Source: a virus
Lineage: Duplodnaviria; Heunggongvirae; Uroviricota; Caudoviricetes
DNA: 64,000 nt
Reading direction: 5' to 3' (one strand)
Virus record (IMG/VR): IMGVR_UViG_3300033073_000554
Span: 1-64,000 of that record
Translations under genes and position numbers: made by a program
The notes under the pieces: model-generated
The model's input: only the letters and a program-made list of their open reading frames with translations
The model's database searches: none
Told to the model about the DNA's origin: nothing
Shown here: positions 1 through 64,000 of the stretch, one piece after another
How positions within the stretch are numbered: position 1 is the first letter of the stretch
How the letters are laid out: every line of letters begins with the position of its first letter

Positions 1-230
1 ATACATTCAATATCTGCTTTAATGTCTTTACCACCCATTGCACCAAATACTGATATTACTTGAGTTGGAACGCCATCTTCAGCATCGTCTTCATTAGGTT
101 CTATGCACCAACAGGCTTCGCTGGAATCGATATTATCGACGATGTTGGATTAGTTGTGCCCAAGGTTACTATTACAGCCATGCCCATAGACAATAAAATT
201 GTTGCAAAATTCAATTTTTTCATGTTTAAA

Positions 231-485
231 TTATTTTCGTGTATACTTTTCAAAAAACTCATCAATTTCACTCGATTGTATATTTTTACTATATTCACCT
301 TTAGTCGTCTCCATATATGTCTCTAATGCATAGTATATACCTTTATCTGTGGTTCTATTACCATTGATTAATATATACTCTTTAAATTCTTCTTGACATT
401 CGGTGCAAATATACCCAATACCATCAACATATGTATCACACATTATGTTGGAACACCCATCCCTAGAACAACTTAATACTCCCAT
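231..485 (-). CDS. small Cys-rich (zinc-binding-like) hypothetical protein
   Basis: 84-aa ORF with CxxC-type cysteine pairs (CSRDGCSNIMC ... CTECQ); window edge, overlaps weaker ORFs. Confidence 0.3.
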   Translation of the reverse strand: MGVLSCSRDGCSNIMCDTYVDGIGYICTECQEEFKEYILINGNRTTDKGIYYALETYMETTKGEYSKNIQSSEIDEFFEKYTRK

Positions 486-509
486 TAGTTTTATATTTAC
501 CGATTTTAG

Positions 510-1046
510 TTAAGAAAGTTTACCATATGGATTTGAAAGTACTTTACTACTAACTGTGATTTCTCCATCTGGTAATTCTAATTGTTTAATTTCAGATTCT
601 AGTTTACTGATATATTTTAAAACACTTATAGGAGTTTTAATATAATCTTCCTCAGCATTACATTTCCAATAATCTAATGATTCAACAATCTGAACATGCG
701 GTTTTTGAGACATCTCTGGTAAAGTCGTTGGTTTATAACCATCTGCGAAATCTAAAATTCTAGAATATATGTAAAATTTGTTACGTTTTTTAACGTCTAC
801 ATATGGGTATAATTCATGGTCTGCTACATCCATACCACCTATATTACCAGCCAGTCCACGAAGATTTAAGTCAGCATTCAAATCTTTTAATGCGGCTCTT
901 CTCATAGCTCTATAAAATTCGCGTATTTTGCGAATTTCTGATGATGGCATTATTTGATAGTATGTAAAGTCCCTATGATCATATTTAACCATCATTTCCT
1001 TCCATAAATCGAATGTTGAGGTTTCTTGAGTAACGTTTACTGACAT
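510..1046 (-). CDS. hypothetical protein (early-class gene)
   Basis: 178-aa ORF; its ATG is preceded at fixed spacing by the conserved GGAACTA...TATAAAA promoter element. Confidence 0.5.
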   Translation of the reverse strand: MSVNVTQETSTFDLWKEMMVKYDHRDFTYYQIMPSSEIRKIREFYRAMRRAALKDLNADLNLRGLAGNIGGMDVADHELYPYVDVKKRNKFYIYSRILDFADGYKPTTLPEMSQKPHVQIVESLDYWKCNAEEDYIKTPISVLKYISKLESEIKQLELPDGEITVSSKVLSNPYGKLS

Positions 1047-1096
1047 TTTAATTAGTTTTTATATTCATATAACTAAATATATTTCACTTTAGTTCC
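1047..1096 (-). promoter_or_regulatory. conserved promoter/leader element copy 1 (GGAACTAAAGTGAAATATATTTAGTTATATGAATATAAAAACTAATTAAA-ATG)
   Basis: GGAACTA at -51 and TATAAAA at about -17 relative to the ATG; same architecture as four other copies. Confidence 0.55.
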
Positions 1097-1734
1097 GATA
1101 TTATTAATTTATTTTTACCTCACCTCAATTATTTTCAATATTTGTTTCAACTTATACTGTCACTCTTGTATTGTCACTACAACTCCGCCAGTATTTATTA
1201 CTGGCAGTGCAGTTCCAAAACTATAATGTGCGCAATCGACTAATAATTCAATATCGTCTTCATAATCTTTGACACAATAATTATCATCATCAATTTCAAG
1301 TTCATACTCATAAGATACTAGTATTTTAATTTTTCGCATTTTAATTGTTGATTTTAATATTATTCAATATTGATCATCATAGATTATCAAATCACTCTCC
1401 AATTTAAACTTGATAATATGAATAATGGGTGGAAGTCGGAGATCTCGTTCAAATTTAAATAATCCAAATGTAGAACCTCCGATTCCACTCAATTTATTCC
1501 ATAATATTCCATATATAGGTTCCATATTTTAATTGGATTTACCCCAGAACCACCGTCTACCTTTATGCATTCTAAATATAATCCATTTCATTGTCCATCG
1601 TGGCATGATACTACTGAATGTTATTATCATTACTAGATACTCTACAATACCTATGATTGCCATTATTGTGTTACCTAATCTATGTTTAAAATCTAATTTC
1701 TGCATCGATATCAATTTAATGTGAGATAATATTA

Positions 1735-1911
1735 TTATGCGTTAAGATATACTCTAACTTGTAAAAAATCATAATCAAAAGATCTACTATCCACACGATA
1801 ATTACAATCACCAATCACAACCATATCGCCAACACTTGGAATGATGCTATCTTTGAGAATCCACGTCTTTAATAAGACCCCACCAACTTCTATGAATTTA
1901 ATCGTTTTCAT
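1735..1911 (-). CDS. small beta-rich protein (58 aa), possible NfeD-like OB-fold partner of the flotillin
   Basis: hand-translated: MKTIKFIEVGGVLLKTWILKDSIIPSVGDMVVIGDCNYRVDSRSFDYDFLQVRVYLNA; it starts 7 nt after the flotillin stop; the NfeD assignment is speculative. Confidence 0.25.
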   Translation of the reverse strand: MKTIKFIEVGGVLLKTWILKDSIIPSVGDMVVIGDCNYRVDSRSFDYDFLQVRVYLNA

Positions 1912-1917
1912 ATTATC

Positions 1918-3342
1918 TTATTTCTTAATAAGCTTATTGATCAACTCAGTTATTTCATTACCAACTTCAGTTTGATTCAAACCTTCAAGTAACCCATTGA
2001 TAGATGCGGCACCTTTAGTACTGAGTATATCCGAGAATTTATTAAGCCCAGAGTGCACGTCACCACTATTGACTAATAATTTTAAGTCGGCACCATTTAA
2101 TGCAGTTGCCAATGATTGGTACTGTACTTTATTTACCTCACCAGCGATTTCTATTTCTCTGATTTTAATTAAGTAAGATTGGTAATTGTCGTTATCACCG
2201 ATTTCTTGCGCCAACGTTGTTTGTGCAGTTACATTTGCTAATTCCATTTGTTTCTTAGCTTCAGCTTCAGACAACCCTTTAGCTCTAACTACATCGGCTT
2301 GAGCTTCACCCACTGTCTTAATCGCTTCGGCTTCCTTTTTCTTAGCTTCAAGTTGAGCCATTGCTTCAGTTTCAATCTGGTATTTATCAGCTTCCGCTTT
2401 AATCGCAATTTGGCGTTTCTGTTGTTCTGAAATTATGATTGCATTTTCTTTATCAATTTCAGCCTGTTTAATTTGTTTGATTTTAATTACGCCCATATTT
2501 TGCTCCGCCGTTAATTGCTCAGCTTTTGCAATTTCAGATAGTGAAGTCTGTTCGGCTATTCCACGATTTTTAACAGATTCAGCTTGAGCTATACCAATTG
2601 CTTGAAGAGATTTAGCTTTGGCTTCTCCAGCAATTCGCTCAGTTTCTGCCGCTGTTAATGCGACTTCTTTTCTGGCTTCCAATTCCGCTTGTTCAGCTGA
2701 TTTGGTATTTTTAGCAACTTCGGTCCTAGATTCCATGTCAATTGCCGATATACGTTTTGCCATGATCTGGTGTATTACGGTTGACCCAGCAGCATCCCGG
2801 ACATCCATCAACTCAATTGATTTAATGGGTTCAACTCCCCAACTTTTTAAATCTTCCTTCACGGCATTTGTAAACGCTTGCCCAAAAATTGAACGTTCCT
2901 CCATTATTTGTTCGAGCTTCGATTTTGCTAATATCGATCTTACCGCACCTTGGACAACATTATTCAATTGGACTAATAGATCTTCATATGATGCTACCTT
3001 TTCAGCCGCTTTATTAGTATCTGCTATATGAAAAAATGCTTTGACGTCTACTTCAAATGGTACCCGGTCCTTGTCATATGCCGAATATTTCGGTAAATCT
3101 ACACCAAAGTTGGATACTGGTAATTGTCGTACTTCGACTCCCCATTTTGGTAGCCATTTAGGAAACTCATAATATACGTTCGACTCTTTTCCTACTCCAT
3201 ATGATACAGTTGCTTTACCTCGCTGCACAATGTGCACGACGTTAGTTGGAACGATTCTACGTAATGTAAATACGTAAATTGATATACCTACAATTAATAC
3301 AATTGGTAGTACATAGATAAAAATTGGAATTAATTCTTGCAT
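1918..3342 (-). CDS. flotillin-like SPFH/band-7 membrane protein
   Basis: N-terminal TM helix, SPFH-like core, long Ala/Glu/Lys-rich coiled-coil (EQAELEARKEVALTAAETERIAGEAKAK...), 474 aa typical of FloT/YqiK. Confidence 0.75.
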   Translation of the reverse strand: MQELIPIFIYVLPIVLIVGISIYVFTLRRIVPTNVVHIVQRGKATVSYGVGKESNVYYEFPKWLPKWGVEVRQLPVSNFGVDLPKYSAYDKDRVPFEVDVKAFFHIADTNKAAEKVASYEDLLVQLNNVVQGAVRSILAKSKLEQIMEERSIFGQAFTNAVKEDLKSWGVEPIKSIELMDVRDAAGSTVIHQIMAKRISAIDMESRTEVAKNTKSAEQAELEARKEVALTAAETERIAGEAKAKSLQAIGIAQAESVKNRGIAEQTSLSEIAKAEQLTAEQNMGVIKIKQIKQAEIDKENAIIISEQQKRQIAIKAEADKYQIETEAMAQLEAKKKEAEAIKTVGEAQADVVRAKGLSEAEAKKQMELANVTAQTTLAQEIGDNDNYQSYLIKIREIEIAGEVNKVQYQSLATALNGADLKLLVNSGDVHSGLNKFSDILSTKGAASINGLLEGLNQTEVGNEITELINKLIKK

Positions 3343-4432
3343 GTTGTTGTTGTTTTATTAATGATTAAATATTTTACTTTATAGATTATTAAATGCTATT
3401 ACCACTTTATTACTAATTCAAACCCCTCATCCATTCCACCTCCATCAGTCCAGTACTCGACTATAGGGTTGAGTTTATTATCAACTAGATAATCATACAC
3501 ACGTTTTAGATTACCACCCATATACAACCTCTTGTGTTATTAAATCTTCAATTTCAATCATATTAATAATTTTTATGCTTGTCATTAATTGGTAAATATT
3601 GAAGCCATGGGTCGATACTATTTTCGATTTCTCTATGCATATCATATGCCCAATATAATATACTATGATCGTTGAAACTATTATATATCAAATCAGATCT
3701 TTGAATATTTATTAATGAATCATATATTTTTTTGTATACTAAAATCATACTAGTTCCACGTTTATATCTTTTTTAATTATAGATCTAATTAAAATTGACA
3801 TCATACCTAACGGTTGAATAACTTCGACAGTATTATTATTAAGATAAATATCCAAGTTAGCTGGTAAATAAATATAATGTTCGTATATTTTAAATTTTAC
3901 AGACACCATCATGAATACTATTTAGTATTGTGTATTTTACTTTTATACCTATCTTTTAACTCAAGTATTTTAGGCATCAGTATAACACTCATTAATAATA
4001 TAATTAACGCAAACACTAAAGCCACTATTGGTGCTTCCCGATCAATTTTATCCTTTATTTCATCATTTTTCATAATTCTCGCATTATTTGTAAAAATAAA
4101 CTTCGTCTCATAACTGAATGTAACCCAACTGTACGCAGAAAATATAATGTTTCAGTTGATTCTGGACTGTATATTATATATTCCCACTCTAAACTTCCTC
4201 GCAATAAGTTTATTGGCATAATAATATCAACAAGTTTAGGTTCTTCATCCATATTAGTATTCTTTTTATAATTCTTTCAGTATTTGTTCAATTAAACTTC
4301 GCGTAATATCCAAATGAAATCTACCACTTCGTATAGAAGTAACAGTGTTAAATACATCTGAAATATTTACACTGTTGTTCCGCCATCTAGGACCATTGTG
4401 TAATATTTCTGGTATAAACGTGTTAATTCCTT

Positions 4433-4792
4433 TCATATGTAGAATTGCCCAGCTTCTTCAGCCGCACCTTTTACCTTTTCCAACAATCTTATAAATTTTT
4501 CTTGCTCTCCGAAATCTTTTACTGTATATCTACTTGGATTATATATACTAGTGAAATATATTTCCACCACTGTCTGATTATTCCAAATGTTAGCCTTCAA
4601 TTTAGTGAACATTTGATATTTAGTTAGAGTGTTGGTGGATTCAATATATAATACCATATATTTTACATTAGATATAACACACCAACCTAATACTTTACCA
4701 TTCACAAAATCTGAAACTGTAGATACTCTAGCTTGCTTCAGTAAAGACATTTTTAATTTAGTTCGTTTCAATACAATTTCTACAGTTCGCAT
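4433..4792 (-). CDS. hypothetical protein
   Basis: 119-aa ORF, same strand as neighbours. Confidence 0.4.
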   Translation of the reverse strand: MRTVEIVLKRTKLKMSLLKQARVSTVSDFVNGKVLGWCVISNVKYMVLYIESTNTLTKYQMFTKLKANIWNNQTVVEIYFTSIYNPSRYTVKDFGEQEKFIRLLEKVKGAAEEAGQFYI

Positions 4793-4976
4793 ATAAAATT
4801 ATTGTGCAATATAAACCATTTCGATTAGATATAACCACATGAGTATCCCACATGCTATTTCAAACCATCTTGAATAATATGTATATGTTTTAAAAAATAG
4901 TATATGGTACAACACATCTCCCAATATCATTATACTATTGATCAATACATAAACCCAAACTATGAATCGCTTCATA

Positions 4977-5387
4977 TTATCGTATTTTCAAAATTTTAAT
5001 TGCCTCACGTAATTCGTCGGCAGTATTAAATATATTGTGGGGATAAATAAATCGTTCTCTGAGAGCATTGTACAAATTAGATATTTCTATATCCAATTTT
5101 ATTTCTTCAATAGTGTTGAAAAGCTTTAATTTCTTCAAATTATATAGATAATCATACACCTTCAAATCGCAGTTTTTAACCATGTATCGATTCGTTTCTT
5201 TAAATGTTGAGAAACTTTCACCAACTTTATCAATGGTTAACTTTTTTATTTCAATTTGCTTTTCCACATCTTCTGGCATGTGTTTGTAATAGAATTTCTG
5301 CCCAACTTTAACTAGGCTATCCACCTGTTTAGCTGTTTTCATAGCATGTGTTAATCCACTTTTCTTTACTTTATTAGCTACTTTCAT
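4977..5387 (-). CDS. hypothetical protein
   Basis: 136-aa ORF. Confidence 0.45.
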   Translation of the reverse strand: MKVANKVKKSGLTHAMKTAKQVDSLVKVGQKFYYKHMPEDVEKQIEIKKLTIDKVGESFSTFKETNRYMVKNCDLKVYDYLYNLKKLKLFNTIEEIKLDIEISNLYNALRERFIYPHNIFNTADELREAIKILKIR

Positions 5388-5409
5388 AATAATTTTAATA
5401 TATTTTATT

Positions 5410-5458
5410 AAAAAAAAGTGGGTGCGATCTGCTAACCAAAAAACAAATCAACACCCAC
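5410..5458 (-). terminator. putative rho-independent terminator after the 5486..5860 gene
   Basis: minus-strand RNA GUGGGUG-(27-nt loop)-CACCCAC followed by U8; the loop is long. Confidence 0.4.
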
Positions 5459-5485
5459 TCCAGTATTTCAACTCAATTAAATATC

Positions 5486-5860
5486 CTAATCTAACACTTT
5501 TTCGAAGGTTTTTGAATATGGATTGAACTGATTCTGGATCCATGCTTCATACACTCCAGTCTCGAAATCAATCGGTGGATGATCTGCAATGGTACCTTGG
5601 TCTCTCTTTGCATATCCTTTGAAATTGCTTTCGTGAATATGGTGTAGAGTTGCACCATCTGTTCCTACATTGTAGTATACGTGCCCATCTTCCCCCTGAA
5701 ACATTTCGACTTCATTACCGCACATCACATGCATGTGACCAGATTTTTCACCAAGTGCTATTGGCTTGTGCTCGATTTTTTTCGCGTTAGCTGGGATAGA
5801 GCTTACCCTTTTAAGTTGAACATCACCTTGATGTCCTCTCTGTCTAAGAATTTTTTTCAT
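5486..5860 (-). CDS. hypothetical protein
   Basis: 124-aa ORF, His-rich. Confidence 0.45.
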   Translation of the reverse strand: MKKILRQRGHQGDVQLKRVSSIPANAKKIEHKPIALGEKSGHMHVMCGNEVEMFQGEDGHVYYNVGTDGATLHHIHESNFKGYAKRDQGTIADHPPIDFETGVYEAWIQNQFNPYSKTFEKVLD

Positions 5861-5899
5861 ATGAAAACTTTTTTATAAATAATTAATTAATTTAAATTT

Positions 5900-6838
5900 T
5901 CACGCTCGTGCGTCGTATAAATATTCTTCATCTACGAAGAACCCATCTATACTCTTCTTTGCTTCAATGGCATCCGTGTGGTGAGGTTCACACCCGGCTA
6001 AGTAAATGGTTCCAGTTGAAGGACACACTTGTTTAACCCATGCGAACGGTTGATTATCAATTTCTTCAAAGGTATCATCAGTTTTCAACAATTCAATTTG
6101 TTCAATTGAACCATCTGCATGTACAACACTCTTTGAATCGACAACTTTCGCTTGCAATAAGTTCATAACACCCTCTTGACCAAGAACCTCATACATTCCA
6201 CCTTTGATGTCCATGTTTTTTTCAGAGATGAATTGTTCTCTAGTGATTGGCTCTTCGAATATCTCTTTCGGCATCTCTCTACCGTGAACAAAATATTGTC
6301 TGTATCCGTCCTCCCAAGCTACAGCTGGACCAGCTGAGTTGTGTAATCTGTTCTGATCATCAAAATGGATTTCGGTCGGTTTGTCGCAGATGATTATGAC
6401 TGCATCATATGCGATTGCATCATAAATACCAGCTGGTAGATATTTTTTCTCGTATTCGTCGAAAACTTCAGGAGTTTTAATTCCAGACTGTTTTAATAAG
6501 TCGTAGAATGCGATCCATCCGTAGTCGCTGATGTTGGCGTTGTTCAAGAACGCAAAGTCGTTTAATTTAGCGTTCGGGTCAATTTTCTTTCTCAACTCCC
6601 ATGACTTATAGACAGCTGCGTATGGGGAGATTGTAAACACTACCTCTGGCATTGGTAGATTGATCAGTTTGTAAAGCATCTCTACAGCCACCATTGCTTT
6701 TTCTTTGTCTAGGCGAATAGCTGTGATGTTCTTGATCCACTTTTCTCTGATAGCTGGGATCTTCAGTCTATCTTCGTCTGTTAATTGAAGTTTTTCTTCT
6801 TTAGGTTCAGCTCCTTTTGTTTTTGTTGATTTTGACAT
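5900..6838 (-). CDS. hypothetical protein (312 aa)
   Basis: long uninterrupted ORF; no family recognised. Confidence 0.55.
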   Translation of the reverse strand: MSKSTKTKGAEPKEEKLQLTDEDRLKIPAIREKWIKNITAIRLDKEKAMVAVEMLYKLINLPMPEVVFTISPYAAVYKSWELRKKIDPNAKLNDFAFLNNANISDYGWIAFYDLLKQSGIKTPEVFDEYEKKYLPAGIYDAIAYDAVIIICDKPTEIHFDDQNRLHNSAGPAVAWEDGYRQYFVHGREMPKEIFEEPITREQFISEKNMDIKGGMYEVLGQEGVMNLLQAKVVDSKSVVHADGSIEQIELLKTDDTFEEIDNQPFAWVKQVCPSTGTIYLAGCEPHHTDAIEAKKSIDGFFVDEEYLYDARA

Positions 6839-6927
6839 AAAAAATATTTAATTGTTGTTTTTAAAAATTACTAATTTATTGATGATGCAGATGTATAACA
6901 AAGTTTTTGATATTTTATTATCGTTAA

Positions 6928-7287
6928 CTAATATTTAACAAATAGTTTATAATAATTATCTGCATATTTGATAGATAATGCTCTGTTATTAGCGTGTTGT
7001 ACCCCATATAGATACAATTTAGTAGCTCCAGTAGTTCCCTTGGTGACTAGTTGGAATACGTGTGTCGCTTCTGATATTTGATTTACTACTCTGATCGGGT
7101 ATTTGTAACCAGAGTTATACGGCTTTGATACTATATTTACACAAATATCCGCCTGATCTGGGGTCTCTACAATTGTAGCCGGGATTGATTTCGCCGTCAT
7201 TCCATTTATAAAAATAACAGTTGGTACTTTTTGGGCGTTTGCATACGCTACAGCCATAAGTGCGATAAAAAAGATTTTTAATTTCAT
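6928..7287 (-). CDS. small secreted protein (signal peptide)
   Basis: N-terminus MKLKIFFIALMAVAYANAQ has a signal-peptide-like h-region and an AxA site. Confidence 0.5.
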   Translation of the reverse strand: MKLKIFFIALMAVAYANAQKVPTVIFINGMTAKSIPATIVETPDQADICVNIVSKPYNSGYKYPIRVVNQISEATHVFQLVTKGTTGATKLYLYGVQHANNRALSIKYADNYYKLFVKY

Positions 7288-7449
7288 TTCATTATATTTT
7301 TTAAATATTTACTAATTTTATTCCTAAGTGTACTCATATCTCGTATGAGGTGCAGTTCTTGCTGCCCGAGTTCTTCAGAATTATTACTTAACAATTCCTT
7401 CGTATCATCTATCGTGGCAATCAATTTATATAGATGAAAGATATTTCCC

Positions 7450-8106
7450 TTATTCCGCATATTGTTTTAGTAATTTTGACCCAATATATTTTGCTAAAAC
7501 TGGATCGCTTATTATTTTTTTAATATTCCCCTTTGCTGCATAAAACCTATCTGTTACACCAGATGATACCCCCACTCCAGTATTAGCTATCGAAGACAGT
7601 TTGTTTATAATTGTCTTCGCAATCTCGGATTGTCGATCTGATGTATTTGGATCGGCTTTACCATATTTCCGATATAAATCTGTCAATTTAACATCATATG
7701 GTAATGATTTTATAGTTTCAGCTCTATATGTTTTACCCCACTTTGCAACAACCATGTCATATCCAGCCTTTGCTATCAATGGGTGCATGTAGTCCATTTG
7801 TGATGGTGCGTCAAACGCATACTTTGGGTAATCCGCTTCGAATTTCTTTTTAGCCACATCATAAAAATTCAGTGGATCTAAATTGAAGTTATAAACTGAA
7901 TCTGGATCAACTTTGACAACATATAGGTCCCCAGAAATCATTCCCTCTTTATCTTCAGGTGAGATATAATAATATGAAACCCCAATTCTCCTACGATCAG
8001 AAGTGTAAGCATTTGTACCCCACTTTGATGGAGTTATACGTCTACCAACTATTTTACCATAATGGAAAAATAAATAATTACCTTCTTGATCTGTAGTCAA
8101 TTTCAT
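7450..8106 (-). CDS. hypothetical protein (218 aa)
   Basis: ORF immediately downstream of 8109..8381. Confidence 0.5.
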   Translation of the reverse strand: MKLTTDQEGNYLFFHYGKIVGRRITPSKWGTNAYTSDRRRIGVSYYYISPEDKEGMISGDLYVVKVDPDSVYNFNLDPLNFYDVAKKKFEADYPKYAFDAPSQMDYMHPLIAKAGYDMVVAKWGKTYRAETIKSLPYDVKLTDLYRKYGKADPNTSDRQSEIAKTIINKLSSIANTGVGVSSGVTDRFYAAKGNIKKIISDPVLAKYIGSKLLKQYAE

Positions 8107-8108
8107 GA

Positions 8109-8381
8109 TTATACCTTTTTACACAGTACTATTTGGACTGTGGCTGGATTAATATGTGTACCAACTATATATATGTCAGCGTTGTCTAACATGAATGCAT
8201 AATCATTCAATTGTTTTTTGAATTGATCATTGAACGATGATCTTATGCTATTACTAGCATAATTTCTCTCCGTTCCAGCTATTGGCTCACGTAATTCTTC
8301 GATATCCAACCCAGTTGCCGGGCAATATGCGATATCCTCCTTTTGGACGATTAATTTGTCAAATACTTGTTCTAAGTTCAT
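8109..8381 (-). CDS. hypothetical protein (90 aa, early-class)
   Basis: preceded by conserved promoter element copy A. Confidence 0.5.
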   Translation of the reverse strand: MNLEQVFDKLIVQKEDIAYCPATGLDIEELREPIAGTERNYASNSIRSSFNDQFKKQLNDYAFMLDNADIYIVGTHINPATVQIVLCKKV

Positions 8382-8430
8382 ATTTAATTATTTTATACTA
8401 ATATAACTGAATGTTTTCATAATTAGTTCC
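8382..8430 (-). promoter_or_regulatory. conserved promoter/leader element copy A
   Basis: GGAACTAATTATGAAAACATTCAGTTATATTAGTATAAAATAATTAAAT-ATG; GGAACTA at -50. Confidence 0.55.
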
Positions 8431-8591
8431 ACAACACGGAATTATTTTTCCACTAAATATGCTATCGAATTTCGTCGTTCTGGGTATTTAGCAAAATACC
8501 GCCCACTATCTCCTTTACCAATCAAGTCTAACCTTGAAAAGTAATAATTTCCACTGGGTGAGCATGCGATATAATTACCGTTTTTACTAGT

Positions 8592-8681
8592 TCACGTTGT
8601 CACAACGTTACCAGCTTCATCTGTTACAGTGTAAGTGAACGACCCATTCTTGTTTTGCACTTTTGTTAGTATATTTGCCAT
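8592..8681 (-). pseudogene. 29-codon ORF behind duplicated promoter copy B; possible gene remnant or leader peptide
   Basis: ATG sits in a context identical to copy A (52 nt, 49 identical); the ORF stops after 29 codons and another frame continues ~23 codons; no ORF of 60 aa or more lies in 8382..8741. Confidence 0.3.
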
Positions 8682-8730
8682 ATTTAATTATTTTATACTA
8701 ATATAACTGAGTTTTTTCACAATTAGTTCC
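8682..8730 (-). promoter_or_regulatory. conserved promoter/leader element copy B (exactly 300 bp from copy A)
   Basis: GGAACTAATTGTGAAAAAACTCAGTTATATTAGTATAAAATAATTAAAT-ATG. Confidence 0.55.
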
Positions 8731-8741
8731 AAACTTTGAAA

Positions 8742-9071
8742 TTATTTTTTACAAACTATAACACTATCATTTTCAGATAAAATGTATTTCACTTCAATTA
8801 TATTATTATCTTGTTTATTTAGAATTATAACGGATCTCCGCGTCTTACCACTAGGATACATAATTGAATTAATTTGGTTATTTAAAATCGCAACGTTTAT
8901 ACCACTACCACGTCCAGTCGACACCCAATATACTTTAAGTCCCTTCAATTCTTCTGGTAAATCTGGTTCTTTCCCAGTTAATTCTTGGGATGATACTCCA
9001 GCATTACTACATGAAATTAATATGGCGCACATTAACACAAGAGTGATGACTTTAATTGTAATTTTTTTCAT
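8742..9071 (-). CDS. small lipoprotein
   Basis: signal peptide followed by lipobox-like LISCS (MKKITIKVITLVLMCAILISCSNAG). Confidence 0.5.
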   Translation of the reverse strand: MKKITIKVITLVLMCAILISCSNAGVSSQELTGKEPDLPEELKGLKVYWVSTGRGSGINVAILNNQINSIMYPSGKTRRSVIILNKQDNNIIEVKYILSENDSVIVCKK

Positions 9072-9088
9072 TTTATTTATTGATAATT

Positions 9089-9379
9089 TTAATCTTGAAA
9101 ATGTTTAATAGTCCCAGTATTCCATGAATCGTCGCCATGATCTGATTTAGGTTCATCTCTCCATTTACTAAAAAGAGAAAATTCCTGATCACCATGCTTC
9201 AATGGTCCTGATGGATAATTGATTGTCGAATTCTCACGTTTATAAAGATCGTCACTTTTATAAAGATCCGCAATTATATTTTGAAATTTAATCATATCTT
9301 CGCAATATGGATTTTCACCATGCGCTAATATCAACCGCATATACATTGCGTTCAAATGTTTAATATCCGCTGTATTCAT
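9089..9379 (-). CDS. hypothetical protein (96 aa)
   Basis: ORF in operon-like array. Confidence 0.4.
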   Translation of the reverse strand: MNTADIKHLNAMYMRLILAHGENPYCEDMIKFQNIIADLYKSDDLYKRENSTINYPSGPLKHGDQEFSLFSKWRDEPKSDHGDDSWNTGTIKHFQD

Positions 9380-9390
9380 TTCAATATTTT

Positions 9391-10212
9391 TTAAATTGTA
9401 TCGATATACTCATCTGGCATATCTGAATTTATTTTGTCCAAACACGCATCTTTAACATCTGCTAGCATATCTCTAACCGTTGGATAATTAGGCTTTAGAT
9501 ATGTTGAAATATCTACATTATCATTACCAATAGTATTCCATGTCGCATTTAAATGCTTTAGCATACTATTAGCCAACACTATTGCTACTTCCTTTATGGC
9601 CACTCCCTTGGATACTAAATGGTCAAAATCTGATAATTTCAATCTGCCACCCTTTGATGGTACATTAAACATAGTAGCTAGATCGGACCAAGTAGATGCA
9701 TTAGCAGTTTCAGTAACATTTTTCTTCGTCACTCCCATTTTTTCGGTGACAATTTTATTCTCTGATTTAGTCGGAGTAATTGGTACCTTAGTATATCTCC
9801 AAAACCAATCTGTTACACCATGCGGTTGAGATTTAAAATTTACATTGACTGCTTGTTCTGGTGTTAATCTCTCGAATGTTCCCAAATCTTCCGTCGACCC
9901 ATCTTTGTAAACATTATGGGCGCGAACACTTCCAATTGGTTTAACCAAGTAGGCATCTTGGTCAATATCTGGATCATTTATAAGTCCTAATAAAATTTTT
10001 GATAGATCTGATCTAGATATTATTACAAATGATTCTTCTGGAGTTCCCTCCCACCAACCGTGCGACGCTTCTATTTTACCTAAGAATTTAATTTTATGTA
10101 GTAATTTCTCGTTTCTAGCCTCATTCACATCTTTAGATAATTCAGTTTTATAGGCTGATATTATATAAAGGTTGACGCTTGGGTCGCTATTAAATTGCTC
10201 AATTGCAGTCAT
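9391..10212 (-). CDS. hypothetical protein (273 aa, early-class)
   Basis: preceded by conserved promoter element copy 3. Confidence 0.55.
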   Translation of the reverse strand: MTAIEQFNSDPSVNLYIISAYKTELSKDVNEARNEKLLHKIKFLGKIEASHGWWEGTPEESFVIISRSDLSKILLGLINDPDIDQDAYLVKPIGSVRAHNVYKDGSTEDLGTFERLTPEQAVNVNFKSQPHGVTDWFWRYTKVPITPTKSENKIVTEKMGVTKKNVTETANASTWSDLATMFNVPSKGGRLKLSDFDHLVSKGVAIKEVAIVLANSMLKHLNATWNTIGNDNVDISTYLKPNYPTVRDMLADVKDACLDKINSDMPDEYIDTI

Positions 10213-10261
10213 AATTTATCTTTTATAATACGTACAACAGTGTACCGTTATAAATAGTTCC
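10213..10261 (-). promoter_or_regulatory. conserved promoter/leader element copy 3
   Basis: GGAACTATTTATAACGGTACACTGTTGTACGTATTATAAAAGATAAATT-ATG; same GGAACTA(-50)/TATAAAA(-16) spacing. Confidence 0.5.
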
Positions 10262-10273
10262 AAAGATCTTAAA

Positions 10274-12154
10274 TTATTTTGACCTCACTTCCAAATCATC
10301 CATTATCCTCAGTATATCGCGACATTCGATATTTGTTGGAATATAATTCTCGGTAAGAATTTTATTAATCAATTCCTCAACCCATTCATCGTCAAACGTA
10401 GTACTATCTGGGAGTGATTCACATATGGCTAATAATCTAGGTTTAATTTTTATCTTCTCAATATATGAATATACCCTAACATCTTCGGATATATCTAATT
10501 CAAATTTGATTGGTGGTGGAATGGCGTCAACTGGAGGTGGGGTATAATTATTTAATGACTTCGAATCAAACATCTGAGTTAACACAGATGTCTTCTGCAT
10601 TAAAGTCTTGGCTAATAAGGCATCTATACTACCATCTACAACCATATATTTTATGAGAACATTACCCACTTGCCCGATACGATGGATACGGTCCTCTACT
10701 TGGAGCATTATCCCCGGCGTCCAATCCATTTCGATGATCAATGCCACACTTGCAGCCGTAAGTGTGATACCAACCCCAGCAGCCCGCGTTCCACCTAAGA
10801 ATATTTTACATAATGGATCTGTCTGAAATCTATCAACCGCATCCTGTTTTTCAGAATCAGACATACCCCCATATAACTTAACTGAACTTATTGATGTATA
10901 ATGTTCGTATAACTTATCAATAACTTCTCTATGATGTGCAAATACTACTACTTTGTCGGTGTTAACTAGTATATCGTCAATTTGCGATATAGCGTCTGGA
11001 ATCTTAGCAAGTGCAGTAGCCTTCCGATATGCAGTCATTTCAGTAATATCACTGTAATCCATGTGCGATAAAAATCCAATAATATCATCATACTCCATCA
11101 TGTCCATGGCAGATTTTGATATCAATTTAGATTCTTTATCTATTAATTTATTATATTTTGAAGGATCACAGTAGACAATTTGTCTGGTCTTTGGTGGTAA
11201 TTCGGTTAATACGTCGGCTTTTAACCTTCGTATCATACAAGTTTGCCGTAATTTATATTGTAATTCATCTAAATTAGATGCCCCTTTGGTATTTAATCCG
11301 AACTCACCTTCAGTTGCATCACAATATCGGTTTATATAATCGAAGTATTTTATATCATATTTCAAAATGGTTAATAGATTATATAGTTCAATGGGTCTAT
11401 TTAAACTCGGCGTACCAGATAATAGTATTACCTTATCACTATTTGGGTCTACGCGCTTCACTAGGCGTTTAAATGCCTTGGATCGTTGGGTAGATCCCTT
11501 TTTTAAATAGTGTGCTTCATCGGCTATTATACAGTCAAATTTAATGTTCTTATCTGACATCCAACTTAACTTGGGAGATATTAGCATGTCATATGATACG
11601 ATGTATATATTTGCGTTCCGAGGATGATAATTTTTACCAGAAATTATTTGGATTTTATAGTCATCAAAATCTACTAACCACGTTTTCAATTCTTTCAACC
11701 AATTATAAGTTAGTGTTGCTGGGCATACTATTACAGTTTTAGTGTATCTTTTATAATTTATAACACCGATTGCCATACAGGATTTACCAAGCCCCATCTC
11801 GTCTGCAATTAAAACCCGGTTCACATTTAGAGCATAGTTCACCCCTATAACCTGATAATCATAATATTTTACCCCATCTGGAACTGGTATATCAATTAAC
11901 TCAGTTGTTACTTTATTGATATTGTGCTCACTGGATAAATTTAGTCTACTTATATTAACTTCTTCTAGACATTTTAAACTATTCTTGATATCATTAGACA
12001 TGTAGTTTTCAAGACGTTTAGCTACATCCAGATTATTGGTTTCCCACCTTTTGTCCAATGGATTCCAACGCATTCCGGCGGCTTTAGGTATCTCTTTGGA
12101 ATAATAGTCACCTACCCAAATGTATGTGTTACCTACTATATCAACGTGAGGCAT
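10274..12154 (-). CDS. SNF2-family (DEAD/DEAH-box) helicase
   Basis: motifs LIADEMGLGKS (Walker A), DCIIADEAHYLKK (DEAH), LLSGTPSLNRPIELYNLL (SNF2 motif), C-terminal helicase domain with QVEDRIHRIGQ. Confidence 0.8.
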   Translation of the reverse strand: MPHVDIVGNTYIWVGDYYSKEIPKAAGMRWNPLDKRWETNNLDVAKRLENYMSNDIKNSLKCLEEVNISRLNLSSEHNINKVTTELIDIPVPDGVKYYDYQVIGVNYALNVNRVLIADEMGLGKSCMAIGVINYKRYTKTVIVCPATLTYNWLKELKTWLVDFDDYKIQIISGKNYHPRNANIYIVSYDMLISPKLSWMSDKNIKFDCIIADEAHYLKKGSTQRSKAFKRLVKRVDPNSDKVILLSGTPSLNRPIELYNLLTILKYDIKYFDYINRYCDATEGEFGLNTKGASNLDELQYKLRQTCMIRRLKADVLTELPPKTRQIVYCDPSKYNKLIDKESKLISKSAMDMMEYDDIIGFLSHMDYSDITEMTAYRKATALAKIPDAISQIDDILVNTDKVVVFAHHREVIDKLYEHYTSISSVKLYGGMSDSEKQDAVDRFQTDPLCKIFLGGTRAAGVGITLTAASVALIIEMDWTPGIMLQVEDRIHRIGQVGNVLIKYMVVDGSIDALLAKTLMQKTSVLTQMFDSKSLNNYTPPPVDAIPPPIKFELDISEDVRVYSYIEKIKIKPRLLAICESLPDSTTFDDEWVEELINKILTENYIPTNIECRDILRIMDDLEVRSK

Positions 12155-12157
12155 AAA

Positions 12158-12382
12158 TTATTTATTAAGAGTCTGTTTTATATTATGGTGGTGTATGATA
12201 TTATCACTCGATTTTGAGTATCCAATTAATACCGAGATAGTACCAATTATTCTATCATTTGTAGTATTACCGTACTCATATTTTTCAAGTGCAGATTCAG
12301 CTTTAATGGCATTGTTTAATAAACCTTCAAACCACGGTTTGGGTACACTAATTAATTCATCGGTTGGCTTATCAGGAATCAT
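12158..12382 (-). CDS. hypothetical small protein
   Basis: 74-aa ORF. Confidence 0.3.
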   Translation of the reverse strand: MIPDKPTDELISVPKPWFEGLLNNAIKAESALEKYEYGNTTNDRIIGTISVLIGYSKSSDNIIHHHNIKQTLNK

Positions 12383-12602
12383 ATTTATCTAACTGTTTAA
12401 CTAATTTACGAATTAATTCAAATTCACCCCAAGTTAATTGAAATCTAGTCGATAGTTTAAATGCTACTTCTACATCAAAACCTTCACCATTTGCCCATTC
12501 AGTCAATTCAATATAACTATCTTTATCTGCAAAATGATCATATTCCAATAACTTACAGAAAACTGTTTTTCTATTATATTTTTCAATAGGTGTTTTACTC
12601 AT
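12372..12602 (-). CDS. hypothetical small protein
   Basis: 76-aa ORF. Confidence 0.35.
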   Translation of the reverse strand: MSKTPIEKYNRKTVFCKLLEYDHFADKDSYIELTEWANGEGFDVEVAFKLSTRFQLTWGEFELIRKLVKQLDKYDS

Positions 12603-13000
12603 ATTTATATTATATTTACACCCAATCGGGTATGAATAAGATCGGATTCACTAGAATTATACTACATCGGGTATAAACAAATCTTTGGCAGCAAAGCTAC
12701 ATTTAGTGCCAATAATTTGAAAAAAAATGATGCCACATTAACGGTATACCACACTTGGCATGGACCTCCCGATAGTTAGTACTAGTCCATATATCAGTGA
12801 TTGAAGTCGTGGCACCATTTTATTTATTTGAAAAATTATAATTTTCTCTAAAATACTCTTCATTAAATCTATCATCCACAAACCCATATTTAGTCAATTT
12901 CCATTTACCCCATTTAACATGCCTAGGTTCAAATCCACGTATTTCGTCGCATGGCATATTTGGCATCCTCTGTGACATATTTAGGTTTTATATCAGTCTA

Positions 13001-13017
13001 GTCAGGTTAAACCTGAC
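13001..13017. repeat. perfect palindrome GTCAGGTTAAACCTGAC in a 439-bp non-coding gap
   Basis: 6-bp stem, 5-nt loop, about 25 nt downstream of the 13042..13755 gene; no U-tract. Confidence 0.4.
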
Positions 13018-13041
13018 ATTATTACTTCTCTTTATAACTAT

Positions 13042-13755
13042 TTAATTTATTACCCAACCAGTTTTAGGTCTAGTTATTCCAACTGGAAGTCCTTTTGGAT
13101 CATTGTACCATATTACGTTATAATTTAATTCTTTGAAGTAATCTACTAATCTATATGATTTCTCAATATACCTCATATCCATTAGATACCCATCTCTGAC
13201 TCCACGAGTTAGAATTAATAATGGTGCTTCTGGAATATTTATACTTCGAACAAAATAATTAATTATATCATAGTTCGCGCATAGATACTTAATATGACTT
13301 CTGACATCTTCTCCTATGATGTATACCATGTTGGTAAGTTTAACACATGATTTCTTTTCATAATCACCTACAAACTCACCGTTATTTAAATAAATATCCC
13401 GGTTATCAACTGGCGTAGTCATTAACACACTATAGAATAATTCTATCGCATTGTTAGTTGAACTTCCATACGTCTTCGTAAATAATACATCCTCAGCGCG
13501 TATTCCAGTTCTGATTAACCACAACTTCAAATCATTATCAGTGAAATTGTCAATATCGAAATACCCAACAACTCCGCGTAATGTCAACATAAATCCTTCA
13601 TGTGATTTGAATTTCTTACCATGACTAGAAGCATAGTTAAATTTCAATTGTCCTGTTACAAGATATTTTTTAATAGTATCTTGTACTGGTTCATTATTAG
13701 CGTATGTGAATACCGACACTAATAATAGTAATGTTAATAGCAATAATTTTTTCAT
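13042..13755 (-). CDS. secreted hypothetical protein
   Basis: N-terminus MKKLLLLTLLLLVSVFTYA is a signal peptide. Confidence 0.5.
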   Translation of the reverse strand: MKKLLLLTLLLLVSVFTYANNEPVQDTIKKYLVTGQLKFNYASSHGKKFKSHEGFMLTLRGVVGYFDIDNFTDNDLKLWLIRTGIRAEDVLFTKTYGSSTNNAIELFYSVLMTTPVDNRDIYLNNGEFVGDYEKKSCVKLTNMVYIIGEDVRSHIKYLCANYDIINYFVRSINIPEAPLLILTRGVRDGYLMDMRYIEKSYRLVDYFKELNYNVIWYNDPKGLPVGITRPKTGWVIN

Positions 13756-13774
13756 GATCTTTTTTTTATATTTG

Positions 13775-14392
13775 TTATATTAAATTTGGTTTCATTCCAA
13801 TATGATATAATACATCTCTATTAGTCGTCTGTATTACTATCTCTGTAAAATTATCAAAGTGTATCATAGCACACACGTGTATTATACTAACTGCAAGTGC
13901 GATATTATATTTTGATGAACTGATAAAATCTAATGGTAGAGTTACAACTGGATAACCATTTACAACTGCCGCATGTAACGCATCCATATACATAAACATT
14001 AGTTGCTCATAGTCTTGCCATTCTGCTGCGTCACCTTCGATATCTGGTGAAATTATGAACAATAAATCATATACCTCACTTTCCAATTGGATCAATAAAG
14101 GAATATCTTCATCTTCTTCATCCTCATAACTTTCGAATTCTTCAAGATCTGATACTAATTCATCCATACTATCTGGATTAATCATATTCCTAATCTCAGA
14201 CTCATCATTAAGATTATTCATTACTGATTGATAGTGGTCCACTGCCGACGTAATAACATCACCATGTGTTTTCATTAACTCTGAATACCTACCATCAGTA
14301 TATATGTTTAAATATGTACTAGGTATAGGATTCACTAATAACCCCACAGACTCGAATAATGTTGGATCTATTACAATGGATAATTTAGCCAT
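13775..14392 (-). CDS. hypothetical acidic protein
   Basis: 205 aa with a poly-acidic stretch EEFESYEDEEDEDIP. Confidence 0.45.
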   Translation of the reverse strand: MAKLSIVIDPTLFESVGLLVNPIPSTYLNIYTDGRYSELMKTHGDVITSAVDHYQSVMNNLNDESEIRNMINPDSMDELVSDLEEFESYEDEEDEDIPLLIQLESEVYDLLFIISPDIEGDAAEWQDYEQLMFMYMDALHAAVVNGYPVVTLPLDFISSSKYNIALAVSIIHVCAMIHFDNFTEIVIQTTNRDVLYHIGMKPNLI

Positions 14393-15260
14393 AGCTTTTT
14401 ATTCTTTTTAAAGGTGGACACAGTTCATGATTATCTCTGAACTCGCAAAACATACAGTTATTATCATTCTTACCAGATTCTGCTGCAAATACTGTTGTGA
14501 CATTTCTAGACCCATCATCATTAAACCCACGCTCTATAAACTCGTTAAATTCTTTAACTATTTTAGCGGTATAAAGTTCATCGTTTTTTATAGGTAATAT
14601 TGTAACCAGTGATGGTGTAGATGGTTTCCGCTTCAAAATAAAATATTCAACGTCGATTGTATCAATTGGAATATTATATAAAATACTATAAAAATATTTA
14701 TATAATATCAATTGTGCAGTCTTACTTTCATCATTTATTTGAAATCTATTCCACCCATCTTTAGACGTTTTATAATCTTGAATCGTTACTCTACCATTTT
14801 TTCGTTTCTTAACTACATCTAGAAATGCTACAAATTTTATATTCGGTTTGTTTAAACTTGGAAATATTTCAATCGGCAACTCTATATCAACGGATTCGAC
14901 GTCGGTGAAGTCGTAATATGTTAACCATCGCTCGTGTATAAAATTAACTATATTTACACCATCCAAGTAAATTTCAGTTAACTCTTCTGGTGATGAGAAA
15001 ATCTGCTTAAATTTGTTCAATTCTTCGGTGAACACTGTATGCATATTTTCAAATAAGAGTTCAACCATATTTAATTTCGGTTCTCCATTTTCGAACACAT
15101 CCAACATATATGACTGGAGTGTGTTATGCATGGCGGTACCGAAAACTGTATGCACAGATGGAGTTTTAGATCTTAATTTCTTAGCATATGCTAATTGCCA
15201 CCGATGTTTACATGTTTTCCATAATGAAAACTGACTATATGAAACTTTAATTTCATTCAC
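14385..15260 (-). CDS. Cas4/RecB-like PD-(D/E)XK exonuclease (Fe-S type)
   Basis: QDYK (D-x-K) motif, QLILYKYFY (QxxxY motif), one N-terminal Cys and a C-terminal C-x2-C-x8-C cluster (CMFCEFRDNHELC). Confidence 0.55.
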   Translation of the reverse strand: MNEIKVSYSQFSLWKTCKHRWQLAYAKKLRSKTPSVHTVFGTAMHNTLQSYMLDVFENGEPKLNMVELLFENMHTVFTEELNKFKQIFSSPEELTEIYLDGVNIVNFIHERWLTYYDFTDVESVDIELPIEIFPSLNKPNIKFVAFLDVVKKRKNGRVTIQDYKTSKDGWNRFQINDESKTAQLILYKYFYSILYNIPIDTIDVEYFILKRKPSTPSLVTILPIKNDELYTAKIVKEFNEFIERGFNDDGSRNVTTVFAAESGKNDNNCMFCEFRDNHELCPPLKRIKSYG

Positions 15261-15570
15261 CAGATCTCATCTTGGTTAAATAAACCTTCGTGTAATTACG
15301 AAGTTTACCAACTAATTCTAAATATTCATCACTTGATCCACTGAATACTGTAATATCGTAACATAACTGATCTATACTACTTTTCAATGAATTACACGAC
15401 TCTGAAATATCTACAATATCTGGGAACGCGTTTGATGATTTTGGGGTAGTCTTAACTTCAGCTGCACATGCTAAACGATTCACATCATTTACAAAGTCAA
15501 CAGTAGCTTTGATAATTTTCTCGGTGGATCCATATTTTTCAACGGTCTCCTGTTCTATTCTTCTTAACAT
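15253..15570 (-). CDS. hypothetical protein
   Basis: 105-aa ORF. Confidence 0.4.
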   Translation of the reverse strand: MLRRIEQETVEKYGSTEKIIKATVDFVNDVNRLACAAEVKTTPKSSNAFPDIVDISESCNSLKSSIDQLCYDITVFSGSSDEYLELVGKLRNYTKVYLTKMRSGE

Positions 15571-15571
15571 A

Positions 15572-15898
15572 CTAATCTATTTTAAATATTTTTTGATTTT
15601 TCATTGATTCGGATTGTCCTAATAGTTTAGATTCTGGAACATTATCAATTCCAAGTATTTCCTCTGGCGTACCGATACCAGCTGGAAGATCTCTGTTTAA
15701 TAAATTACCGCACTTGTCGCATTTCCATATTGGAATTGGAACCGTCAACGGTCTTGGACCACCAGTTATTATTTTGGATATTTCTCTCAATAAATATACC
15801 ATTACAAATGTGGTTCCAGTACATTTTGGGCACTTTATCGCAGTGGAATCTTCAATTTTTATATCTAGATTCATTGAATGTTGCATACCGTCTTTCAT
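15572..15898 (-). CDS. zinc-ribbon protein
   Basis: two CxxC pairs (CPKCTG ... CDKCGN). Confidence 0.45.
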   Translation of the reverse strand: MKDGMQHSMNLDIKIEDSTAIKCPKCTGTTFVMVYLLREISKIITGGPRPLTVPIPIWKCDKCGNLLNRDLPAGIGTPEEILGIDNVPESKLLGQSESMKNQKIFKID

Positions 15899-16937
15899 TC
15901 ACTTTTTTTATTATTTCTAAAAATTTATTCTGATCAAAATACATCTTACCATATCTGTCTGCGTGATCATACAATTTCATAGATTCTTCACTATAATTTG
16001 CAATGTATTTATTTACAATATTAGCGATTTCATCTCTACGTTTCACATAGGTTAGAAATGGTTTTCGGACTATCGCGCCATCATATAAATACTCGTCTGG
16101 CATCGTTTCCTTGTATACACCAGTATCTGGAGCAATTGGAATACATCCGAAGCATAACCCCTCATATATACATGTAGGATCCGACTCTGTTGTATCAATA
16201 GATAATACTATCTTAGCCCGCATAAGAATGTCGTAATATTCATTTCTTGATAACCTTAATTCACAGCTGTCTATTATAGTATAATCTGGGAACATTCTCC
16301 TGATTGCTACTAAAACATGTTGAACGTGTGGATCATAAGTTGTATGTGGGATAATAATTAAATCCTCTTTATTCAGCGTATCAGGATACGATTCACGCAG
16401 TTTATGTATATTAATTGGATACCCGAGTACTGCCGCATACATCGTATCTTTATAGCGATGCAAACCATAAAATTTATCACGTATCCGTTCCGAAAAAAAT
16501 ATGTTCATATCATAGGCTCTGAATAGGGCACGTTCGGTAGCGTTCGCCCAATCTTTCTCTCTCCTAATCATCGCCGATCTCATCCTATTACTAGGATCAT
16601 ACATCCCATCTCTCCATATCCCCATATACTTGATATTATTCAATTTTAGAATATCAACCATTCTACGCAATTGAATCACATTTACATCCCACGCATTCGA
16701 AAATATAAACATGTCACCATCATTTATTTTTTCTAATATCATGTATTGATATAAAGCATTAAACTGGGAACCTTTATATGCGATGTTGGCAATCATATCA
16801 TTTTGAGTGGCTATAGTAGTTGTACCAGAAATGACGTTAACATCGTATCCATATTCACGTAACATCTCTGGTACAGTTGTTGTATAGTGGTCTAAATGCC
16901 TATACCCAATATCATATGAGTCTATGATATGTATCAT
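15852..16937 (-). CDS. putative GT-B glycosyltransferase (GT1/GT4-like)
   Basis: C-terminal domain has the GT1-type motif ESDPTCIYEGLCFGCIPIAPDTG (E-x-FG-x-EA-x-G-x-P-like). Confidence 0.5.
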   Translation of the reverse strand: MIHIIDSYDIGYRHLDHYTTTVPEMLREYGYDVNVISGTTTIATQNDMIANIAYKGSQFNALYQYMILEKINDGDMFIFSNAWDVNVIQLRRMVDILKLNNIKYMGIWRDGMYDPSNRMRSAMIRREKDWANATERALFRAYDMNIFFSERIRDKFYGLHRYKDTMYAAVLGYPINIHKLRESYPDTLNKEDLIIIPHTTYDPHVQHVLVAIRRMFPDYTIIDSCELRLSRNEYYDILMRAKIVLSIDTTESDPTCIYEGLCFGCIPIAPDTGVYKETMPDEYLYDGAIVRKPFLTYVKRRDEIANIVNKYIANYSEESMKLYDHADRYGKMYFDQNKFLEIIKKVNERRYATFNESRYKN

Positions 16938-17367
16938 ATTAATTAACTACCTTGACGATTTTAGACTTATCAACGCCCGTTACTACCCAGTCGTTTGGAA
17001 ATCCTTTGAAATCTTCATACATCTTCGCTTCGGCTTCGGTTACACTCATTGCATCTACTAAGTATAACTCGGTGGTATCCTTTGGACCCTTTTCCGTGTC
17101 AGTAGTTATTTTAACTTTAACATTGTAAAACATAAATAAAAAATTTTATTGTGATTAAATAATTATTGAATATTTGTTAGATATCTCAGCCCCAGATAAG
17201 TATTCAGAGTATCCAGTGTACTGCTCTAATGCATCTTCGACTACAACTAGGTACATCCCCTTGTGCCCGGTGCAAATTATGTGAATCAATTCTGGTTGAT
17301 CTGGTCGATCATCTAAAAATGATCTAATTCTAGATGGAGTAACTTCAGTATAATTTCCCATTTGTTT

Positions 17368-18105
17368 TTAAATTACTGGTAATAAATAAGTTGATATAGT
17401 ATCATTTGCATATGTAAATTTTAACTTCAATAGTATATTACTATAGATTGATATATCCACTATATTTGATTTTTTATTTAAATCGAATACTTTCTGAATT
17501 ATATCTAAATCTAGATTGACGTTGTAGTTTGAATTTATAGTATGGTTTATGATAACTGGTATTTTAATTTCTCCGAAACTTTCAGATTCTTCAGTTTGGG
17601 AAATTTTAAAATGTAATTCAGACGTTTCGATAGACGTATTTATATTTATTTTACTGCATCCACTCATTGACTTAGTAGTTGCAAGTATAGATTGGATTTT
17701 CTTTGAATCCATTACCATATCTATTCTATCACCGTCTATCAATGCAGCTTTTGGTCTAAATATTTTAGCGCATTGTGATTCTTGATCGATATAACAAGAT
17801 GCTTTTAGTGATGTATCACTATCTTCAATCTTTAATATTGGTCCGAAATTATTTTCAAGTGTTGTATTTTCTCCACAGTTATTTAATATTTGTAATATTT
17901 CAGATACCTGTGGGATACAAATTTTACCTTCAAGTTTTATAGATGGTTCATACTTAGATTCGATCACACCTGTAATCCTAGCTTTAGATTCTATAAATTC
18001 GAGAATTACAGTATTGTCGGAACTCTGATGTATAAAATTTACTTTATCTATATCAGAAGTAACTTGACATAACTTAAATAGCCCATGTAATTTTGTTACT
18101 TTCAT
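17368..18105 (-). CDS. hypothetical protein (245 aa)
   Basis: ORF. Confidence 0.45.
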   Translation of the reverse strand: MKVTKLHGLFKLCQVTSDIDKVNFIHQSSDNTVILEFIESKARITGVIESKYEPSIKLEGKICIPQVSEILQILNNCGENTTLENNFGPILKIEDSDTSLKASCYIDQESQCAKIFRPKAALIDGDRIDMVMDSKKIQSILATTKSMSGCSKININTSIETSELHFKISQTEESESFGEIKIPVIINHTINSNYNVNLDLDIIQKVFDLNKKSNIVDISIYSNILLKLKFTYANDTISTYLLPVI

Positions 18106-18165
18106 AAGTGTGGTGCAAATATATAAAAAAATATTGGATATATTCTAATATTTATTGAAAAATAT

Positions 18166-18459
18166 TTAATTTGGCATAAGATGCGCTCCACAATGATTAC
18201 ACGATATTAATATTCTACTGACTGTATTCAAACAGAATGGGCAACGCTTAAAATCCGTATCATATGTATCTCTACATCGTGATGAACCAGATTCATTTTC
18301 CAATATATAGTTCGCACCTTCAATAAATCCATCTTCATAACTTTTATGATCATATTTATGGCTACTTATAAATTGTGAGCGATCTGCTGCTTCACGTGCC
18401 GCATCTTTTATATCTTCCATATTAATTATTTTGTAATTTTTCACCTCGCACATCATCAC
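18166..18459 (-). CDS. small zinc-ribbon protein
   Basis: CPFCLN ... CNHCGAHL. Confidence 0.4.
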   Translation of the reverse strand: MMMCEVKNYKIINMEDIKDAAREAADRSQFISSHKYDHKSYEDGFIEGANYILENESGSSRCRDTYDTDFKRCPFCLNTVSRILISCNHCGAHLMPN

Positions 18460-18632
18460 AATTTTTTATACCCCATCCAATCACCTTGTCGTATACTTTC
18501 TCCATATCAGATTTTACATCATCATATACCTCAACATTCTGATAACATCTTCTACTAAGTCCACAAAATATACGATATAATCCAATGGATTCTTCTTTGC
18601 CAAAATTTAATTCGTTTTTCATGGTGTCATTT

Positions 18633-19772
18633 TTAAAAATTGTTTCGAATTGCTTCATATATTCCATTATAATTATTTACACCACCATCTGGAATTGGAT
18701 CCAATACTGGAATTACATTAGCATTAGATAGTTTTCTAATATATGAATTATCTTTGAAGTAACCTTCACGCAATTCCTTTCCTTTATGCACATATGTTAC
18801 CAATGTTCCACCGAATAATGCAGACAATATTGAATTGCCTCCACACACTGATATATAATGTGTAGCATTAGCCATTATTCTCAACTGTGCTTCATTGTAT
18901 CGCATTTCGAAATTGTTCGCGCGATATCTAATATTTTCAACTTCATCGTCCATGGTAGTAACCCCTTTAGATTTCCAAGATTCTACTAATCCAAAGTCTG
19001 TGAGCATTTCTGGTTTCCACGAAGTTCTATCCATGGCTACTATATTAGTAAACCCTAGATTTAGAGACTGTATTTCATTTTCATCATAGGCAAAATGTTT
19101 TTCAGTATTTCGTGTTCTCTTATATATTACTTTGTATCCCTTATCTGTTAACATTGTAAACATTTTCCCTAAACACTCAATATCGAAAAACCCACGCGGT
19201 CTTTCACCATGTTCTATATTGTATTTATTAGTGATTATCACCGTTTTCCGAGTATCCGTTGTAAATGCGTTACTGAAATGTTCTTTAAATGGTGGGCATT
19301 CCCATTCAGTATAATCTAATACGCCGTTTACTTCAATTTTTTCTTCAGCTGATAATTGTTCGTAATCTACACCCTTCAACGCGATTGCATTATGGTGTAT
19401 CCATGAATTTGGGCAAGTGTGTAGCCCGGCTAATTCATTGTCGATAGTCCGTTTATTGTAATATTCCATTACATTATCGCAGAAATAGTAAAATGGTTTC
19501 ATCTCAATTGATGTTTTAACACTTTCTAATAATCCACGTAAATGTAAAGAGTATGCGTATGGAACGCATAAAGCAAGTTCGATCCCGAACTCTGGTCTAA
19601 AATCTAAATTTATTCCTTTGTTTATCATTTTATAAAGTTGAGAAGATGTTTTATCTAATAATTCCTGATTAACTCCACCATGCGTCATAGTATTTCTATC
19701 TTTAGCGTCAAAATCATAAAGTTTTATTAATTCGTCGTAAGTTGGTATATCATACCATCGTTGATTAGTCAC
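18633..19772 (-). CDS. hypothetical protein, possible glycosyltransferase
   Basis: 379 aa; the C-terminal segment SVCGGNSILSALFGGTLVTYV resembles GT-B nucleotide-sugar-binding regions; weak. Confidence 0.35.
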   Translation of the reverse strand: MTNQRWYDIPTYDELIKLYDFDAKDRNTMTHGGVNQELLDKTSSQLYKMINKGINLDFRPEFGIELALCVPYAYSLHLRGLLESVKTSIEMKPFYYFCDNVMEYYNKRTIDNELAGLHTCPNSWIHHNAIALKGVDYEQLSAEEKIEVNGVLDYTEWECPPFKEHFSNAFTTDTRKTVIITNKYNIEHGERPRGFFDIECLGKMFTMLTDKGYKVIYKRTRNTEKHFAYDENEIQSLNLGFTNIVAMDRTSWKPEMLTDFGLVESWKSKGVTTMDDEVENIRYRANNFEMRYNEAQLRIMANATHYISVCGGNSILSALFGGTLVTYVHKGKELREGYFKDNSYIRKLSNANVIPVLDPIPDGGVNNYNGIYEAIRNNF

Positions 19773-19875
19773 TGCATACGTTTTATATCATCTTTAAATA
19801 ATCTAAAAACTGAATACATAAATACGGCAAGTATTAACCCACCTATTAAATCATATATTTGATCTGGCGTTAAAT

Positions 19876-20586
19876 TCATCGTTTTACCATTTTAATTACT
19901 TGAAATGCTTCAGCCGCACCACATCCAGCCTGAATGCCGCGATATTGTGCTAATATAGCTAAATTTGCTACAACGTCGAGACCTATATTACGGTATTTAT
20001 CTATTTGACTTTTATGCGCCAATGATGCTTTAATTTTACCATTGAAGGTATCGGAGATATCGACATAATAATGTGCGTCCATATTATTTTCAGACAGCCT
20101 AGCTATTGGTATTTGCTCATAACATAACACATTTTGTACATATCTAGCGGCTGCCATTGTTATTCTGAAAGTTGCTATATGATCTTGGTTAGCGTCACCA
20201 GCCCAATGTGTGTATATAATAGATGGTTTATGTTTTTTAATTATTTTTTCAAGCTCAGATATATTTTCAAAGTTAAACTCAAGGTGTAAATCTGCATTCG
20301 TAAGTGTATAGCACTTTTTAACCTTTAATACTTTACAAGCCGCTGTCAATTCATCGTTTAACTGAGTTAAACTTCTAATTACTTTTTTATTTTTTGAAGT
20401 ACCATCTATGGATGGAGTTCCAGTCATGCATACATATATAATTTCATATCCTTCTTCAACGTGTTTCAATAATGTTCCACCACACCCAAATTCTATATCA
20501 TCTGGATGAGCACCAATTGCCATAACAACCTTATGTTTATTAGATTTATTTTTCATTGAGTAATATTTTTCTACTTTCTGGACCAT
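19876..20586 (-). CDS. PIG-L/LmbE-family N-acetylglucosaminyl deacetylase
   Basis: N-terminal signature MAIGAHPDDIEFGCGGTLLKH (AHPDDE motif), ~230 aa. Confidence 0.8.
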   Translation of the reverse strand: MVQKVEKYYSMKNKSNKHKVVMAIGAHPDDIEFGCGGTLLKHVEEGYEIIYVCMTGTPSIDGTSKNKKVIRSLTQLNDELTAACKVLKVKKCYTLTNADLHLEFNFENISELEKIIKKHKPSIIYTHWAGDANQDHIATFRITMAAARYVQNVLCYEQIPIARLSENNMDAHYYVDISDTFNGKIKASLAHKSQIDKYRNIGLDVVANLAILAQYRGIQAGCGAAEAFQVIKMVKR

Positions 20587-21235
20587 GATTAAAAATCAAA
20601 TCCATAACAGTTAGATATGGTATAAATGGTTCAAATCTTTGTTTATATACTGGATGATCATAGTGTTGCCATATCAGTTCAATATTATTATCATCGAAGT
20701 CTTTTTGGAATATATATCGTAGTGACCCAGCACCAGACCCTGAGATATATGATGTAGCACCAAGCTCTTTTAAAATATTCATTATTCGTACCCCACCTGT
20801 TCCAATAGCTTTTAAATCTGAACTATAAACTATCTCAGTTTTAATATCCAATATTTTGAATATCAATTTTATTATAGTCATGTTCACATCAACTAAATAT
20901 GGTTGAAAATTCATGGCTTCAAATAATGCATCGCTATAATCATTATAGAATGGGCACTTAGAATAAAATGTTGCAAAATATTCTTTATGTAATTCTAAAC
21001 GATTACTATGAATCAATTCGACATCTCTGAATTGTCGCTCCAGTTTATGCCTATTGATATGCATTGCTATTATTTTATCCCCCGTGTTTGTTCGTATCTT
21101 ATTACGGTTTCCAAAATGCTTTTTACCAACTGGATATTGAACATCGTCAAATACTACCCAGATATCACTTTTGATTATTTTATCAAAATAACCAAGCCAT
21201 GGAAGATAATTTGGTTGATGTATACTTACTCGCAT
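20546..21235 (-). CDS. WbqC-like family protein
   Basis: characteristic N-terminus MRVSIHQPNYLPWLGYFDKI and ~230-aa length. Confidence 0.75.
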   Translation of the reverse strand: MRVSIHQPNYLPWLGYFDKIIKSDIWVVFDDVQYPVGKKHFGNRNKIRTNTGDKIIAMHINRHKLERQFRDVELIHSNRLELHKEYFATFYSKCPFYNDYSDALFEAMNFQPYLVDVNMTIIKLIFKILDIKTEIVYSSDLKAIGTGGVRIMNILKELGATSYISGSGAGSLRYIFQKDFDDNNIELIWQHYDHPVYKQRFEPFIPYLTVMDLIFNHGPESRKILLNEK

Positions 21236-21418
21236 GCTACACTATCTTTTTTAATGTTTATATTCGATATTAAAACTTCTTCTTTTTGATCATTTTGAGC
21301 GCATCCCCAACATATATCATCTGGCATTCCAAATATTGTCAGATTAATTTCATCGCTGCATACTTTACATTTCATAATAACTATTTTTCACGTATAATAC
21401 CCAATTTTAACGGATATT

Positions 21419-21850
21419 TTAGATATACTCAATTTCGTTCACTTCTGGATTTTCAACCAATGTGATCTTAAAGTAATCTGGGTACGTATCTAAAATATCA
21501 ATTGATAATCTAACACCATTATATTCGATATATGTGTCGTTGAAAATAATTTTAGATTTACCACTGATATCAAGTTCTTCAGTGTATGGTAAATATATAA
21601 TATCTCCCTTCATCATTCCCGGAAATGTTGTAACCACCTCAATTCGTTTTGCCATGGTTGGTACAACACTTATTATATGATTTTGAAGTAATCTAAATTT
21701 AGTATCCCTTGATACTTCTAAATCTCGTATGTGGGATCCACTAATTTTCACATTCTCCTGATATTCAATGCCGTCTATCGTGCAGTGACAAATAGTGTAA
21801 AGTGATACATTTCCATTATCAAGATAATCTCTAGTAATAATTTTTTTCAT
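21419..21850 (-). CDS. hypothetical protein
   Basis: 143-aa ORF. Confidence 0.45.
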   Translation of the reverse strand: MKKIITRDYLDNGNVSLYTICHCTIDGIEYQENVKISGSHIRDLEVSRDTKFRLLQNHIISVVPTMAKRIEVVTTFPGMMKGDIIYLPYTEELDISGKSKIIFNDTYIEYNGVRLSIDILDTYPDYFKITLVENPEVNEIEYI

Positions 21851-21861
21851 GTTAATTTATT

Positions 21862-22227
21862 TTAATATTTAAAAATTTTAATTGATTCTATATTATGTTC
21901 CTTGGCAATATTGATCATATGCATCGTTCCTCGACTCTCTCCATCCCAAAATGCTATCAATCCATCAGCGTATTCAGCCATTTGAACATTTCTCTTATAA
22001 CCAGCACTATTTCCAAAGAAGTGCCAATGTGCTGGAAAATATTTAACTGGATATCCTCTGGATTCAGCATATGCTTCTCCCATCTTATCAGCTCCAGCAG
22101 CTAGTCCACATACAATTTCAATAGTTTCACCTTCGGCTAATTCAATACTTGATATTACTTCATCACAACTCTTAACTAAATAATCATAGTCATTGAAATT
22201 TCTACCTCCAGCTATTATTATCTTCAT
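21862..22227 (-). CDS. DUF2493 / SLOG-family (LOG/DprA-like Rossmann) protein
   Basis: MKIIIAGGRNFNDYDYL ... IVCGLAAGADKMGEAYAE, ~120 aa, typical of the phage DUF2493 family. Confidence 0.6.
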   Translation of the reverse strand: MKIIIAGGRNFNDYDYLVKSCDEVISSIELAEGETIEIVCGLAAGADKMGEAYAESRGYPVKYFPAHWHFFGNSAGYKRNVQMAEYADGLIAFWDGESRGTMHMINIAKEHNIESIKIFKY

Positions 22228-22330
22228 AATATATGTTTATCCAATAAATAATATTAGTAACTTTGCAAAAGCTATTCCAGCAATTATAGCTAATATTATT
22301 GAAACTACTAATTTTATAATTGATGATTTA

Positions 22331-22591
22331 TTAGTTTCCATTTTGTAGGTATTTTTTAACTTCTGACTCATAATCAAAATCATGATTATTGATTAGTTTT
22401 TTATCGTTTAAATAAACTAAAAAATTAACTAACTGTCCACTTCTACTACTTACATCTGGTTTGTGTAATTTAGTTTGTGCAACCGAAATAACAATTTCGA
22501 GTAATTCATGCTGCCACTGAGTTAGTGCCTTATCATCATAATATAATGCGTCTATAATATTTTGCGCTTTTTGTAATTCTCTATTATCCAT
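22331..22591 (-). CDS. hypothetical protein
   Basis: 86-aa ORF. Confidence 0.35.
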   Translation of the reverse strand: MDNRELQKAQNIIDALYYDDKALTQWQHELLEIVISVAQTKLHKPDVSSRSGQLVNFLVYLNDKKLINNHDFDYESEVKKYLQNGN

Positions 22592-22599
22592 ATAATTAG

Positions 22600-24060
22600 T
22601 TATATCGAATGATCATATACATTTGGTTTCCCATTTCCATTATTTTCAGTTATCACGAATCCACCAGTAGATGTATAACCAAGGGTTTCTGAATAAAAGT
22701 TCCCCGTAAACAATGCGGGTAATACAATTTTCCTATAATTCGCTTCATCATCTGAAACTGCTACATATGTGTTGAACATCAATGGTCTATTAACTTTAGT
22801 TTTATGGGTATGTCTACTATGAATATGTCCTGATAGCCACAATGTAAAGACATTCGTAGATCCGAATAAATTCACCATTTTACCAATATCTTTCTTGTCC
22901 ATTTTGAAATGACCATGTGTTAATAGATAACATATACCATCGATCGTCGGTCTTAAACAATAAGTGTGGTAATTAAATTTGATACTTTGCATTTTCAGAC
23001 TCAATATATGAGACAATAATTCTGCCGCACCTCCTTCATTGTCAATATCAGCTTGTGGAGTCAATCTATCATGGTTCCCAGATATAACATTAACTTCGGC
23101 TAAATTGTTTATTTTATTTAAAAAATCTCCGATCATTGTTGCGGCAAGTATGATGACCTTTGCACCATACATGCCTTTACCCAATGATTTAAATGTATTT
23201 AAATGGTTTAACCCAGATATTGATTCAAAATAATCCCCTAGCATATTCACGTGCACTTGCGAATACCCATAACTATTGATAACGGTCGCAATTCGATCTA
23301 AATATCCAACCAAAATATCAGTATTAAAATCTGGAGTCAATATTAAGTCGCTAACATCTGCCCCAATGTGAAAGTCTGCTAAATTTAATACTCCAACGCC
23401 TCTTGTTGGATTATGATTTACTGGGTTGTGTCTAAAATTTTCTATTGAAATTAATACGTCGTCAATTAGTTTCTGGTATTCAATCTCTGGATTCTTTTCA
23501 ATCGGTTTAAATTTAATCCAGCATCCATAATTTGTTATAGTAACTGGAACTAATACTTTAGTATCAACACTATCGATATTTTGAATTTCTTCAACTTTCA
23601 TTGTTACATCCCACGAATTGAACCCATGAGATTCTACTCTCCACACATTTAAATCGACCTTCGAAAATTCTAGCGCATCTTCAAGTGATTGTATAGATTT
23701 TGTAGTTTTACCTTTAAATATGGCTTCAGTATCTGTTACATTAAATTCCCTTTGTCCACCAGCTGGAGTGGATTGATTTAAGTCAATTGCCAAATGTGTC
23801 GGTGCTCCACTTCTAGTAACCGTATTATCAGTTTCATCGGTATTGGATGAAATGTGCATTCTACCAATATACTGATCTACGGTGTATCCAGTTTTTGAAA
23901 AATTTTTCCACAATTTTCTAACTCTTTGACCAACTACTGAAGATGGTTCGACTCCGTATAATTTTTCCAATTCTACCCATGACCTGTCTGATTTACCATT
24001 GGTAAGCATCTCATTTAGAAATTCTCTTACACCACGTTTAGGATTATTTATTTTTCTCAT
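22600..24060 (-). CDS. calcineurin-like metallophosphoesterase with ~200-aa N-terminal extension
   Basis: motifs LADFHIGADV (D-x-H), MLGDYFES (GD-x-x-D/E), GNHDRL (GNHD), LTHGHF and SGHIHSRH (GH-x-H). Confidence 0.7.
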   Translation of the reverse strand: MRKINNPKRGVREFLNEMLTNGKSDRSWVELEKLYGVEPSSVVGQRVRKLWKNFSKTGYTVDQYIGRMHISSNTDETDNTVTRSGAPTHLAIDLNQSTPAGGQREFNVTDTEAIFKGKTTKSIQSLEDALEFSKVDLNVWRVESHGFNSWDVTMKVEEIQNIDSVDTKVLVPVTITNYGCWIKFKPIEKNPEIEYQKLIDDVLISIENFRHNPVNHNPTRGVGVLNLADFHIGADVSDLILTPDFNTDILVGYLDRIATVINSYGYSQVHVNMLGDYFESISGLNHLNTFKSLGKGMYGAKVIILAATMIGDFLNKINNLAEVNVISGNHDRLTPQADIDNEGGAAELLSHILSLKMQSIKFNYHTYCLRPTIDGICYLLTHGHFKMDKKDIGKMVNLFGSTNVFTLWLSGHIHSRHTHKTKVNRPLMFNTYVAVSDDEANYRKIVLPALFTGNFYSETLGYTSTGGFVITENNGNGKPNVYDHSI

Positions 24061-24062
24061 AG

Positions 24063-24521
24063 TTATATTTTAGTTGTTGATATAGATTCCAAATTAAATT
24101 CCCGATCATTCTGATATGAATTTTCGATATCCGCAGTCATATTCATGATACTTGTAGTAATGGTATTCCACATTATTTTAATCACTTCTTCTATTGATGC
24201 GGTTTTACACGAAATGAAATTGATCTTAGATTCTACGGTTTCTAATAATGATATATTCGGATCAGTCGCGTCTATTAAAATTGATCCATCAAACATTTTC
24301 ATATATGCATCAAATGATACGTTAGGTGATATATAAAATCTACTTATAATATCATCCGGGCGTATTTCAGATCCATTCAATATACGAAACTCAAATTCAA
24401 AATCATATGAGTTTAAATTTAACTTGTTTTCTTTAAATATACCAATTCCAATTGGGTTATCTACGCCAATTAAATACGTATATGTAAAATCCTCGTGTAA
24501 TGTTGTCTTTTTTAGTTTCAT
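24063..24521 (-). CDS. hypothetical protein
   Basis: 152-aa ORF. Confidence 0.45.
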   Translation of the reverse strand: MKLKKTTLHEDFTYTYLIGVDNPIGIGIFKENKLNLNSYDFEFEFRILNGSEIRPDDIISRFYISPNVSFDAYMKMFDGSILIDATDPNISLLETVESKINFISCKTASIEEVIKIMWNTITTSIMNMTADIENSYQNDREFNLESISTTKI

Positions 24522-25900
24522 GTCGTTCCAGTTCCTATGTATTGTTGTTGTTCAAAAATATTATTTAATTTTAATTTTGTCTCACTTTCCATTTTTTCAT
24601 CTGCCGCCTTCATTCTACCAACTATATGACTACCCTGTGTACTCTTAGGTTGAACTACATCTATTATGCCCTTATTTGTATCCATGGTTGATACAAAAGT
24701 CATCCCATCTCTACCTAACCTATTTTTCACGATGTGTATCTTAGCAGTATTAGCTACTTTATCTGAATCTTTTCGTGTTAACGATATCATGAAATCCGCT
24801 GTATGATGTTTACCAATCGATTCGGAAATTTTATCTGCTCCAATGACATCTTCAGCATATGAATCCCTAGTACTCTGCGATGCAGTCCACAATGGAATCA
24901 TATATTCTCCAGCGAGTCCACGGAGTTGTTGATATAATACTCGTAATCGCTGGTCCGTTCTATCTCTTTCATTCCCACCCAATTCCATTAGATCTGCGTA
25001 ATCTAATACAACCATATCTGGTTTATTACCAAGTAAAATCGATTTATCTATGAATGATCTGAGGCCATTTATTGATAATGTATTTTCGGCATACCATTTT
25101 ATTTCAATTTTACCAGTCAACTCGGAATATTTAGCCTTCACTTCATCTAAATGTGCACTCATATACATCGATGGTATATTAGTTAATATAACATCATGTC
25201 TGATTGCTACATATGTTTCCATCAATTCTAAAGTGACATATAATACATTATACCCAGCTTGAGCTGCGGAGAGAGAAATGTGTTGAAGGAGCCACGATTT
25301 ACCAGAACCGCCCGGTCCGACTACCACACCCAGTTCCCCCGGTCCAAGCCCACCCAAAATTATCTCGTTTATACATCCCCACCCAGTAGGTATATATTTC
25401 CTATTGGCAACATCATATCGATTCTCCAACGTTTCAAAATAACTATACGATATATCATTTGATTCTCCGGCTTTAGTAGCTGCATCTATCAAATCACGCA
25501 TCTTGTCCCAATTATTCGTAGGAAGTATATCTATACATTTATAGATTGCATCCTTGAATTTTTGCTCCTTAAAAAAATTTTGGGATTCCTTTTTTATTAA
25601 ATCTAAATCGGTAGAACCGATATTTGTATAAACAGTCTCTAAAGAATTGATTATTTCGATTCTACTTATCTCACTCTCAATTCGATTGATACCTATTTTA
25701 AACGCATCTAAAGTTGGTAAACTTCGGTATTCATTAAAATAGTTCAACGTATAATCCGCAATCCACGTTAATGCTTGAGATTCTAACTGATCTGGTAAAA
25801 ATAAGTCGCACATCCTACTAGTGTAAGACACATCTGTTATCAGAGATGACAATAATTTTACCTGAAATGTATATCCGTAATCAACTAACTTCTCAACCAT
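24518..25900 (-). CDS. DnaB-family replicative helicase (T4 gp41-like)
   Basis: Walker A VVGPGGSGKSW, followed by NVLYVTLELMETYVAIR (compare gp41 NVLYISMEMAEE), RecA-like C-terminal domain, DnaB-like N-terminal domain. Confidence 0.8.
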   Translation of the reverse strand: MVEKLVDYGYTFQVKLLSSLITDVSYTSRMCDLFLPDQLESQALTWIADYTLNYFNEYRSLPTLDAFKIGINRIESEISRIEIINSLETVYTNIGSTDLDLIKKESQNFFKEQKFKDAIYKCIDILPTNNWDKMRDLIDAATKAGESNDISYSYFETLENRYDVANRKYIPTGWGCINEIILGGLGPGELGVVVGPGGSGKSWLLQHISLSAAQAGYNVLYVTLELMETYVAIRHDVILTNIPSMYMSAHLDEVKAKYSELTGKIEIKWYAENTLSINGLRSFIDKSILLGNKPDMVVLDYADLMELGGNERDRTDQRLRVLYQQLRGLAGEYMIPLWTASQSTRDSYAEDVIGADKISESIGKHHTADFMISLTRKDSDKVANTAKIHIVKNRLGRDGMTFVSTMDTNKGIIDVVQPKSTQGSHIVGRMKAADEKMESETKLKLNNIFEQQQYIGTGTT

Positions 25901-26004
25901 TTAAATGATTTTAAATACCAGCTATAATGAATGTTATTTCAATTATTATAACCACTATCATTATCCAACATCTACTAGATAAATTTAACATTATATTATG
26001 TAGA

Positions 26005-26181
26005 CTATTTTCCATTAATATACACGAAATCTTTAATGTAATCAATCAAATCTGAAACCGCAACTGAATTGATATCTAAGCTGGCTAATCTAGGAGATTT
26101 TCCAACCAAGCCTTCGGACAGATCATCATCGGGGTTATCATGAACTAGATTAAGCATTAATTCATATTCTTTAGGTAACAT
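26005..26181 (-). CDS. small hypothetical protein (58 aa)
   Basis: hand-translated MLPKEYELMLNLVHDNPDDDLSEGLVGKSPRLASLDINSV...; fills the gap between helicase and RNase H. Confidence 0.25.
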   Translation of the reverse strand: MLPKEYELMLNLVHDNPDDDLSEGLVGKSPRLASLDINSVAVSDLIDYIKDFVYINGK

Positions 26182-26187
26182 ATATTC

Positions 26188-27255
26188 TCACTTTAAATTG
26201 TTATAGTAATCCAAATGCCCAAACGCTTGATTTAAATTATTTATAAAATAATCACTATACGTGCTCAACCCATCTGTATTATATAGCTTTTTAAATTCAT
26301 ATGGATTGTATTTGGGTATAGTTTTATCAACCCACGCGTGAATATCTAAAATTTGTGCCCCACTTATATTCACCTCATGGAGTTGCATTAATTCCTCGTT
26401 CAGTAATAATGTAGTTTCGTTTTCTACAATAGTTTTTAATAATTTAGGAACCTTTTTTTCGAGTTGCTTTAACTTGCATATTTCAATTATATCATTACAC
26501 GTTAAATATTCAGATCGCAACTCTGGTATATATTTAAGTAAAGTCTTCAATCCAGCTCCCTTAATACCTCGTATATTATCTGAATCATCTCCAGTAAGAG
26601 CTTTATACGTCAAATAATTTCTTGGTAATATATCTAATTCCTCAGCTATTGTAGACTGGGTATATAATTTTTTCTTGGTTGGTGAATACACTTGAACTAT
26701 ATTATTTATCAACTGATAAAAATCTTTATCTGCTGAATAAATAGTCACATTTTTACTATCTTTAAATATTGTAGTAGTAATGTATCCGATTATATCATCT
26801 GCTTCAAGATGATTCATCATAATTACCGTTATTGGTAATAGACTGATGTATTGTTCCAATCTAATTAATTGTTCTTCAAATGATTTGTCCTCACCCATAG
26901 TTGGTCCCATGGGTAAAAATCTATTCAAATTCATTTTATTCTTTCTATTCGACTTATACGCTGGATATAGCTGTCGACGTCTATAGGCACCATCTAATCC
27001 ATCGAACACGGTAATGCACCTAGTTGGTCTAAACTTAGTGACCGCCATCGCTAAGGACCTTAAGAACCCAACTAGGGCACCCACATGTTTTCCATTGTGG
27101 TTAATCGTTGGGACTGCTGAAAACGAACGGATGAATGTGTTTAATCCATCTATTATCAATACTCGTTCGTTTAAGCAGTTCCCATTCAGATGAACCTCAT
27201 TATTAGTTCGCATGAAGTTATCAAACAAATTCTGTAATCCTGATTGTGTCATCAA
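26188..27255 (-). CDS. 5'-3' exonuclease / flap endonuclease (T4 RNase H-like)
   Basis: FEN/Pol I 5'-exo signature LTGDDSDNIRGIKGAGLKTLLKYI (helix-3-turn-helix H3TH) plus an acidic metal-binding N-terminal region. Confidence 0.85.
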   Translation of the reverse strand: MMTQSGLQNLFDNFMRTNNEVHLNGNCLNERVLIIDGLNTFIRSFSAVPTINHNGKHVGALVGFLRSLAMAVTKFRPTRCITVFDGLDGAYRRRQLYPAYKSNRKNKMNLNRFLPMGPTMGEDKSFEEQLIRLEQYISLLPITVIMMNHLEADDIIGYITTTIFKDSKNVTIYSADKDFYQLINNIVQVYSPTKKKLYTQSTIAEELDILPRNYLTYKALTGDDSDNIRGIKGAGLKTLLKYIPELRSEYLTCNDIIEICKLKQLEKKVPKLLKTIVENETTLLLNEELMQLHEVNISGAQILDIHAWVDKTIPKYNPYEFKKLYNTDGLSTYSDYFINNLNQAFGHLDYYNNLK

Positions 27256-28427
27256 ACCTCATCTTCTAGTGATATCGCGGCATCTTTAACATCATCAACA
27301 CTTATAGCGAAATCTGAATCAGTTTTATATACCATGATAAATTTTTCACATATCTCTTTCCACACAGCTTCTCGCACTTTTTCATCTGTAGCTAATATTT
27401 TAGAAAATTGTGATTTACCAACTGCTTTATGTTCTACTCCATCGAGTGTGTAACTATATGTAGCACCATTCACCTTACAGATTTTAAAAACCTTCATGTA
27501 ATCAACCCAAGATCCGTAATTATCTATTCCAGATGCAAAGTAAATATCAAAATTTACAGTTGATAATGGTGGACCCATTCTGTTTTTCGTAACCTTAGCT
27601 TTCGTCCCTCTACCTATCACCCGATTCATACCGTGTACTTCCAACATTTTATTAGTAGTGGCGTCGAGTTTAACTATAACTGAGGCGTAGTGTGGAAGTG
27701 CCTGACCACCGGGCATCCTAAATGGATCCTCAAATGTTTGAGCATTTAATTTCTGCCGCACCTGATTTGTAATAATCATACAAATATTCTGTTCGGCGAT
27801 CAATCCAACTAATCTAGCAAGACCGTTTGCGATAATGATAGATTTGGATGTATTATACCCCTGTTTACCGAAATCACCTTTAACTTCATCATCGGTATGC
27901 GATGCTATGAAACTATCCATCACAATTGTAATCAATTTATTTGGGTCAGCTGCTCTCACCATCCCAATTATTTTATCAATTGAGTCTAATATAGATTCAA
28001 GTGAATTTTGCTCGATATACCACCATTTATCTGCATCTTGGGTGTTGGCACCTATCGCATTAAAAAATGCTTTATTAAATGCATATTCAGTGTCGATATA
28101 AACGCCCAATCCACCGAGTTTCTGTGTATTAGCGATCGCGTGCGCTGCTAACAATGATTTTCCACATTGTTCTTTTCCATATAGTATCGATATTCGACCA
28201 CATGGATACCCACCGTTTGGAATATTACTTATAGCCAGATCAAGCATGCTACACCCCGTCGGAATCCACTTAGTTATTTTCGTTACACTGTCTTCGCCCA
28301 TGGATGAAATAATATTGAATGGGCGATCTTTATATTCCTTATTCATTTGCTTCGTTAACTTTTCAGCTAACTCGGAAAATAAACTGGCATTTTGCGATAT
28401 TGAGGGTTGTTCTTTTTTAGGTGGCAT
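27252..28427 (-). CDS. uvsX: RecA/UvsX-family recombinase
   Basis: RecA core GRISILYGKEQCGKSLLAAHAIANTQKLGG (Walker A), L2-like region, ~390 aa like T4 UvsX. Confidence 0.8.
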   Translation of the reverse strand: MPPKKEQPSISQNASLFSELAEKLTKQMNKEYKDRPFNIISSMGEDSVTKITKWIPTGCSMLDLAISNIPNGGYPCGRISILYGKEQCGKSLLAAHAIANTQKLGGLGVYIDTEYAFNKAFFNAIGANTQDADKWWYIEQNSLESILDSIDKIIGMVRAADPNKLITIVMDSFIASHTDDEVKGDFGKQGYNTSKSIIIANGLARLVGLIAEQNICMIITNQVRQKLNAQTFEDPFRMPGGQALPHYASVIVKLDATTNKMLEVHGMNRVIGRGTKAKVTKNRMGPPLSTVNFDIYFASGIDNYGSWVDYMKVFKICKVNGATYSYTLDGVEHKAVGKSQFSKILATDEKVREAVWKEICEKFIMVYKTDSDFAISVDDVKDAAISLEDEV

Positions 28428-28437
28428 TATATATTAT

Positions 28438-29379
28438 TTATTTTTTAAAATAATTCGAAAATGTGGATTTAACATCGTCTGGAGTTGTGTTTACAATATT
28501 ACCACCATTTGCAGTACCGTTCACCGCTGGTATTGTAGCCGATAAAACATTTTGCGACTGTGGTATTACCACTGAATATGGAGTGTTAGTGCTTTGCATT
28601 TGACCAGTTTGGCCAGTTTGACCAGAATATTGTGGTTGCGGTTGCTGTTGTTGTTGATTAACTACATTAGTAGGATTTACTAAATTTGCAGCTTTCAAAT
28701 CAACTTTCTTTCCACCATTATCTGAGAATTTTTTAAGTAAATCTGTCATCTCATCCATGGTTGGTTCCTGTAAAATACTTTGAACCGTTGGCATTTTAAC
28801 AATCATATCAGCAACTGATTGAAGATTCGTAGCTGGAGAAGTATTGGGCATTGCTAAAATAATGTTTTGAGCATATTCTCCCTCTTTAACAGGTTTGGTG
28901 TGCGTCACTTTTAAATCTCTTCCAGTTTCAAAATCAGTTATGTCACCATATTCAACCATTTCGAATATCGCCATCAATTTTTCATGATCTTTATTTGACA
29001 TATCCCAAAATTTTACCCCCTCTTCTTCTTTACCTCTGATTAGAATTGGTACATAATACCTAACAGTTGGGTCACACATGTTAGCCACTTTATACATATT
29101 CTTATCTTGACTGCCTCCAGCCTGTGCTCTGACTGCATCACCATACTCTCTAATCGGATCTGGTTTACCAAATGTTGATAGTGAAATAAATGGTGTTGAA
29201 CAAATATTGAAATGTTTCCACACCGTGGTAATCGGCCAGTCTAAATTATGGATATACGGAAGTATTCTCACATAATAATCACCAGCTTCCTTCGGTTTCC
29301 ATTCGGATTTGTTACCACTCTTACGAGCTGTTTGAGCTTGAGCTTTCGCCTTCATCTCTTTAACTAAATTTAAGTTCAT
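28438..29379 (-). CDS. putative ssDNA-binding protein (gp32-like)
   Basis: lies between UvsX and the polymerase; basic N-terminus, central core, Q/G-rich low-complexity C-terminal tail; architecture and synteny only. Confidence 0.45.
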   Translation of the reverse strand: MNLNLVKEMKAKAQAQTARKSGNKSEWKPKEAGDYYVRILPYIHNLDWPITTVWKHFNICSTPFISLSTFGKPDPIREYGDAVRAQAGGSQDKNMYKVANMCDPTVRYYVPILIRGKEEEGVKFWDMSNKDHEKLMAIFEMVEYGDITDFETGRDLKVTHTKPVKEGEYAQNIILAMPNTSPATNLQSVADMIVKMPTVQSILQEPTMDEMTDLLKKFSDNGGKKVDLKAANLVNPTNVVNQQQQQPQPQYSGQTGQTGQMQSTNTPYSVVIPQSQNVLSATIPAVNGTANGGNIVNTTPDDVKSTFSNYFKK

Positions 29380-29407
29380 GTTGATAAAATTTAAAAATTA
29401 AAAAAAA

Positions 29408-29830
29408 CTATTTTGTGTTATCTAATAATATTAATGGCATTCCTATATCTTCACTATCTGTGATATCGATATTCAGTAAAAATCTGTCTCGATATATATC
29501 CCACTGTATTTGATACTCATGATCCATAGTATTATTATTCGATCGTATTATTATTGCATTTAACGCATTTATTGTATAAAGTGTGTTCGTATATGATTTT
29601 CTATGTATTTTTATAGTGTTATCGTGTACATATTTATTTGATGAATCTACGTAATATATACATATTACTCCATCTCGTGTGTATAAATTTTTATATATGT
29701 CAATGTTTCCAATAGTTTCTGGTATTTTTTCATGTAATAAATCGGTTGTATTTTTTAAGTTTTTAATATTTACAAATGTGCATAATATAGTCTTACGCGG
29801 CTGAGTTATTTTTAAGTTTTCCGACAACAC
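29408..29830 (-). CDS. hypothetical protein
   Basis: 140-aa ORF overlapping the polymerase gene's 3' end by 38 nt. Confidence 0.4.
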   Translation of the reverse strand: MLSENLKITQPRKTILCTFVNIKNLKNTTDLLHEKIPETIGNIDIYKNLYTRDGVICIYYVDSSNKYVHDNTIKIHRKSYTNTLYTINALNAIIIRSNNNTMDHEYQIQWDIYRDRFLLNIDITDSEDIGMPLILLDNTK

Positions 29831-31172
29831 TGTTCATATCTCCGTATTTTTTTCCGAATTTTATTTTAACTGGATATCCAGATTGTTCTAATATTTTCTG
29901 GATTTCCACCAATATATTCGAATCATCTGTATTATCGTAATCTATTAAAAATGCATCATATGTATACAAGATTAACTTACTACTATACGGATATAAATAT
30001 GTCTGTATTTTTTGCAACGATTTTATGTTCTGTTCGGTCTCGGCAGCTTGCTGAAGATATGAGAATAATTTACCCTTTGTCATCTCTACCAATTTAGATG
30101 ATTCGAATTTTCTACCACCTAATGTAGTCGCGTACCCATCTCTTTCAAAATTACTCCACATCTCATTTTTATATATTTCAACTTGCTTGAAGAAATCTAT
30201 ATACGAGTAAGTTGTTTCTACCTCACCATATAATTGTTTAAATGTTATCCTCTTTGACTGTTCATATTGCTCTGTATTCAATTTATCTATTCCAAAATAA
30301 TATTTTCCAAGATGCTCGTGCACATTTTCATCTAAATCAAACTTATATCCGATCAATGATGCTATTAAACGTACATGATACCCATCATAATCGTATTCAA
30401 ATAATGTTCCATCTTGCCCAAATCTGGATATTATTATATTTCGATAGTTATCATCTTTTCTCATAGAATTAAATGATATTCGATCATATTTAAATGATGG
30501 TCTACCAGTCAATGTTTTAATATTTGAAATAGGATGAATTATTCGGTCGTTTAGTTTAACACCATATTTTTCTTCAGTTAATTCTGGGTCTAAGCATATT
30601 CCAACCGACTCTATATTTGAACAAACTGATTGGTATAATTGAATATACAAATCACTGAATTCTGTCGGCGTATATTTATCAATATATTTAAGTGAGCTAT
30701 TAATAATTTCCTTACACACTTGCATATGATGACTGATTGGAATTATATTATTAAAATTTGGATATGCGTTATACCACTCAGCATATAAATTATCTACATT
30801 AACTAATTGGGTAGATATTGGTTCAAGATTAATTGAATAATTAAACCATAAATATATATCCAGATCTATAACATAAGACCTATGAATACAATTAGATATA
30901 TATGACTTATTATAGATATACTTAATACTATCCGAATTATTTAAAATAGAATATAAAACATTTATATCAAATTCATCTAAATCGAAATGATTTAATCCAA
31001 TCATACACGATTCATTTATATCTATAAAATGAATATACATGCATGATAATGTAGATGATTTATTGGACCAATGTATATATCTATCAGATAATATTGGAAT
31101 TATTATAATCGATGATGACGCATTAAGATTTTGTTCTAAATATTCAGGGGTTATCTCACTTGTCTTAATCAT
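29793..31172 (-). CDS. family-A DNA polymerase catalytic domain (minimal, no recognisable 3'-5' exonuclease)
   Basis: TLTGRPSFKYDRISFNSM (compare TGRLSSxDPNLQNIP), motif A-like LFEYDYDGYHVRLIA (DYSQIELR), motif B-like RITFKQLYGE (RxxxKxxxYG), motif C-like LYTYDAFLIDYD (HDE replaced by YDA); only 459 aa. Confidence 0.55.
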   Translation of the reverse strand: MIKTSEITPEYLEQNLNASSSIIIIPILSDRYIHWSNKSSTLSCMYIHFIDINESCMIGLNHFDLDEFDINVLYSILNNSDSIKYIYNKSYISNCIHRSYVIDLDIYLWFNYSINLEPISTQLVNVDNLYAEWYNAYPNFNNIIPISHHMQVCKEIINSSLKYIDKYTPTEFSDLYIQLYQSVCSNIESVGICLDPELTEEKYGVKLNDRIIHPISNIKTLTGRPSFKYDRISFNSMRKDDNYRNIIISRFGQDGTLFEYDYDGYHVRLIASLIGYKFDLDENVHEHLGKYYFGIDKLNTEQYEQSKRITFKQLYGEVETTYSYIDFFKQVEIYKNEMWSNFERDGYATTLGGRKFESSKLVEMTKGKLFSYLQQAAETEQNIKSLQKIQTYLYPYSSKLILYTYDAFLIDYDNTDDSNILVEIQKILEQSGYPVKIKFGKKYGDMNSVVGKLKNNSAA

Positions 31173-31205
31173 TATAAGTATAAGTAAGCTGCAAATATAG
31201 TGTAA

Positions 31206-31772
31206 TTATTTGTACATTTCCAAATAATTTGTCAAATATTTTTTTACTCCCAATAATATTGTGTTTATTTTGTCGGCTGCACGGGAGTTTAAGACAATTG
31301 CTTCATCTGAAGAAACCAAAGAAATGTACCAAGTTATTGATGAACCTTTCCAAATTACGCCATTTATCCCGGGGTTATTATCCGTGTTGATCGTGTTATA
31401 CTGATCGGCGTCAATTTCCATATTCGTATTTTCTGGACTGTTTCGCTTTTGTACAAAATATCGTTGTATTTTACCGCGTTTATAATCTTCAGCAGTTGGT
31501 CTAGGTTGATATGGTCTTGGGCTAACGTATTTACCGATATCAACCTTCTTAAGACGGTTATATACTTTCACACTTTCACTTATATCAAGGCGGCGTTCAA
31601 ATAATTGTTTACTGTTTATAGTGGGTTGCGCATGAGTAAAAATTTGTGAATTTGGTAAGACATGATATGCACCAATATATTCGTCACCATTTTCGAGTAC
31701 ATATTCACCACCGGGTGTATATTTACCCGAAATAATCTGATGTAATCCGTAATATGGTTTCCTAACTGGCAT
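31206..31772 (-). CDS. hypothetical protein
   Basis: 188-aa ORF. Confidence 0.45.
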   Translation of the reverse strand: MPVRKPYYGLHQIISGKYTPGGEYVLENGDEYIGAYHVLPNSQIFTHAQPTINSKQLFERRLDISESVKVYNRLKKVDIGKYVSPRPYQPRPTAEDYKRGKIQRYFVQKRNSPENTNMEIDADQYNTINTDNNPGINGVIWKGSSITWYISLVSSDEAIVLNSRAADKINTILLGVKKYLTNYLEMYK

Positions 31773-31777
31773 TGTAT

Positions 31778-33781
31778 TTAAATTTCCTTTAAATTTTTAG
31801 AATATGACATTAATCCTTCCACGGTTGTAGACCAATCCGATTCCTCAAATATGTGGGTAACAGATTGTACTCTGAAATATAATCCAGCACTTCTCCATTC
31901 CTTCAATAATTGTGTGGTTGAAATTGCACACCCCGGGACTAGTCCCCAAATTCCATCTAACTGGGCGGTGAGTTGCATCCCCGGCCAGTGAATGGTCTCC
32001 GATTCAACTGCCTTTGGTCTATTTCTAAACAAGGTTGACATAGTAGATTTTAGAGCACCTATATGTTTTCCATCAAAATTTGATTTACCGAGCACCCCGG
32101 GGTTATATACCAATTCTTTAAATGCAACCAGTGCTTCTTTCCATGATTTCTCACGGGCTTTATCTAAATCTGGAGTACATTGTCGCATCACTGTACTCGG
32201 ATCTCCTTTACGTGAATTTCCAATAAACATAGACGCTCTATATTCTTCCGATCCTACATTCGATTGTATATCGCACGTTCTGGTTGTACCATCACCATCT
32301 ATTGGATTCAATACTACACAATCTATCTTAGTTTTACCACCAGAATTCTGATCAACTATAATAAACGTATTTTTATCCTCGTCTTCGACATCTTCAACTA
32401 ATCTTAATGCTAACGTTCCACCAGTAGCATCTCCAATCATGTCGAAAATTTTCTTGAAAAAATCCGCCAATGATATAACTTCATCTTTAGTATCTTTTAC
32501 CCCGGTTGAATCCGCCTTCGCTTCTTCGACTTTAGTTGCTGCCGATAATGCTGCTTTAACTACATCTTTATGCACCAATATTTTTTTCAAATCGATGATA
32601 TCACCACTTGAACATGTCACTGCCGCTGCATTTGAAAGTTTTTCTTCAAAATCTTTTCCAGCACTCGATTTTTCCGATTTATAGTTTCCCCGACGTTGCC
32701 CCAATAATAAAACGGTAAGTGGGTCTCCAGATCGTATTGGCGGTGGAAATGTGGCATAAGAATAATCTTTACTAAATTCTATTTTCAATTTAGAAAAATC
32801 CGTTTTATCCTTTTCACCAACTCCACGAATCACGGTTTTTAATAATTGATCGTTGACTATTCTATTTACAATATATCCGAGTGTAACGTAAACTTGGTAT
32901 TTACCATCTACTTGATCCGACTCAGTTATACCAATCCAATTTGTAAACTTAGAAAATGCCCGCTCTTGTAACTTCAAAATATGATTAGATGTAAATAGTG
33001 CCATAGCAGCATCTCTGAATTTGACACTTCCCGGGTCATATCCAGTGAGATCTTTCTCCGTGAATACTTGACCATCCTTCAACACATCCAACGAATCTTG
33101 ACCATTTCTCTGAGCATCTGATGCAATTAATTCCATTATTGATCTAACAGTCATAATATCTGTTGAATCGTGCTCACCAGCAATATCATATTTTAGTGAA
33201 CCATCACCAACGATATTTAACATATCAGTTCCCTTTAAAGCTGTAGCAGATGATACGGCAGTGAAATTACATATCCACGATCCATGTTCACCAGTGGTGA
33301 ACCCAAATGTAGCAGTTCGCCAACCCGACAATGTTTTACCCTGTGATTTTGAGTGCCAAACTGAATCAGCGGATGCATATCCAAATTTTACTGTTATCTT
33401 ATTACCCGGGAGTAAAAATGTTTCTACCACACTTTTAAAATCCTTCTCATTAAAACATTGTATCGTAGCCGATAGTTTTTGGGCTAACCCCCAATCACCG
33501 CCATATTCAATAGATACTCGTTGTAATAGTGGACTTGGTTTAAAATTACCACCGCCATATGTTTGTGCCCACGTTGATTCATTAACTGGTAAGGTGATAT
33601 TCGGAGCAGTTGGATTACACGATCCACATACTCCACTAAGTTGTACCCACGCTGGGTTTCTAGCTTGACCTGATTTACCTAAAACTCCACGCGTACTTTT
33701 TACTAACCCACGCCTTTCTAATATCGTGTTCTTAAAATTTTCCCTATCAAGTGGGTTTCGTGCATATAGTGATTCACTCAT
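31778..33781 (-). CDS. large tail/baseplate-associated structural protein (hub candidate)
   Basis: 667-aa ORF immediately distal to the TMP / LysM genes; assignment by position only. Confidence 0.4.
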   Translation of the reverse strand: MSESLYARNPLDRENFKNTILERRGLVKSTRGVLGKSGQARNPAWVQLSGVCGSCNPTAPNITLPVNESTWAQTYGGGNFKPSPLLQRVSIEYGGDWGLAQKLSATIQCFNEKDFKSVVETFLLPGNKITVKFGYASADSVWHSKSQGKTLSGWRTATFGFTTGEHGSWICNFTAVSSATALKGTDMLNIVGDGSLKYDIAGEHDSTDIMTVRSIMELIASDAQRNGQDSLDVLKDGQVFTEKDLTGYDPGSVKFRDAAMALFTSNHILKLQERAFSKFTNWIGITESDQVDGKYQVYVTLGYIVNRIVNDQLLKTVIRGVGEKDKTDFSKLKIEFSKDYSYATFPPPIRSGDPLTVLLLGQRRGNYKSEKSSAGKDFEEKLSNAAAVTCSSGDIIDLKKILVHKDVVKAALSAATKVEEAKADSTGVKDTKDEVISLADFFKKIFDMIGDATGGTLALRLVEDVEDEDKNTFIIVDQNSGGKTKIDCVVLNPIDGDGTTRTCDIQSNVGSEEYRASMFIGNSRKGDPSTVMRQCTPDLDKAREKSWKEALVAFKELVYNPGVLGKSNFDGKHIGALKSTMSTLFRNRPKAVESETIHWPGMQLTAQLDGIWGLVPGCAISTTQLLKEWRSAGLYFRVQSVTHIFEESDWSTTVEGLMSYSKNLKEI

Positions 33782-33783
33782 TT

Positions 33784-34089
33784 TTATAATTGTTTTTCAA
33801 TGAATTGTTCTTGTAATTGATCGTATTCCAATGGATATGGTATACGAATTCTGATTCCTGTTGGTATTCGAAGGGTTGCAGCATGCAGCGTATTAGCTTT
33901 AGCAATGATTACCCATAACCTAGAATCTCCATAATATTCATACGCTAATAAATCTAATCTAGACATCTTATTCGCAATTATATATACATCAGATGCTTTT
34001 GGTTCCATTTTTGGATAATATAGTGATGCATATCGACGTTTACCTTGTGATGCTGTTATAATTTCTGAAAATTCTAAATATCTTAACAT
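33784..34089 (-). CDS. LysM-like small tail protein
   Basis: YIIANKMSRLDLLAYEYYGDSRLWVIIAKANTL resembles a LysM-like fold; the position after the TMP is typical of contractile-tail gene clusters. Confidence 0.45.
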   Translation of the reverse strand: MLRYLEFSEIITASQGKRRYASLYYPKMEPKASDVYIIANKMSRLDLLAYEYYGDSRLWVIIAKANTLHAATLRIPTGIRIRIPYPLEYDQLQEQFIEKQL

Positions 34090-34667
34090 TATTCTGTTCC
34101 TCCAAAGAATGAATATTTACCATTATCATATTTCGGTCTATTACCATCCGCATCAGTTAATATTTGAATTCCAATACTTACACTAGTTACGACTGGTCGT
34201 TCATCTACCCACGGTGTCGCGTTATCCCAGCTATAATCCAATGATGTGATGTAACCATACCCACTCAATATTTTACCAATTTCAAATAATATGTGTGGAG
34301 CATTATACCCATTACCAGATTTCATTATAGGTAAAGTTAAATCTCCTAACCGTTGCAACTTATTGAAATTTGACAACGGACCGCCATTTTTAGGTGGCTT
34401 ATGCTGTTCCTTTTCTTCAGTTACAACGTAAAAGCTTATTTGAACCGATCTGGAATATGATTTATACATAACCTTCGGATCAGCTCGTCCCATATCAAAA
34501 AATTGATCCCAAGATGGATTACTGTTAGTTGTGATACTATCAATGTATCCAACAAATTCTATAACATCTGGATCGACTTTTCCAGACCCGGGAATAACGG
34601 GTATAAATTTAAATGTAGATATCCCCGCGTTTGCTCCAGATCTCTTACTATTTGGGTTTGCTGCCAT
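34089..34667 (-). CDS. tail structural protein (post-TMP)
   Basis: 192-aa ORF, start/stop-coupled to neighbours. Confidence 0.4.
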   Translation of the reverse strand: MAANPNSKRSGANAGISTFKFIPVIPGSGKVDPDVIEFVGYIDSITTNSNPSWDQFFDMGRADPKVMYKSYSRSVQISFYVVTEEKEQHKPPKNGGPLSNFNKLQRLGDLTLPIMKSGNGYNAPHILFEIGKILSGYGYITSLDYSWDNATPWVDERPVVTSVSIGIQILTDADGNRPKYDNGKYSFFGGTE

Positions 34668-34669
34668 TA

Positions 34670-37600
34670 TTATCCGTTATTATTAAGTGCTTTAGTTCGA
34701 TTATTAAGATGTTTAACTGTTCCATCATCAAATTGAATAACCAACGGTCTAGAATTAACTGTCATAAACGCGGTTAATATTTGATTTAAAATTAATTCCA
34801 TTTTAGCATTTGGATTACCACCACCCGATGATTTACCAAATCCAAATGAACTATTATTAGGTGCGGTAGAATTATTTGTATCCACTCCAGCATTTACTGG
34901 TGGTATATGATTTATAGATGTATGTTGACCAGTTTCTCTAGGAGACGGTGGAGCTGGTGCAGCGATCGGTTTTTGATATGCAGTTGGTGGTATACTCGCT
35001 GTAGAATATGATGGAGTTCCAACTGATATTGAAGATAATTTCGATAAGTCTTTTAAATCTGCCTCACCTAAATTTTTAGATAATAATCCAATTGATTCTC
35101 CTAACATTCTAACTGCATTAGCTGCAATATTCAGAGGATCTGCAATATCTGCAAATTTTTGAAGTTTCTCTATTGGATCACCACCAAAGAAATCACCAAT
35201 TGCAGAACCTATTCCAGCTAATGCCGAACCACCACCAAATGCGATCAATGCCGCAGATAGAACTCCAAGTGCTACAGCGGTTCCAGTCAATTGTACAGGA
35301 TCTGCCATGGATAATGCGCTAAACATACTTACTAACGACGCGCCTACAGTTGTTATCACTTCAGATAATCCACTGAATACTTTTCCAATCAAATCACCGA
35401 ACGCACCCATCGCTGGAGTTGCAATGTTTAATGCGACTGCCAATGGTATTAATGCTAATCCTAGTGCACCTAGTGCAATTGCCCCGGGGATAATTAGTGA
35501 TGATGCCGCCCCTAATAATGCACCAGCTGCGCCCAATCCTACTATTGCTACACCAATTTTAGCCATATCTTCCCACGATGTATCAGCCATATTTTGAATC
35601 GCCTTAGATAAGACCCACACTGAACTTGATAATACTAATAGTGCAGCTGCACCAACCAAGGCTTTTGGACTAAATGTATTCAGCCCCTTACCAATCCCGG
35701 ATAAAACTCCTTCAATTGCAGATCCAATACCCTTACCTAGCGATTCCAACGATTTACTAACAAACGCTACCATTTTATCACCGATTCCTACTAGCGATTT
35801 AACTGCTGAATTTAACATATCTCCCAACGATTTAACTAAATCACTGCCAATTCCAACCAATTCTTTAACAATTCCACGGAAACTAGCTGCCCATTTCTTA
35901 GCGGCTGCCATAAAGGTAGATACCCCATCTGTTAGTGTCGATACTATACCACCACCCTTCTCTTTCTTTGCCGTTTTCGATACTTTATCAGATATACTTT
36001 CGCCGACATTTTCAGTCAATGTTGGAGCTTCAGCTTTTTTACCAAGTACCTTATCCTTTATTTTATCCACAATTCCACCGAATGTATCTTTTAACCACGA
36101 AGTTTTTTCTTTCACTTCAGATGGATCACCAACTACTTGCGACATCAATGATTCACCACTCATACCTTTTTTAATAAATGTAAATAATTTCGAGGCTCCA
36201 GACCCCATACTTCCAATTGCTCCAACAGCTTGTTTTAGTCCGAATTTCCAAGCTAGTATTCCACCACCGACATATTTAATGATTTGCCCAAGATTTGATG
36301 TACCATCGTATAATGATGCCACATTTGTAGTCGCATGGTCAACGTTTGTTGCAATGTCTTTAACAGTGTGAGATACTTTTTCCGTTTCAGTATGTGCATC
36401 CCCAAATAATGAAACAAACCAACCTATTGGTTTAAATAATGCTCCAAATATTTCAGCCATACCTGAAATGCCGACGCCAATCAATTTAAATACATTTACA
36501 ATACCATTTAATAATGGGTGTATATGATCTATCATATCAGCAAACCCACTAACCGCTGGTAGTATAGCTTGAATTAAAACATTTTTAATTTTTTCCATTG
36601 CGACATGCAATGTTTTAGTATTATCTATAGATTTTAATCGATCATCTATTTCCTTTTCAGTTATACCATTTATATCACCCAATACATCATAATTATCCCG
36701 AAGCATTTGCTGATGTTTTGGATCAAGATTTGCCATTTGTTTCTCTAATGATAATGACTTAGTTAATTCATCAACAGACATTCCAAGTGTTGATGCCATT
36801 TTTTTCTTAGTTAAATATGACATCTCATTGAATTGCTCTAATCCACCAGTTGTGCGCATCACTTCTTTCATCATCCCCGTTAAATCACCACTTAACCCCA
36901 ATTCAAACGCCTGAGATAAATCTGGTCCACCCATTGCGTTCAATTCGTACATATCTGTCATAAAACCGTCGATGTTCAACATCTTATCTGCAATACCACC
37001 AACTTGCTTTAACGTCACTCCCATCGCCCTAGTGGCTATTGTAGCAGCAATCGCCTTATCTTTCATCCCACCATAGTAAGTTGCTACCAATTCCGCATTA
37101 TCAACTAAGTCTTTACCTATCAATTCTGGGTCAAATCCTGATTTCTCAGCAGCCTTGTACATTCCAGCAGTTAATTTAACAGCGTCTTCCATGGATGATC
37201 CGAGCTGCATTAATGTTTGTACCGCACCTACAGTTGTACTTGCTCCAACTGAATATGCAGCTGATACTTTATCAATAGATTCGGCTATCTGTGCTCCAGC
37301 TTGAGTTGACATATACCCAGCTAATCCAGTTTGTTCAACATATGCTGACTGTACTTCAAGTAAGTCTTTCATGGTACTGAATTGGTTGTGAGAAGACTCT
37401 AATACCTTCATATTATTGAAATACAACTGCTTCGCTTGTTTGGCAGACATTCCAACTTCATTTCCAATTTCTTTATATTTAGCTGACAACATTTCTGTCG
37501 CCTTAAATACGCCAGCCAATACTATTGCAAACCCAGCACCGAATCCAAGTGATGTTTTTAATCCTTTACCCCATCCACCAAATGCTGTCCGCATCGCTTG

Positions 37601-38818
37601 TGCGGTTCCTTTACCTTGAGATAATTCAGATGTAAACGTTTTTATAGCCTTAGTGTTATTTGCGGCTAATCCATCCAATGACTGTTCTATTTGTAAAAAC
37701 GATTTTAGTCCAGATGGTAAAATATCACTCATTTCTCGGAGACTCTGAACTAAGTTATCCCCAGCGACCTTTCCGGCTCGCAATGCTGGTCTAAATTTCA
37801 TGATAAGTTTTAAATTCTCACTATTTTGAGAATACATATCATGATACATCTTCAACTGGTTTTTAGACTGCCGGGCACTCAATAATGCAACCTTCTGATG
37901 TGCTTCCAATTTCTTGAATCTAGCATCTTCAGTCATCCCAATCTCGGTTTCAATATCTAATAGTTCTTTATACTCATTTACTCTACCACTTATTTTTTCT
38001 TCAGCTTTTATACGATTATCACCACTTAAATTTGTTTTAGTCTTTTTATCTTGAAGTTGACCACTTGTAGTCATCCTAAGACCTTCTTCAGCCATTACTA
38101 AATCTTCCAATTTAACATCCAAGTCATTCGACATTTCCTGAATGGACGCCAGTGCAGTATTTTTTATCTTATCGATTTCAGAAATCAGTTGATCGCCATT
38201 TAGATTAACTTTACCGTTTAATTCAAAAGTCTTAGATCCGACATTTGCCATCACTTCCCGTATACTACTCATTTTATCTAATAAGTCACCACTTGTATCA
38301 ACGTCCATTTTAAATACATCTTTAAACTTGGATTGTAGTTTAACGCGATGTTGTAATTGAGATACAATATCAGATCCACTCTTAGAAGATTGTTTTAATA
38401 GCTTGGCTTGATCATATAAATAATCTGAATAATTGGAAGCTTCAGAATTTATCTGAATTGATTTGTCATATCGTTTCTCTTCAAGTTCTTGGATCTTTTT
38501 TAATGACTTAATTTGATCGTCTGACATTTTTACAATATCAAGATATTGGTCGGCGACATCTTCAGACATTTTTAAAGTATCTTTAAAATACTTTTTCAAT
38601 TTTTTCTGGTCGCCCATCATTTCAGATGTGAAAACCGAACTTACGTCTTGTAATTGCTCTTTTGTAGTGATGATACCATCTGATATCATCTTATCAACTG
38701 CACCAAATGCCTGTTTAGCCTCTGATAGCCCAGAAGTAATACTAGTTAAAGATTGTAAAAATGATTTTAATACATCTCTAAGTTCTTGAATAGTCTTTTT
38801 TGGATCATCGGCTGCCAT
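34670..38818 (-). CDS. tail tape measure protein
   Basis: 1382 aa with long coiled-coil N-terminal half, Gly/Ala-rich hydrophobic segments (GLGAAGALLGAASSLIIPGAIALGALGLALIPLAVALNIATPAMGAFG) and a C-terminal low-complexity tail; sits between the chaperone pair and hub genes. Confidence 0.75.
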   Translation of the reverse strand: MAADDPKKTIQELRDVLKSFLQSLTSITSGLSEAKQAFGAVDKMISDGIITTKEQLQDVSSVFTSEMMGDQKKLKKYFKDTLKMSEDVADQYLDIVKMSDDQIKSLKKIQELEEKRYDKSIQINSEASNYSDYLYDQAKLLKQSSKSGSDIVSQLQHRVKLQSKFKDVFKMDVDTSGDLLDKMSSIREVMANVGSKTFELNGKVNLNGDQLISEIDKIKNTALASIQEMSNDLDVKLEDLVMAEEGLRMTTSGQLQDKKTKTNLSGDNRIKAEEKISGRVNEYKELLDIETEIGMTEDARFKKLEAHQKVALLSARQSKNQLKMYHDMYSQNSENLKLIMKFRPALRAGKVAGDNLVQSLREMSDILPSGLKSFLQIEQSLDGLAANNTKAIKTFTSELSQGKGTAQAMRTAFGGWGKGLKTSLGFGAGFAIVLAGVFKATEMLSAKYKEIGNEVGMSAKQAKQLYFNNMKVLESSHNQFSTMKDLLEVQSAYVEQTGLAGYMSTQAGAQIAESIDKVSAAYSVGASTTVGAVQTLMQLGSSMEDAVKLTAGMYKAAEKSGFDPELIGKDLVDNAELVATYYGGMKDKAIAATIATRAMGVTLKQVGGIADKMLNIDGFMTDMYELNAMGGPDLSQAFELGLSGDLTGMMKEVMRTTGGLEQFNEMSYLTKKKMASTLGMSVDELTKSLSLEKQMANLDPKHQQMLRDNYDVLGDINGITEKEIDDRLKSIDNTKTLHVAMEKIKNVLIQAILPAVSGFADMIDHIHPLLNGIVNVFKLIGVGISGMAEIFGALFKPIGWFVSLFGDAHTETEKVSHTVKDIATNVDHATTNVASLYDGTSNLGQIIKYVGGGILAWKFGLKQAVGAIGSMGSGASKLFTFIKKGMSGESLMSQVVGDPSEVKEKTSWLKDTFGGIVDKIKDKVLGKKAEAPTLTENVGESISDKVSKTAKKEKGGGIVSTLTDGVSTFMAAAKKWAASFRGIVKELVGIGSDLVKSLGDMLNSAVKSLVGIGDKMVAFVSKSLESLGKGIGSAIEGVLSGIGKGLNTFSPKALVGAAALLVLSSSVWVLSKAIQNMADTSWEDMAKIGVAIVGLGAAGALLGAASSLIIPGAIALGALGLALIPLAVALNIATPAMGAFGDLIGKVFSGLSEVITTVGASLVSMFSALSMADPVQLTGTAVALGVLSAALIAFGGGSALAGIGSAIGDFFGGDPIEKLQKFADIADPLNIAANAVRMLGESIGLLSKNLGEADLKDLSKLSSISVGTPSYSTASIPPTAYQKPIAAPAPPSPRETGQHTSINHIPPVNAGVDTNNSTAPNNSSFGFGKSSGGGNPNAKMELILNQILTAFMTVNSRPLVIQFDDGTVKHLNNRTKALNNNG

Positions 38819-38824
38819 AAGTCA

Positions 38825-39097
38825 TTAATTCCAATTAGCCTTAAATCCCTGATTTTTACTGGGTTCATCTAATCGACCGGGCTTACATATTTCATCATCT
38901 GGATACTCATCACAATATTTTTTTAGCGAAGCCGCCATCTTATCAGCATTTATTTTTATTTGTTGCAACGTGGATTTGACTTCTTTATCATCCATATGCT
39001 TGATGCTATTATTTATCTCTTTTTTCATTCTTGAAAATGAGAATAATTTTAGGAGAAATCCAAATACTCCTTCAGTGTAGATTTTTCTTTCGCTCAT
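38825..39097 (-). CDS. hypothetical protein
   Basis: 90-aa ORF. Confidence 0.35.
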   Translation of the reverse strand: MSERKIYTEGVFGFLLKLFSFSRMKKEINNSIKHMDDKEVKSTLQQIKINADKMAASLKKYCDEYPDDEICKPGRLDEPSKNQGFKANWN

Positions 39098-39119
39098 ATA
39101 TATAACTAGTAAATTTTAA

Positions 39120-39380
39120 TTACTTCCTACGCGCAGCTTTTTCGTTAGCTTCAGCGATAGCTTTATTACGCTGCTCAATAATATCAGCCATCTTAGTATA
39201 ATAAAATGCTCGTAGGTTAACTGGCATAGCTACCAAATCTGAATATGGAAACCCACCTTGACCGTAGAATGCTAAATCAAAAATTTGATCATAGACCTTT
39301 TGGTTATAATCCAGCGTCAGGCCAAAAAAAGTCCAATCCGATGGAAATGTTAGAGTGAAAGGGTTCGCCTGTATCCTCAT
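39120..39380 (-). CDS. tail assembly chaperone extension ORF (reached by +1 shift or slippage)
   Basis: overlaps the 39304..40233 ORF by 77 nt in the +1 frame; a fusion would read ...GLDFFGLTLDYNQ... Confidence 0.4.
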   Translation of the reverse strand: MRIQANPFTLTFPSDWTFFGLTLDYNQKVYDQIFDLAFYGQGGFPYSDLVAMPVNLRAFYYTKMADIIEQRNKAIAEANEKAARRK

Positions 39381-40233
39381 CCGTTAATTGGATCGACATA
39401 TCTACCCCGGGTTGAATATCGGCAACATATTTTCTAAATGCTCTAGAATCTTTAACTTTAAAATCAGTTTCAATGAACATTTTTATCATTTTTTTATCGG
39501 TTTCACCATTAACTGATTCTATCATTTGCAACATTCGGGTAGATAACTTAGTATCTCTAGAATCTGTTCCATGTTTAACTTTTTTAGATACTTCATTTAT
39601 TTGTTTCTCATCACCAGTTGTTAGCATTTTAAATCTAATTACATCTCCAGCACTAGTAGTATATGTAAATGAATTTTGCCCCTTAACATAATCTGATATA
39701 TTAAATTCTTTAGATTTTATTTCATTTAAATCGACATTAACTTTAACAGTTTTACCAGATGGTGTTGTAACCGATGTTTCATATATTTCACCGTATCCAT
39801 ATATTCTAGCTGCGATCATTATTGCGTCCCTATCAGCAACCAATAACGTATCATAATCTATTTTTGACACAATTAATGATTGGAATAATTTATCTAATAC
39901 TATACCCTTCGCAATATATGATTCAGTTGTTAAAATATCTTCTTCCTTTGCAGTCATAAATTTCATTTCAACATATCCTAATGATAATGGATTATCTTCT
40001 GGATATAATAAACCTCGAGATGGTAAATCTACTACTAATGTTGGATATGCTGATTTTTTGTTCTCGGAAATTATTTCCTGAAGATGATTTGCCGTAGGAT
40101 TTTGGATATTTGTGTTTGGAGCAGCTGGTGCAGAAAATTGTGGTGCATTTTGTTGCTCTAGTGTAGCATCTGTAACCTTTAATGGTTGATCAAGTCTATT
40201 GGGATTTCCCGGCATTGTGATAGTTGTGCTCAT
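39304..40233 (-). CDS. tail assembly chaperone candidate (upstream ORF of an overlapping pair)
   Basis: located between the tube and TMP genes; its 3' end overlaps the next ORF at an A7/T7 tract. Confidence 0.45.
   Translation of the reverse strand: MSTTITMPGNPNRLDQPLKVTDATLEQQNAPQFSAPAAPNTNIQNPTANHLQEIISENKKSAYPTLVVDLPSRGLLYPEDNPLSLGYVEMKFMTAKEEDILTTESYIAKGIVLDKLFQSLIVSKIDYDTLLVADRDAIMIAARIYGYGEIYETSVTTPSGKTVKVNVDLNEIKSKEFNISDYVKGQNSFTYTTSAGDVIRFKMLTTGDEKQINEVSKKVKHGTDSRDTKLSTRMLQMIESVNGETDKKMIKMFIETDFKVKDSRAFRKYVADIQPGVDMSIQLTDEDTGEPFHSNISIGLDFFWPDAGL
39314..39320 (-). other. slippery homopolymer (T7 on the coding strand, A7 on plus) in the chaperone overlap
   Basis: GAC TTT TTT TGG; a +1 P-site slip or polymerase slippage joins the two ORFs. 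Confidence 0.4.
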
Positions 40234-40309
40234 ACGTGTATAACTTTTGTTTTAATGTTTATAAATCGAATATATATAGTTTTATTTTTACAATTTTTTC
40301 TACATCACA

Positions 40310-40786
40310 TTAAGAGTATGTAGCATAGTCATAAACCAATGATAATTCAGGTTGTACAACATCATCTGAAGACCAATCCATAGACCCAAAATTGATAGAT
40401 GATATATGCGCGTTTATCAACTTCCACGTTTTAAATAATGTATCATCTGAATTTAAAATTTGAATTTGTACATCTCCCATATACGCATCTTTAAATGCAT
40501 CTATACCATCCTGAGTTTTCTGATGTTTCTGTAAATAATTCCACAATTTATCATGCGTGTGAGGTGCGGTCATAGCATATAATGTCATTGAGACCTCATT
40601 CCATCTTGTCTTACCTTTAACATATGCATATGTATTACCATATTCCAATAATATTGGATTGTTATCCATCGATGGTAATGTTACCGCCTTTGCATATGTC
40701 ACAAATCCACTTGAATCTAATTCACTGAATTGAACTTTGAAATTAAATCCTAAAATTGGTTTATAATCGCTTACTGATACTCTCAT
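40310..40786 (-). CDS. tail tube protein paralogue 3 (most diverged)
   Basis: 158 aa; shares the VKGKTRWNEVSMTLY core with paralogues 1 and 2. Confidence 0.6.
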   Translation of the reverse strand: MRVSVSDYKPILGFNFKVQFSELDSSGFVTYAKAVTLPSMDNNPILLEYGNTYAYVKGKTRWNEVSMTLYAMTAPHTHDKLWNYLQKHQKTQDGIDAFKDAYMGDVQIQILNSDDTLFKTWKLINAHISSINFGSMDWSSDDVVQPELSLVYDYATYS

Positions 40787-41268
40787 TATGCTCCCTGATA
40801 AATAGCAAAATCATACGTTATTGTTAAATTGGCTTCGGTGACTGCATCATTATCCCATGACATATCACCCCACGACACTGCCGACATAAATGCATCATGC
40901 AATATCCATCTCCCGATAACCGCTTGCATAGGATTTAACATCCATAATTGTATATCATGCTTATATGATGTAGTAGTTTTATCTGTACCAAGTTGAACTA
41001 TATGGTGTTTACTATTGAGATACAACCATAGGCTATTCATTGTTATACCCTCAAATTGATAACAATTGATAGATATATCATTCCACTTAGTCTTACCTTT
41101 GACATTTACATATCCACCCAGATGATCTACTCTAACTGGAGTGTTATCGAAGGATGGAAGTTGAGCCGATTTACCATACAATTGGACCCCCGGTAACTGA
41201 CCACTATGGATCATATATCGGTGCTGTAAAATTGGGTGTATAGCATACGGTGAAGATAATCTAGGCAT
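40786..41268 (-). CDS. tail tube protein paralogue 2
   Basis: 160 aa; MPRLSSP ... VKGKTKWNDISINCYQFEGIT aligns with paralogue 1 over the full length. Confidence 0.65.
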   Translation of the reverse strand: MPRLSSPYAIHPILQHRYMIHSGQLPGVQLYGKSAQLPSFDNTPVRVDHLGGYVNVKGKTKWNDISINCYQFEGITMNSLWLYLNSKHHIVQLGTDKTTTSYKHDIQLWMLNPMQAVIGRWILHDAFMSAVSWGDMSWDNDAVTEANLTITYDFAIYQGA

Positions 41269-41293
41269 TCTGAATATAAATAGATGTTAAAAT

Positions 41294-41321
41294 AAAAAAG
41301 GCATCCAATTTCTCGGACACC
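41294..41321 (-). terminator. rho-independent terminator after the small membrane-protein gene
   Basis: minus RNA GGUGUCC-gagaaauu-GGAUGCC (5 WC + 2 G-U pairs) followed by U6. Confidence 0.45.
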
Positions 41322-41349
41322 CTTTTATTTTACCTAAATTGTCTAATAA

Positions 41350-41553
41350 TTACTTCAAGCGATCGCCGTTCTTGAAAAAGCCGTACAATGTTACGCAGAA
41401 TCCGATTATTGATGTTGCAGAAGCTATTAACGAATCCATATTGTCTAATATGTATGTTATAATTCCTGTAAATTTACTCAAACCTAGCATGACTGCCATT
41501 GAACCTAATGCTGTTAAAATGTGTCTAATTATCGACGCTGTATTCTTATTCAT
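41350..41553 (-). CDS. small two-TM membrane protein (holin-like?) embedded between tube paralogues
   Basis: 67 aa with two hydrophobic helices and a charged C-terminus (KNGDRLK). Confidence 0.45.
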   Translation of the reverse strand: MNKNTASIIRHILTALGSMAVMLGLSKFTGIITYILDNMDSLIASATSIIGFCVTLYGFFKNGDRLK

Positions 41554-41585
41554 TTTTATTTTCCTTTACTTTTTAATTAATGTTA

Positions 41586-42062
41586 TTATGAAAATTCCGC
41601 ATAATCATATGATATCGTAATCTCTGCGTTGACTACATCATCTGTACCCCAATCCATGTCTCCCCAGTTTACTGTACTAATAAATGCTCCGATCATTTTC
41701 CATGTTCCAGTTGGACTTGATCCGTCTGGTCCTAAAATTTGTAATTGCATATCATGTTTATACACTGGTGCATATGAATCTGTCGCTGGTGTTACTTTTT
41801 GATGCTCATTGAAATACGACCATATCTCTTTAGCTGTTATTCCCTCAAAGTGATAGCATGATAAAGTAATATCATTCCATCTGGTTTTACCCTTTACTTT
41901 GAAATAATAATTTATGTGCTCAACGTTAACAGGTGCGTTATCGGCAGATGGTTGTTGGGCAGATCGGGCATATATCTTCGCACCGGGCAACTTAGACGTC
42001 TGCATTTGATATCTAAATTGAAGTGATGGATGATGGGACCCGGGGGCTACTACTCTTGGCAT
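41586..42062 (-). CDS. tail tube protein paralogue 1 (gp19-like)
   Basis: 158 aa, immediately downstream of the sheath gene; MPRVVAPGS ... VKGKTRWNDITLSCYHFEGIT. Confidence 0.65.
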   Translation of the reverse strand: MPRVVAPGSHHPSLQFRYQMQTSKLPGAKIYARSAQQPSADNAPVNVEHINYYFKVKGKTRWNDITLSCYHFEGITAKEIWSYFNEHQKVTPATDSYAPVYKHDMQLQILGPDGSSPTGTWKMIGAFISTVNWGDMDWGTDDVVNAEITISYDYAEFS

Positions 42063-42104
42063 GTTATTTTCCTATTTCTTATATATAGTTTCGTTTCAAA
42101 AAAA

Positions 42105-43940
42105 TTATTCTTTAGTATCCAATGGAAATAATGCACCCGTTGGTAACACATTAAAATCTACGATAATGAATTCCGCAGTTTTAGCTGGCTTCAAATATAT
42201 AGCAGCTCTCATTTCATTTCTATCAACCACGTCTGGAGTGTTATTTCTCTCGTCTATAACGATTCTATAATCGTATAAACCTTGTTGTGATTGCACTTTT
42301 CTGAAATATGGCTCTGCTATTTCGATGAATCTAGCACGCGTTTCATTTGTGTTTTGTTCGAACACTAAATATTTAACTGTTTGCGCAATAAATCTCTTAG
42401 CATCTAACAATAATCGTCGAACATTAATCCTATCTAGTGCACTTCTCTTCTTCTGAAGTGTTTTTTGACCCCATACCGCAATACCAGTTTTAGGGAATGA
42501 TGCAATTGGATTAACAGATTTGATATATAAATTATCTCTATCATTTTGTGTCATTAATCTTTCAGTCTGAACGGCAATATCAATACCACCACGATTTAAA
42601 CCAGCTGGTGCATACCATGGATGAGCCACTAAATCGTTGAACGAGAATACACCCGGAACAACGGCACTTGGTGGTACCCATACATTTCTACCCAAATCAG
42701 GATCTGGTATTTGAATCCATGGATAGTACATTGCAGCATAATTAGTGTTTCTACCTTCAGCAGCCAATTGTGCTTGACCTACAGTACTACCGTGGGTAGT
42801 AGGGTCTATCATGTAGAATACATCTCCACGATCTTCACACATATTTATACCACGAGTAATCAATTTAGCATGATCGGAGCAACCTTCAATAAGCCCCGGT
42901 GTCAATAGCATGTTAATATCATATTGATCCTTATTCGCTAAGATATCAATCGCATCCTGATATGCTGTAGAACCACTCACTGCAACTGCTACATTTAGCC
43001 CTTGAGTATTGTTGTTGTATATTGATTCATACATAGCACGTGGATGAGAAACATTACCTTCAGATCCATATGCAAATGTTCCAGAAACTATCGCTGGTAA
43101 AGATCCAGTTAATGCGGCAGATCTAATAGATCCATTAGCATTCAAATAGTTCATTGTGTTGTTTACTGACTTAACCCTAACAAATCGAGATCTATTAGCA
43201 TAAGATCCAGATTTTTGTAAATATGGCTCTCCAGATGAATCATATCTCAATGTCCACTTCATATCACCAATAACTCTACTGATATAATTTGCAGTAGTAG
43301 GATCCAATGAAATTTGTGAATATTGCTCAATTATCACTTTTCTAGAATCTATATCATCACCACGTCTGATTAATAAATCAAATGTACCACGATCATTATT
43401 TACACCAGAAATTTCCCATCTGATATTATATGCAGACCCAGATACTAATGCACCACCAGTTGTTAAATCGGCTGCTATACCTGAACCAGAATCTGTTGCA
43501 GCGGTTTGACCCGAATTTGTAATATCTCCATCAGATAGAGCCTCTAAAGAGAACGCCATATTACTTGCCGCTTGAGATGATGTCCCAGCTACTTGTAATT
43601 GTCTAGATGCTGAATTTATAATATTAGTATATGCTGGTTGATAATTACCAGCTAATGTTCTAACTACTGTTATTACATCACCATATTTTAAATACTCTTG
43701 AACTGCGTATGTAGTTAAGTATTTATATTCTTGCTCACTTGCACCAGATCCAGATGAAAACACATCTCCAAACCATCTAATATATTCAGAGTATGTCGAT
43801 AGCGATGTTGGTACCAACGCTGGTCCACGTACTGTCGGACCGACAATTGCTGCACCTACCGCAGAAATTTGCTCTGGGAGATAACTTAAATCAAATTCGC
43901 GGGTAAATACACCAGCAGATATGAATACATTCTTAGCCAT
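42105..43940 (-). CDS. contractile tail sheath protein
   Basis: 611 aa, directly upstream of the tube genes; assignment by size and synteny. Confidence 0.65.
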   Translation of the reverse strand: MAKNVFISAGVFTREFDLSYLPEQISAVGAAIVGPTVRGPALVPTSLSTYSEYIRWFGDVFSSGSGASEQEYKYLTTYAVQEYLKYGDVITVVRTLAGNYQPAYTNIINSASRQLQVAGTSSQAASNMAFSLEALSDGDITNSGQTAATDSGSGIAADLTTGGALVSGSAYNIRWEISGVNNDRGTFDLLIRRGDDIDSRKVIIEQYSQISLDPTTANYISRVIGDMKWTLRYDSSGEPYLQKSGSYANRSRFVRVKSVNNTMNYLNANGSIRSAALTGSLPAIVSGTFAYGSEGNVSHPRAMYESIYNNNTQGLNVAVAVSGSTAYQDAIDILANKDQYDINMLLTPGLIEGCSDHAKLITRGINMCEDRGDVFYMIDPTTHGSTVGQAQLAAEGRNTNYAAMYYPWIQIPDPDLGRNVWVPPSAVVPGVFSFNDLVAHPWYAPAGLNRGGIDIAVQTERLMTQNDRDNLYIKSVNPIASFPKTGIAVWGQKTLQKKRSALDRINVRRLLLDAKRFIAQTVKYLVFEQNTNETRARFIEIAEPYFRKVQSQQGLYDYRIVIDERNNTPDVVDRNEMRAAIYLKPAKTAEFIIVDFNVLPTGALFPLDTKE

Positions 43941-44030
43941 TAAATATCCTCTATTATTTTTATTTAGATACTCAATATATTTATGGTATATCGGTAACTA
44001 ACTATAATTATTAAATTTTTTGACCAAACG

Positions 44031-44918
44031 TTATCGAAAACGGATATTTCTTTTCAAATTTCTATTTAGTATACTCTGGTCTTCCTGTGATATATCTAAG
44101 TACTGAGAATTTCTGAAATATGGTTCATTTATATAAAAATCAGATTCTTCTCTCTCGGCTGTAAATCTAGTAGTTTTAACAGTGAAAGCCTTGTCTACAT
44201 TAGCTTCCTTATATTCATATTCTTCCATTAAATAGCCATCAATTACAAGTGGTATTGTAGCCGATACCATACGATCATCCCCCGATGAGTTTACGGTATT
44301 CATATTAGCACCAGTAATGGATGCTCTAAATGTATAATAATCACCCCACATATGATTTGATATACTAATAAATGCGTGAACAATCGTATTCAGCTGTGCT
44401 ACTAAATGTGTCCACACTATCAAATCATAATTAACTCTAACATAATCTGGCATTTGAACCGCATAATATTCATTTGAAGGTTTTCGGTTTATTTGTCCAC
44501 CAAATCTGTCATATCTATTTTCCAAAGTTTTATATGGATAGAAATTTACACGTGCGGTCTTATTATTTAAATCCAAAGTATGTAATCGATCATCTTCATC
44601 TACTGAAGTTCGCCTAATAGCAATAATAGGTGCCATCAGTTTTTTAGAAGAATCTCGCATATATCCGCGCGATTTTATCTGCGACCACCTTTCACTATCA
44701 GCATATATCGCTGGAACATCTATCATTTTACCTTCATGTTCAATCTTAAGTGCCATATTTTTATTTATATGCCACAGCACGGCATAATCAATATCATATA
44801 ATGTCACCTTCGGTAATTTGACTAAATCGGTGTCTCGCCTGACGTCTGCGGCGCGACTTGTATTTGGAGTTATGTGACCAGATTCAAATGGTAATATTGG
44901 TCGCTGATTTTCTGCCAT
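44031..44918 (-). CDS. tail completion / sheath stabiliser (gp15-like)
   Basis: segment KMIDVPAIYADSERW resembles T4 gp15 KFIRVPITYASKEHF; similar size; precedes the sheath gene. Confidence 0.45.
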   Translation of the reverse strand: MAENQRPILPFESGHITPNTSRAADVRRDTDLVKLPKVTLYDIDYAVLWHINKNMALKIEHEGKMIDVPAIYADSERWSQIKSRGYMRDSSKKLMAPIIAIRRTSVDEDDRLHTLDLNNKTARVNFYPYKTLENRYDRFGGQINRKPSNEYYAVQMPDYVRVNYDLIVWTHLVAQLNTIVHAFISISNHMWGDYYTFRASITGANMNTVNSSGDDRMVSATIPLVIDGYLMEEYEYKEANVDKAFTVKTTRFTAEREESDFYINEPYFRNSQYLDISQEDQSILNRNLKRNIRFR

Positions 44919-45466
44919 TAGAGATTCCTCGGGATCATAATGTTATTTGTAAAGCTATTATTACCAGATCTAGTTTCCTGAATATTTAAATTTGATATTG
45001 ATGTTAAATGAGCTTCAGCTATTACTGAAATATTCATTCCAAAATCTGCGAACTCACCTTCAACTTGTCCAATAAGATTGTCTGGGTCTCTACCAAACCA
45101 ATATGAATTACTTATAATATTATTGACTTCAAAAAATAGATTATGATGTTTGATAATATCAGATATTTCGATTACTAAATCTATATCAACTAAATCATCT
45201 CGTAAAAATGCAAATTTTATAGTTTTTTTAGTATCTATATCACCAAAATCTGTATCACTTACACTAGTATCATCTTCAGTTATTAATGCATGGATTCTAA
45301 TTGGTGAATAATATATTTTATTACTACTTTCGCCATAAATATTTGTTTTTGTATCGATTGGTGATAACTTATATAATGCAATTTCAGTGTCAACGATTCG
45401 GTGAATCATTTCACGGTTTATCCCACGAATAAATGCAGCATCTCTTTTACTGCCGAACATTGCCAT
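44918..45466 (-). CDS. neck/tail-terminator candidate
   Basis: 182-aa ORF, start/stop-coupled within the tail-completion block. Confidence 0.35.
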   Translation of the reverse strand: MAMFGSKRDAAFIRGINREMIHRIVDTEIALYKLSPIDTKTNIYGESSNKIYYSPIRIHALITEDDTSVSDTDFGDIDTKKTIKFAFLRDDLVDIDLVIEISDIIKHHNLFFEVNNIISNSYWFGRDPDNLIGQVEGEFADFGMNISVIAEAHLTSISNLNIQETRSGNNSFTNNIMIPRNL

Positions 45467-45472
45467 ATTATT

Positions 45473-46615
45473 TTACCCCACGTATATCTTGAGTGGCACC
45501 TTTGAGAGATGTTTCGATAACATATCTGATTCAGTACTACTTCGTTCTAATTGCGATTGCCGACTTAATTGATCTAAAATTTCCTTCAACTCCGATAAAC
45601 ATGATTCCATTTCGCGTTCAGCAGCCGAAATTAGATCTGCACTATTTAATGAGGTACTTTCCCCGGGAACCACTATTGACTGATATTTTCCACGTACATA
45701 CCCAAGCATCTCTTTAGCAATTGCCAAAGCATATTTTTTAATCCACTGTTTGCCCATTTGATTGATATATCCATATGCTAACAACCCATATGGAACATTA
45801 CTATAATTCGTAACCTTTCCATCACTTGTAGTTGAACTCACATTTTCATCATCTAAGGTGTAATTAAACCAAATTTTAAACGAATCTGATGGTATTGGAA
45901 ATATTCTAATTCTATTATTTGTAATCTGGAATGAATATGATGATCTGCGTATTTGATCATTTAATTCAACCGCTTGTGCTCGCAATACGTCTTCATAAAG
46001 TGGCATCGATAAATAATCACTCGACATCGCGGATAAACCAAATCCAAATTCATTGGATAATCCTAATGAGGTTCCAAGTGCGCCCTGATAATTAGAGTAC
46101 GCTGGAGTGTCTTCATGAAACACTCGTCTTATTGTAAATTGATTTGTAGAAAATGAACCAGTTTCTATTGTGGTATCTGTCAATAAATTATATACCTGTT
46201 TATTCGCGACTACTTGAATACTACCAGTAAACCATGTCAATGTCCCACCTGAACCGACTTCAGTACCGAATTCTTTAGCCAATTTGAATATTCCACGCAT
46301 CGTTGGTGGTATATATTGGGTACTCAAATTTAGAGATCCAGTATCAATCCCCATTAATCGTAATATATTATCTCTGGCGGCATATGTTGCTACCTGAGAT
46401 CCATATTCATTTACAGCGTCTTCATATGCGGCATAAAAATTTTTGTCTTGTAATTCGACATCCATGATTGGATAACCTAATCTCTTTGCCGCCCAATTAG
46501 AAAATTCTTCGACCTCACATTGAAATCGTGGATCCTCGTCGTAATAACCAAATGGCGTATCACCGATGAAGAATGATGCCGATCCGGGGTATATTGGTGC
46601 TGTAGTTGATGCCAT
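45473..46615 (-). CDS. neck or baseplate structural protein candidate
   Basis: 380-aa ORF in the structural block. Confidence 0.35.
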   Translation of the reverse strand: MASTTAPIYPGSASFFIGDTPFGYYDEDPRFQCEVEEFSNWAAKRLGYPIMDVELQDKNFYAAYEDAVNEYGSQVATYAARDNILRLMGIDTGSLNLSTQYIPPTMRGIFKLAKEFGTEVGSGGTLTWFTGSIQVVANKQVYNLLTDTTIETGSFSTNQFTIRRVFHEDTPAYSNYQGALGTSLGLSNEFGFGLSAMSSDYLSMPLYEDVLRAQAVELNDQIRRSSYSFQITNNRIRIFPIPSDSFKIWFNYTLDDENVSSTTSDGKVTNYSNVPYGLLAYGYINQMGKQWIKKYALAIAKEMLGYVRGKYQSIVVPGESTSLNSADLISAAEREMESCLSELKEILDQLSRQSQLERSSTESDMLSKHLSKVPLKIYVG

Positions 46616-46640
46616 ATACTATAAATAGATATGATCGGCA

Positions 46641-46985
46641 TTAAACATCTTCTACCTCACCTTCTACATATAATTTACGTAATGCGTCATATGCCTGTGA
46701 ATAGATGTTCAACGACGAATCTGGATCAAATTTGAAATTAAGTGTACCAGTTGAAAGTGGGGTAACATAATTTTTCCGAGATTCAGCATCTGGATATACT
46801 GTATAAGTTACAATATTCTCAAATCTGGAAACCCACGTTAATCGTTCTGCTACTTTTGGGTCTTCTGGGTCATCCACTATTTCAAACTTTTCATAGTCAA
46901 CATGCTCTGATCGTAATTTAGAGATTCTGATATACATTTTATCGTATACCACATCATCCATGATAATTTTACCTTGTAATGCCAT
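46641..46985 (-). CDS. small structural protein candidate
   Basis: 114-aa ORF. Confidence 0.35.
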   Translation of the reverse strand: MALQGKIIMDDVVYDKMYIRISKLRSEHVDYEKFEIVDDPEDPKVAERLTWVSRFENIVTYTVYPDAESRKNYVTPLSTGTLNFKFDPDSSLNIYSQAYDALRKLYVEGEVEDV

Positions 46986-47048
46986 AATTATTATTTAAGT
47001 TATCGTGTATCTATATGATATTTTGAATTATCATTTGTTTCAGCGATG

Positions 47049-47306
47049 TTATAAAGAGTCTACTACTTTTTTATAACATTTACACATGGCATTGACAAGT
47101 TTAGTGTCAGTTGCCGTGTATATCACACCATCTTTATTGATAGTATATGTATAAGTACTACCATTTAATACCCAATCTGATTGATTAATATTATCTAAAT
47201 TATTAATTTCAATTTCCAACTCTCGATACGTAAACATTCTCACCAATGTTGGGTCCGTTTTCACAACAAAATCAAACGATGGAACGCCCGATGTAATAGT
47301 CACCAC
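47049..47306 (-). CDS. hypothetical protein (GTG start)
   Basis: 85-aa ORF. Confidence 0.3.
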   Translation of the reverse strand: MVTITSGVPSFDFVVKTDPTLVRMFTYRELEIEINNLDNINQSDWVLNGSTYTYTINKDGVIYTATDTKLVNAMCKCYKKVVDSL

Positions 47307-47498
47307 CCTATATGTATCATCGCCTTACTGTGATATAGCTAAATGTTGTGTAGCAGCACTTGATTCATAAAATACTTGATCTACCATCACGTTGGTATTC
47401 ATGTTTTTTGCAGCTAATGCATTTTTTAATGCTAGTGAAACCGCATACGATGTTTGTTCTTTTCTAATTGCCATAATATTTTCCTTTTGTTTTAATTT

Positions 47499-48785
47499 TT
47501 AATGTAATACTGCCCTAGTATATATTTGAGACACGTGCATAAATCTATTTGTTGTACCAACGGTTTTAGCAATTATCGCTCTAGTTGAAACTGCGGCATT
47601 CTGTGGAATGGTAAATAAATTGACATTTGGAATTATACCACATAATGTCCCATTAACATAGAATCTAGCTTCTAACTCTTTATTAACTTCAGTTCTCAAT
47701 ACGTATGCAGTGTTTGCGGCGACTGATATACCCAAATTAATTATAGTCTTTCCACCCGCACCTGCAATTGAAAAACCTTCGAAATTTCCAGATGATGATG
47801 CATTGGTGTACCGAATTCCACAACTTGAATTTGCCGCCAAATCAGCAACCGCGGTAGAACTATTATTTAATCCAACTTCAATTCCATATTCTTGGGCAGC
47901 GGTTGATAAATTTTCCAATCCTATAGTCGCTTCACCAGATATGTGGTGAAACCCAGTATACCCCGTAAATCCAGTATTTTTATTAATAAATATCATGGCA
48001 GCTCCGGGAACGGATGTACCAGTTGCTAATCTCCAAGATGATCCAACGGAATCCAACATTGTACTACTATTCGTATTTGCACCACTACCAAGTACCGCAA
48101 ATCCGATATGCCCAGCGTCCCCAGCTGTTACCGACCCGGGAGAACCGTGAGTAGATATAATTTTATGCGTATTACAATTTGGATAATGTGAAATTAACCA
48201 TTTAGCCATCGTAGTATCATAACACAATCCAATTGATTGTTTTGGCTGAATTATTATATCTTCATACGATTCAATTTGGTTGGATGCTGAAGAGCTAGGA
48301 TGATTACCTGAAACATAAAAACTATATGATCCAGTGTTAATCAATGTTAGTTCCCTAGCCGCTGATTGTGATACAATTCCATTTATACCGTATATATGAT
48401 TACACGCAACTTTTATAGTATTTACTGAATATATACCAGCTGGATTCCAGTTATTAACAGTAGCCGTTATCATTGAACTTCCAGTAATTGCATATGTTGC
48501 AGCAGATCCACCACCATTTGCCGCATAACTAGCAGATATTACATTTAAAATACCACTTCCGTCACCTTTAAATGATCCAGTGAATGATCCAGTAAATGGT
48601 GATGTTATTGTTCGAAATTGCGCGGATGATGATACTATACCTGATGGAATAGTTGCAACTACTCCAGTTAATCCAGATCCGTCACCAACATATGATCCAG
48701 AGAATGATCCAGATACTGTTATGGCGGTAATATTGGCTAGTGAAGCATCACTACCCGAATAAATTAATTTTCTCCAATTTGGCAT
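47499..48785 (-). CDS. tail fibre family protein (428 aa)
   Basis: repeats SGSFSGSYVGDGSGLTGV and FTGSFTGSFKGDGSGILNV shared with 4 other ORFs; Gly/Ser/Thr-rich beta-rich body. Confidence 0.55.
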   Translation of the reverse strand: MPNWRKLIYSGSDASLANITAITVSGSFSGSYVGDGSGLTGVVATIPSGIVSSSAQFRTITSPFTGSFTGSFKGDGSGILNVISASYAANGGGSAATYAITGSSMITATVNNWNPAGIYSVNTIKVACNHIYGINGIVSQSAARELTLINTGSYSFYVSGNHPSSSASNQIESYEDIIIQPKQSIGLCYDTTMAKWLISHYPNCNTHKIISTHGSPGSVTAGDAGHIGFAVLGSGANTNSSTMLDSVGSSWRLATGTSVPGAAMIFINKNTGFTGYTGFHHISGEATIGLENLSTAAQEYGIEVGLNNSSTAVADLAANSSCGIRYTNASSSGNFEGFSIAGAGGKTIINLGISVAANTAYVLRTEVNKELEARFYVNGTLCGIIPNVNLFTIPQNAAVSTRAIIAKTVGTTNRFMHVSQIYTRAVLH

Positions 48786-48872
48786 ATATTACTTACATTT
48801 ACGGTTGGTTACGATCTAGTCGCCCACTTCTAATCAACGTTGATCAGCCAATAAACTCAAATATATATAGTA

Positions 48873-49103
48873 TTATTTTTTCTTTATATTCTTAGACGGT
48901 AATTCATCTGGTACTAGCACCATACCATCAACAATTGGTGGACTAACTTCGGCTTCAGCATTTTTGGCAATTGCGAGTTGTTCATAAACGGTGTTTAATA
49001 ATTTTCCGACCGCCCATGCATCAGTTCCTTTAATAGTCAATGCATGTAATGATTCTCTGATTATTACGAATTCAGAGGTGTCTAGTGTAATATTATGTTT
49101 CAT
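48873..49103 (-). CDS. hypothetical small protein
   Basis: 76-aa ORF between fibre genes. Confidence 0.3.
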   Translation of the reverse strand: MKHNITLDTSEFVIIRESLHALTIKGTDAWAVGKLLNTVYEQLAIAKNAEAEVSPPIVDGMVLVPDELPSKNIKKK

Positions 49104-49311
49104 GTGTTAAAAGTTTTCTATATTCTTGCAGTTTATATATTACATTATATAATTGTTCAATGTCCTTCACTGGAGAATTCGCAGTCATTAGTGCACGCAT
49201 TAATACGTCAACTTCACTAAGTGTTAATGATACACTTGGTTGTGGCACTATAACCTCTTTACTTGGATGTACTTTTCCTATCAATCCCATTATGTATTTA
49301 ACTAAACCCAA
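49093..49311 (-). CDS. hypothetical small protein (fibre chaperone?)
   Basis: 72-aa ORF between fibre genes. Confidence 0.3.
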   Translation of the reverse strand: MGLVKYIMGLIGKVHPSKEVIVPQPSVSLTLSEVDVLMRALMTANSPVKDIEQLYNVIYKLQEYRKLLTHET

Positions 49312-50375
49312 ATGTACGCAGCAGTTCCAGATATTTTAATGTTTCCAACTTTTTGATGTGCCGCAACGTCAACCATTCCACCGTCCACATCTACTACAGC
49401 TGCTACATATGCATCTGGAACAACCGCCGATGCTGTTGAACTTAATTTAGTATTTATTTGCATTGAAAATCTAGCTGCTGAATCATACCATGCAAATGCC
49501 GCACCTGAAAAATCTGTTTCAGTTTGAATTATAATACCACCATCTCCAGTAGCTGATCCTGAATTCAATAGTACAAATCTATCTTCAACATTTAGATTCG
49601 TAACTTCCATATTGTATGTTGTACCCAATATAGTAAGGTCTCCAGCTACAGTTACATTTGTACCGAACGTGGATGTTCCAACCGTTAATAGTGTACCATC
49701 ATATGTAAACGACGCTCCAGATGTTAAGGTATCTGCATCTGAGAAATAAGCAACTCTAGTATTTGCTCCAGCACCATCTATTAATGTTGATCCCCAAACG
49801 CGCGGATCAATTTCATCATTTACAAAATTTCCATTTGAATCTAATACCACTACAGTATTATCAACACCAGTTGGCATTGATGTAGCCTTAAAAGATGACC
49901 CAGTAACTGTACCAAATAATACATTCGCGGTTGTCTTTAAATCTTGCGGCGTGTTTAATGTTACTAATAATTGGGTAGCATCTGTTACACTGAAATTAAA
50001 TCCATGTGCAGAAGCTGTATTGAATCGTATATTATCAGTAGCTGTTGCAAATGATGCGGATGTACCATTATCACCACTTATATTAAATGTTGAATCTGCT
50101 AATACACCAGTTAATCCCGTCCCAGATCCGACAAACGAACCTGAAAATGATCCAGACATTACTACCGCGCTAGCTCCAGTTGTTCTAACTACTGTACCTG
50201 TACCGTTACTACCAATTGTTGTATAAGTAGACGTTCCAGATCCAACTAGGAAGTTATTTAATCCCGATGTTGCTAATCCAGTACCCCCACTAGAACCAGC
50301 TAAAGGTGTATCTAATGTTAAGGATGCTAATTGTGCAGCCGAACCGCTGAGTACTACTAATTTCCACGATGCCAT
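49302..50375 (-). CDS. tail fibre family protein (357 aa)
   Basis: SGSFSGSFVGSGTGLTGV motif; Thr/Gly-rich beta-helix-like body. Confidence 0.5.
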   Translation of the reverse strand: MASWKLVVLSGSAAQLASLTLDTPLAGSSGGTGLATSGLNNFLVGSGTSTYTTIGSNGTGTVVRTTGASAVVMSGSFSGSFVGSGTGLTGVLADSTFNISGDNGTSASFATATDNIRFNTASAHGFNFSVTDATQLLVTLNTPQDLKTTANVLFGTVTGSSFKATSMPTGVDNTVVVLDSNGNFVNDEIDPRVWGSTLIDGAGANTRVAYFSDADTLTSGASFTYDGTLLTVGTSTFGTNVTVAGDLTILGTTYNMEVTNLNVEDRFVLLNSGSATGDGGIIIQTETDFSGAAFAWYDSAARFSMQINTKLSSTASAVVPDAYVAAVVDVDGGMVDVAAHQKVGNIKISGTAAYIWV

Positions 50376-50424
50376 TGTTTAATTCCTTGTCTATATATAG
50401 TATTTTTTTTCGATCTCACTTATT

Positions 50425-51006
50425 TTAACTTCCAACGAATAGATTTGATGCGCTGAAAAATAAACCTCCAACCCTAGCACTTGGTGTATATGAAAATGAA
50501 CCAAGTACTAGCACTCCATCACTATCAATTTTATAAGCTTCGAATGATCCACTACTAATTCTATGTATAGTTTTGGAACCATCGCCGATTACATCGACAG
50601 ATCCTGTTACGCTTATTTTTATATCTGAAATTGAATTCCTAATTATCACTGGATTATTACTATCAAACCCAAATGATGATGTTCCAATATATGCATTTGT
50701 AATTATTAGTTTATTTCTACCCCCCGTCAAACTTACAAATACCTCTTCATTATTTATAAAATTTAAAGATGCGGTAGAAATATTTAATGATTTCCACGGA
50801 CTAGAAATAGACCCCAATGAAAACGATGTCAACTCCCCACTAGCAGTAAACGGTAATATTGATGAGCTGATTGGTGATGGAAAATTTATATTTATTAATC
50901 CACTACCGTCTCCTTTAAAAGATCCAGTAAATTGTGAGTATGATATATTACCCATTGAGGATGATATATTAGTTGCTCCAATAAGATGTGAATTATATAT
51001 TTTCAT
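50425..51006 (-). CDS. short tail fibre family protein (193 aa)
   Basis: N-terminal FTGSFKGDGSGLININ motif. Confidence 0.5.
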   Translation of the reverse strand: MKIYNSHLIGATNISSSMGNISYSQFTGSFKGDGSGLININFPSPISSSILPFTASGELTSFSLGSISSPWKSLNISTASLNFINNEEVFVSLTGGRNKLIITNAYIGTSSFGFDSNNPVIIRNSISDIKISVTGSVDVIGDGSKTIHRISSGSFEAYKIDSDGVLVLGSFSYTPSARVGGLFFSASNLFVGS

Positions 51007-51181
51007 CTACTTCTAAAAAACGCTTATATTTTCAGTTCCATATAATCTCTTTTCAAACAATACTGTCTGCGCTTCAATAAAAATTGGACTACCAGCAGAT
51101 CCAGAAAATGGTAATTCAATGGTAAATGTCGGACCAACGGCTGAACTAGTTACTGCAAATAATATATCATCTAGTGCCATA

Positions 51182-53539
51182 TTATGCCTGTGTAATTAAT
51201 GCTCTAACAGTGATATTATTAGGTAAAGTTGTCGCAGTGTATCTAATATAATTTCCAATTACATCTTGCGCACTATTCCAAGCCAACCAAGATACAGCAT
51301 TAGTCGAATATTCCCATGTACCACTTGCAGATGTTGTTATATCATCATCTAATACTGAAAATCCATTGGCTACATTAAATAATTGTAATCTAAGATTTGG
51401 AATACTAGATCCCCAAGAAGTAATTTGTCTCCACGCAAATTGCCGATTTTGTGCAGATGAATATGTCAACGATGGTTCATAATGAGAATCTTGTGACCCA
51501 TCCTCGTATACGCAGCATATTGAATACACTTTTCGAGGTACACAAAATTCTCCAAGTACATCTATATATACCATAAATTGTATATATGTACTCGGTGTAA
51601 TTGCCGTTAAATCTCCAGATATTGTTTCGGTCCACGCTCCCGAGTTATCATCAATACCAGATGTTCTATAAAATAGTCTAATTGGTTCTGGAGTATATCC
51701 TAAATTGAAATCTCCAGTATAATGATTCGTATGCACATATACACGGTATAAACTGGTCGCATTTGTAGTTGGTAATTTTGGGGTAATTATTTTTTGGTTT
51801 GATGTAGCTGCATAGTATGCATCTGCTCCAACTGGTAACACTCCCAACCAATTTAATCCCGTTGTTGTAATATTAGGCATAGCAAACAACATCCCATCTT
51901 CTGTCCACATGGTTAATGCAGCAGGTGAAAATATTGCGTCAACACTTCCAGCGGCGGATGTTGTAAGTTTTGTTCTATTATTAATTTGTCCAAAAAGTTT
52001 TTCAAATTGTGGACTCGTTGGGTCATATGTTGTGACATATGTACCATGTCTACCAGCTAATGTAGTTGATATTAATAATCTATCTAATGTTGAACTGTAA
52101 TCCACCTGTAAAAACGTACTGGTACCTAAATTAGTGGTCACGGTTCCCGGCGGATTTTCTATCATTGAATCTGCCAACCAACTCGACGATCCTCCCGTTA
52201 TAGAAGATATCGGGCATCTATACACCCTAGTTGCAGTTACAAAATATAAACTTTTAATACCAGCCGCAGATCCATGATTTACCGAAAACACTCTCCCATT
52301 GTTCACTTGTTGAACGGTACCAACTGTAGCTACCCCGAGAGTTTTGAGACTCCATGCACTCGTAGAAATCCCAGCGGTAGTTGTTAATGCCGCTCGCATA
52401 TTAAACTTATGTATTCGTGTAGTAGTGGCATTATCATTATTTAATACATATAAGTCATGCTCAGTATAACTAACCATATCATCTTGGGCAATTCCCATAT
52501 TTATATTCAATAAACCTGAGTGTAAAGTATGAGTACCACTCGAAACAGTACAAGCCACCGACGCCCCACCCAATGTTGCAGATATTTGGAATGCATCAGC
52601 TGTTAGTCCTGTAGCACTTACATAAAATGTTGTGTTCACTGTAGGACCCGTCAAAGTACCAGTAGTAGAAAATGATACTAAATCTCCAGCAACAAACCCG
52701 TGACCTACTTTGTTGACAACTGCTGGCGTTGCAACTGGTATAGTACAAGTTGCTGATGCGACGTCCCTTAATAGATATGACGCTCGTATATTATCAACTG
52801 TAGTTGCCTCTGCAATGACTGTACCTCCAGCTGCAAATGTTCCATAATTTAATCCTTTAATAAGATGCACTCCACCATTATATAAAGTAGCATTAGTTAC
52901 ATCAACAGATAATCTAATTTCTTCAATTACATATGATGAACTCGGCGCGACGGTTGTTGCTGAATTTATTACTAATTCGGTGTCATTTGTTATACTTGAA
53001 ATTTCATACCACGTGGATATACTATTTGGGTCGGTTGAACCAAATCCAATCCTCGCGCCAGCGGCAATTCGCTGAGTTTGAAATTGAGTACCAGACCCCG
53101 TTATATATGTTGTAGAACCTCCAGTAGAAACTGAGCCTGTGGTATGTTCATAAATATTTGCCCGTAATCCACGAATAGTCTTAGCTCCAGCGATTGTAGT
53201 TCCAGATAAAGTTACATATCCTTTCCAAGTAATTGTATTTGCGGTGTAGTTATATTCAAACAACCCGATATTTCTGGTTACTGCGGCAGTAGCATTGGAT
53301 GCGGCAAATATCCAATAAATATTTGAAGACCATTTATAAACATGCGGTGAAAAAAATGTGAACCCGGCTATTTCAGTCATATTCATTAAAACTGGCGGAT
53401 TTACACTAACATAATTATCAGTTGACAGTGACCCACTAAACTGTCGTATTAAGGTACCCAACATTGTTTTTGTTGCGTCGTATGATCCACTTAAAGACCC
53501 CATTGCTCCTGTAAATGTATGTTCTACTGCTACTTTCAT
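51182..53539 (-). CDS. large virion structural protein (785 aa)
   Basis: Thr/Ser/Gly-rich; begins only 8 nt after the TnpB stop, so the true start may be an internal Met. Confidence 0.5.
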   Translation of the reverse strand: MKVAVEHTFTGAMGSLSGSYDATKTMLGTLIRQFSGSLSTDNYVSVNPPVLMNMTEIAGFTFFSPHVYKWSSNIYWIFAASNATAAVTRNIGLFEYNYTANTITWKGYVTLSGTTIAGAKTIRGLRANIYEHTTGSVSTGGSTTYITGSGTQFQTQRIAAGARIGFGSTDPNSISTWYEISSITNDTELVINSATTVAPSSSYVIEEIRLSVDVTNATLYNGGVHLIKGLNYGTFAAGGTVIAEATTVDNIRASYLLRDVASATCTIPVATPAVVNKVGHGFVAGDLVSFSTTGTLTGPTVNTTFYVSATGLTADAFQISATLGGASVACTVSSGTHTLHSGLLNINMGIAQDDMVSYTEHDLYVLNNDNATTTRIHKFNMRAALTTTAGISTSAWSLKTLGVATVGTVQQVNNGRVFSVNHGSAAGIKSLYFVTATRVYRCPISSITGGSSSWLADSMIENPPGTVTTNLGTSTFLQVDYSSTLDRLLISTTLAGRHGTYVTTYDPTSPQFEKLFGQINNRTKLTTSAAGSVDAIFSPAALTMWTEDGMLFAMPNITTTGLNWLGVLPVGADAYYAATSNQKIITPKLPTTNATSLYRVYVHTNHYTGDFNLGYTPEPIRLFYRTSGIDDNSGAWTETISGDLTAITPSTYIQFMVYIDVLGEFCVPRKVYSICCVYEDGSQDSHYEPSLTYSSAQNRQFAWRQITSWGSSIPNLRLQLFNVANGFSVLDDDITTSASGTWEYSTNAVSWLAWNSAQDVIGNYIRYTATTLPNNITVRALITQA

Positions 53540-54928
53540 TTATTTTTTTACGTTTGTATGTCTGTGAACTGCTCAACAACATCATGACTAATGAAATGAG
53601 CTTCGGAGGTCATAGACTCGCCTAAGGGTAACGCCTCACTCCGTTTTTGTTTAGTGTCCGAATTAGTTCCTAAACCAGACAATATTTTTAAACCTTGGTT
53701 TTCAATGTTTATACTTGCATTTAAATCCCGATCATGTACTGTATTACAACTGGTGCAAATCCATTCTCTATCTTTTAGAGTAAGTTCTTGATTGATGTAA
53801 TTGCATTTTGAACAGGTTTTACTACTTGGAAAAAATCTATCAATCTTTATAACGGTTTTATCATTCCAAATAGATTTATATTCAAGCATATTGTAAAAAG
53901 TACCTAATGCTACATCTGAGAGTGCTTGTGCCAACTTATGATTCTTCATCATATTTTTGACCATTAAAGTTTCAATACAAATTACATCGTGGTTTTTGAT
54001 GATTTCAGTACTGACTTTATGTAAATAGTCGTTTCTAGTATTAGTTACTTTTTCATATATTGTTGCAAGTTTTGATTGTTGTTTTAATCTGGAATTACTT
54101 CCCTTTACTTTTTTAGATAATTGACGCTGATTATATTTTAACTTCTTTAAATTGGTTTTGAGTGGTTTAGTATTTTGATATACCTTACCATCTGAAAGAA
54201 TAGCTAAGTTCTTAATTCCAGTATCAATACCAATACTTGAGTCTGTTTTCTCAAACGGTGTATGTTCAACTTCACACGTAATACTTACATAATATTTACC
54301 AGTTTTAGATTTTGATATTGTTGCAAAGCAGATTTTACCTTCAATTTTCCTATGTAAATTTATATTGATACCTTGTTTAAATTTTGGTATCCATAACTTA
54401 CTATCTTCAATATATATAGATTGTGGTATAGTAAAACTTTGTCTATCATATTTACTTTTAAATATTGGAAATTCAGTTTGTTTTCTGAAAAACTTATTAT
54501 ATGCAGCATCTAAATTTCTAAGTGATGATTGTAAACTTTGTGAATTAATTTCCTTTAACCATATAAATTGCTCATCATTTTTTAAAAAAGTAAGATCCAC
54601 GGCATTATCATAATAATTAAGTGTTGTTTTATATTCAAGATATGGATGTTTCCTAACATTCAAATAACGGTTATATACGAATCTACATGCTCCAAAATGT
54701 TTTGATATGAGTACCATCTGTTCATTGGTAGGATCAAGTTTAAACTTATATGATTTATGAATTACCTTCATCTATTAGTAAATAGGCAAATTCTTTGTGA
54801 AAACGCACATATTTTAACAATACATAGGGTTTTTGCGAATATTTACAAACTCCAGTTAAGATACTTGTAAAAAACTTCACTATTACTGTTCATATACATT
54901 CATTCTGCCTTGAATTAATAAATAAATT
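53500..54928 (-). mobile_element. solo-TnpB IS605-like element (no tnpA); ends not delimited
   Basis: tnpB flanked by a 157-bp upstream gap (candidate LE); only 8 nt separate it from the downstream gene (RE/omega-RNA must overlap the gene boundary). Confidence 0.5.
53548..54771 (-). CDS. tnpB: TnpB (IS200/IS605-family OrfB RNA-guided nuclease)
   Basis: OrfB_IS605-type N-terminus MKVIHKSYKFKLDPTNEQ, RuvC-like core, C-terminal zinc finger CSKCNYINQ...CTSCNTVHDRDLNASINI; 407 aa. Confidence 0.85.
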   Translation of the reverse strand: MKVIHKSYKFKLDPTNEQMVLISKHFGACRFVYNRYLNVRKHPYLEYKTTLNYYDNAVDLTFLKNDEQFIWLKEINSQSLQSSLRNLDAAYNKFFRKQTEFPIFKSKYDRQSFTIPQSIYIEDSKLWIPKFKQGININLHRKIEGKICFATISKSKTGKYYVSITCEVEHTPFEKTDSSIGIDTGIKNLAILSDGKVYQNTKPLKTNLKKLKYNQRQLSKKVKGSNSRLKQQSKLATIYEKVTNTRNDYLHKVSTEIIKNHDVICIETLMVKNMMKNHKLAQALSDVALGTFYNMLEYKSIWNDKTVIKIDRFFPSSKTCSKCNYINQELTLKDREWICTSCNTVHDRDLNASINIENQGLKILSGLGTNSDTKQKRSEALPLGESMTSEAHFISHDVVEQFTDIQT

Positions 54929-57229
54929 TTAAGTTATTATATCTATAAATAGTATTATATCTGTTATGTATGTAGATGACCCACTTACATAAAATTCCAA
55001 TAAATCATCTCTGTATAATGTTGTAGTCCACCCAGATAATGTCGTATCAATCGATCCAGTTTGATTTACTAAACTTACATTTCCAAGTGTAGTTCCATTT
55101 CTACGTATATTTATATCAATACTTCCAGTTATGGTTGATATTGTTCGCGTTTTTATAATTGTAGAATTGGAATTAATATGCCGATATCCCTTAGACCCGG
55201 CTGTGATATACGAGTCTTCAGTTTGTATTCTTGTACCAATTGTTTGAACTGAACTACCACCCGGGGCATAGGATGCACTCAATGCATATGAAGCTGATAC
55301 TATATTAGTTAACCCACTACCGTTACCAACAAATGATCCTGAAAATGACCCAGAATATACAGTCTTAGTTTCCAGCGTAGTTACACGATTAGAAAATGAA
55401 GATGATGCATTATTGAATGATCCAGAAATATCCGACGCAATTTGAAATGAAGATGATAGTATATTTGGTGGTAATGTTGTAGTAATACCAGTTAAACCAG
55501 ATCCATCACCTCGGAATGACCCTGTAAATGATCCTGTAAATGGTGCAGTTATTGTAAAGAATTGTAATGAACTGCTTATAATATTCGATGGCACATTGGT
55601 GATACCAGTGTAAGATATCTGCGCAGAGCTTGATACAACATTGGGTGGAATTATATTTAATAAACCAGATCCATCTCCTTTGAAAGATCCAGTAAATGAT
55701 CCTGTAAATGCATCGGTGATAGTTTTAAATTGTAATGAAGAAGATACTATTCCAGATGGAATAGAACTTATTCCCGAATATGTTATCTGAGAAGAGCTTG
55801 ATACTATATTTGATGGTACATTAGTGATGCCACTATAAGATATTTGAGCCGATGATGATACAATATTAGGTGGTAATGTTGTAGTAATACCAGTTAATCC
55901 ACTTCCATCTCCTTTGAAAGACCCAGTGAATGATCCAGTAAATGGAGATGTTATATTTGAAAATTGTAATGAGCTACTTACAATATTTGGTGGAATTACC
56001 GCTGTTATTCCAGTAAGCCCACTACCATTACCAACAAATGATCCTGAAAATGATCCACTATATATTACTTTGGCTTCAATATTTGTTACACGTGTGGAAA
56101 ATGATGAAGATGCACTATTGAATGACCCTGAAATATCCGACGCAATTTGAAATGAAGATGATATTAAATTAGAAGGTGCACCAGTAATTCCCGAATATGT
56201 TATCTGAGAAGAGCTTGATACTATATTTGATGGTAATGTTGCGGTTATACCCGTCAAACCAGATCCATCACCTTTGAAAGATCCAGTGAATGGAGATGTT
56301 ATATTTGAAAATTGTAATGAAGAAGATACTATTCCAGATGGAATAGAACTTATTCCTGAATATGTTATTTGGGTAGACGATGATACTATATTTGATGGTA
56401 ATGTCGCAGTAACACCAAATAGTCCAAATCCATCTCCTGTAAACGATCCTGTAAATGATCCTGTAAATGGTGCAGTTATTGTAAAGAATTGTAATGAAGA
56501 AGATACTACATTCGATGGTAAAGTTGCGCTACCACCAGTTGACCCAGTACTAGTTGGTAATATACTTCCAACTGTAGCTGATGCATACCCACTTACTGGT
56601 ACTGGAAAATATACAATCGATTGTGATGTAGATGCAGCAAATATCTTCTCTGGAATAATTACTTCATCTTCAGTATTCCAAACGGTTATTATCGGATATT
56701 TGTAATTTAAATTGTGATTGAAACTCCAAGTAGTAGCCAACGAGGGTTGTGAAAATGTGGCATAATATTGACTTGACACGTAGGATGCGGATATTGCCCA
56801 AGATGACGTGATGTTATATGTTGCACCATCTATCAGTGCCCCGGGAGCATAGGACGCACTCAATGCGTATGAAGCTGATACTATATCAGTTAATCCAGAT
56901 CCATTTCCAACAAATGATCCACTGAAAGATCCCGTAAATGCGCCATTTGTAATGATACCACTGGTGCCCGGTCTACCTTGCGGTCCAGACTCGATGATTT
57001 TAACGACTTTAATTTCCGATTCATCGATGATCTTAATAATCGGTGGCACATTATCCGAAATAATACTCGGATTATCGCTAAAAACGCCAATATGATCAAC
57101 AGCCTCTGCATTTTCAACTACTCGTACAACGCGAACTTCTGAATCATCAATGACTCGGATTGATTGTGGCGCATCATATGATACGTCAATGGGATCATCG
57201 CTTATTATATTGATTCGTTCAATTGCCAC
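54929..57229 (-). CDS. repeat-rich tail fibre protein (766 aa)
   Basis: two N-terminal ~40-aa repeats (IRVIDDSEVRVVRVVE / IKIIDESEIKVVKIIE), a short collagen-like GPQGRPGTSG, 8 copies of F(T/S)GSF.GSF.G[DN]GSGLT and ~12 copies of LP(S/P)NIVSSS.Q(I/F).Y(S/T)GI; the N- and C-terminal GSFSGSFVGNGSGLT-IVSASYALSASYAPG segments are duplicates. Confidence 0.65.
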   Translation of the reverse strand: MAIERINIISDDPIDVSYDAPQSIRVIDDSEVRVVRVVENAEAVDHIGVFSDNPSIISDNVPPIIKIIDESEIKVVKIIESGPQGRPGTSGIITNGAFTGSFSGSFVGNGSGLTDIVSASYALSASYAPGALIDGATYNITSSWAISASYVSSQYYATFSQPSLATTWSFNHNLNYKYPIITVWNTEDEVIIPEKIFAASTSQSIVYFPVPVSGYASATVGSILPTSTGSTGGSATLPSNVVSSSLQFFTITAPFTGSFTGSFTGDGFGLFGVTATLPSNIVSSSTQITYSGISSIPSGIVSSSLQFSNITSPFTGSFKGDGSGLTGITATLPSNIVSSSSQITYSGITGAPSNLISSSFQIASDISGSFNSASSSFSTRVTNIEAKVIYSGSFSGSFVGNGSGLTGITAVIPPNIVSSSLQFSNITSPFTGSFTGSFKGDGSGLTGITTTLPPNIVSSSAQISYSGITNVPSNIVSSSSQITYSGISSIPSGIVSSSLQFKTITDAFTGSFTGSFKGDGSGLLNIIPPNVVSSSAQISYTGITNVPSNIISSSLQFFTITAPFTGSFTGSFRGDGSGLTGITTTLPPNILSSSFQIASDISGSFNNASSSFSNRVTTLETKTVYSGSFSGSFVGNGSGLTNIVSASYALSASYAPGGSSVQTIGTRIQTEDSYITAGSKGYRHINSNSTIIKTRTISTITGSIDINIRRNGTTLGNVSLVNQTGSIDTTLSGWTTTLYRDDLLEFYVSGSSTYITDIILFIDIIT

Positions 57230-57235
57230 GGTGTC

Positions 57236-57637
57236 TTACCTCGTGGTATTTTTATTCAGTTTAATTCTGCCTTCTATTATTCTACGGACGTATTCAGTTT
57301 GACCAGATCCAGAATATATTTCAATATCAAAATACGCCTGATCAAATGATACCAACGATGATGAATATGCACTAATTGTCAACCCAATTGATCCAGATGT
57401 TATTGGTAAAACTACAGATCCCGAAACTGGAGTCATAGTTAACCCAGTTCCATCACTTGTAGGTGAGGTAGAAATTCTAAAGTAAGCTGTATTTGAGGTT
57501 GCTTCTGGTCTAACATGCATCCGAGCATTGTAGTCAGTCAAATCAATAGGATTACCATTCGCATCAGTATATTCTAATCTGCGTTTAAATGTTGCTCCCT
57601 GATCGATGATCCATTGTACTCTATTACTTGCTGCCAT
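57236..57637 (-). CDS. hypothetical protein (133 aa)
   Basis: ORF tightly coupled between PhoH and the fibre gene. Confidence 0.45.
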   Translation of the reverse strand: MAASNRVQWIIDQGATFKRRLEYTDANGNPIDLTDYNARMHVRPEATSNTAYFRISTSPTSDGTGLTMTPVSGSVVLPITSGSIGLTISAYSSSLVSFDQAYFDIEIYSGSGQTEYVRRIIEGRIKLNKNTTR

Positions 57638-57643
57638 TAATGA

Positions 57644-58327
57644 TTAACCCTCTGTTCTATATAGTATATTTAATACATCTTCGACTGCTGGATGACGATG
57701 ATTCTCAAATAATTCTACCACACTTACATGTGTTGATTCTCTTAATTGATCTATCCACTGTGTAGCAGATGTAAGTTTATTTTTTAAATCAATTTGATTT
57801 TTATCACCACAAAATATCATGATACTATCTTTACCAAGTCTACCAAGTGCCATCGCTAATTGTTCTTTAGTCAAATTCTGAAATTCATCGACGATGCACA
57901 CTGCATTATTGAATGTGCGCCCCCTGAAAAATGTCAATGGCGCAATTTCAATTACACCTTCAGATTCCAACTTTTTAATTTGGTCTGGATGACTATATGC
58001 CTGACGCATGGTATCCTTTATTGGGACTAGCCATGGATCAAGCTTTTCTTCCAGAGTCCCGGGCAAAAACCCGTTATCCTCAGTTGAAACCGTTGGTCTC
58101 GTGATTACAATCTTGGATACTTCCTTTTTAAACAGCTTATCCAATGCCACTGCTACAGCCAACTGAGTTTTACCAGTTCCAGCCTTCCCTAATATGAACG
58201 TGTACGCATGTTTCAGAATCTGCTCTTTAGCTAATCCCTGTTCTCCATTTAAATGTATATCGAACTGTACATTGCGCCCCACTTTTTTCACTTGTGGTAT
58301 ATTTTTATCCACCATACTCCCCATCAC
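57644..58327 (-). CDS. phoH: PhoH-family ATPase
   Basis: Walker A GKAGTGKTQLAVA, PhoH signature ITRPTVSTEDNGFLPGTLEEKLDPW, CIVDEFQNLT (Walker B). Confidence 0.85.
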   Translation of the reverse strand: MMGSMVDKNIPQVKKVGRNVQFDIHLNGEQGLAKEQILKHAYTFILGKAGTGKTQLAVAVALDKLFKKEVSKIVITRPTVSTEDNGFLPGTLEEKLDPWLVPIKDTMRQAYSHPDQIKKLESEGVIEIAPLTFFRGRTFNNAVCIVDEFQNLTKEQLAMALGRLGKDSIMIFCGDKNQIDLKNKLTSATQWIDQLRESTHVSVVELFENHRHPAVEDVLNILYRTEG

Positions 58328-58384
58328 ATTTGATTCGATAATAAATAGGAAAATTTAGGTTTAAACGATTTATTACGATAAGAT

Positions 58385-58434
58385 GGAACTAATCTGAAAT
58401 AAATACAGTTATACTAGTATAAAAACTAATTAAA
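58385..58434 (+). promoter_or_regulatory. conserved promoter/leader element copy 5 (plus strand)
   Basis: GGAACTAATCTGAAATAAATACAGTTATACTAGTATAAAAACTAATTAAA-ATG with GGAACTA at -51. Confidence 0.55.
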
Positions 58435-58914
58435 ATGGAAACTTGCACTACTTGTGGACAGGATATTAATGAAGTTGTTATTATTGGTGGGAAACCATAT
58501 GGTACTACTTGCGCCTTAAAACAATTGGGGATTTCAAGATTCCCACATGGTTTTACAACTGGCGACTGGGATAAAGTAAAAGCTGAGATAGATACAGTGG
58601 TTCAAAATAATAAAAATATTCATATTACAAGTCGCAAAATTACATCAGAATATTGGAAAGAATGGACTATTTTATCAAAAGCGTATTCACACGCACGAAT
58701 CCAACAAAATGATTGGGCGGTTGATTTTTTATCGGGCATCATTGATAGATTAGGTTATTATACAATCCTAGCGCAAACTAATTTCGATACAATGGAAGAT
58801 GCTGAAAGAGGGTGGAATGCATCAAGTGGAACGTTTCCATATCTTTATTCAGAGCCAAAAAGAATCGAAAATCTTTCACAAAAGCAACGAACAATTATTT
58901 ATAAATTCATATGA
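58435..58914 (+). CDS. hypothetical protein (159 aa), the only convincing plus-strand gene
   Basis: occupies a gap free of minus-strand ORFs; driven by element copy 5; N-terminal CxxC...C. Confidence 0.55.
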   Translation: METCTTCGQDINEVVIIGGKPYGTTCALKQLGISRFPHGFTTGDWDKVKAEIDTVVQNNKNIHITSRKITSEYWKEWTILSKAYSHARIQQNDWAVDFLSGIIDRLGYYTILAQTNFDTMEDAERGWNASSGTFPYLYSEPKRIENLSQKQRTIIYKFI

Positions 58915-58980
58915 TACGATTTGATACGAAAATTAGTCGATTAATTGATGTGAGGTAGAAAAATGTTACCTAGGTTGGAA

Positions 58981-60390
58981 CTAATTAAATGTCTTTATAT
59001 ATTTTTTACTTCCACAGTCCCATATGCGATCATACCCAAGTAGTTTCATATTTTCCCACTCTGAGAGATTTGGGTCTGCGTTTGGAAATTTTTCTAGAAT
59101 TTTATCAATGGTAAATTCAGATTTATTATAACGTCTTAAATATTTTTCACCCGTGATTAAATACCAATAATCTGGTGGCGTTTTACCATTATAATTAAAC
59201 GACCTCTCAACGTCTCGATGTATAAATCTACGATCTCCTATGTACGTCATAGTCGTAGCTTTAAGTATATTCACTGAAAATTTTAATAATGTATTAAAAC
59301 CGTTTATTATATTATAATGAAGTGTGTTGCAATATCTATCTAAAATATAGTCAGTTGTACCATTTATCGAAAACCCCATCACATAATATAAATCAGCACC
59401 ATTATATATCCCAAAATATCTATCGGATTGCGACGGTCCAAATATATGATTATCTAGTAAAAATTTGTTGGCAGTTTCTTTAGAAATTTCAGAACAATCA
59501 CAATTATTGGCATTTAGCGCATATTTATATACATCACAATATGATGCGATCATACCTTTGAGTATTTCTGGATTATCTTTCCACTCATCTTCAAAAATGT
59601 GTATTAATCGATCTCCAGCGTTTTCGACAACTGTAGTTTTATTTAGGTGATATTTTATACTTTTACCAGCTCCTAATTCAGAATGATAATATAGTCCATC
59701 AAATTCAATGGCTAAATTATTATCCGCTAAATATAAATCTAATTCATTATATCCCATCATATAATGTGGTATATGTGGAATTTCAATTGAATCTAAAAAT
59801 TCTTGAAGTTGTAGTTCAGCATTTGATGTATATTGCGTACCGCGTAATTTATCATTTTTATAATATATATCTCGCTGAATATCTCGCATTCTACTTGATA
59901 TTACAGTATCTGTCTTATATTTAATTTTATATTGTTTAATTGTCATATTATGTGTAGCAAGGTGGGTTCGATTCAATTTCAGAAACTTTTCACCGCACTC
60001 CAAACATGTGATATAATTATATTCCCCACCTTCAATGATATCATGACGCCGCTTTTGTCTTGGACCATAATAAGACCACATATGTGCATATTCGGGGTAT
60101 TTTTCATAAAATTCCCACGATTTTAAATTGTGCTCCCTTTCTAAATGTATAGTAGTCCAACCACTTTTATTGTTTATATCTACCGTTGTCCAATTACATA
60201 ATGGACATTTAAACAGTGGCTTATCCTCTATAATATTTTTTATAAAATATTCCTTATAGCCATATTTATCAACTATAATATCATGCTTCTCTTTCAAATG
60301 TCGTCGCGGATGACCACCTTTATTGACTATATCCTCAGTGTTCCACCCGCAAATAGTGCATTTTAATGTTTCCATAATGCAAATATACAA
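58981..60390 (-). CDS. zinc-finger / Vsr-like (DUF559, PD-(D/E)XK) endonuclease; homing-endonuclease-like
   Basis: three C2H2-like fingers (CTICG-x12-H-x3-H; CPLCN-x16-H-x4-H; CLECG-x10-H-x3-H) and a C-terminal LAIEFDGLYYHSE ... DRLIHIFEDEW nuclease core. Confidence 0.6.
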   Translation of the reverse strand: MYICIMETLKCTICGWNTEDIVNKGGHPRRHLKEKHDIIVDKYGYKEYFIKNIIEDKPLFKCPLCNWTTVDINNKSGWTTIHLEREHNLKSWEFYEKYPEYAHMWSYYGPRQKRRHDIIEGGEYNYITCLECGEKFLKLNRTHLATHNMTIKQYKIKYKTDTVISSRMRDIQRDIYYKNDKLRGTQYTSNAELQLQEFLDSIEIPHIPHYMMGYNELDLYLADNNLAIEFDGLYYHSELGAGKSIKYHLNKTTVVENAGDRLIHIFEDEWKDNPEILKGMIASYCDVYKYALNANNCDCSEISKETANKFLLDNHIFGPSQSDRYFGIYNGADLYYVMGFSINGTTDYILDRYCNTLHYNIINGFNTLLKFSVNILKATTMTYIGDRRFIHRDVERSFNYNGKTPPDYWYLITGEKYLRRYNKSEFTIDKILEKFPNADPNLSEWENMKLLGYDRIWDCGSKKYIKTFN

Positions 60391-60407
60391 AATTATATTG
60401 ATATAAC

Positions 60408-60440
60408 AAAAAAATGGTGAAGATTATTCATCTCCACCAT
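60408..60440 (-). terminator. rho-independent terminator after the major capsid gene
   Basis: 11-bp stem (1 mismatch) AUGGUGGAGAU-gaaua-AUCUUCACCAU followed by U7 on the minus-strand RNA. Confidence 0.6.
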
Positions 60441-60471
60441 TTAAAATTATTCATCACTCTAAAATAATATA

Positions 60472-62112
60472 CTATAAAGTATTTAATCCATGGATGTATA
60501 ACTTACCATAAAATTCCGGCCGGGTTACTTTCTTAGAATAACGTGTGAGCGCACCTTTTCGTGGCTCGAAAGTATCTGGGTCGGGTATAGTCTGAGTCAT
60601 TATCAGCGGAATATATGGTGCATATACTGCTCCAGTTTCCAAGTAATTACTTCCTCTAAAGCCCATCAATATTACATTCTCGGTCATATAAGGATTCTTA
60701 TATACTTGGAATCTTGAATTGATTGCTCCTACTTTTTGTACACCAAATGCAAATTTGAATTTATCACCATCTGTGTCTGCTGCGTATCCCGGGATACTCT
60801 CTAATATGGTTGCCACTGTAGGAGAACATACTAAGAAGTTTGCTCCACCACGCATCGTTGCAGCGTGAATTCTATTACTCAATTTTTGAATCTTAGTACC
60901 CAATGTTTGGAACCATGATCCTTGAGTATATGCAGCGTAGTTATTAGCCACTTGCGCAAACGCACTTGAACCGTTGTACTCATAACCCATTCTTGCAGAC
61001 CAGTATTCAGTCATTGGAGCCGCAGTCATCAACATGTCTAGAATTTCCCAATCAATTTCTTGAGAGATATATTCACCCATGATAGATGTGATTTCAGCTT
61101 CAGCATCAATGTTTTGGTATGCGTCAATGTCTTGCGCAAATTCTGGAGTCCATCTTGCCTTGATCTTACGAGTCTTAGCAGTAATCGCTTCAGATCTGAA
61201 TTCCATGTTCAATTCAGGAATATCTAAGCTTGCACCTTCTTGAGTCTTACCAACCTCGAAGTCACCACGAGTGGTTGCAGTCGGTTGTTTGTGGTAGTTA
61301 ATCTTCAAGTCATTAGTTAAACCAGAACCTGATATGATGAACTCTATCTTACCACTTGCCTCAGTGTATTTAGTAAATTCTCTAAACACTTCATTTACAC
61401 CTGTACCAGTGATTGTGAACGCTCTAACGCCAGTTCCATCATAGTTGGACATAGAAGCTGTAGAAACTGTAACTTTCAATAAAGAAGATCCACCAACCAC
61501 TAATGATTGAGAGAATGCTGAATTGAAGTTATAATTTATCTCACTTACAGATCCAGTTACATATTGTGTAGCGTTGTAAGTTGTAGCGTGAGGGGTCAAT
61601 GCAGAAGATGAGTAGTCATTTATGGTGTAACCAAATCTTCCCGGTCCGTAAAGACCTTCACTTGGAGTTTGATCACCGTATAATGCATAATCTGTTCCTC
61701 TGTTTGGATCAGTGATACCATACAATGAGTCGTTTTGCGAATTCTTTCCAGCTCCTGTATTAAATCCACTTTGTCCAGTTCCATATTTGAAATCTAACCA
61801 GAATACTAAACCAGAAGGTAAGTTCATTGGTTGTACAGATACGAATTCTTTAGCAGCGATTTCGTGGAATACTCTACGAATCAACGGTAATGCTATACCA
61901 GCCCACTCTTCAGAAGAAGCAGATGTTCCAGTACTGTTTGCTTCAGATATTAACTGTCTAGCTTGGTTTTCAAGTAACTGAGCCATGTTTCCACGTTCGT
62001 ATCCATCCAATCCTTCTAGTAATCCAGTTTTCTCCCATTTTGTCGACAGTGCAAGTGCTCTCTGCCGTTGTGCCTTGTTATAATCATCGGGCATAAACGA
62101 TTTTAAATCCAT
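60472..62112 (-). CDS. major capsid protein, T4 gp23-like
   Basis: RRVFHEIAAKEFVSVQPMNLPSGLVFWL aligns with T4 gp23 RRAIPNLIAFDICGVQPMNSPTGQVFAL; the C-terminus GALTRYSKK...YGKLYIHG aligns with FKTRYG...YFRRVYVKG; strong RBS AAGGAAAG. Confidence 0.9.
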   Translation of the reverse strand: MDLKSFMPDDYNKAQRQRALALSTKWEKTGLLEGLDGYERGNMAQLLENQARQLISEANSTGTSASSEEWAGIALPLIRRVFHEIAAKEFVSVQPMNLPSGLVFWLDFKYGTGQSGFNTGAGKNSQNDSLYGITDPNRGTDYALYGDQTPSEGLYGPGRFGYTINDYSSSALTPHATTYNATQYVTGSVSEINYNFNSAFSQSLVVGGSSLLKVTVSTASMSNYDGTGVRAFTITGTGVNEVFREFTKYTEASGKIEFIISGSGLTNDLKINYHKQPTATTRGDFEVGKTQEGASLDIPELNMEFRSEAITAKTRKIKARWTPEFAQDIDAYQNIDAEAEITSIMGEYISQEIDWEILDMLMTAAPMTEYWSARMGYEYNGSSAFAQVANNYAAYTQGSWFQTLGTKIQKLSNRIHAATMRGGANFLVCSPTVATILESIPGYAADTDGDKFKFAFGVQKVGAINSRFQVYKNPYMTENVILMGFRGSNYLETGAVYAPYIPLIMTQTIPDPDTFEPRKGALTRYSKKVTRPEFYGKLYIHGLNTL

Positions 62113-62135
62113 TTTCTTTCCTTGTTGTTGTTTTT

Positions 62136-63095
62136 TTAATGTTGAATCTTCTTAATATTTGCTAGTTCTTTCCATCTATTAGCGAATGGTAATTCACCTT
62201 TATCTGGGTTTTGTCTAGCTACTGTGTTTACAGTTCGTGATGCCGATGCTGGAATCAATGATTCAGTCAACTTCGTATTATTTTTCGACCTCACTTTCTC
62301 TTTAACTTGGTATGACTCAACTAATGCTGAATATACCAATTTAACTTCTCTGATTGTTTTCGCTGAATCGAAGGTTTTTAACAATTTAACTTGCTGATTT
62401 TCAGATAACTCAAAATTGTGCGCAGCTTTAGATGCATACATCAATTTAGCATTCAATAAATTCACTTCATTCATAGCTGTCTTCAAAATGACGTTCGCAC
62501 GTCTTGTATCAGATAGCTCTTTCTTAAGTCTAGTATTTTCCATTTGTAAATTTGTTGGATTTGGTGCCGAAATAGATAGATTCGGATCCGCATCATTTTC
62601 AAATTCATCAATTTCCAATACTACATTGTCATCTAAAATACCTTCAAATTGTAATTCGTCTTCTCCTTGCGCTGGATCTGTCATTTCATCATCCATGCTC
62701 AATTCGGCTACTAAATTTCTAAATTCTTCAGACATTTCATCTTCTTCATCTTCCGCTGGAGCGGCCATTGCCGGGTCAGTTACTGGTGCTACTGGTGCAG
62801 CCATTGCTGGATCAGCCATTGCTGGATCAGCTGCTGGTGCTGTAGGTACTGGTGCTACTGGGGCAACCATTGCTGGATCAGCTGCTGGTGCTACTGGAGC
62901 AGCCATTGCTGGATCGGTCATTTCCGGGTTCTCATCCGCAAATTCATCTTCACCATCGCCTTCTTCAGCAAGTTTGCTTGTAATCATCCTTTGGATTCGT
63001 GGTTGAAATGTTTCCTTGATAGCCTGATGCGCATTCGCATATGCTATGTCTCGTACTTGATTAGCTTCAAGAATCGCTTCTTCTAAAATGTTCAT
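62136..63095 (-). CDS. prohead scaffold/core protein candidate (gp22-position)
   Basis: directly upstream of the MCP gene as in T4; acidic low-complexity protein with tandem DPAMAAPVAPV repeats and a coiled-coil C-terminus; RBS TAAGGAGT. Confidence 0.55.
   Translation of the reverse strand: MNILEEAILEANQVRDIAYANAHQAIKETFQPRIQRMITSKLAEEGDGEDEFADENPEMTDPAMAAPVAPAADPAMVAPVAPVPTAPAADPAMADPAMAAPVAPVTDPAMAAPAEDEEDEMSEEFRNLVAELSMDDEMTDPAQGEDELQFEGILDDNVVLEIDEFENDADPNLSISAPNPTNLQMENTRLKKELSDTRRANVILKTAMNEVNLLNAKLMYASKAAHNFELSENQQVKLLKTFDSAKTIREVKLVYSALVESYQVKEKVRSKNNTKLTESLIPASASRTVNTVARQNPDKGELPFANRWKELANIKKIQH
62760..62935. repeat. in-frame tandem DNA repeats inside the scaffold gene
   Basis: reiterated ccattgctggatcagc / tgctggtgctactgg units encoding (D)PAMAAPVAPV about 5-6 times. 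Confidence 0.6.
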
Positions 63096-63271
63096 TATAC
63101 AAATACTCCTTAATTTGTAATCTGTGTTGTTTAATAAATTGTAAGATTATTAGTGAATCTTAATAGGTGGGTGTTATATCAAATGACTGTATATTAGAGA
63201 TACAGTATCGATTATATATATGTAAAATTTTTTGAAAACAATTTTTGATGTATTATTTTCCGATCGCACAT

Positions 63272-63928
63272 CTAAAAATTGTATCCCCATTCAAATATGG
63301 ATTCGCCGTCGGTATATAATTGTGACGCTTTTACGGTTTTAGTAACTATTTTATAATTATTATTCAAATTACTTTCACCATGCTGCTTTGCATATAATCT
63401 CGATGTTGTCACCCAGTCGCCATTATTAATTTTAAATTTAGAGACTCGCTGTGTACTCAAATCGTTTATCAACCCATAAATTTCGTCAACTACTTTAGTT
63501 TGCATCTCATCATATGATAGCGACGGTTCCTTTTCCCAAATATCTTTTTCCAACTTTTGAACTATTTGATTTTTCATTGGAAAAAACTTAAATTTAATTC
63601 TATATTTTAGAATATAATTCAAATCTTCTATCTGTTTATCAACATCACTGTTCGGATTTGGTACAGCTCGATAAATTTTAACTAATTTATTTGGTTTATT
63701 ATGTACACTTTGGATTTGATTTATAACTGAACTATCGTCTAAACCATATATACCGTAATATTTGAGAGCATTTCCAGTATACATATCTGGGAACATATCA
63801 CCAACATCATACATCGGCGCATCGTCAGATTTAGTGGGTGCAGTGTGCGGTCGAGTATAATCTGATGGAATATCGGATTCGGACAAATGTTCACTGATTA
63901 TATTTGATATGAATTGTCGCAATTTCAT
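63272..63928 (-). CDS. hypothetical head-module protein (218 aa)
   Basis: occupies the position of T4 gene 21 but shows no recognisable prohead-protease motifs. Confidence 0.4.
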   Translation of the reverse strand: MKLRQFISNIISEHLSESDIPSDYTRPHTAPTKSDDAPMYDVGDMFPDMYTGNALKYYGIYGLDDSSVINQIQSVHNKPNKLVKIYRAVPNPNSDVDKQIEDLNYILKYRIKFKFFPMKNQIVQKLEKDIWEKEPSLSYDEMQTKVVDEIYGLINDLSTQRVSKFKINNGDWVTTSRLYAKQHGESNLNNNYKIVTKTVKASQLYTDGESIFEWGYNF

Positions 63929-64000
63929 ATTTTATTTACTATTAGCCTTCTTCCAAATATCACTCAATTTAGTATATCTCGATATGTCATTAACCACGAA

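Follow-up and report, generated by a model that had tools for sequence, protein, structure and literature searches.

In the window, by which we mean the whole stretch of DNA analysed (about 64 kb visible of a genome that is probably 150 kb), the same cassette of about 70 bases stands before five small accessory genes. This raises the question of what kind of signal the cassette is and what would read it. The window belongs to an uncultivated phage, a distant T4-like myovirus with a Bacteroidota host, whose MCP is 52-55% identical to those of its closest sequenced relatives, Flavobacterium phage immuto and 'Microcystis' phage Mel-JY01. The five copies were found where the preliminary description had placed them, with GGAAC starting at 1096, 8430, 8730 and 10261 on the minus strand and at 58385 on the plus strand. 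They are listed below with their weight-matrix scores, together with a truncated copy and a possible weak member:

Copy 1, 1047..1123, minus strand: GTGAGGT (1123-1117), A-tract/TAA, GGAACT (1096-1091), N16, AGTT (1074-1071), TATAAAA (1063-1057), leader to the ATG; 40.4 bits.
Copy 2, 8382..8449, minus strand: GGAACT (8430-8425), N16, AGTT, TATAAAA, ATG of gene 8109..8381; 46.5 bits.
Copy 3, 8682..8750, minus strand: GGAACT (8730-8725), N16, AGTT, TATAAAA, ATG at 8681; 46.9 bits.
Copy 4, 10213..10288, minus strand: GGAACT (10261-10256), N16, TGTT, TATAAAA, ATG of gene 9391..10212; 34.2 bits.
Copy 5, 58385..58434, plus strand: GGAACT, N16, AGTT, TATAAAA, ATG of gene 58435..58914; 45.9 bits.
Truncated sixth copy, 58950-58985, plus strand: GTGAGGT-N20-GGAACTAAT, downstream half absent, then unrelated sequence.
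Possible weak extra member, 22672..22703, minus strand: GGAACT-N17-GGTTATAC in the 3' end of gene 22600..24060.

All five copies are intergenic, are oriented toward the next gene and terminate at the ATG of that gene, including the copy before 58435..58914, the single plus-strand gene. The earlier view of a directional, gene-proximal, promoter-like element common to a set of small accessory genes was borne out. From the first G of GGAAC to the A of the ATG, the distance is 49-50 nt in the window copies. The element also extends upstream: four of the five copies have the stop codon of the gene before, or at least the A-tract AAAATAA, 11-12 nt ahead of GGAAC, and copies 1 and 4 have GTGAGGT exactly 20 nt ahead of it. 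AAAAATAA of copy 2 contains the stop codon of the 79-codon gene, AAAAAATAA of the near-identical copy 3 contains that of gene 8742..9071, and in copy 4 GTGAGGT and the TAA stop fall within the last codons of an SNF2 helicase gene. The 3' third, (A/C)TAATTAAA(T/A)-ATG, is conserved right to the start codon. Copy 4 deviates in having CTGTTGTAC and a TATAAAA displaced by 1, and its GGAACTATTTATAA box overlaps the candidate late motif of the structural genes, CTAT[AT]TATA, as well. Copy 5 is identical in 8 other contigs. Copies 2 and 3, and likewise 1 and 5, are so alike that recent duplication explains part of their similarity.

The motif search proposed in the preliminary description was carried out with a weight matrix of 41 columns, built from the five window copies, on both strands (128 kb). 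The five copies scored 34-47 bits, and the best other site on either strand scored 11.4 bits. Random recurrence inside coding regions, which had been named as a possible objection, was negligible: the loose expression GGAAC.{20,32}TATAAA returned the five copies and one intragenic chance match. Therefore, the five copies are far beyond chance. The shorter pattern GGAAC-N18-19-GTT was observed 10 times in the window versus 2.5 times in shuffles, and half of the 10 occurrences are the elements themselves. The weak extra member, 112 nt before gene 22331..22591, may be a chance occurrence.

We then have ten instances of the motif to compare, five from the window, two from relative L114 and one each from L116, L041 and L123. 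All of them fit GGAACT-N16/17-nGT(T/A), and the window copies are all GGAACT-N16-(A/T)GTT. GGAACT is invariant, as is typical of the -35 box of an ECF-sigma-dependent promoter (GGAAC, with AAC as its core). At the -10 position GTT is present in nine instances and GTA in one (L041), and the spacer is as rigid as in ECF promoters: GGAAC and GTT are separated by N18 in nine instances and N19 in one, which corresponds to N16 and N17 between GGAACT and nGTT. The ortholog of copy 2 at L114:7492 retains GGAACT-N16-AGTTATA. Footprinting at the junction orthologous to that of copy 4, between the SNF2 and SAM-lyase-like genes, showed that GGAACT and GTT are kept there at N18 (L114:5451) and N19 (L116:9594), with helicases 87% and 53% identical, while the spacer sequence, TATAAAA and the ATG distance all change. 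TATAAAA occurs in six of the ten instances; it is TAAAAG in the copy-4 ortholog of L114 and is lost in L116, L041 and L123. The distance from GGAAC to the ATG ranges over 37-58 nt in relatives, so neither the invariant ATG spacing claimed initially nor TATAAAA counts as core. Even in the window, the distance from TATAAAA to the ATG, put at 8-9 nt before, was measured as 8, 9, 9, 10 and 10 nt.

Other promoter types described the element less well. In Flavobacterium the -7 element is TAnnTTTG, with T-12, A-11, T-8, T-7, T-6 and G-5 nearly invariant. For this Bacteroidota housekeeping (sigmaABfr) box, the best register matched 5/6 positions in copies 2 and 3, 4/6 in copy 5, 3/6 in copy 1 and 2/6 in copy 4, and it was worse in the orthologs. 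The place of the -33 TTTG, 19-21 nt upstream of the -7 box, is taken by GGAAC; TTTG arises by overlap only in copies 3 and 4, 24 nt away. Because they are not conserved, the TAnnTTTG-like box, TATAAAA and the fixed ATG distance do not belong to the core. A scan for sigma70-type TTGACA-N16-18-TATAAT stayed at background (86 found versus 70.6 +/- 9 expected), and its strong matches did not include the elements. The T4 late -10 element, TATAAATA, is similar to TATAAAA. Nevertheless, a T4-type late promoter, consisting of an TATAAATA-like -10 box alone before structural genes, does not describe a set in which TATAAAA reaches 6/10 and the structural genes have CTAT[AT]TATA instead. Canonical host sigmaA promoters (TTTG/TAnnTTTG) are also present in the window, so the class, proposed at first as probably early, need not be immediate-early; intergenic canonical TATATTTG sites elsewhere in the window numbered three, two with a matching TTG at -33.

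The ECF-type geometry suggested at the outset fared well, since all copies match the published ECF consensus and both boxes persist with their spacing in diverged relatives. That sigmaE/sigmaH consensus, GGAAC-N18-19-GTT with listed forms such as GGAACT-N16-CGTT and GGAACA-N16-AGTT, comes from Actinobacteria and E. coli, not from Bacteroidota, and is compared here with a phage of a Bacteroidota host. In the mycobacterial and corynebacterial sigmaE/sigmaH promoters the -35 pentamer is identical, GTT likewise stands at -10 and the rigid spacing is the same, and AGTT variants are also found among proven ECF promoters. The E. coli sigmaE promoter has GGAAC and GTC. Beyond these promoters, the phage element conserves an extended -10 (GTTATA) and an AU-rich leader. 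To our knowledge, no ECF consensus of the GGAAC-N18-19-GTT form is documented for Bacteroidota hosts. No multi-copy composite motif was found in one genome per bacterial species (single chance matches only), in IMG/VR or in JGI metagenomes, and no host regulon was identified, with a search pattern that included the non-core TATAAAA and, in two of four scans, additionally required GGAACTAAT and AGTTATA.

Taken from the sequence of an uncultivated phage, our reading is that the element is probably a class-specific promoter cassette, with a GGAACT / nGTT(ATA) core read by an ECF-type sigma of host or phage origin; what is shown is the pattern with its statistics, its conservation and its agreement with the published consensus, whereas its transcriptional activity, start site, cognate sigma and timing are what we infer. 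The functional core would be the -35 box GGAACT and the -10 box nGTT(ATA) with a rigid spacer of 16 nt (once 17), an architecture expected of a group-4 (ECF-type) sigma and not of the Bacteroidota housekeeping sigma (TTTG / TAnnTTTG), and ECF sigmas tolerate little departure from the consensus boxes or from a fixed spacer length. With such a sigma bound, RNA polymerase would be expected to begin transcription about 9-10 nt past GTT, within TATAAAA. TATAAAA thus probably straddles the transcription start, leaving a 7-16 nt AU-rich leader that runs without a Shine-Dalgarno (SD) sequence directly into the ATG. The missing SD sequence, once taken as a mark of the class, lost that role: the host phylum generally does without it, and in the window's 1-31.8 kb half SD-like 4-mers precede genes at the background rate only. 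The sigma could be a host ECF sigma exploited by the phage or a phage-encoded one beyond the window; no sigma-like protein or domain was found among the ~55 ORFs scanned against PHROGs and/or Pfam in these ~64 kb of a probably 150-kb genome. The upstream A-tract/stop codon and the downstream AATAATTAAA leader may make the entire intergenic gap a reusable unit, which would travel with inserted accessory genes much as do the early-promoter cassettes repeated in related phages.

Such cassettes are known. In immuto and Mel-JY01, colinear repeated cassettes (~21 copies) precede small ORFs with the same layout, namely A-tract/stop codon, -33 box, ~19-nt spacer, -7 region and, in immuto only, a conserved AATAATTAAAA leader. 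Unlike the phage element, these cassettes carry canonical Bacteroidota boxes (TTG / TAnnTTTG), and no GGAAC-N18-GTT was found upstream of genes in either genome. Moreover, an unrelated siphovirus has a homolog (56% identical) of the gene behind copy 5, preceded there by a canonical TTTG-N19-TAGCTTTG promoter. Together these place the element at a promoter position. PeSL (promoter-early stem-loop) cassettes of T4-like phages, in which a sigma70 early promoter is joined to a stem-loop terminator (Arbiol 2010; Comeau 2014), are likewise short, repeated intergenic regulatory units before small accessory genes in plastic T4-type regions, with indels between relatives. Strain-specific gene content also adjoins the element copies; inserted genes plus element are present in the window and L114 and absent in L116, where the ortholog of the 90-aa gene directly follows the SAM-lyase-like gene without the element, and the truncated copy lies directly against a homing-endonuclease gene, at its 3' end, at a junction where another strain has a different endonuclease. 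By contrast with PeSLs, the boxes are of ECF type and no stem-loop was found: a terminator scan of 1-12.5 kb (copies 1-4) gave none adjoining the copies, and the 40 nt upstream of each copy showed no GC-rich hairpin. In Bacteroides thetaiotaomicron, the PM2 class is described as a non-canonical, near-palindromic -30/-10 class, with TGTT reported around -10 and linked to an ECF sigma (Ryan et al. 2020). It is from the same phylum and near-palindromic like the phage element (AACT...AGTT or TGTT), a likeness of description rather than of compared sequences, and a host stress/stationary-phase class, not a phage class; we regard it as a lead. Finally, the promoters read by the phage-encoded sigma factors phiEco32 gp36 and SPO1 gp28/gp34, and the T4 MotA-box middle promoters, are likewise class-specific, depart from the host housekeeping consensus and define a temporal gene set. 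Their sequences are unrelated to the phage element (phiEco32 has AATGTA at -11.5), and, unlike in those systems, no phage sigma or activator was identified here.

Different explanations of the same pattern needed to be separated. The colinearity with the immuto cassette could mean a housekeeping-sigma promoter whose -33 box was replaced by a phage-activator site, GGAACTAAT, with TATATTAG as a weak -7 box, as in a T4 MotA/AsiA-like sigma appropriation. AAAATAA precedes the -33 position by 11 nt, GGAAC stands at the place of immuto GTTGC, and TATATTAG stands at the place of TATATTTAG and is followed by AATAATTAAA; the 5/6 matches of copies 2 and 3 point the same way. We consider this explanation unlikely, as the match to the -7-like box falls to 2-4/6 in the orthologs from L114, L116 and L123 and in copies 1, 4 and 5, GTT keeps its place 18-19 nt after GGAAC throughout, and no activator was identified. 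The same boxes could be read as an inverted repeat, AACT-N16-AGTT, that binds a dimeric repressor or regulator and so controls an AT-rich promoter overlapping it, for instance TATAAAA, given its T4 late likeness. AACT...AGTT is complementary in four of the five window copies and AAC...GTT in all five. Such an operator is quite improbable: the symmetry covers 3-4 bp only, the half-sites lie 20 bp from each other and not ~10, the flanks differ (an invariant GG on just one side, ATA after the other), the L116 and L123 copies lack TATAAAA, and the structural genes bear CTAT[AT]TATA.

The indels between relatives, the different endonucleases at the truncated copy and the near-identical copies 2 and 3 flanking a small gene would all suit a recombination or mobility scar, in which the cassette was mainly copied along with inserted accessory genes by PeSL-like shuffling and marks no distinct regulatory class; such behaviour is seen in the PeSLs of T4-like phages. 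Shuffling accounts for the spread but leaves unexplained how GGAACT and GTT, at fixed spacing, outlast a divergence in which the spacer is erased, and neither stem-loop nor terminator lies beside the copies. We give the scar very little probability as the main explanation, and it is compatible with the promoter reading. An RNA-level leader in a polycistronic transcript (a translational operator, processing site or ribosome-loading sequence) would draw on the 3' third that is conserved up to the start codon, on the similar AATAATTAAAA of immuto leaders and on the A-rich, SD-less leaders from which Bacteroidota translation starts. It appears highly improbable, because in orthologs the best-conserved parts, GGAACT and GTT, are those farthest from an ATG at variable distance, and no conserved hairpin was evident by inspection.

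With an ECF-type promoter as the preferred reading, the genes that it would drive are the following:

Behind copy 1, 510..1046, minus strand: 178 aa, no family match.
Behind copy 2, 8109..8381, minus strand: 90 aa, no family match.
Behind copy 3, 8442..8681, minus strand: 79 codons, in-frame TGA at 8592-8594 here, CGA in strain L120.
Behind copy 4, 9391..10212, minus strand: 273 aa, N-terminal S-adenosylmethionine-lyase domain (PF23780, 29.8 bits versus a cutoff of 28).
Behind copy 5, 58435..58914, plus strand: 159 aa, zinc-ribbon-like N-terminus then helices, no fold match.

The anti-defence role guessed for the set fits one of them, the predicted SAM-lyase-like gene 9391..10212 (orthologs of 470-471 aa), likely an anti-restriction enzyme candidate. 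It is a tentative and rather doubtful idea that anti-defence and takeover genes are wired to a host stress (ECF-type) sigma activated by infection, which would let them fire immediately without a phage-made factor, with housekeeping promoters serving other genes. If true, the host's envelope/oxidative stress alarm would be the early switch of the phage, in a phylum with almost uncharted alternative-sigma promoters. Bacteroidota phage promoter classes are almost unknown, and the targets of the many ECF sigmas of the phylum are largely unmapped. A footprint-conserved cassette with exact ECF geometry offers a probe for the responsible sigma, host or phage, and may serve as a marker for a co-regulated accessory gene set that includes the anti-restriction candidate. 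It also provides a case of relatives sharing an intergenic scaffold while exchanging housekeeping boxes for alternative-sigma boxes. As for the gene behind copy 3, the '29-codon ORF at 8681' of the preliminary description turned out to be the front of the 79-codon gene with a CGA->TGA nonsense change, and the gene is intact in strain L120. Logan assemblies break within the repeat formed by copies 2 and 3.

All five copies of the cassette were recovered at the places named in the preliminary description, each lying between genes, oriented toward the following gene and extending to the ATG of that gene.

Copies of the element in the window (start of GGAAC, strand, following gene)
1096, minus strand: copy 1, before 510..1046 (178 aa)
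8430, minus strand: copy 2, before 8109..8381 (90 aa)
8730, minus strand: copy 3, before 8442..8681 (79 codons)
10261, minus strand: copy 4, before 9391..10212 (273 aa)
58385, plus strand: copy 5, before 58435..58914 (159 aa)

A weight matrix derived from these copies gave them 34-47 bits, compared with 11.4 bits for the next-best position on either strand. The same scan found nothing comparable inside coding sequence, where random occurrence had been named as evidence against the element. The pattern GGAAC-N18-19-GTT occurred 10 times in the window versus 2.5 times in shuffles, and the elements make up five of the 10. The uniform architecture first reported holds in that every copy is present, but copy 4 departs from the pattern, and the distance from TATAAAA to the ATG spans 8-10 nt rather than 8-9 nt. 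The element is also longer upstream: AAAATAA lies 11-12 nt before GGAAC and usually holds the stop codon of the preceding gene.

We compared the cassette with related phages. Megablast with both window ends found no close DNA relative among GenBank phages, and a helicase-based locus search found none in IMG/VR; closer relatives were reached through protein look-ups. They comprise near-identical strains (contigs L041, L042, L055-L062 and L117-L124) and more distant phages whose SNF2 helicase is 87% (L114/L115) or 53% (L116) identical to that of the window. Since a MAFFT alignment of all copies misplaced the L116 ortholog, copies were anchored on GGAAC by script.

The junction between the SNF2 helicase and SAM-lyase-like genes in three genomes
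Window: GGAACT-ATTTATAACGGTACAC-TGTT-...-ATG; GGAAC to ATG, 49 nt
L114: GGAACT-ATTTATAATGTATAGT-AGTT-...-ATG; GGAAC to ATG, 47 nt
L116: GGAACT-ATATATAATATCAATGG-TGTT-ATAAGATCTAAAGAAT-ATG; GGAAC to ATG, 43 nt, without TATAAAA

The L114 ortholog of copy 2 likewise keeps GGAACT-N16-AGTTATA, with 6 of the 16 spacer bases changed. Two further copies that fit the rule lie outside the window, at L041:7547 and at L123:11006 (GGAAC to ATG, 58 nt). Across 10 instances, GGAACT, nGT(T/A) and a spacer of 16 nt (in one case 17 nt) were invariant; variation was seen in TATAAAA, in how far the element lies from the ATG and in the stretch readable as a TAnnTTTG box. Several details of the preliminary description were wrong or fall outside the core. 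Motif scans of IMG/VR, JGI metagenomes and one genome per species, with a composite pattern that included TATAAAA, returned single chance matches only, and no other lineage or host regulon carrying the motif.

The conserved core, GGAACT-N16-nGTT, equals GGAAC-N18-GTT and thus matches the published ECF sigmaE/sigmaH consensus GGAAC-N18-19-GTT, which derives from Actinobacteria and E. coli and not from Bacteroidota. The published promoter table includes GGAACT-N16-CGTT and GGAACA-N16-AGTT members, and the -35 element of E. coli sigmaE is GGAAC. ECF sigmas require near-consensus boxes and a rigid spacer, and the retention of GGAACT, GTT and the spacer is the conservation pattern expected from these demands. 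The consensus match and the footprinting in relatives thus support the earlier proposal of a promoter class with ECF-type geometry. Judged by its sequence, the cassette would unite a promoter class for an alternative sigma with a repeated regulatory cassette of a phage. Other readings were rejected. A housekeeping-sigma promoter fails on the -7 box, where the TAnnTTTG-like stretch agrees with the Flavobacterium johnsoniae definition at two to five of six near-invariant positions; a sigma70 scan and a terminator scan gave background levels. A sigma-54 site (TGGCAC-N5-TTGC) lacks the -12 GC as judged by eye. Against a T4 late-type reading of TATAAAA, this string is not kept in relatives, and the structural genes are preceded by a different motif.

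Under the ECF-type reading, a C at -31 and GTT at -12 to -10 would place the transcription start within (T)ATAAAA, and the leader would be about 7-16 nt long, AU-rich and without a Shine-Dalgarno (SD) sequence. No sigma-like protein was found among the approximately 55 window ORFs scanned against PHROGs and/or Pfam, so the cognate sigma would come either from the host or from the two-thirds of the phage genome that lie outside the window. A phage sigma would make these genes a middle class; with a host stress sigma, expression could be immediate. The element may also resemble Bacteroides PM2, a second, near-palindromic promoter class that has boxes at -30 and -10 with a TGTT near -10 and has been tentatively tied to an ECF sigma. 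The likeness (AACT...AGTT or TGTT) may serve as a lead.

T4-type proteins encoded in the window are the tail sheath, the tail tube, a baseplate protein and a gp23-like capsid protein. The capsid protein shares 52-55% identity with its counterparts in Flavobacterium phage immuto and 'Microcystis' phage Mel-JY01, and 36% with the one in Rhodothermus phage RM378. Genes 58981-60390 and 29793-31172 are preceded by canonical Bacteroidota housekeeping promoters (TTTG-N19-21-TATATTTG) and gene 17368-18105 by TATATTTG; the G+C content is 30-38%. These features make a Bacteroidota host very probable. In phage immuto, small ORFs are preceded by a colinear cassette, AAAAATAA-N11-AAGTTGC-N19-TATATTTAGGTATCAATAATTAAAAC-N9-10-ATG, present in about 21 copies, and Mel-JY01 has many A-tract-CTTGC-N19-TAnnTTTG sites. 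Their boxes are canonical for Bacteroidota, and GGAAC-N18-GTT is absent upstream of genes in both genomes; the GGAAC class occupies the genomic niche of immuto's early cassettes. The dozens of canonical Bacteroidota promoters of Mel-JY01 (PP395634.1, our L051-L054) and its S21 gene sit uneasily with its assignment to a cyanobacterial host.

A further motif precedes structural genes.

CTAT[AT]TATA sites
Window 50400, 48870, 46628, 42088, 41283 and 40279, minus strand: 4-40 nt before structural genes
L116 (the 53%-identity relative) 2044, 4822 and 14055: the same motif

The motif gave 12 matches versus 5.6 in shuffles and, with its likeness to T4 TATAAATA, qualifies as a candidate late promoter; in copy 4 and its orthologs it overlaps the GGAAC box. 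Overall, the lineage appears to use three promoter types: a few canonical housekeeping promoters, CTAT[AT]TATA before structural genes, and the GGAAC class. In the structural half (31.8-64 kb), 10 of 31 genes have an SD-like 4-mer ahead of them at -18 to -4, versus 5 of 48 in 1-31.8 kb (background 11%). Just past the window end, at L055:7997-8254, is a gene for a phage ribosomal protein S21. Together these hint that late genes may use SD-assisted translation in an SD-poor host.

Among the genes behind the copies, searches of PHROGs, Pfam and PADLOC gave one match, leaving, for example, the 178-aa and 90-aa products without any. The copy-4 product (9391-10212, minus strand) carries an S-adenosylmethionine-lyase domain (PF23780, above cutoff), called also in its L114 and L116 orthologs. 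The anti-restriction SAM lyase of T3 belongs to this family. The window protein has 273 aa compared with 470-471 aa in L114:5498-6910 and L116:9637-11052, its middle being missing. The '29-codon ORF' behind copy 3 proved to be an in-frame 79-codon gene (8442-8681, minus strand). Because its TGA at 8592-8594 corresponds to CGA (Arg) in strain L120, where the gene is intact, the window genome carries a nonsense allele. Another TGA, at codons 25-26 (GTT-GTG-ACA), is the loop in a small hairpin (ACGTTG-TGA-CAACGT), and the nonsense TGA lies just 3' of this hairpin. The 159-aa copy-5 product was modelled by AlphaFold (pLDDT 86) as a zinc-ribbon-like hairpin plus helices, with no fold match in PDB or BFVD. 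In a siphovirus that is unrelated, a 56%-identical homolog stands as a lone plus-strand gene amid structural genes and has a canonical TTTG-N19-TAGCTTTG promoter in front of it. This setting argues for a promoter position upstream of the 159-aa gene and for the gene being a mobile accessory one. On the phage contig L070 (1-870), which encodes a 62%-identical homolog, a different repeated string, TTTAAAAACTTACAAAAA, directly precedes three consecutive ATGs.

The cassette itself varies in distribution. In L116 the SAM-lyase gene is followed at once by the ortholog of the 90-aa gene, with no element between them; the window and L114 carry inserted extra genes and an element dedicated to the 90-aa gene. 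Copy 2 is nearly identical to copy 3, and assemblies from short reads break inside the pair. This behaviour resembles the role proposed for the PeSL cassettes of T4-like phages; a terminator scan of 1-12.5 kb found none beside copies 1-4, and no GC-rich hairpin is visible in the 40 nt upstream of any copy, so they are not strict PeSLs.

Sites associated with the upstream string and the truncated copy
1123-1117, minus strand: GTGAGGT, 20 nt upstream of GGAAC, copy 1
10288-10282, minus strand: GTGAGGT, 20 nt upstream of GGAAC, copy 4
58950-58956, plus strand: GTGAGGT, 20 nt upstream of GGAACT, truncated copy
58950-58985, plus strand: truncated element copy, adjoining the 3' end of a homing endonuclease gene

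GTGAGGT lies exactly 20 nt 5' of GGAACT in six instances (these three window sites, and in L041, L114 and L123); it may serve as an activator site near -59, be an SD-like GAGGT or represent a second cassette. Other small genes immediately outside the window have the string GTGAG(G/A)TAA(A/C)AAT by itself, 12-18 nt ahead of their ATG. The truncated copy, taken as 58950-58991 (plus strand), adjoins the 3' end of a 469-aa homing endonuclease gene (58981-60390, minus strand) with its own canonical promoter and hairpin. A different, GIY-YIG-type endonuclease occupies exactly the same junction at L058:4233-5100, after GGAACTAATTAAATG. With two different homing endonucleases in different strains, the junction looks like a homing hot spot.

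Several further sites were noted. A hybrid promoter-like site (6838-6910, minus strand) upstream of gene 5900-6838 reads TTTG-N20-TAAATTAG-TAATTTTTAAAAAC, combining a canonical -33 box with the TTAG-type -7 variant of copies 2 and 3. An IS200/IS605-type TnpB-like gene (53548-54771, minus strand; OrfB_IS605 and Cas12f1-like TNB domains), shared with strain L057, lies amid the structural genes. About 3-4 kb past window position 1, L041:8284-8500 falls within a 700-nt non-coding stretch, with at least four copies of iteron-like repeats (CATTGGTAGG...GGTTAAAT), two divergent GGAAC-N18/19-GTT matches and a canonical TATATTTG site; this stretch could be an origin or a genome end.

Follow-up and report, generated by a model that had tools for sequence, protein, structure and literature searches.

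Bacillithiol and mycothiol are made by three enzymes of matching classes (BshA/B/C and MshA/B/C), with transfer of GlcNAc by a GT-B glycosyltransferase, deacetylation by an LmbE/PIG-L zinc deacetylase, and addition of an amino acid by an enzyme that resembles class I aminoacyl-tRNA synthetases (aaRS). In the Wbp/Vim pathway of Porphyromonas and Tannerella, an N-acetyl group is likewise removed and serine or glycine is then added to the exposed sugar amine. The WbqC family (PF08889) is known, according to its Pfam description, from O-antigen clusters, and its namesake is WbqC of E. coli O121, the O antigen of which bears amide-linked N-acetylglycine.

A number of viral systems for sugar synthesis and transfer have also been described. 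Pyle et al. 2023 report 5hmC glycan clusters, in which some GT-B enzymes are similar to BshA and MshA and use HexNAc or heptose as the transferred sugar, and Lee et al. 2026 report arabinosyl-5-hydroxycytosine in RB69 and DLP3 as well as phage-encoded nucleotide-sugar synthesis. A host-recognition cluster of pelagimyophages encodes GT8, rfaE, and UDP-glucose dehydrogenase, and the accessible literature on it proposes modification of the host O-chain. Finally, mycobacteriophages, Mimivirus, and chloroviruses glycosylate virions with viral aminotransferase, dehydratase, and glycosyltransferase (GT) sets that act in the cytoplasm without host export. Here we compare with these systems a group of phage genes that encode a WbqC-family protein, a PIG-L/LmbE deacetylase, and two GT-B-type glycosyltransferase candidates, GT9L and GT4L.

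Gene layout and the replisome-linked GT4L gene

All four genes are located on the minus strand of the window (i.e., the whole stretch of 64,000 nucleotides that was analysed; Table 1), and the enzyme identities that an earlier note had assigned to them were confirmed, with Pfam matches for WbqC and PIG-L. That note had also treated positions 15852-21235 as a single sugar-modification cluster; while the genes are indeed present, comparative data separate them into two independent units, a WbqC/PIG-L/GT9L trio and a GT4L gene that is fixed in a replisome block. The sugar genes sit among replication and recombination genes (encoding DnaB-like, metallophosphoesterase, SLOG, clamp-like, PD-(D/E)XK, and SNF2 proteins). 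The label "T4-like" applies to the gp23/gp18/gp32/UvsX-type core, represented by Gp23 (E 8e-72), a tail sheath protein (phrog_23, 1e-69), and gp32-like (1e-10) and RecA/UvsX-like (1.5e-38) proteins, but not to the polymerase or to similarity at the DNA level; a gp43-type family B DNA polymerase was not found here, with just a weak family A match (E 7.6e-6) below the cut-off, and in a blastn search with the 7.5-kb segment at window positions 15000-22500 no phage record covered more than 2%. The window also encodes PhoH, and a protein in its structural module carries Chlorovirus glycoprotein repeats.

Table 1. Features of the region, with positions in the window
Feature	Coordinates	Strand	Length	Evidence or context
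GT4L, GT4-like (EX7E) glycosyltransferase candidate	15852..16937	-	361 aa	replisome block, not trio
DUF4494 protein	16939..17133	-	64 aa	PF14902, E 2.8e-10; fixed upstream partner of GT4L
Possible sliding clamp (tentative)	17368..18105	-	245 aa	weak NCBIfam match "DNA polymerase sliding clamp", E 0.009
Two small overlapping ORFs	18166..18667	-	81 aa; 97 aa	the 97-aa ORF with C-terminal zinc ribbon; between GT9L and clamp-like gene
GT9L, GT-B fold glycosyltransferase-like	18633..19772	-	379 aa	predicted structure; virus-restricted family
Hydrophobic small ORF, MNLTPDQIYDLIGGLILAVFMYSVFRLFKDDIKRMQ	19769..19879	-	36 aa	conserved; between PIG-L and GT9L
PIG-L/LmbE-family zinc de-N-acetylase	19876..20586	-	236 aa	PF02585, E 1e-25
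WbqC-family protein	20546..21235	-	229 aa	PF08889, E 2e-55
ORF upstream of WbqC	21419..21850	-	143 aa	conserved neighbour in the lineage; 141-aa ORF at same position in L108-L110

Among the smaller ORFs, the 36-aa one has a start that overlaps the PIG-L stop (ATGA), and it has a counterpart of similar sequence and equal length at the equivalent place in locus L108. The 143-aa ORF had no match in family searches with Pfam, PHROG, and NCBIfam. For the two overlapping ORFs next to the clamp-like gene, only a weak DZR match and unannotated PHROG matches were obtained, and their membership in the sugar module is unsupported.

With regard to GT4L, the protein itself scores 13 bits against Glycos_transf_1 (PF00534), below the cut-off of 26.4, while 11 of its 39 profile-linked relatives match this family (E <= 0.01; best 6.5e-7) and 7 of the 39 match a PHROG annotated as glycosyltransferase; the profile search retrieved 785 cluster representatives. 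GT4L carries an EX7E motif (E251-SDPTCIY-E259), which hhalign aligns with that of E. coli WaaG, with E259 nearly invariant in the 39-sequence alignment and both glutamates nearly invariant in the 11 closer homologues. The conserved block around GT4L includes the clamp-like, DUF4494, and PD-(D/E)XK genes, with PolB and RFC-like genes in related loci; the DUF4494 gene is directly upstream of GT4L in 19 of 29 loci, and the 245-aa protein occupies the place of a 238-aa family whose members, in related phages, are neighbours of PolB and RFC-like clamp loaders. A TGT-like gene adjoins GT4L in 13 of the 29 loci, all in other phages, and 6 of the loci encode GTP cyclohydrolase I (1e-52), with which 7-deazaguanine synthesis begins. 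GT4L, as a replisome-linked enzyme, may well have DNA as its substrate, and this synteny indicates that glycosyltransferases and DNA modification may be connected in a way not yet described.

The WbqC/PIG-L/GT9L trio

The WbqC protein scores 188.4 bits against PF08889 (cut-off 21.3), with residues 7-223 covering positions 1-217 of the 218 in the model, and a Pfam scan matched this family only. Its predicted fold is a class I aaRS-like catalytic domain, for which BshC is the best structural match and MshC is also listed. No sequence or profile match to BshC or any PDB structure was obtained even at E 10, the PDB copy searched holds no PF08889 structure, and a search of the literature that mentions the family found no functional study; BshC, at 540 aa, furthermore has a C-terminal half that WbqC lacks. 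We propose, from the predicted fold, that WbqC is an amino acid:amino-sugar ligase. This label is a fold-based one, as we know of no WbqC protein with measured enzyme activity and, to our knowledge, BshC has never been reconstituted in vitro.

PIG-L, the start of which overlaps the WbqC stop by 41 nt, scores 91 bits against PF02585 (cut-off 28.2), with diacetylchitobiose deacetylase as its best PDB match (5e-21) and BshB1 as its best NCBIfam match (5e-23). Its scores are below the equivalog cut-offs for BshB1 (82 vs. 182.5 bits), BshB2 (59.8 vs. 195), and MshB (23 vs. 224); PIG-L is therefore a family member rather than an orthologue. The AHPDD motif is intact, as is the second His of HPDH, the zinc ligand that corresponds to H113 of 2ixd. 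The HPDH motif reads NQDH, with Asn for the first His, in this protein and in 45 of 46 viral homologues.

GT9L is predicted to adopt the two-Rossmann-domain GT-B fold that had been suggested for the transferase candidates, with LPS heptosyltransferases as the closest folds. Its conserved core begins at about residue 52, and the true start is likely M29 (position 19688) or M49 (19628). Assignment to GT9 proper (PF01075) was rejected, as neither the 379-aa protein nor any of the 120 homologues listed had a Pfam match; hhalign with WaaC gave E 0.15 and a probability of 0.4%. Compared with the GT9 heptosyltransferases WaaC, WaaF, and TibC, the position of the WaaC "DTG" reads "CGGN" in GT9L. The family comprises several hundred metagenomic homologues, including one in a giant-virus MAG (L075), and has no Pfam model; it had 1 match in 185,579 species genomes as compared to 63 in IMG/VR, and this near-absence from cellular genomes argues for a virus-specific acceptor.

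The gene order WbqC-PIG-L-(rSAM)-GT9L recurs among 72 loci, with WbqC in 41, PIG-L in 46, a DegT aminotransferase in 40, SDR genes in 67, and GT2 in 64. In dozens of large contigs from marine viruses, this virus-restricted GT-B family is the anchor of a sugar cassette of variable content. Most related viruses have the trio as part of a larger cassette, with genes for two SDR dehydratase/reductases and DegT upstream and often with a radical-SAM enzyme and a GT2 at its flanks; we propose that this cassette makes a more elaborate diamino-deoxy sugar and that the trio described here represents a reduced, minimal self-sufficient version of it. SDR and DegT genes remain upstream of WbqC in locus L012, a relative within this lineage. 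The reduced arrangement is also kept in an 84%-identical relative at which synonymous divergence is saturating (dS about 0.9-1.3), and dN/dS values of 0.10 for WbqC and 0.06 for PIG-L, compared to 0.09 for RecA, are those of genes under purifying selection. A point against the scheme proposed below is that WbqC follows DegT in the full cassette, so that its natural amine might be a DegT-made 4-amino group, which is absent in this phage.

As to function, we tentatively propose that the trio is an amino-sugar tailoring module that follows the logic of bacillithiol and mycothiol synthesis. First, a GT-B transferase, proposed to be GT9L, which is encoded immediately downstream, would take an N-acetyl-hexosamine from a nucleotide sugar of the host (in the simplest case UDP-GlcNAc) and attach it to the acceptor; PIG-L would then strip the N-acetyl group to leave a free amine, to which WbqC, with its predicted BshC-like fold, would couple an amino acid in amide linkage. 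This would give an N-aminoacyl-hexosamine glycoconjugate. The data show the family and fold assignments, the conservation of gene order, and purifying selection, and from there we infer the reaction order, sugar, amino acid, energy source, and acceptor; for the acceptor, a virion or structural protein is slightly favoured over DNA. The suggestion of a deacetylated amino sugar gained strength from the structural predictions, because WbqC resembles a ligase for the amine that the deacetylase would expose.

Acceptors and alternative explanations

Several observations touch on the target. The islands of related viruses hold at least five GT-like genes, which, along with the giant-virus GT9L homologue and the Chlorovirus glycoprotein repeats, is a hint of a protein or virion target. 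Weighing against the module, the sugar genes lie in the replication module away from structural genes, and the deacetylase has Asn in place of the first HPDH His. No Wzx, Wzy, or initiating-transferase domain was present in any Pfam-annotated related locus, and genes for a flippase, a polymerase, a ligase, or a lipid-carrier initiating transferase were found neither in the window nor in annotated relatives; the acceptor is thus probably a cytoplasmic product of the phage itself.

The most serious alternative, though a doubtful one, is hypermodification of DNA, in which one or both GT-B enzymes would glycosylate a modified base and PIG-L and WbqC would turn the HexNAc into an amino or aminoacyl sugar whose charge blocks restriction enzymes and other nucleases. 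The location of the trio and GT4L inside a replication/recombination module recalls T4, where beta-gt and alpha-gt lie among uvsX and genes 42, 43, 45, and 46/47, and the fixed GT4L neighbours described above are consistent with this explanation. Phage GT-B enzymes that resemble BshA or MshA have moreover been reported to place hexose, HexNAc, or heptose onto 5hmC, and DNA arabinosylation is reported to involve nucleotide-sugar synthesis by the phage. However, a thymidylate-synthase-like hydroxymethylase or hydroxylase, a TET/5mYOX enzyme, a C5-methyltransferase, and a TGT were not found among the ORFs scanned in the 64 kb or in a further 4.5 kb beyond its left end, which together represent part of the genome, and phmmer queries of gp42, beta-gt, and alpha-gt from T4 and of Tgt from E. 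coli matched nothing in the window or among about 110 related loci. The anti-restriction DNA modification suggested in the earlier note thus lacks its defining acceptor-base enzyme over this span. In addition, GT9L and GT4L are acidic (median pI of 5.3 and 6.4, respectively), neither has a significant sequence relation to the T4 transferases, and the number of GTs in the related islands exceeds what any known DNA glycan requires. A specific version, in which GT4L would be the DNA transferase for an N-aminoacyl-hexosamine that is built in place, with the LmbE deacetylase and the WbqC ligase, on a base made outside the thymidylate-synthase and TET routes, appears rather unlikely; if true, such a sugar-amino-acid adduct would represent a chemically new class of DNA hypermodification and would provide a function for the WbqC family.

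Remodelling of the host envelope, through alteration of LPS core, O-chain, or another surface glycan (e.g., for superinfection exclusion), is less probable again. The heptosyltransferase-like fold of GT9L and the occurrence of WbqC in O-antigen clusters are in keeping with it, and the accessible literature reads the LPS-like glycosyltransferases of pelagimyophages as modifying the host envelope; that proposal is itself untested, though, and the missing export and assembly genes, the failure of GT9L in the GT9 sequence tests, and its single match among cellular species genomes all speak against this role. Synthesis of a soluble small molecule, such as an aminoacyl-glucosamine conjugate akin to bacillithiol or mycothiol or some other metabolite, to alter host physiology during infection would account for enzyme classes that are exactly those of BshA/B/C and MshA/B/C, but seems improbable given that the transferase beside PIG-L and WbqC is GT9-like rather than a BshA/MshA-type GT4, that no evidence for a cysteine-specific ligase was found, and that in most viruses the trio shares its island with several further GTs and with deoxy-amino-sugar enzymes, a setting that suggests a glycan and not a thiol. 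A functionless remnant of an SDR-SDR-DegT-WbqC-PIG-L-GT9L cassette that lost its first three genes, as the longer cassette in L012 and most viral loci could suggest, is very hard to reconcile with three intact ORFs that keep the family-invariant residues and with an arrangement that persists at the above dS under constraint equal to that on core replication genes.

If the tailoring module proposed here is correct, viruses with the cassette appear to produce unusual deoxy sugars of their own, aminoacylated or C-methylated, and PF08889, which is widespread in O-antigen clusters, would gain a testable function; a ligase role would explain amide-linked amino acids on O-antigen sugars such as that of E. 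coli O121. Whether the target is the virion, DNA, or the host surface, the genes bear on the evasion of defence or recognition by abundant marine phages.

Comparison with described systems

The bacillithiol and mycothiol pathways are similar to the trio in their three enzyme classes and in the proposed chemical order, and differ in that the phage module is viral and usually located inside a multi-GT sugar island. The Wbp/Vim pathway is similar in its chemistry; its enzymes are non-homologous, however, with VimE being a CE4 esterase and VimA acetyltransferase-like, as compared to an LmbE-type hydrolase and an aaRS-like fold here. The phage DNA sugar systems share with this locus the presence of phage GT-B enzymes among replication genes, but use a base-activating enzyme (a thymidylate-synthase homologue, or a methyltransferase plus 5mYOX) that was not found here, and the accessible parts of Pyle et al. 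2023 and Lee et al. 2026 describe no role for a deacetylase or an amino acid ligase. Virion glycosylation systems resemble the locus in their viral, cytoplasmic enzyme sets; here, by contrast, the genes are not adjacent to structural genes. Finally, the LPS-like islands of marine T4-like myophages are similar in that they, too, come from marine contigs and combine deoxy-sugar genes with several glycosyltransferases, and the WbqC-PIG-L-GT9L cassette described here would, as far as the accessible pelagimyophage literature goes, be an arrangement not mentioned for them.

The WbqC-PIG-L-GT9L trio and its gene order

Three adjacent genes, encoding a WbqC protein, a PIG-L/LmbE deacetylase and a 379-aa GT-B-like protein (GT9L), turn out to be a reduced form of a viral cassette that is widespread and had not been annotated before. 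All ORFs of the region lie on the minus strand, in the order of transcription listed in the table; a promoter and terminator scan of 15000-22600 found no excess over shuffled expectation and was uninformative. The three peptides quoted in an earlier note on this DNA were found in their places, and its identification of WbqC and PIG-L is unambiguous by Pfam. Of the two GT-B-like glycosyltransferases that it had also reported, GT9L is supported as GT-B by an AlphaFold model and the 361-aa GT4L by an EX7E motif, but neither candidate reaches the Pfam threshold on its own sequence.

Features of the window, with those of the sugar-gene region in direction of transcription and other features at the end
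Feature	Position	Strand	Remarks
DnaB-like helicase	24518-25900	-	first in order
Calcineurin-type phosphoesterase	22600-24060	-	
SLOG/YAcAr protein	21862-22227	-	
143-aa protein	21419-21850	-	no assigned family
WbqC	20546-21235	-	Pfam E 2e-55
PIG-L deacetylase	19876-20586	-	Pfam E 1e-25
36-aa hydrophobic ORF	19769-19879	-	overlaps PIG-L stop codon (ATGA)
GT9L (379 aa)	18633-19772	-	two small ORFs follow
245-aa clamp-like protein	17368-18105	-	68-aa ORF follows
DUF4494 protein	16939-17133	-	
GT4L (361 aa)	15852-16937	-	two small ORFs follow
PD-(D/E)XK nuclease	14385-15260	-	
SNF2 helicase		-	beyond the nuclease
SAM-lyase-family protein (PF23780)	9391-10212	-	29.8 bits, cut-off 28; adjoins SNF2 helicase, beyond the nuclease
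474-aa SPFH/Band 7 domain protein	1918-3342	-	E 8.5e-18; among small early-type ORFs
407-aa PHROG transposase-family protein (phrog_506)	53548-54771	-	E 1.7e-129; inserted among structural genes
766-aa protein, Chlorovirus glycoprotein repeats (PF06598)	54929-57229	-	E 2e-19; candidate glycosylation target

The SAM-lyase-family protein, conserved in two related contigs (L009 and L012), may counteract restriction without involvement of the sugar genes.

In bacillithiol and mycothiol synthesis, BshC and MshC add cysteine to a glucosamine amine after the action of a GT-B GlcNAc transferase (BshA/MshA) and then of an LmbE deacetylase (BshB/MshB). The best NCBIfam match of the phage deacetylase is BshB1. 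The AHPDD motif is conserved, as is the His of HPDH that binds zinc; the first His of HPDH, the presumed catalytic residue of MshB, is replaced by Asn (NQDH) in the window protein, as it is in 45 of the 46 viral homologues. NQDH thus appears to be a feature of the whole viral clade, not decay. Modeling predicts for WbqC itself the fold of BshC and class I synthetases. It matched no solved structure by single sequence or by 5-sequence or 36-sequence profile, and IMG/VR pattern scans with WbqC alone or with a very small alignment (A2) came back empty, their patterns being too specific. The name-giving WbqC belongs to the O-antigen cluster of E. coli O121, as the Pfam description also has it. The E. 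coli O121 O antigen carries amide-linked N-acetylglycine, and the Wbp/Vim pathway, in which a sugar amine is exposed by deacetylation and then aminoacylated, provides an independent precedent. On the combined basis of fold, neighbours and glycan chemistry, we propose that WbqC proteins may join amino acids to amino sugars; no study of WbqC function is apparent from the titles and abstracts of the 15 papers found to mention it. The trio would then transfer a sugar, de-N-acetylate it and N-aminoacylate it, a proposal sharper than "sugar modification".

Searching phage records by tblastn with WbqC found nothing more than a fragmentary match in Vibrio phages PG28 and VH2_2019, where it adjoins a PIG-L gene. 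In the cultured Vibrio siphovirus vB_VpS_PG28 (MT735630, 7711-12976), a PIG-L deacetylase is followed directly by a distant WbqC-like protein and then by three hypothetical genes, a 503-aa glycosyltransferase and a ParB-like gene, the segment lying between RecA/RuvC genes and terminase. Papers on these two phages make no mention of DNA or virion modification; the siphovirus could serve as an experimental model of the PIG-L/WbqC pair.

A viral cassette anchored by GT9L

GT9L has 485 homologues, mostly of about 314 aa and from marine metagenomes, and none of the 120 homologues listed has a Pfam domain. An AlphaFold model from a 36-sequence alignment (pLDDT 86, pTM 0.82, with low confidence in the first ~50 residues) predicts a GT-B fold for the 379-aa protein, and its family appears virus-restricted; by pattern scan the family is present at 63 IMG/VR loci versus one in 185,579 species genomes, the latter on a 140-kb contig of a Saprospiraceae MAG (CAYLSF010000001.1) that is bacterial or a mis-binned phage. 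A tblastn search of phage records with GT9L found nothing, and assignment to GT9 by sequence was rejected, hhalign against WaaC being not significant. A giant-virus MAG (IMGVR GVMAG-M-3300014493-9, 10001-11699) has a 30%-identical GT9L-like region of ~566 residues. For the 379-aa ORF, the GTG annotated as its start is doubtful, because the leader differs in the 84%-related phage contig L108 ahead of a conserved PEFGIELAL and because the 36-aa hydrophobic ORF between PIG-L and GT9L is kept there in sequence and position.

ORFs were clustered across 72 GT9L loci (the 63 from IMG/VR, metagenomic contigs L001-L007 and L012, and the window). Their most frequent arrangement is SDR-SDR-DegT-WbqC-PIG-L-(radical SAM)-GT9L-GT2, with SDR at 67 of the 72 loci, GT2 at 64, PIG-L at 46, WbqC at 41 and DegT at 40; Pfam matches, precomputed or newly run, are consistent with this clustering. 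At about 14 loci (e.g., L057:8325-9545) a sugar C-methyltransferase (Methyltransf_14/13, E 2e-27) and another SDR replace DegT-WbqC-PIG-L while GT9L still follows, and the segment upstream of GT9L is therefore swappable; GT9L is the constant element after whichever nucleotide-sugar cassette a virus carries. Surrounding genes include a UDP-glucose-dehydrogenase-like gene, DUF2334, a GFO/DAO fusion, an APS-kinase-like gene and three unannotated families, abundant and GT-like in appearance, and no flippase, polymerase or initiating phosphoglycosyl transferase was found in the Pfam-annotated GT9L loci. A 394-aa protein matching DruA of Druantia defence (PF14236, E 4.9e-22; L015:17320-18504, minus strand) has counterparts within a few kb of the GT9L cassette in 21 other IMG/VR loci, making 22 viral loci in all.

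The window phage has the trio without SDR, DegT or GT2. L012, assigned to the same lineage by SNF2, SAM lyase and DUF6745, has SDR-DegT-WbqC-PIG-L-GT9L followed directly by the clamp-like gene, DUF4494 and GT4L; the closer relative L108 (84% WbqC identity) has exactly the arrangement of the window, including a 141-aa upstream gene. Compared between window and L108, WbqC has a dN/dS of 0.10 and PIG-L one of 0.06, with RecA at 0.09 and the phosphoesterase at 0.06 (dS ~0.9-1.6), which argues that the trio is functional on its own. That it is instead a decaying remnant of a fuller cassette is contradicted by these ratios and by the conserved synteny, and this hardly credible reading was rejected.

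GT4L as a replisome-module gene

GT4L has only three close homologues; a profile search extended its family to 785 cluster representatives. Among 39 sampled relatives, 11 match Glycos_transf_1 (best 6.5e-7) and seven match a glycosyltransferase PHROG, and hhalign places the GT4L motif E251-SDPTCIY-E259 on the EX7E of WaaG, so that a GT-B fold is probable. A relationship to T4 beta- or alpha-glucosyltransferase was rejected, with neither hhalign nor phmmer significant. For IMG/VR patterns the 39-sequence alignment was too diverse, and an 11-sequence subset worked.

Neighbours of GT4L are strikingly constant across 29 loci: DUF4494 lies immediately upstream in 19, and a 238-aa clamp-like family (21 loci), PD-(D/E)XK (20), a family B polymerase (19) and an RFC-like clamp loader (19) are nearby. 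GT4L should therefore be regarded as a gene of the replisome module, its place ~1.7 kb from the trio being coincidental; the single sugar-modification cluster of the earlier note holds for the trio but not for GT4L.

A family (c10) with an invariant GDSGGFQ motif adjoins GT4L in 13 of the 29 loci and is tentatively TGT-like; its Pfam TGT match is weak (E 0.0015), hhalign against E. coli Tgt is collinear (E 0.0036), and no PDB match was found by sequence or profile. GTP cyclohydrolase I (1e-52) is near GT4L in six of the 29. This synteny suggests, without proving it, that those phages have a link here to DNA modification of the 7-deazaguanine type; in the window itself there is neither a TGT-like nor a GTP cyclohydrolase gene. 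In the IMG/VR loci L091 and L095-L104 (e.g., L099:9388-12132), GT4L lies between a 119-aa family and the GDSGGFQ family, with GTP cyclohydrolase I and a second GT4L copy nearby, and looks like a glycosyltransferase within a putative 7-deazaguanine DNA-modification cluster, an arrangement of which a literature search found no description. Guesses that two neighbouring families are QueD-like (possibly the 119-aa family) and QueE-like were dropped when Pfam gave no confirmation.

Phage identity and the acceptor of the sugar

Proteins encoded in the window include a Gp23-type major capsid protein (8e-72), contractile tail sheath, tape measure, baseplate hub, gp32-like SSB, RecA/UvsX-like recombinase, 5'-3' exonuclease and PhoH. 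The sole polymerase signal is a weak family A match in a 459-aa ORF, one of two minus-strand ORFs at 29793-31172 and 31778-33781, and the adjoining 667-aa ORF has no family match; the replicative polymerase may be highly divergent. When 15000-22500 was compared by blastn with 50,697 phage records, the matches were limited to 100-150 nt in the SLOG gene, and no DNA-level relative of the region was found among the records. The phage is a novel myovirus whose structural core is of T4 type; the label "T4-like" given to it earlier fits that core but, with the weak family A signal alone and no DNA-level resemblance, does not apply in the strict sense. Its G+C content is ~33%, and the recorded contig measures 71.6 kb. 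The match of the SLOG gene to Cellulophaga phage phi18:3, DUF4494 and the single cellular match of the GT9L family in the Saprospiraceae MAG are weak hints of a Bacteroidota host.

Base-activating or base-exchanging enzymes were sought with Pfam on most window ORFs of at least 100 aa and smaller ORFs around the cluster, and with phmmer, using T4 gp42 and E. coli Tgt, on six-frame ORFs of the window and ~110 related loci. None was found in the window's 64 kb, in the loci searched by phmmer, or in the 4.5 kb by which the left contig end was extended and which holds small ORFs without assigned function; neither Pfam nor T4 gp42 matched a hydroxymethylase, just as had been claimed for the window.

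A phage protein or the virion is a tentative choice of acceptor, at somewhat below an even chance. Cytoplasmic assembly is expected without export genes, the related islands hold many glycosyltransferases, a GT9L homologue occurs in the giant-virus MAG, and the 766-aa protein with Chlorovirus glycoprotein repeats is encoded among structural genes. Phage DNA is a more doubtful acceptor. The genes lie in the replication module, like the DNA glucosyltransferase genes of T4, and the GT4L synteny, with replisome genes and, elsewhere, TGT-like neighbours, points the same way; in published reports, BshA/MshA-like phage GT-B enzymes place HexNAc or heptose on 5hmC, and phage-encoded nucleotide-sugar synthesis serves arabinosylated DNA. 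However, the window and its extension lack a base-activating enzyme, GT9L and GT4L are both acidic, and glycosyltransferases in the related islands exceed the needs of known DNA glycans. Remodeling of the host surface, which the GT9 resemblance of GT9L would fit and which one report proposes, itself without experiment, for pelagimyophages, is unlikely given the absent lipid-carrier machinery and a virus-restricted GT9L; a soluble metabolite as product is less probable still. The sugar-enzyme identities of the earlier interpretation stand, and its choice among DNA, virion and surface is left at these estimates.

Phage sugar clusters as such are already known; new relative to them are the proposed fold-based function for WbqC, the apparently virus-restricted GT9L family, and a replisome-linked GT4L with putative TGT-like neighbours.
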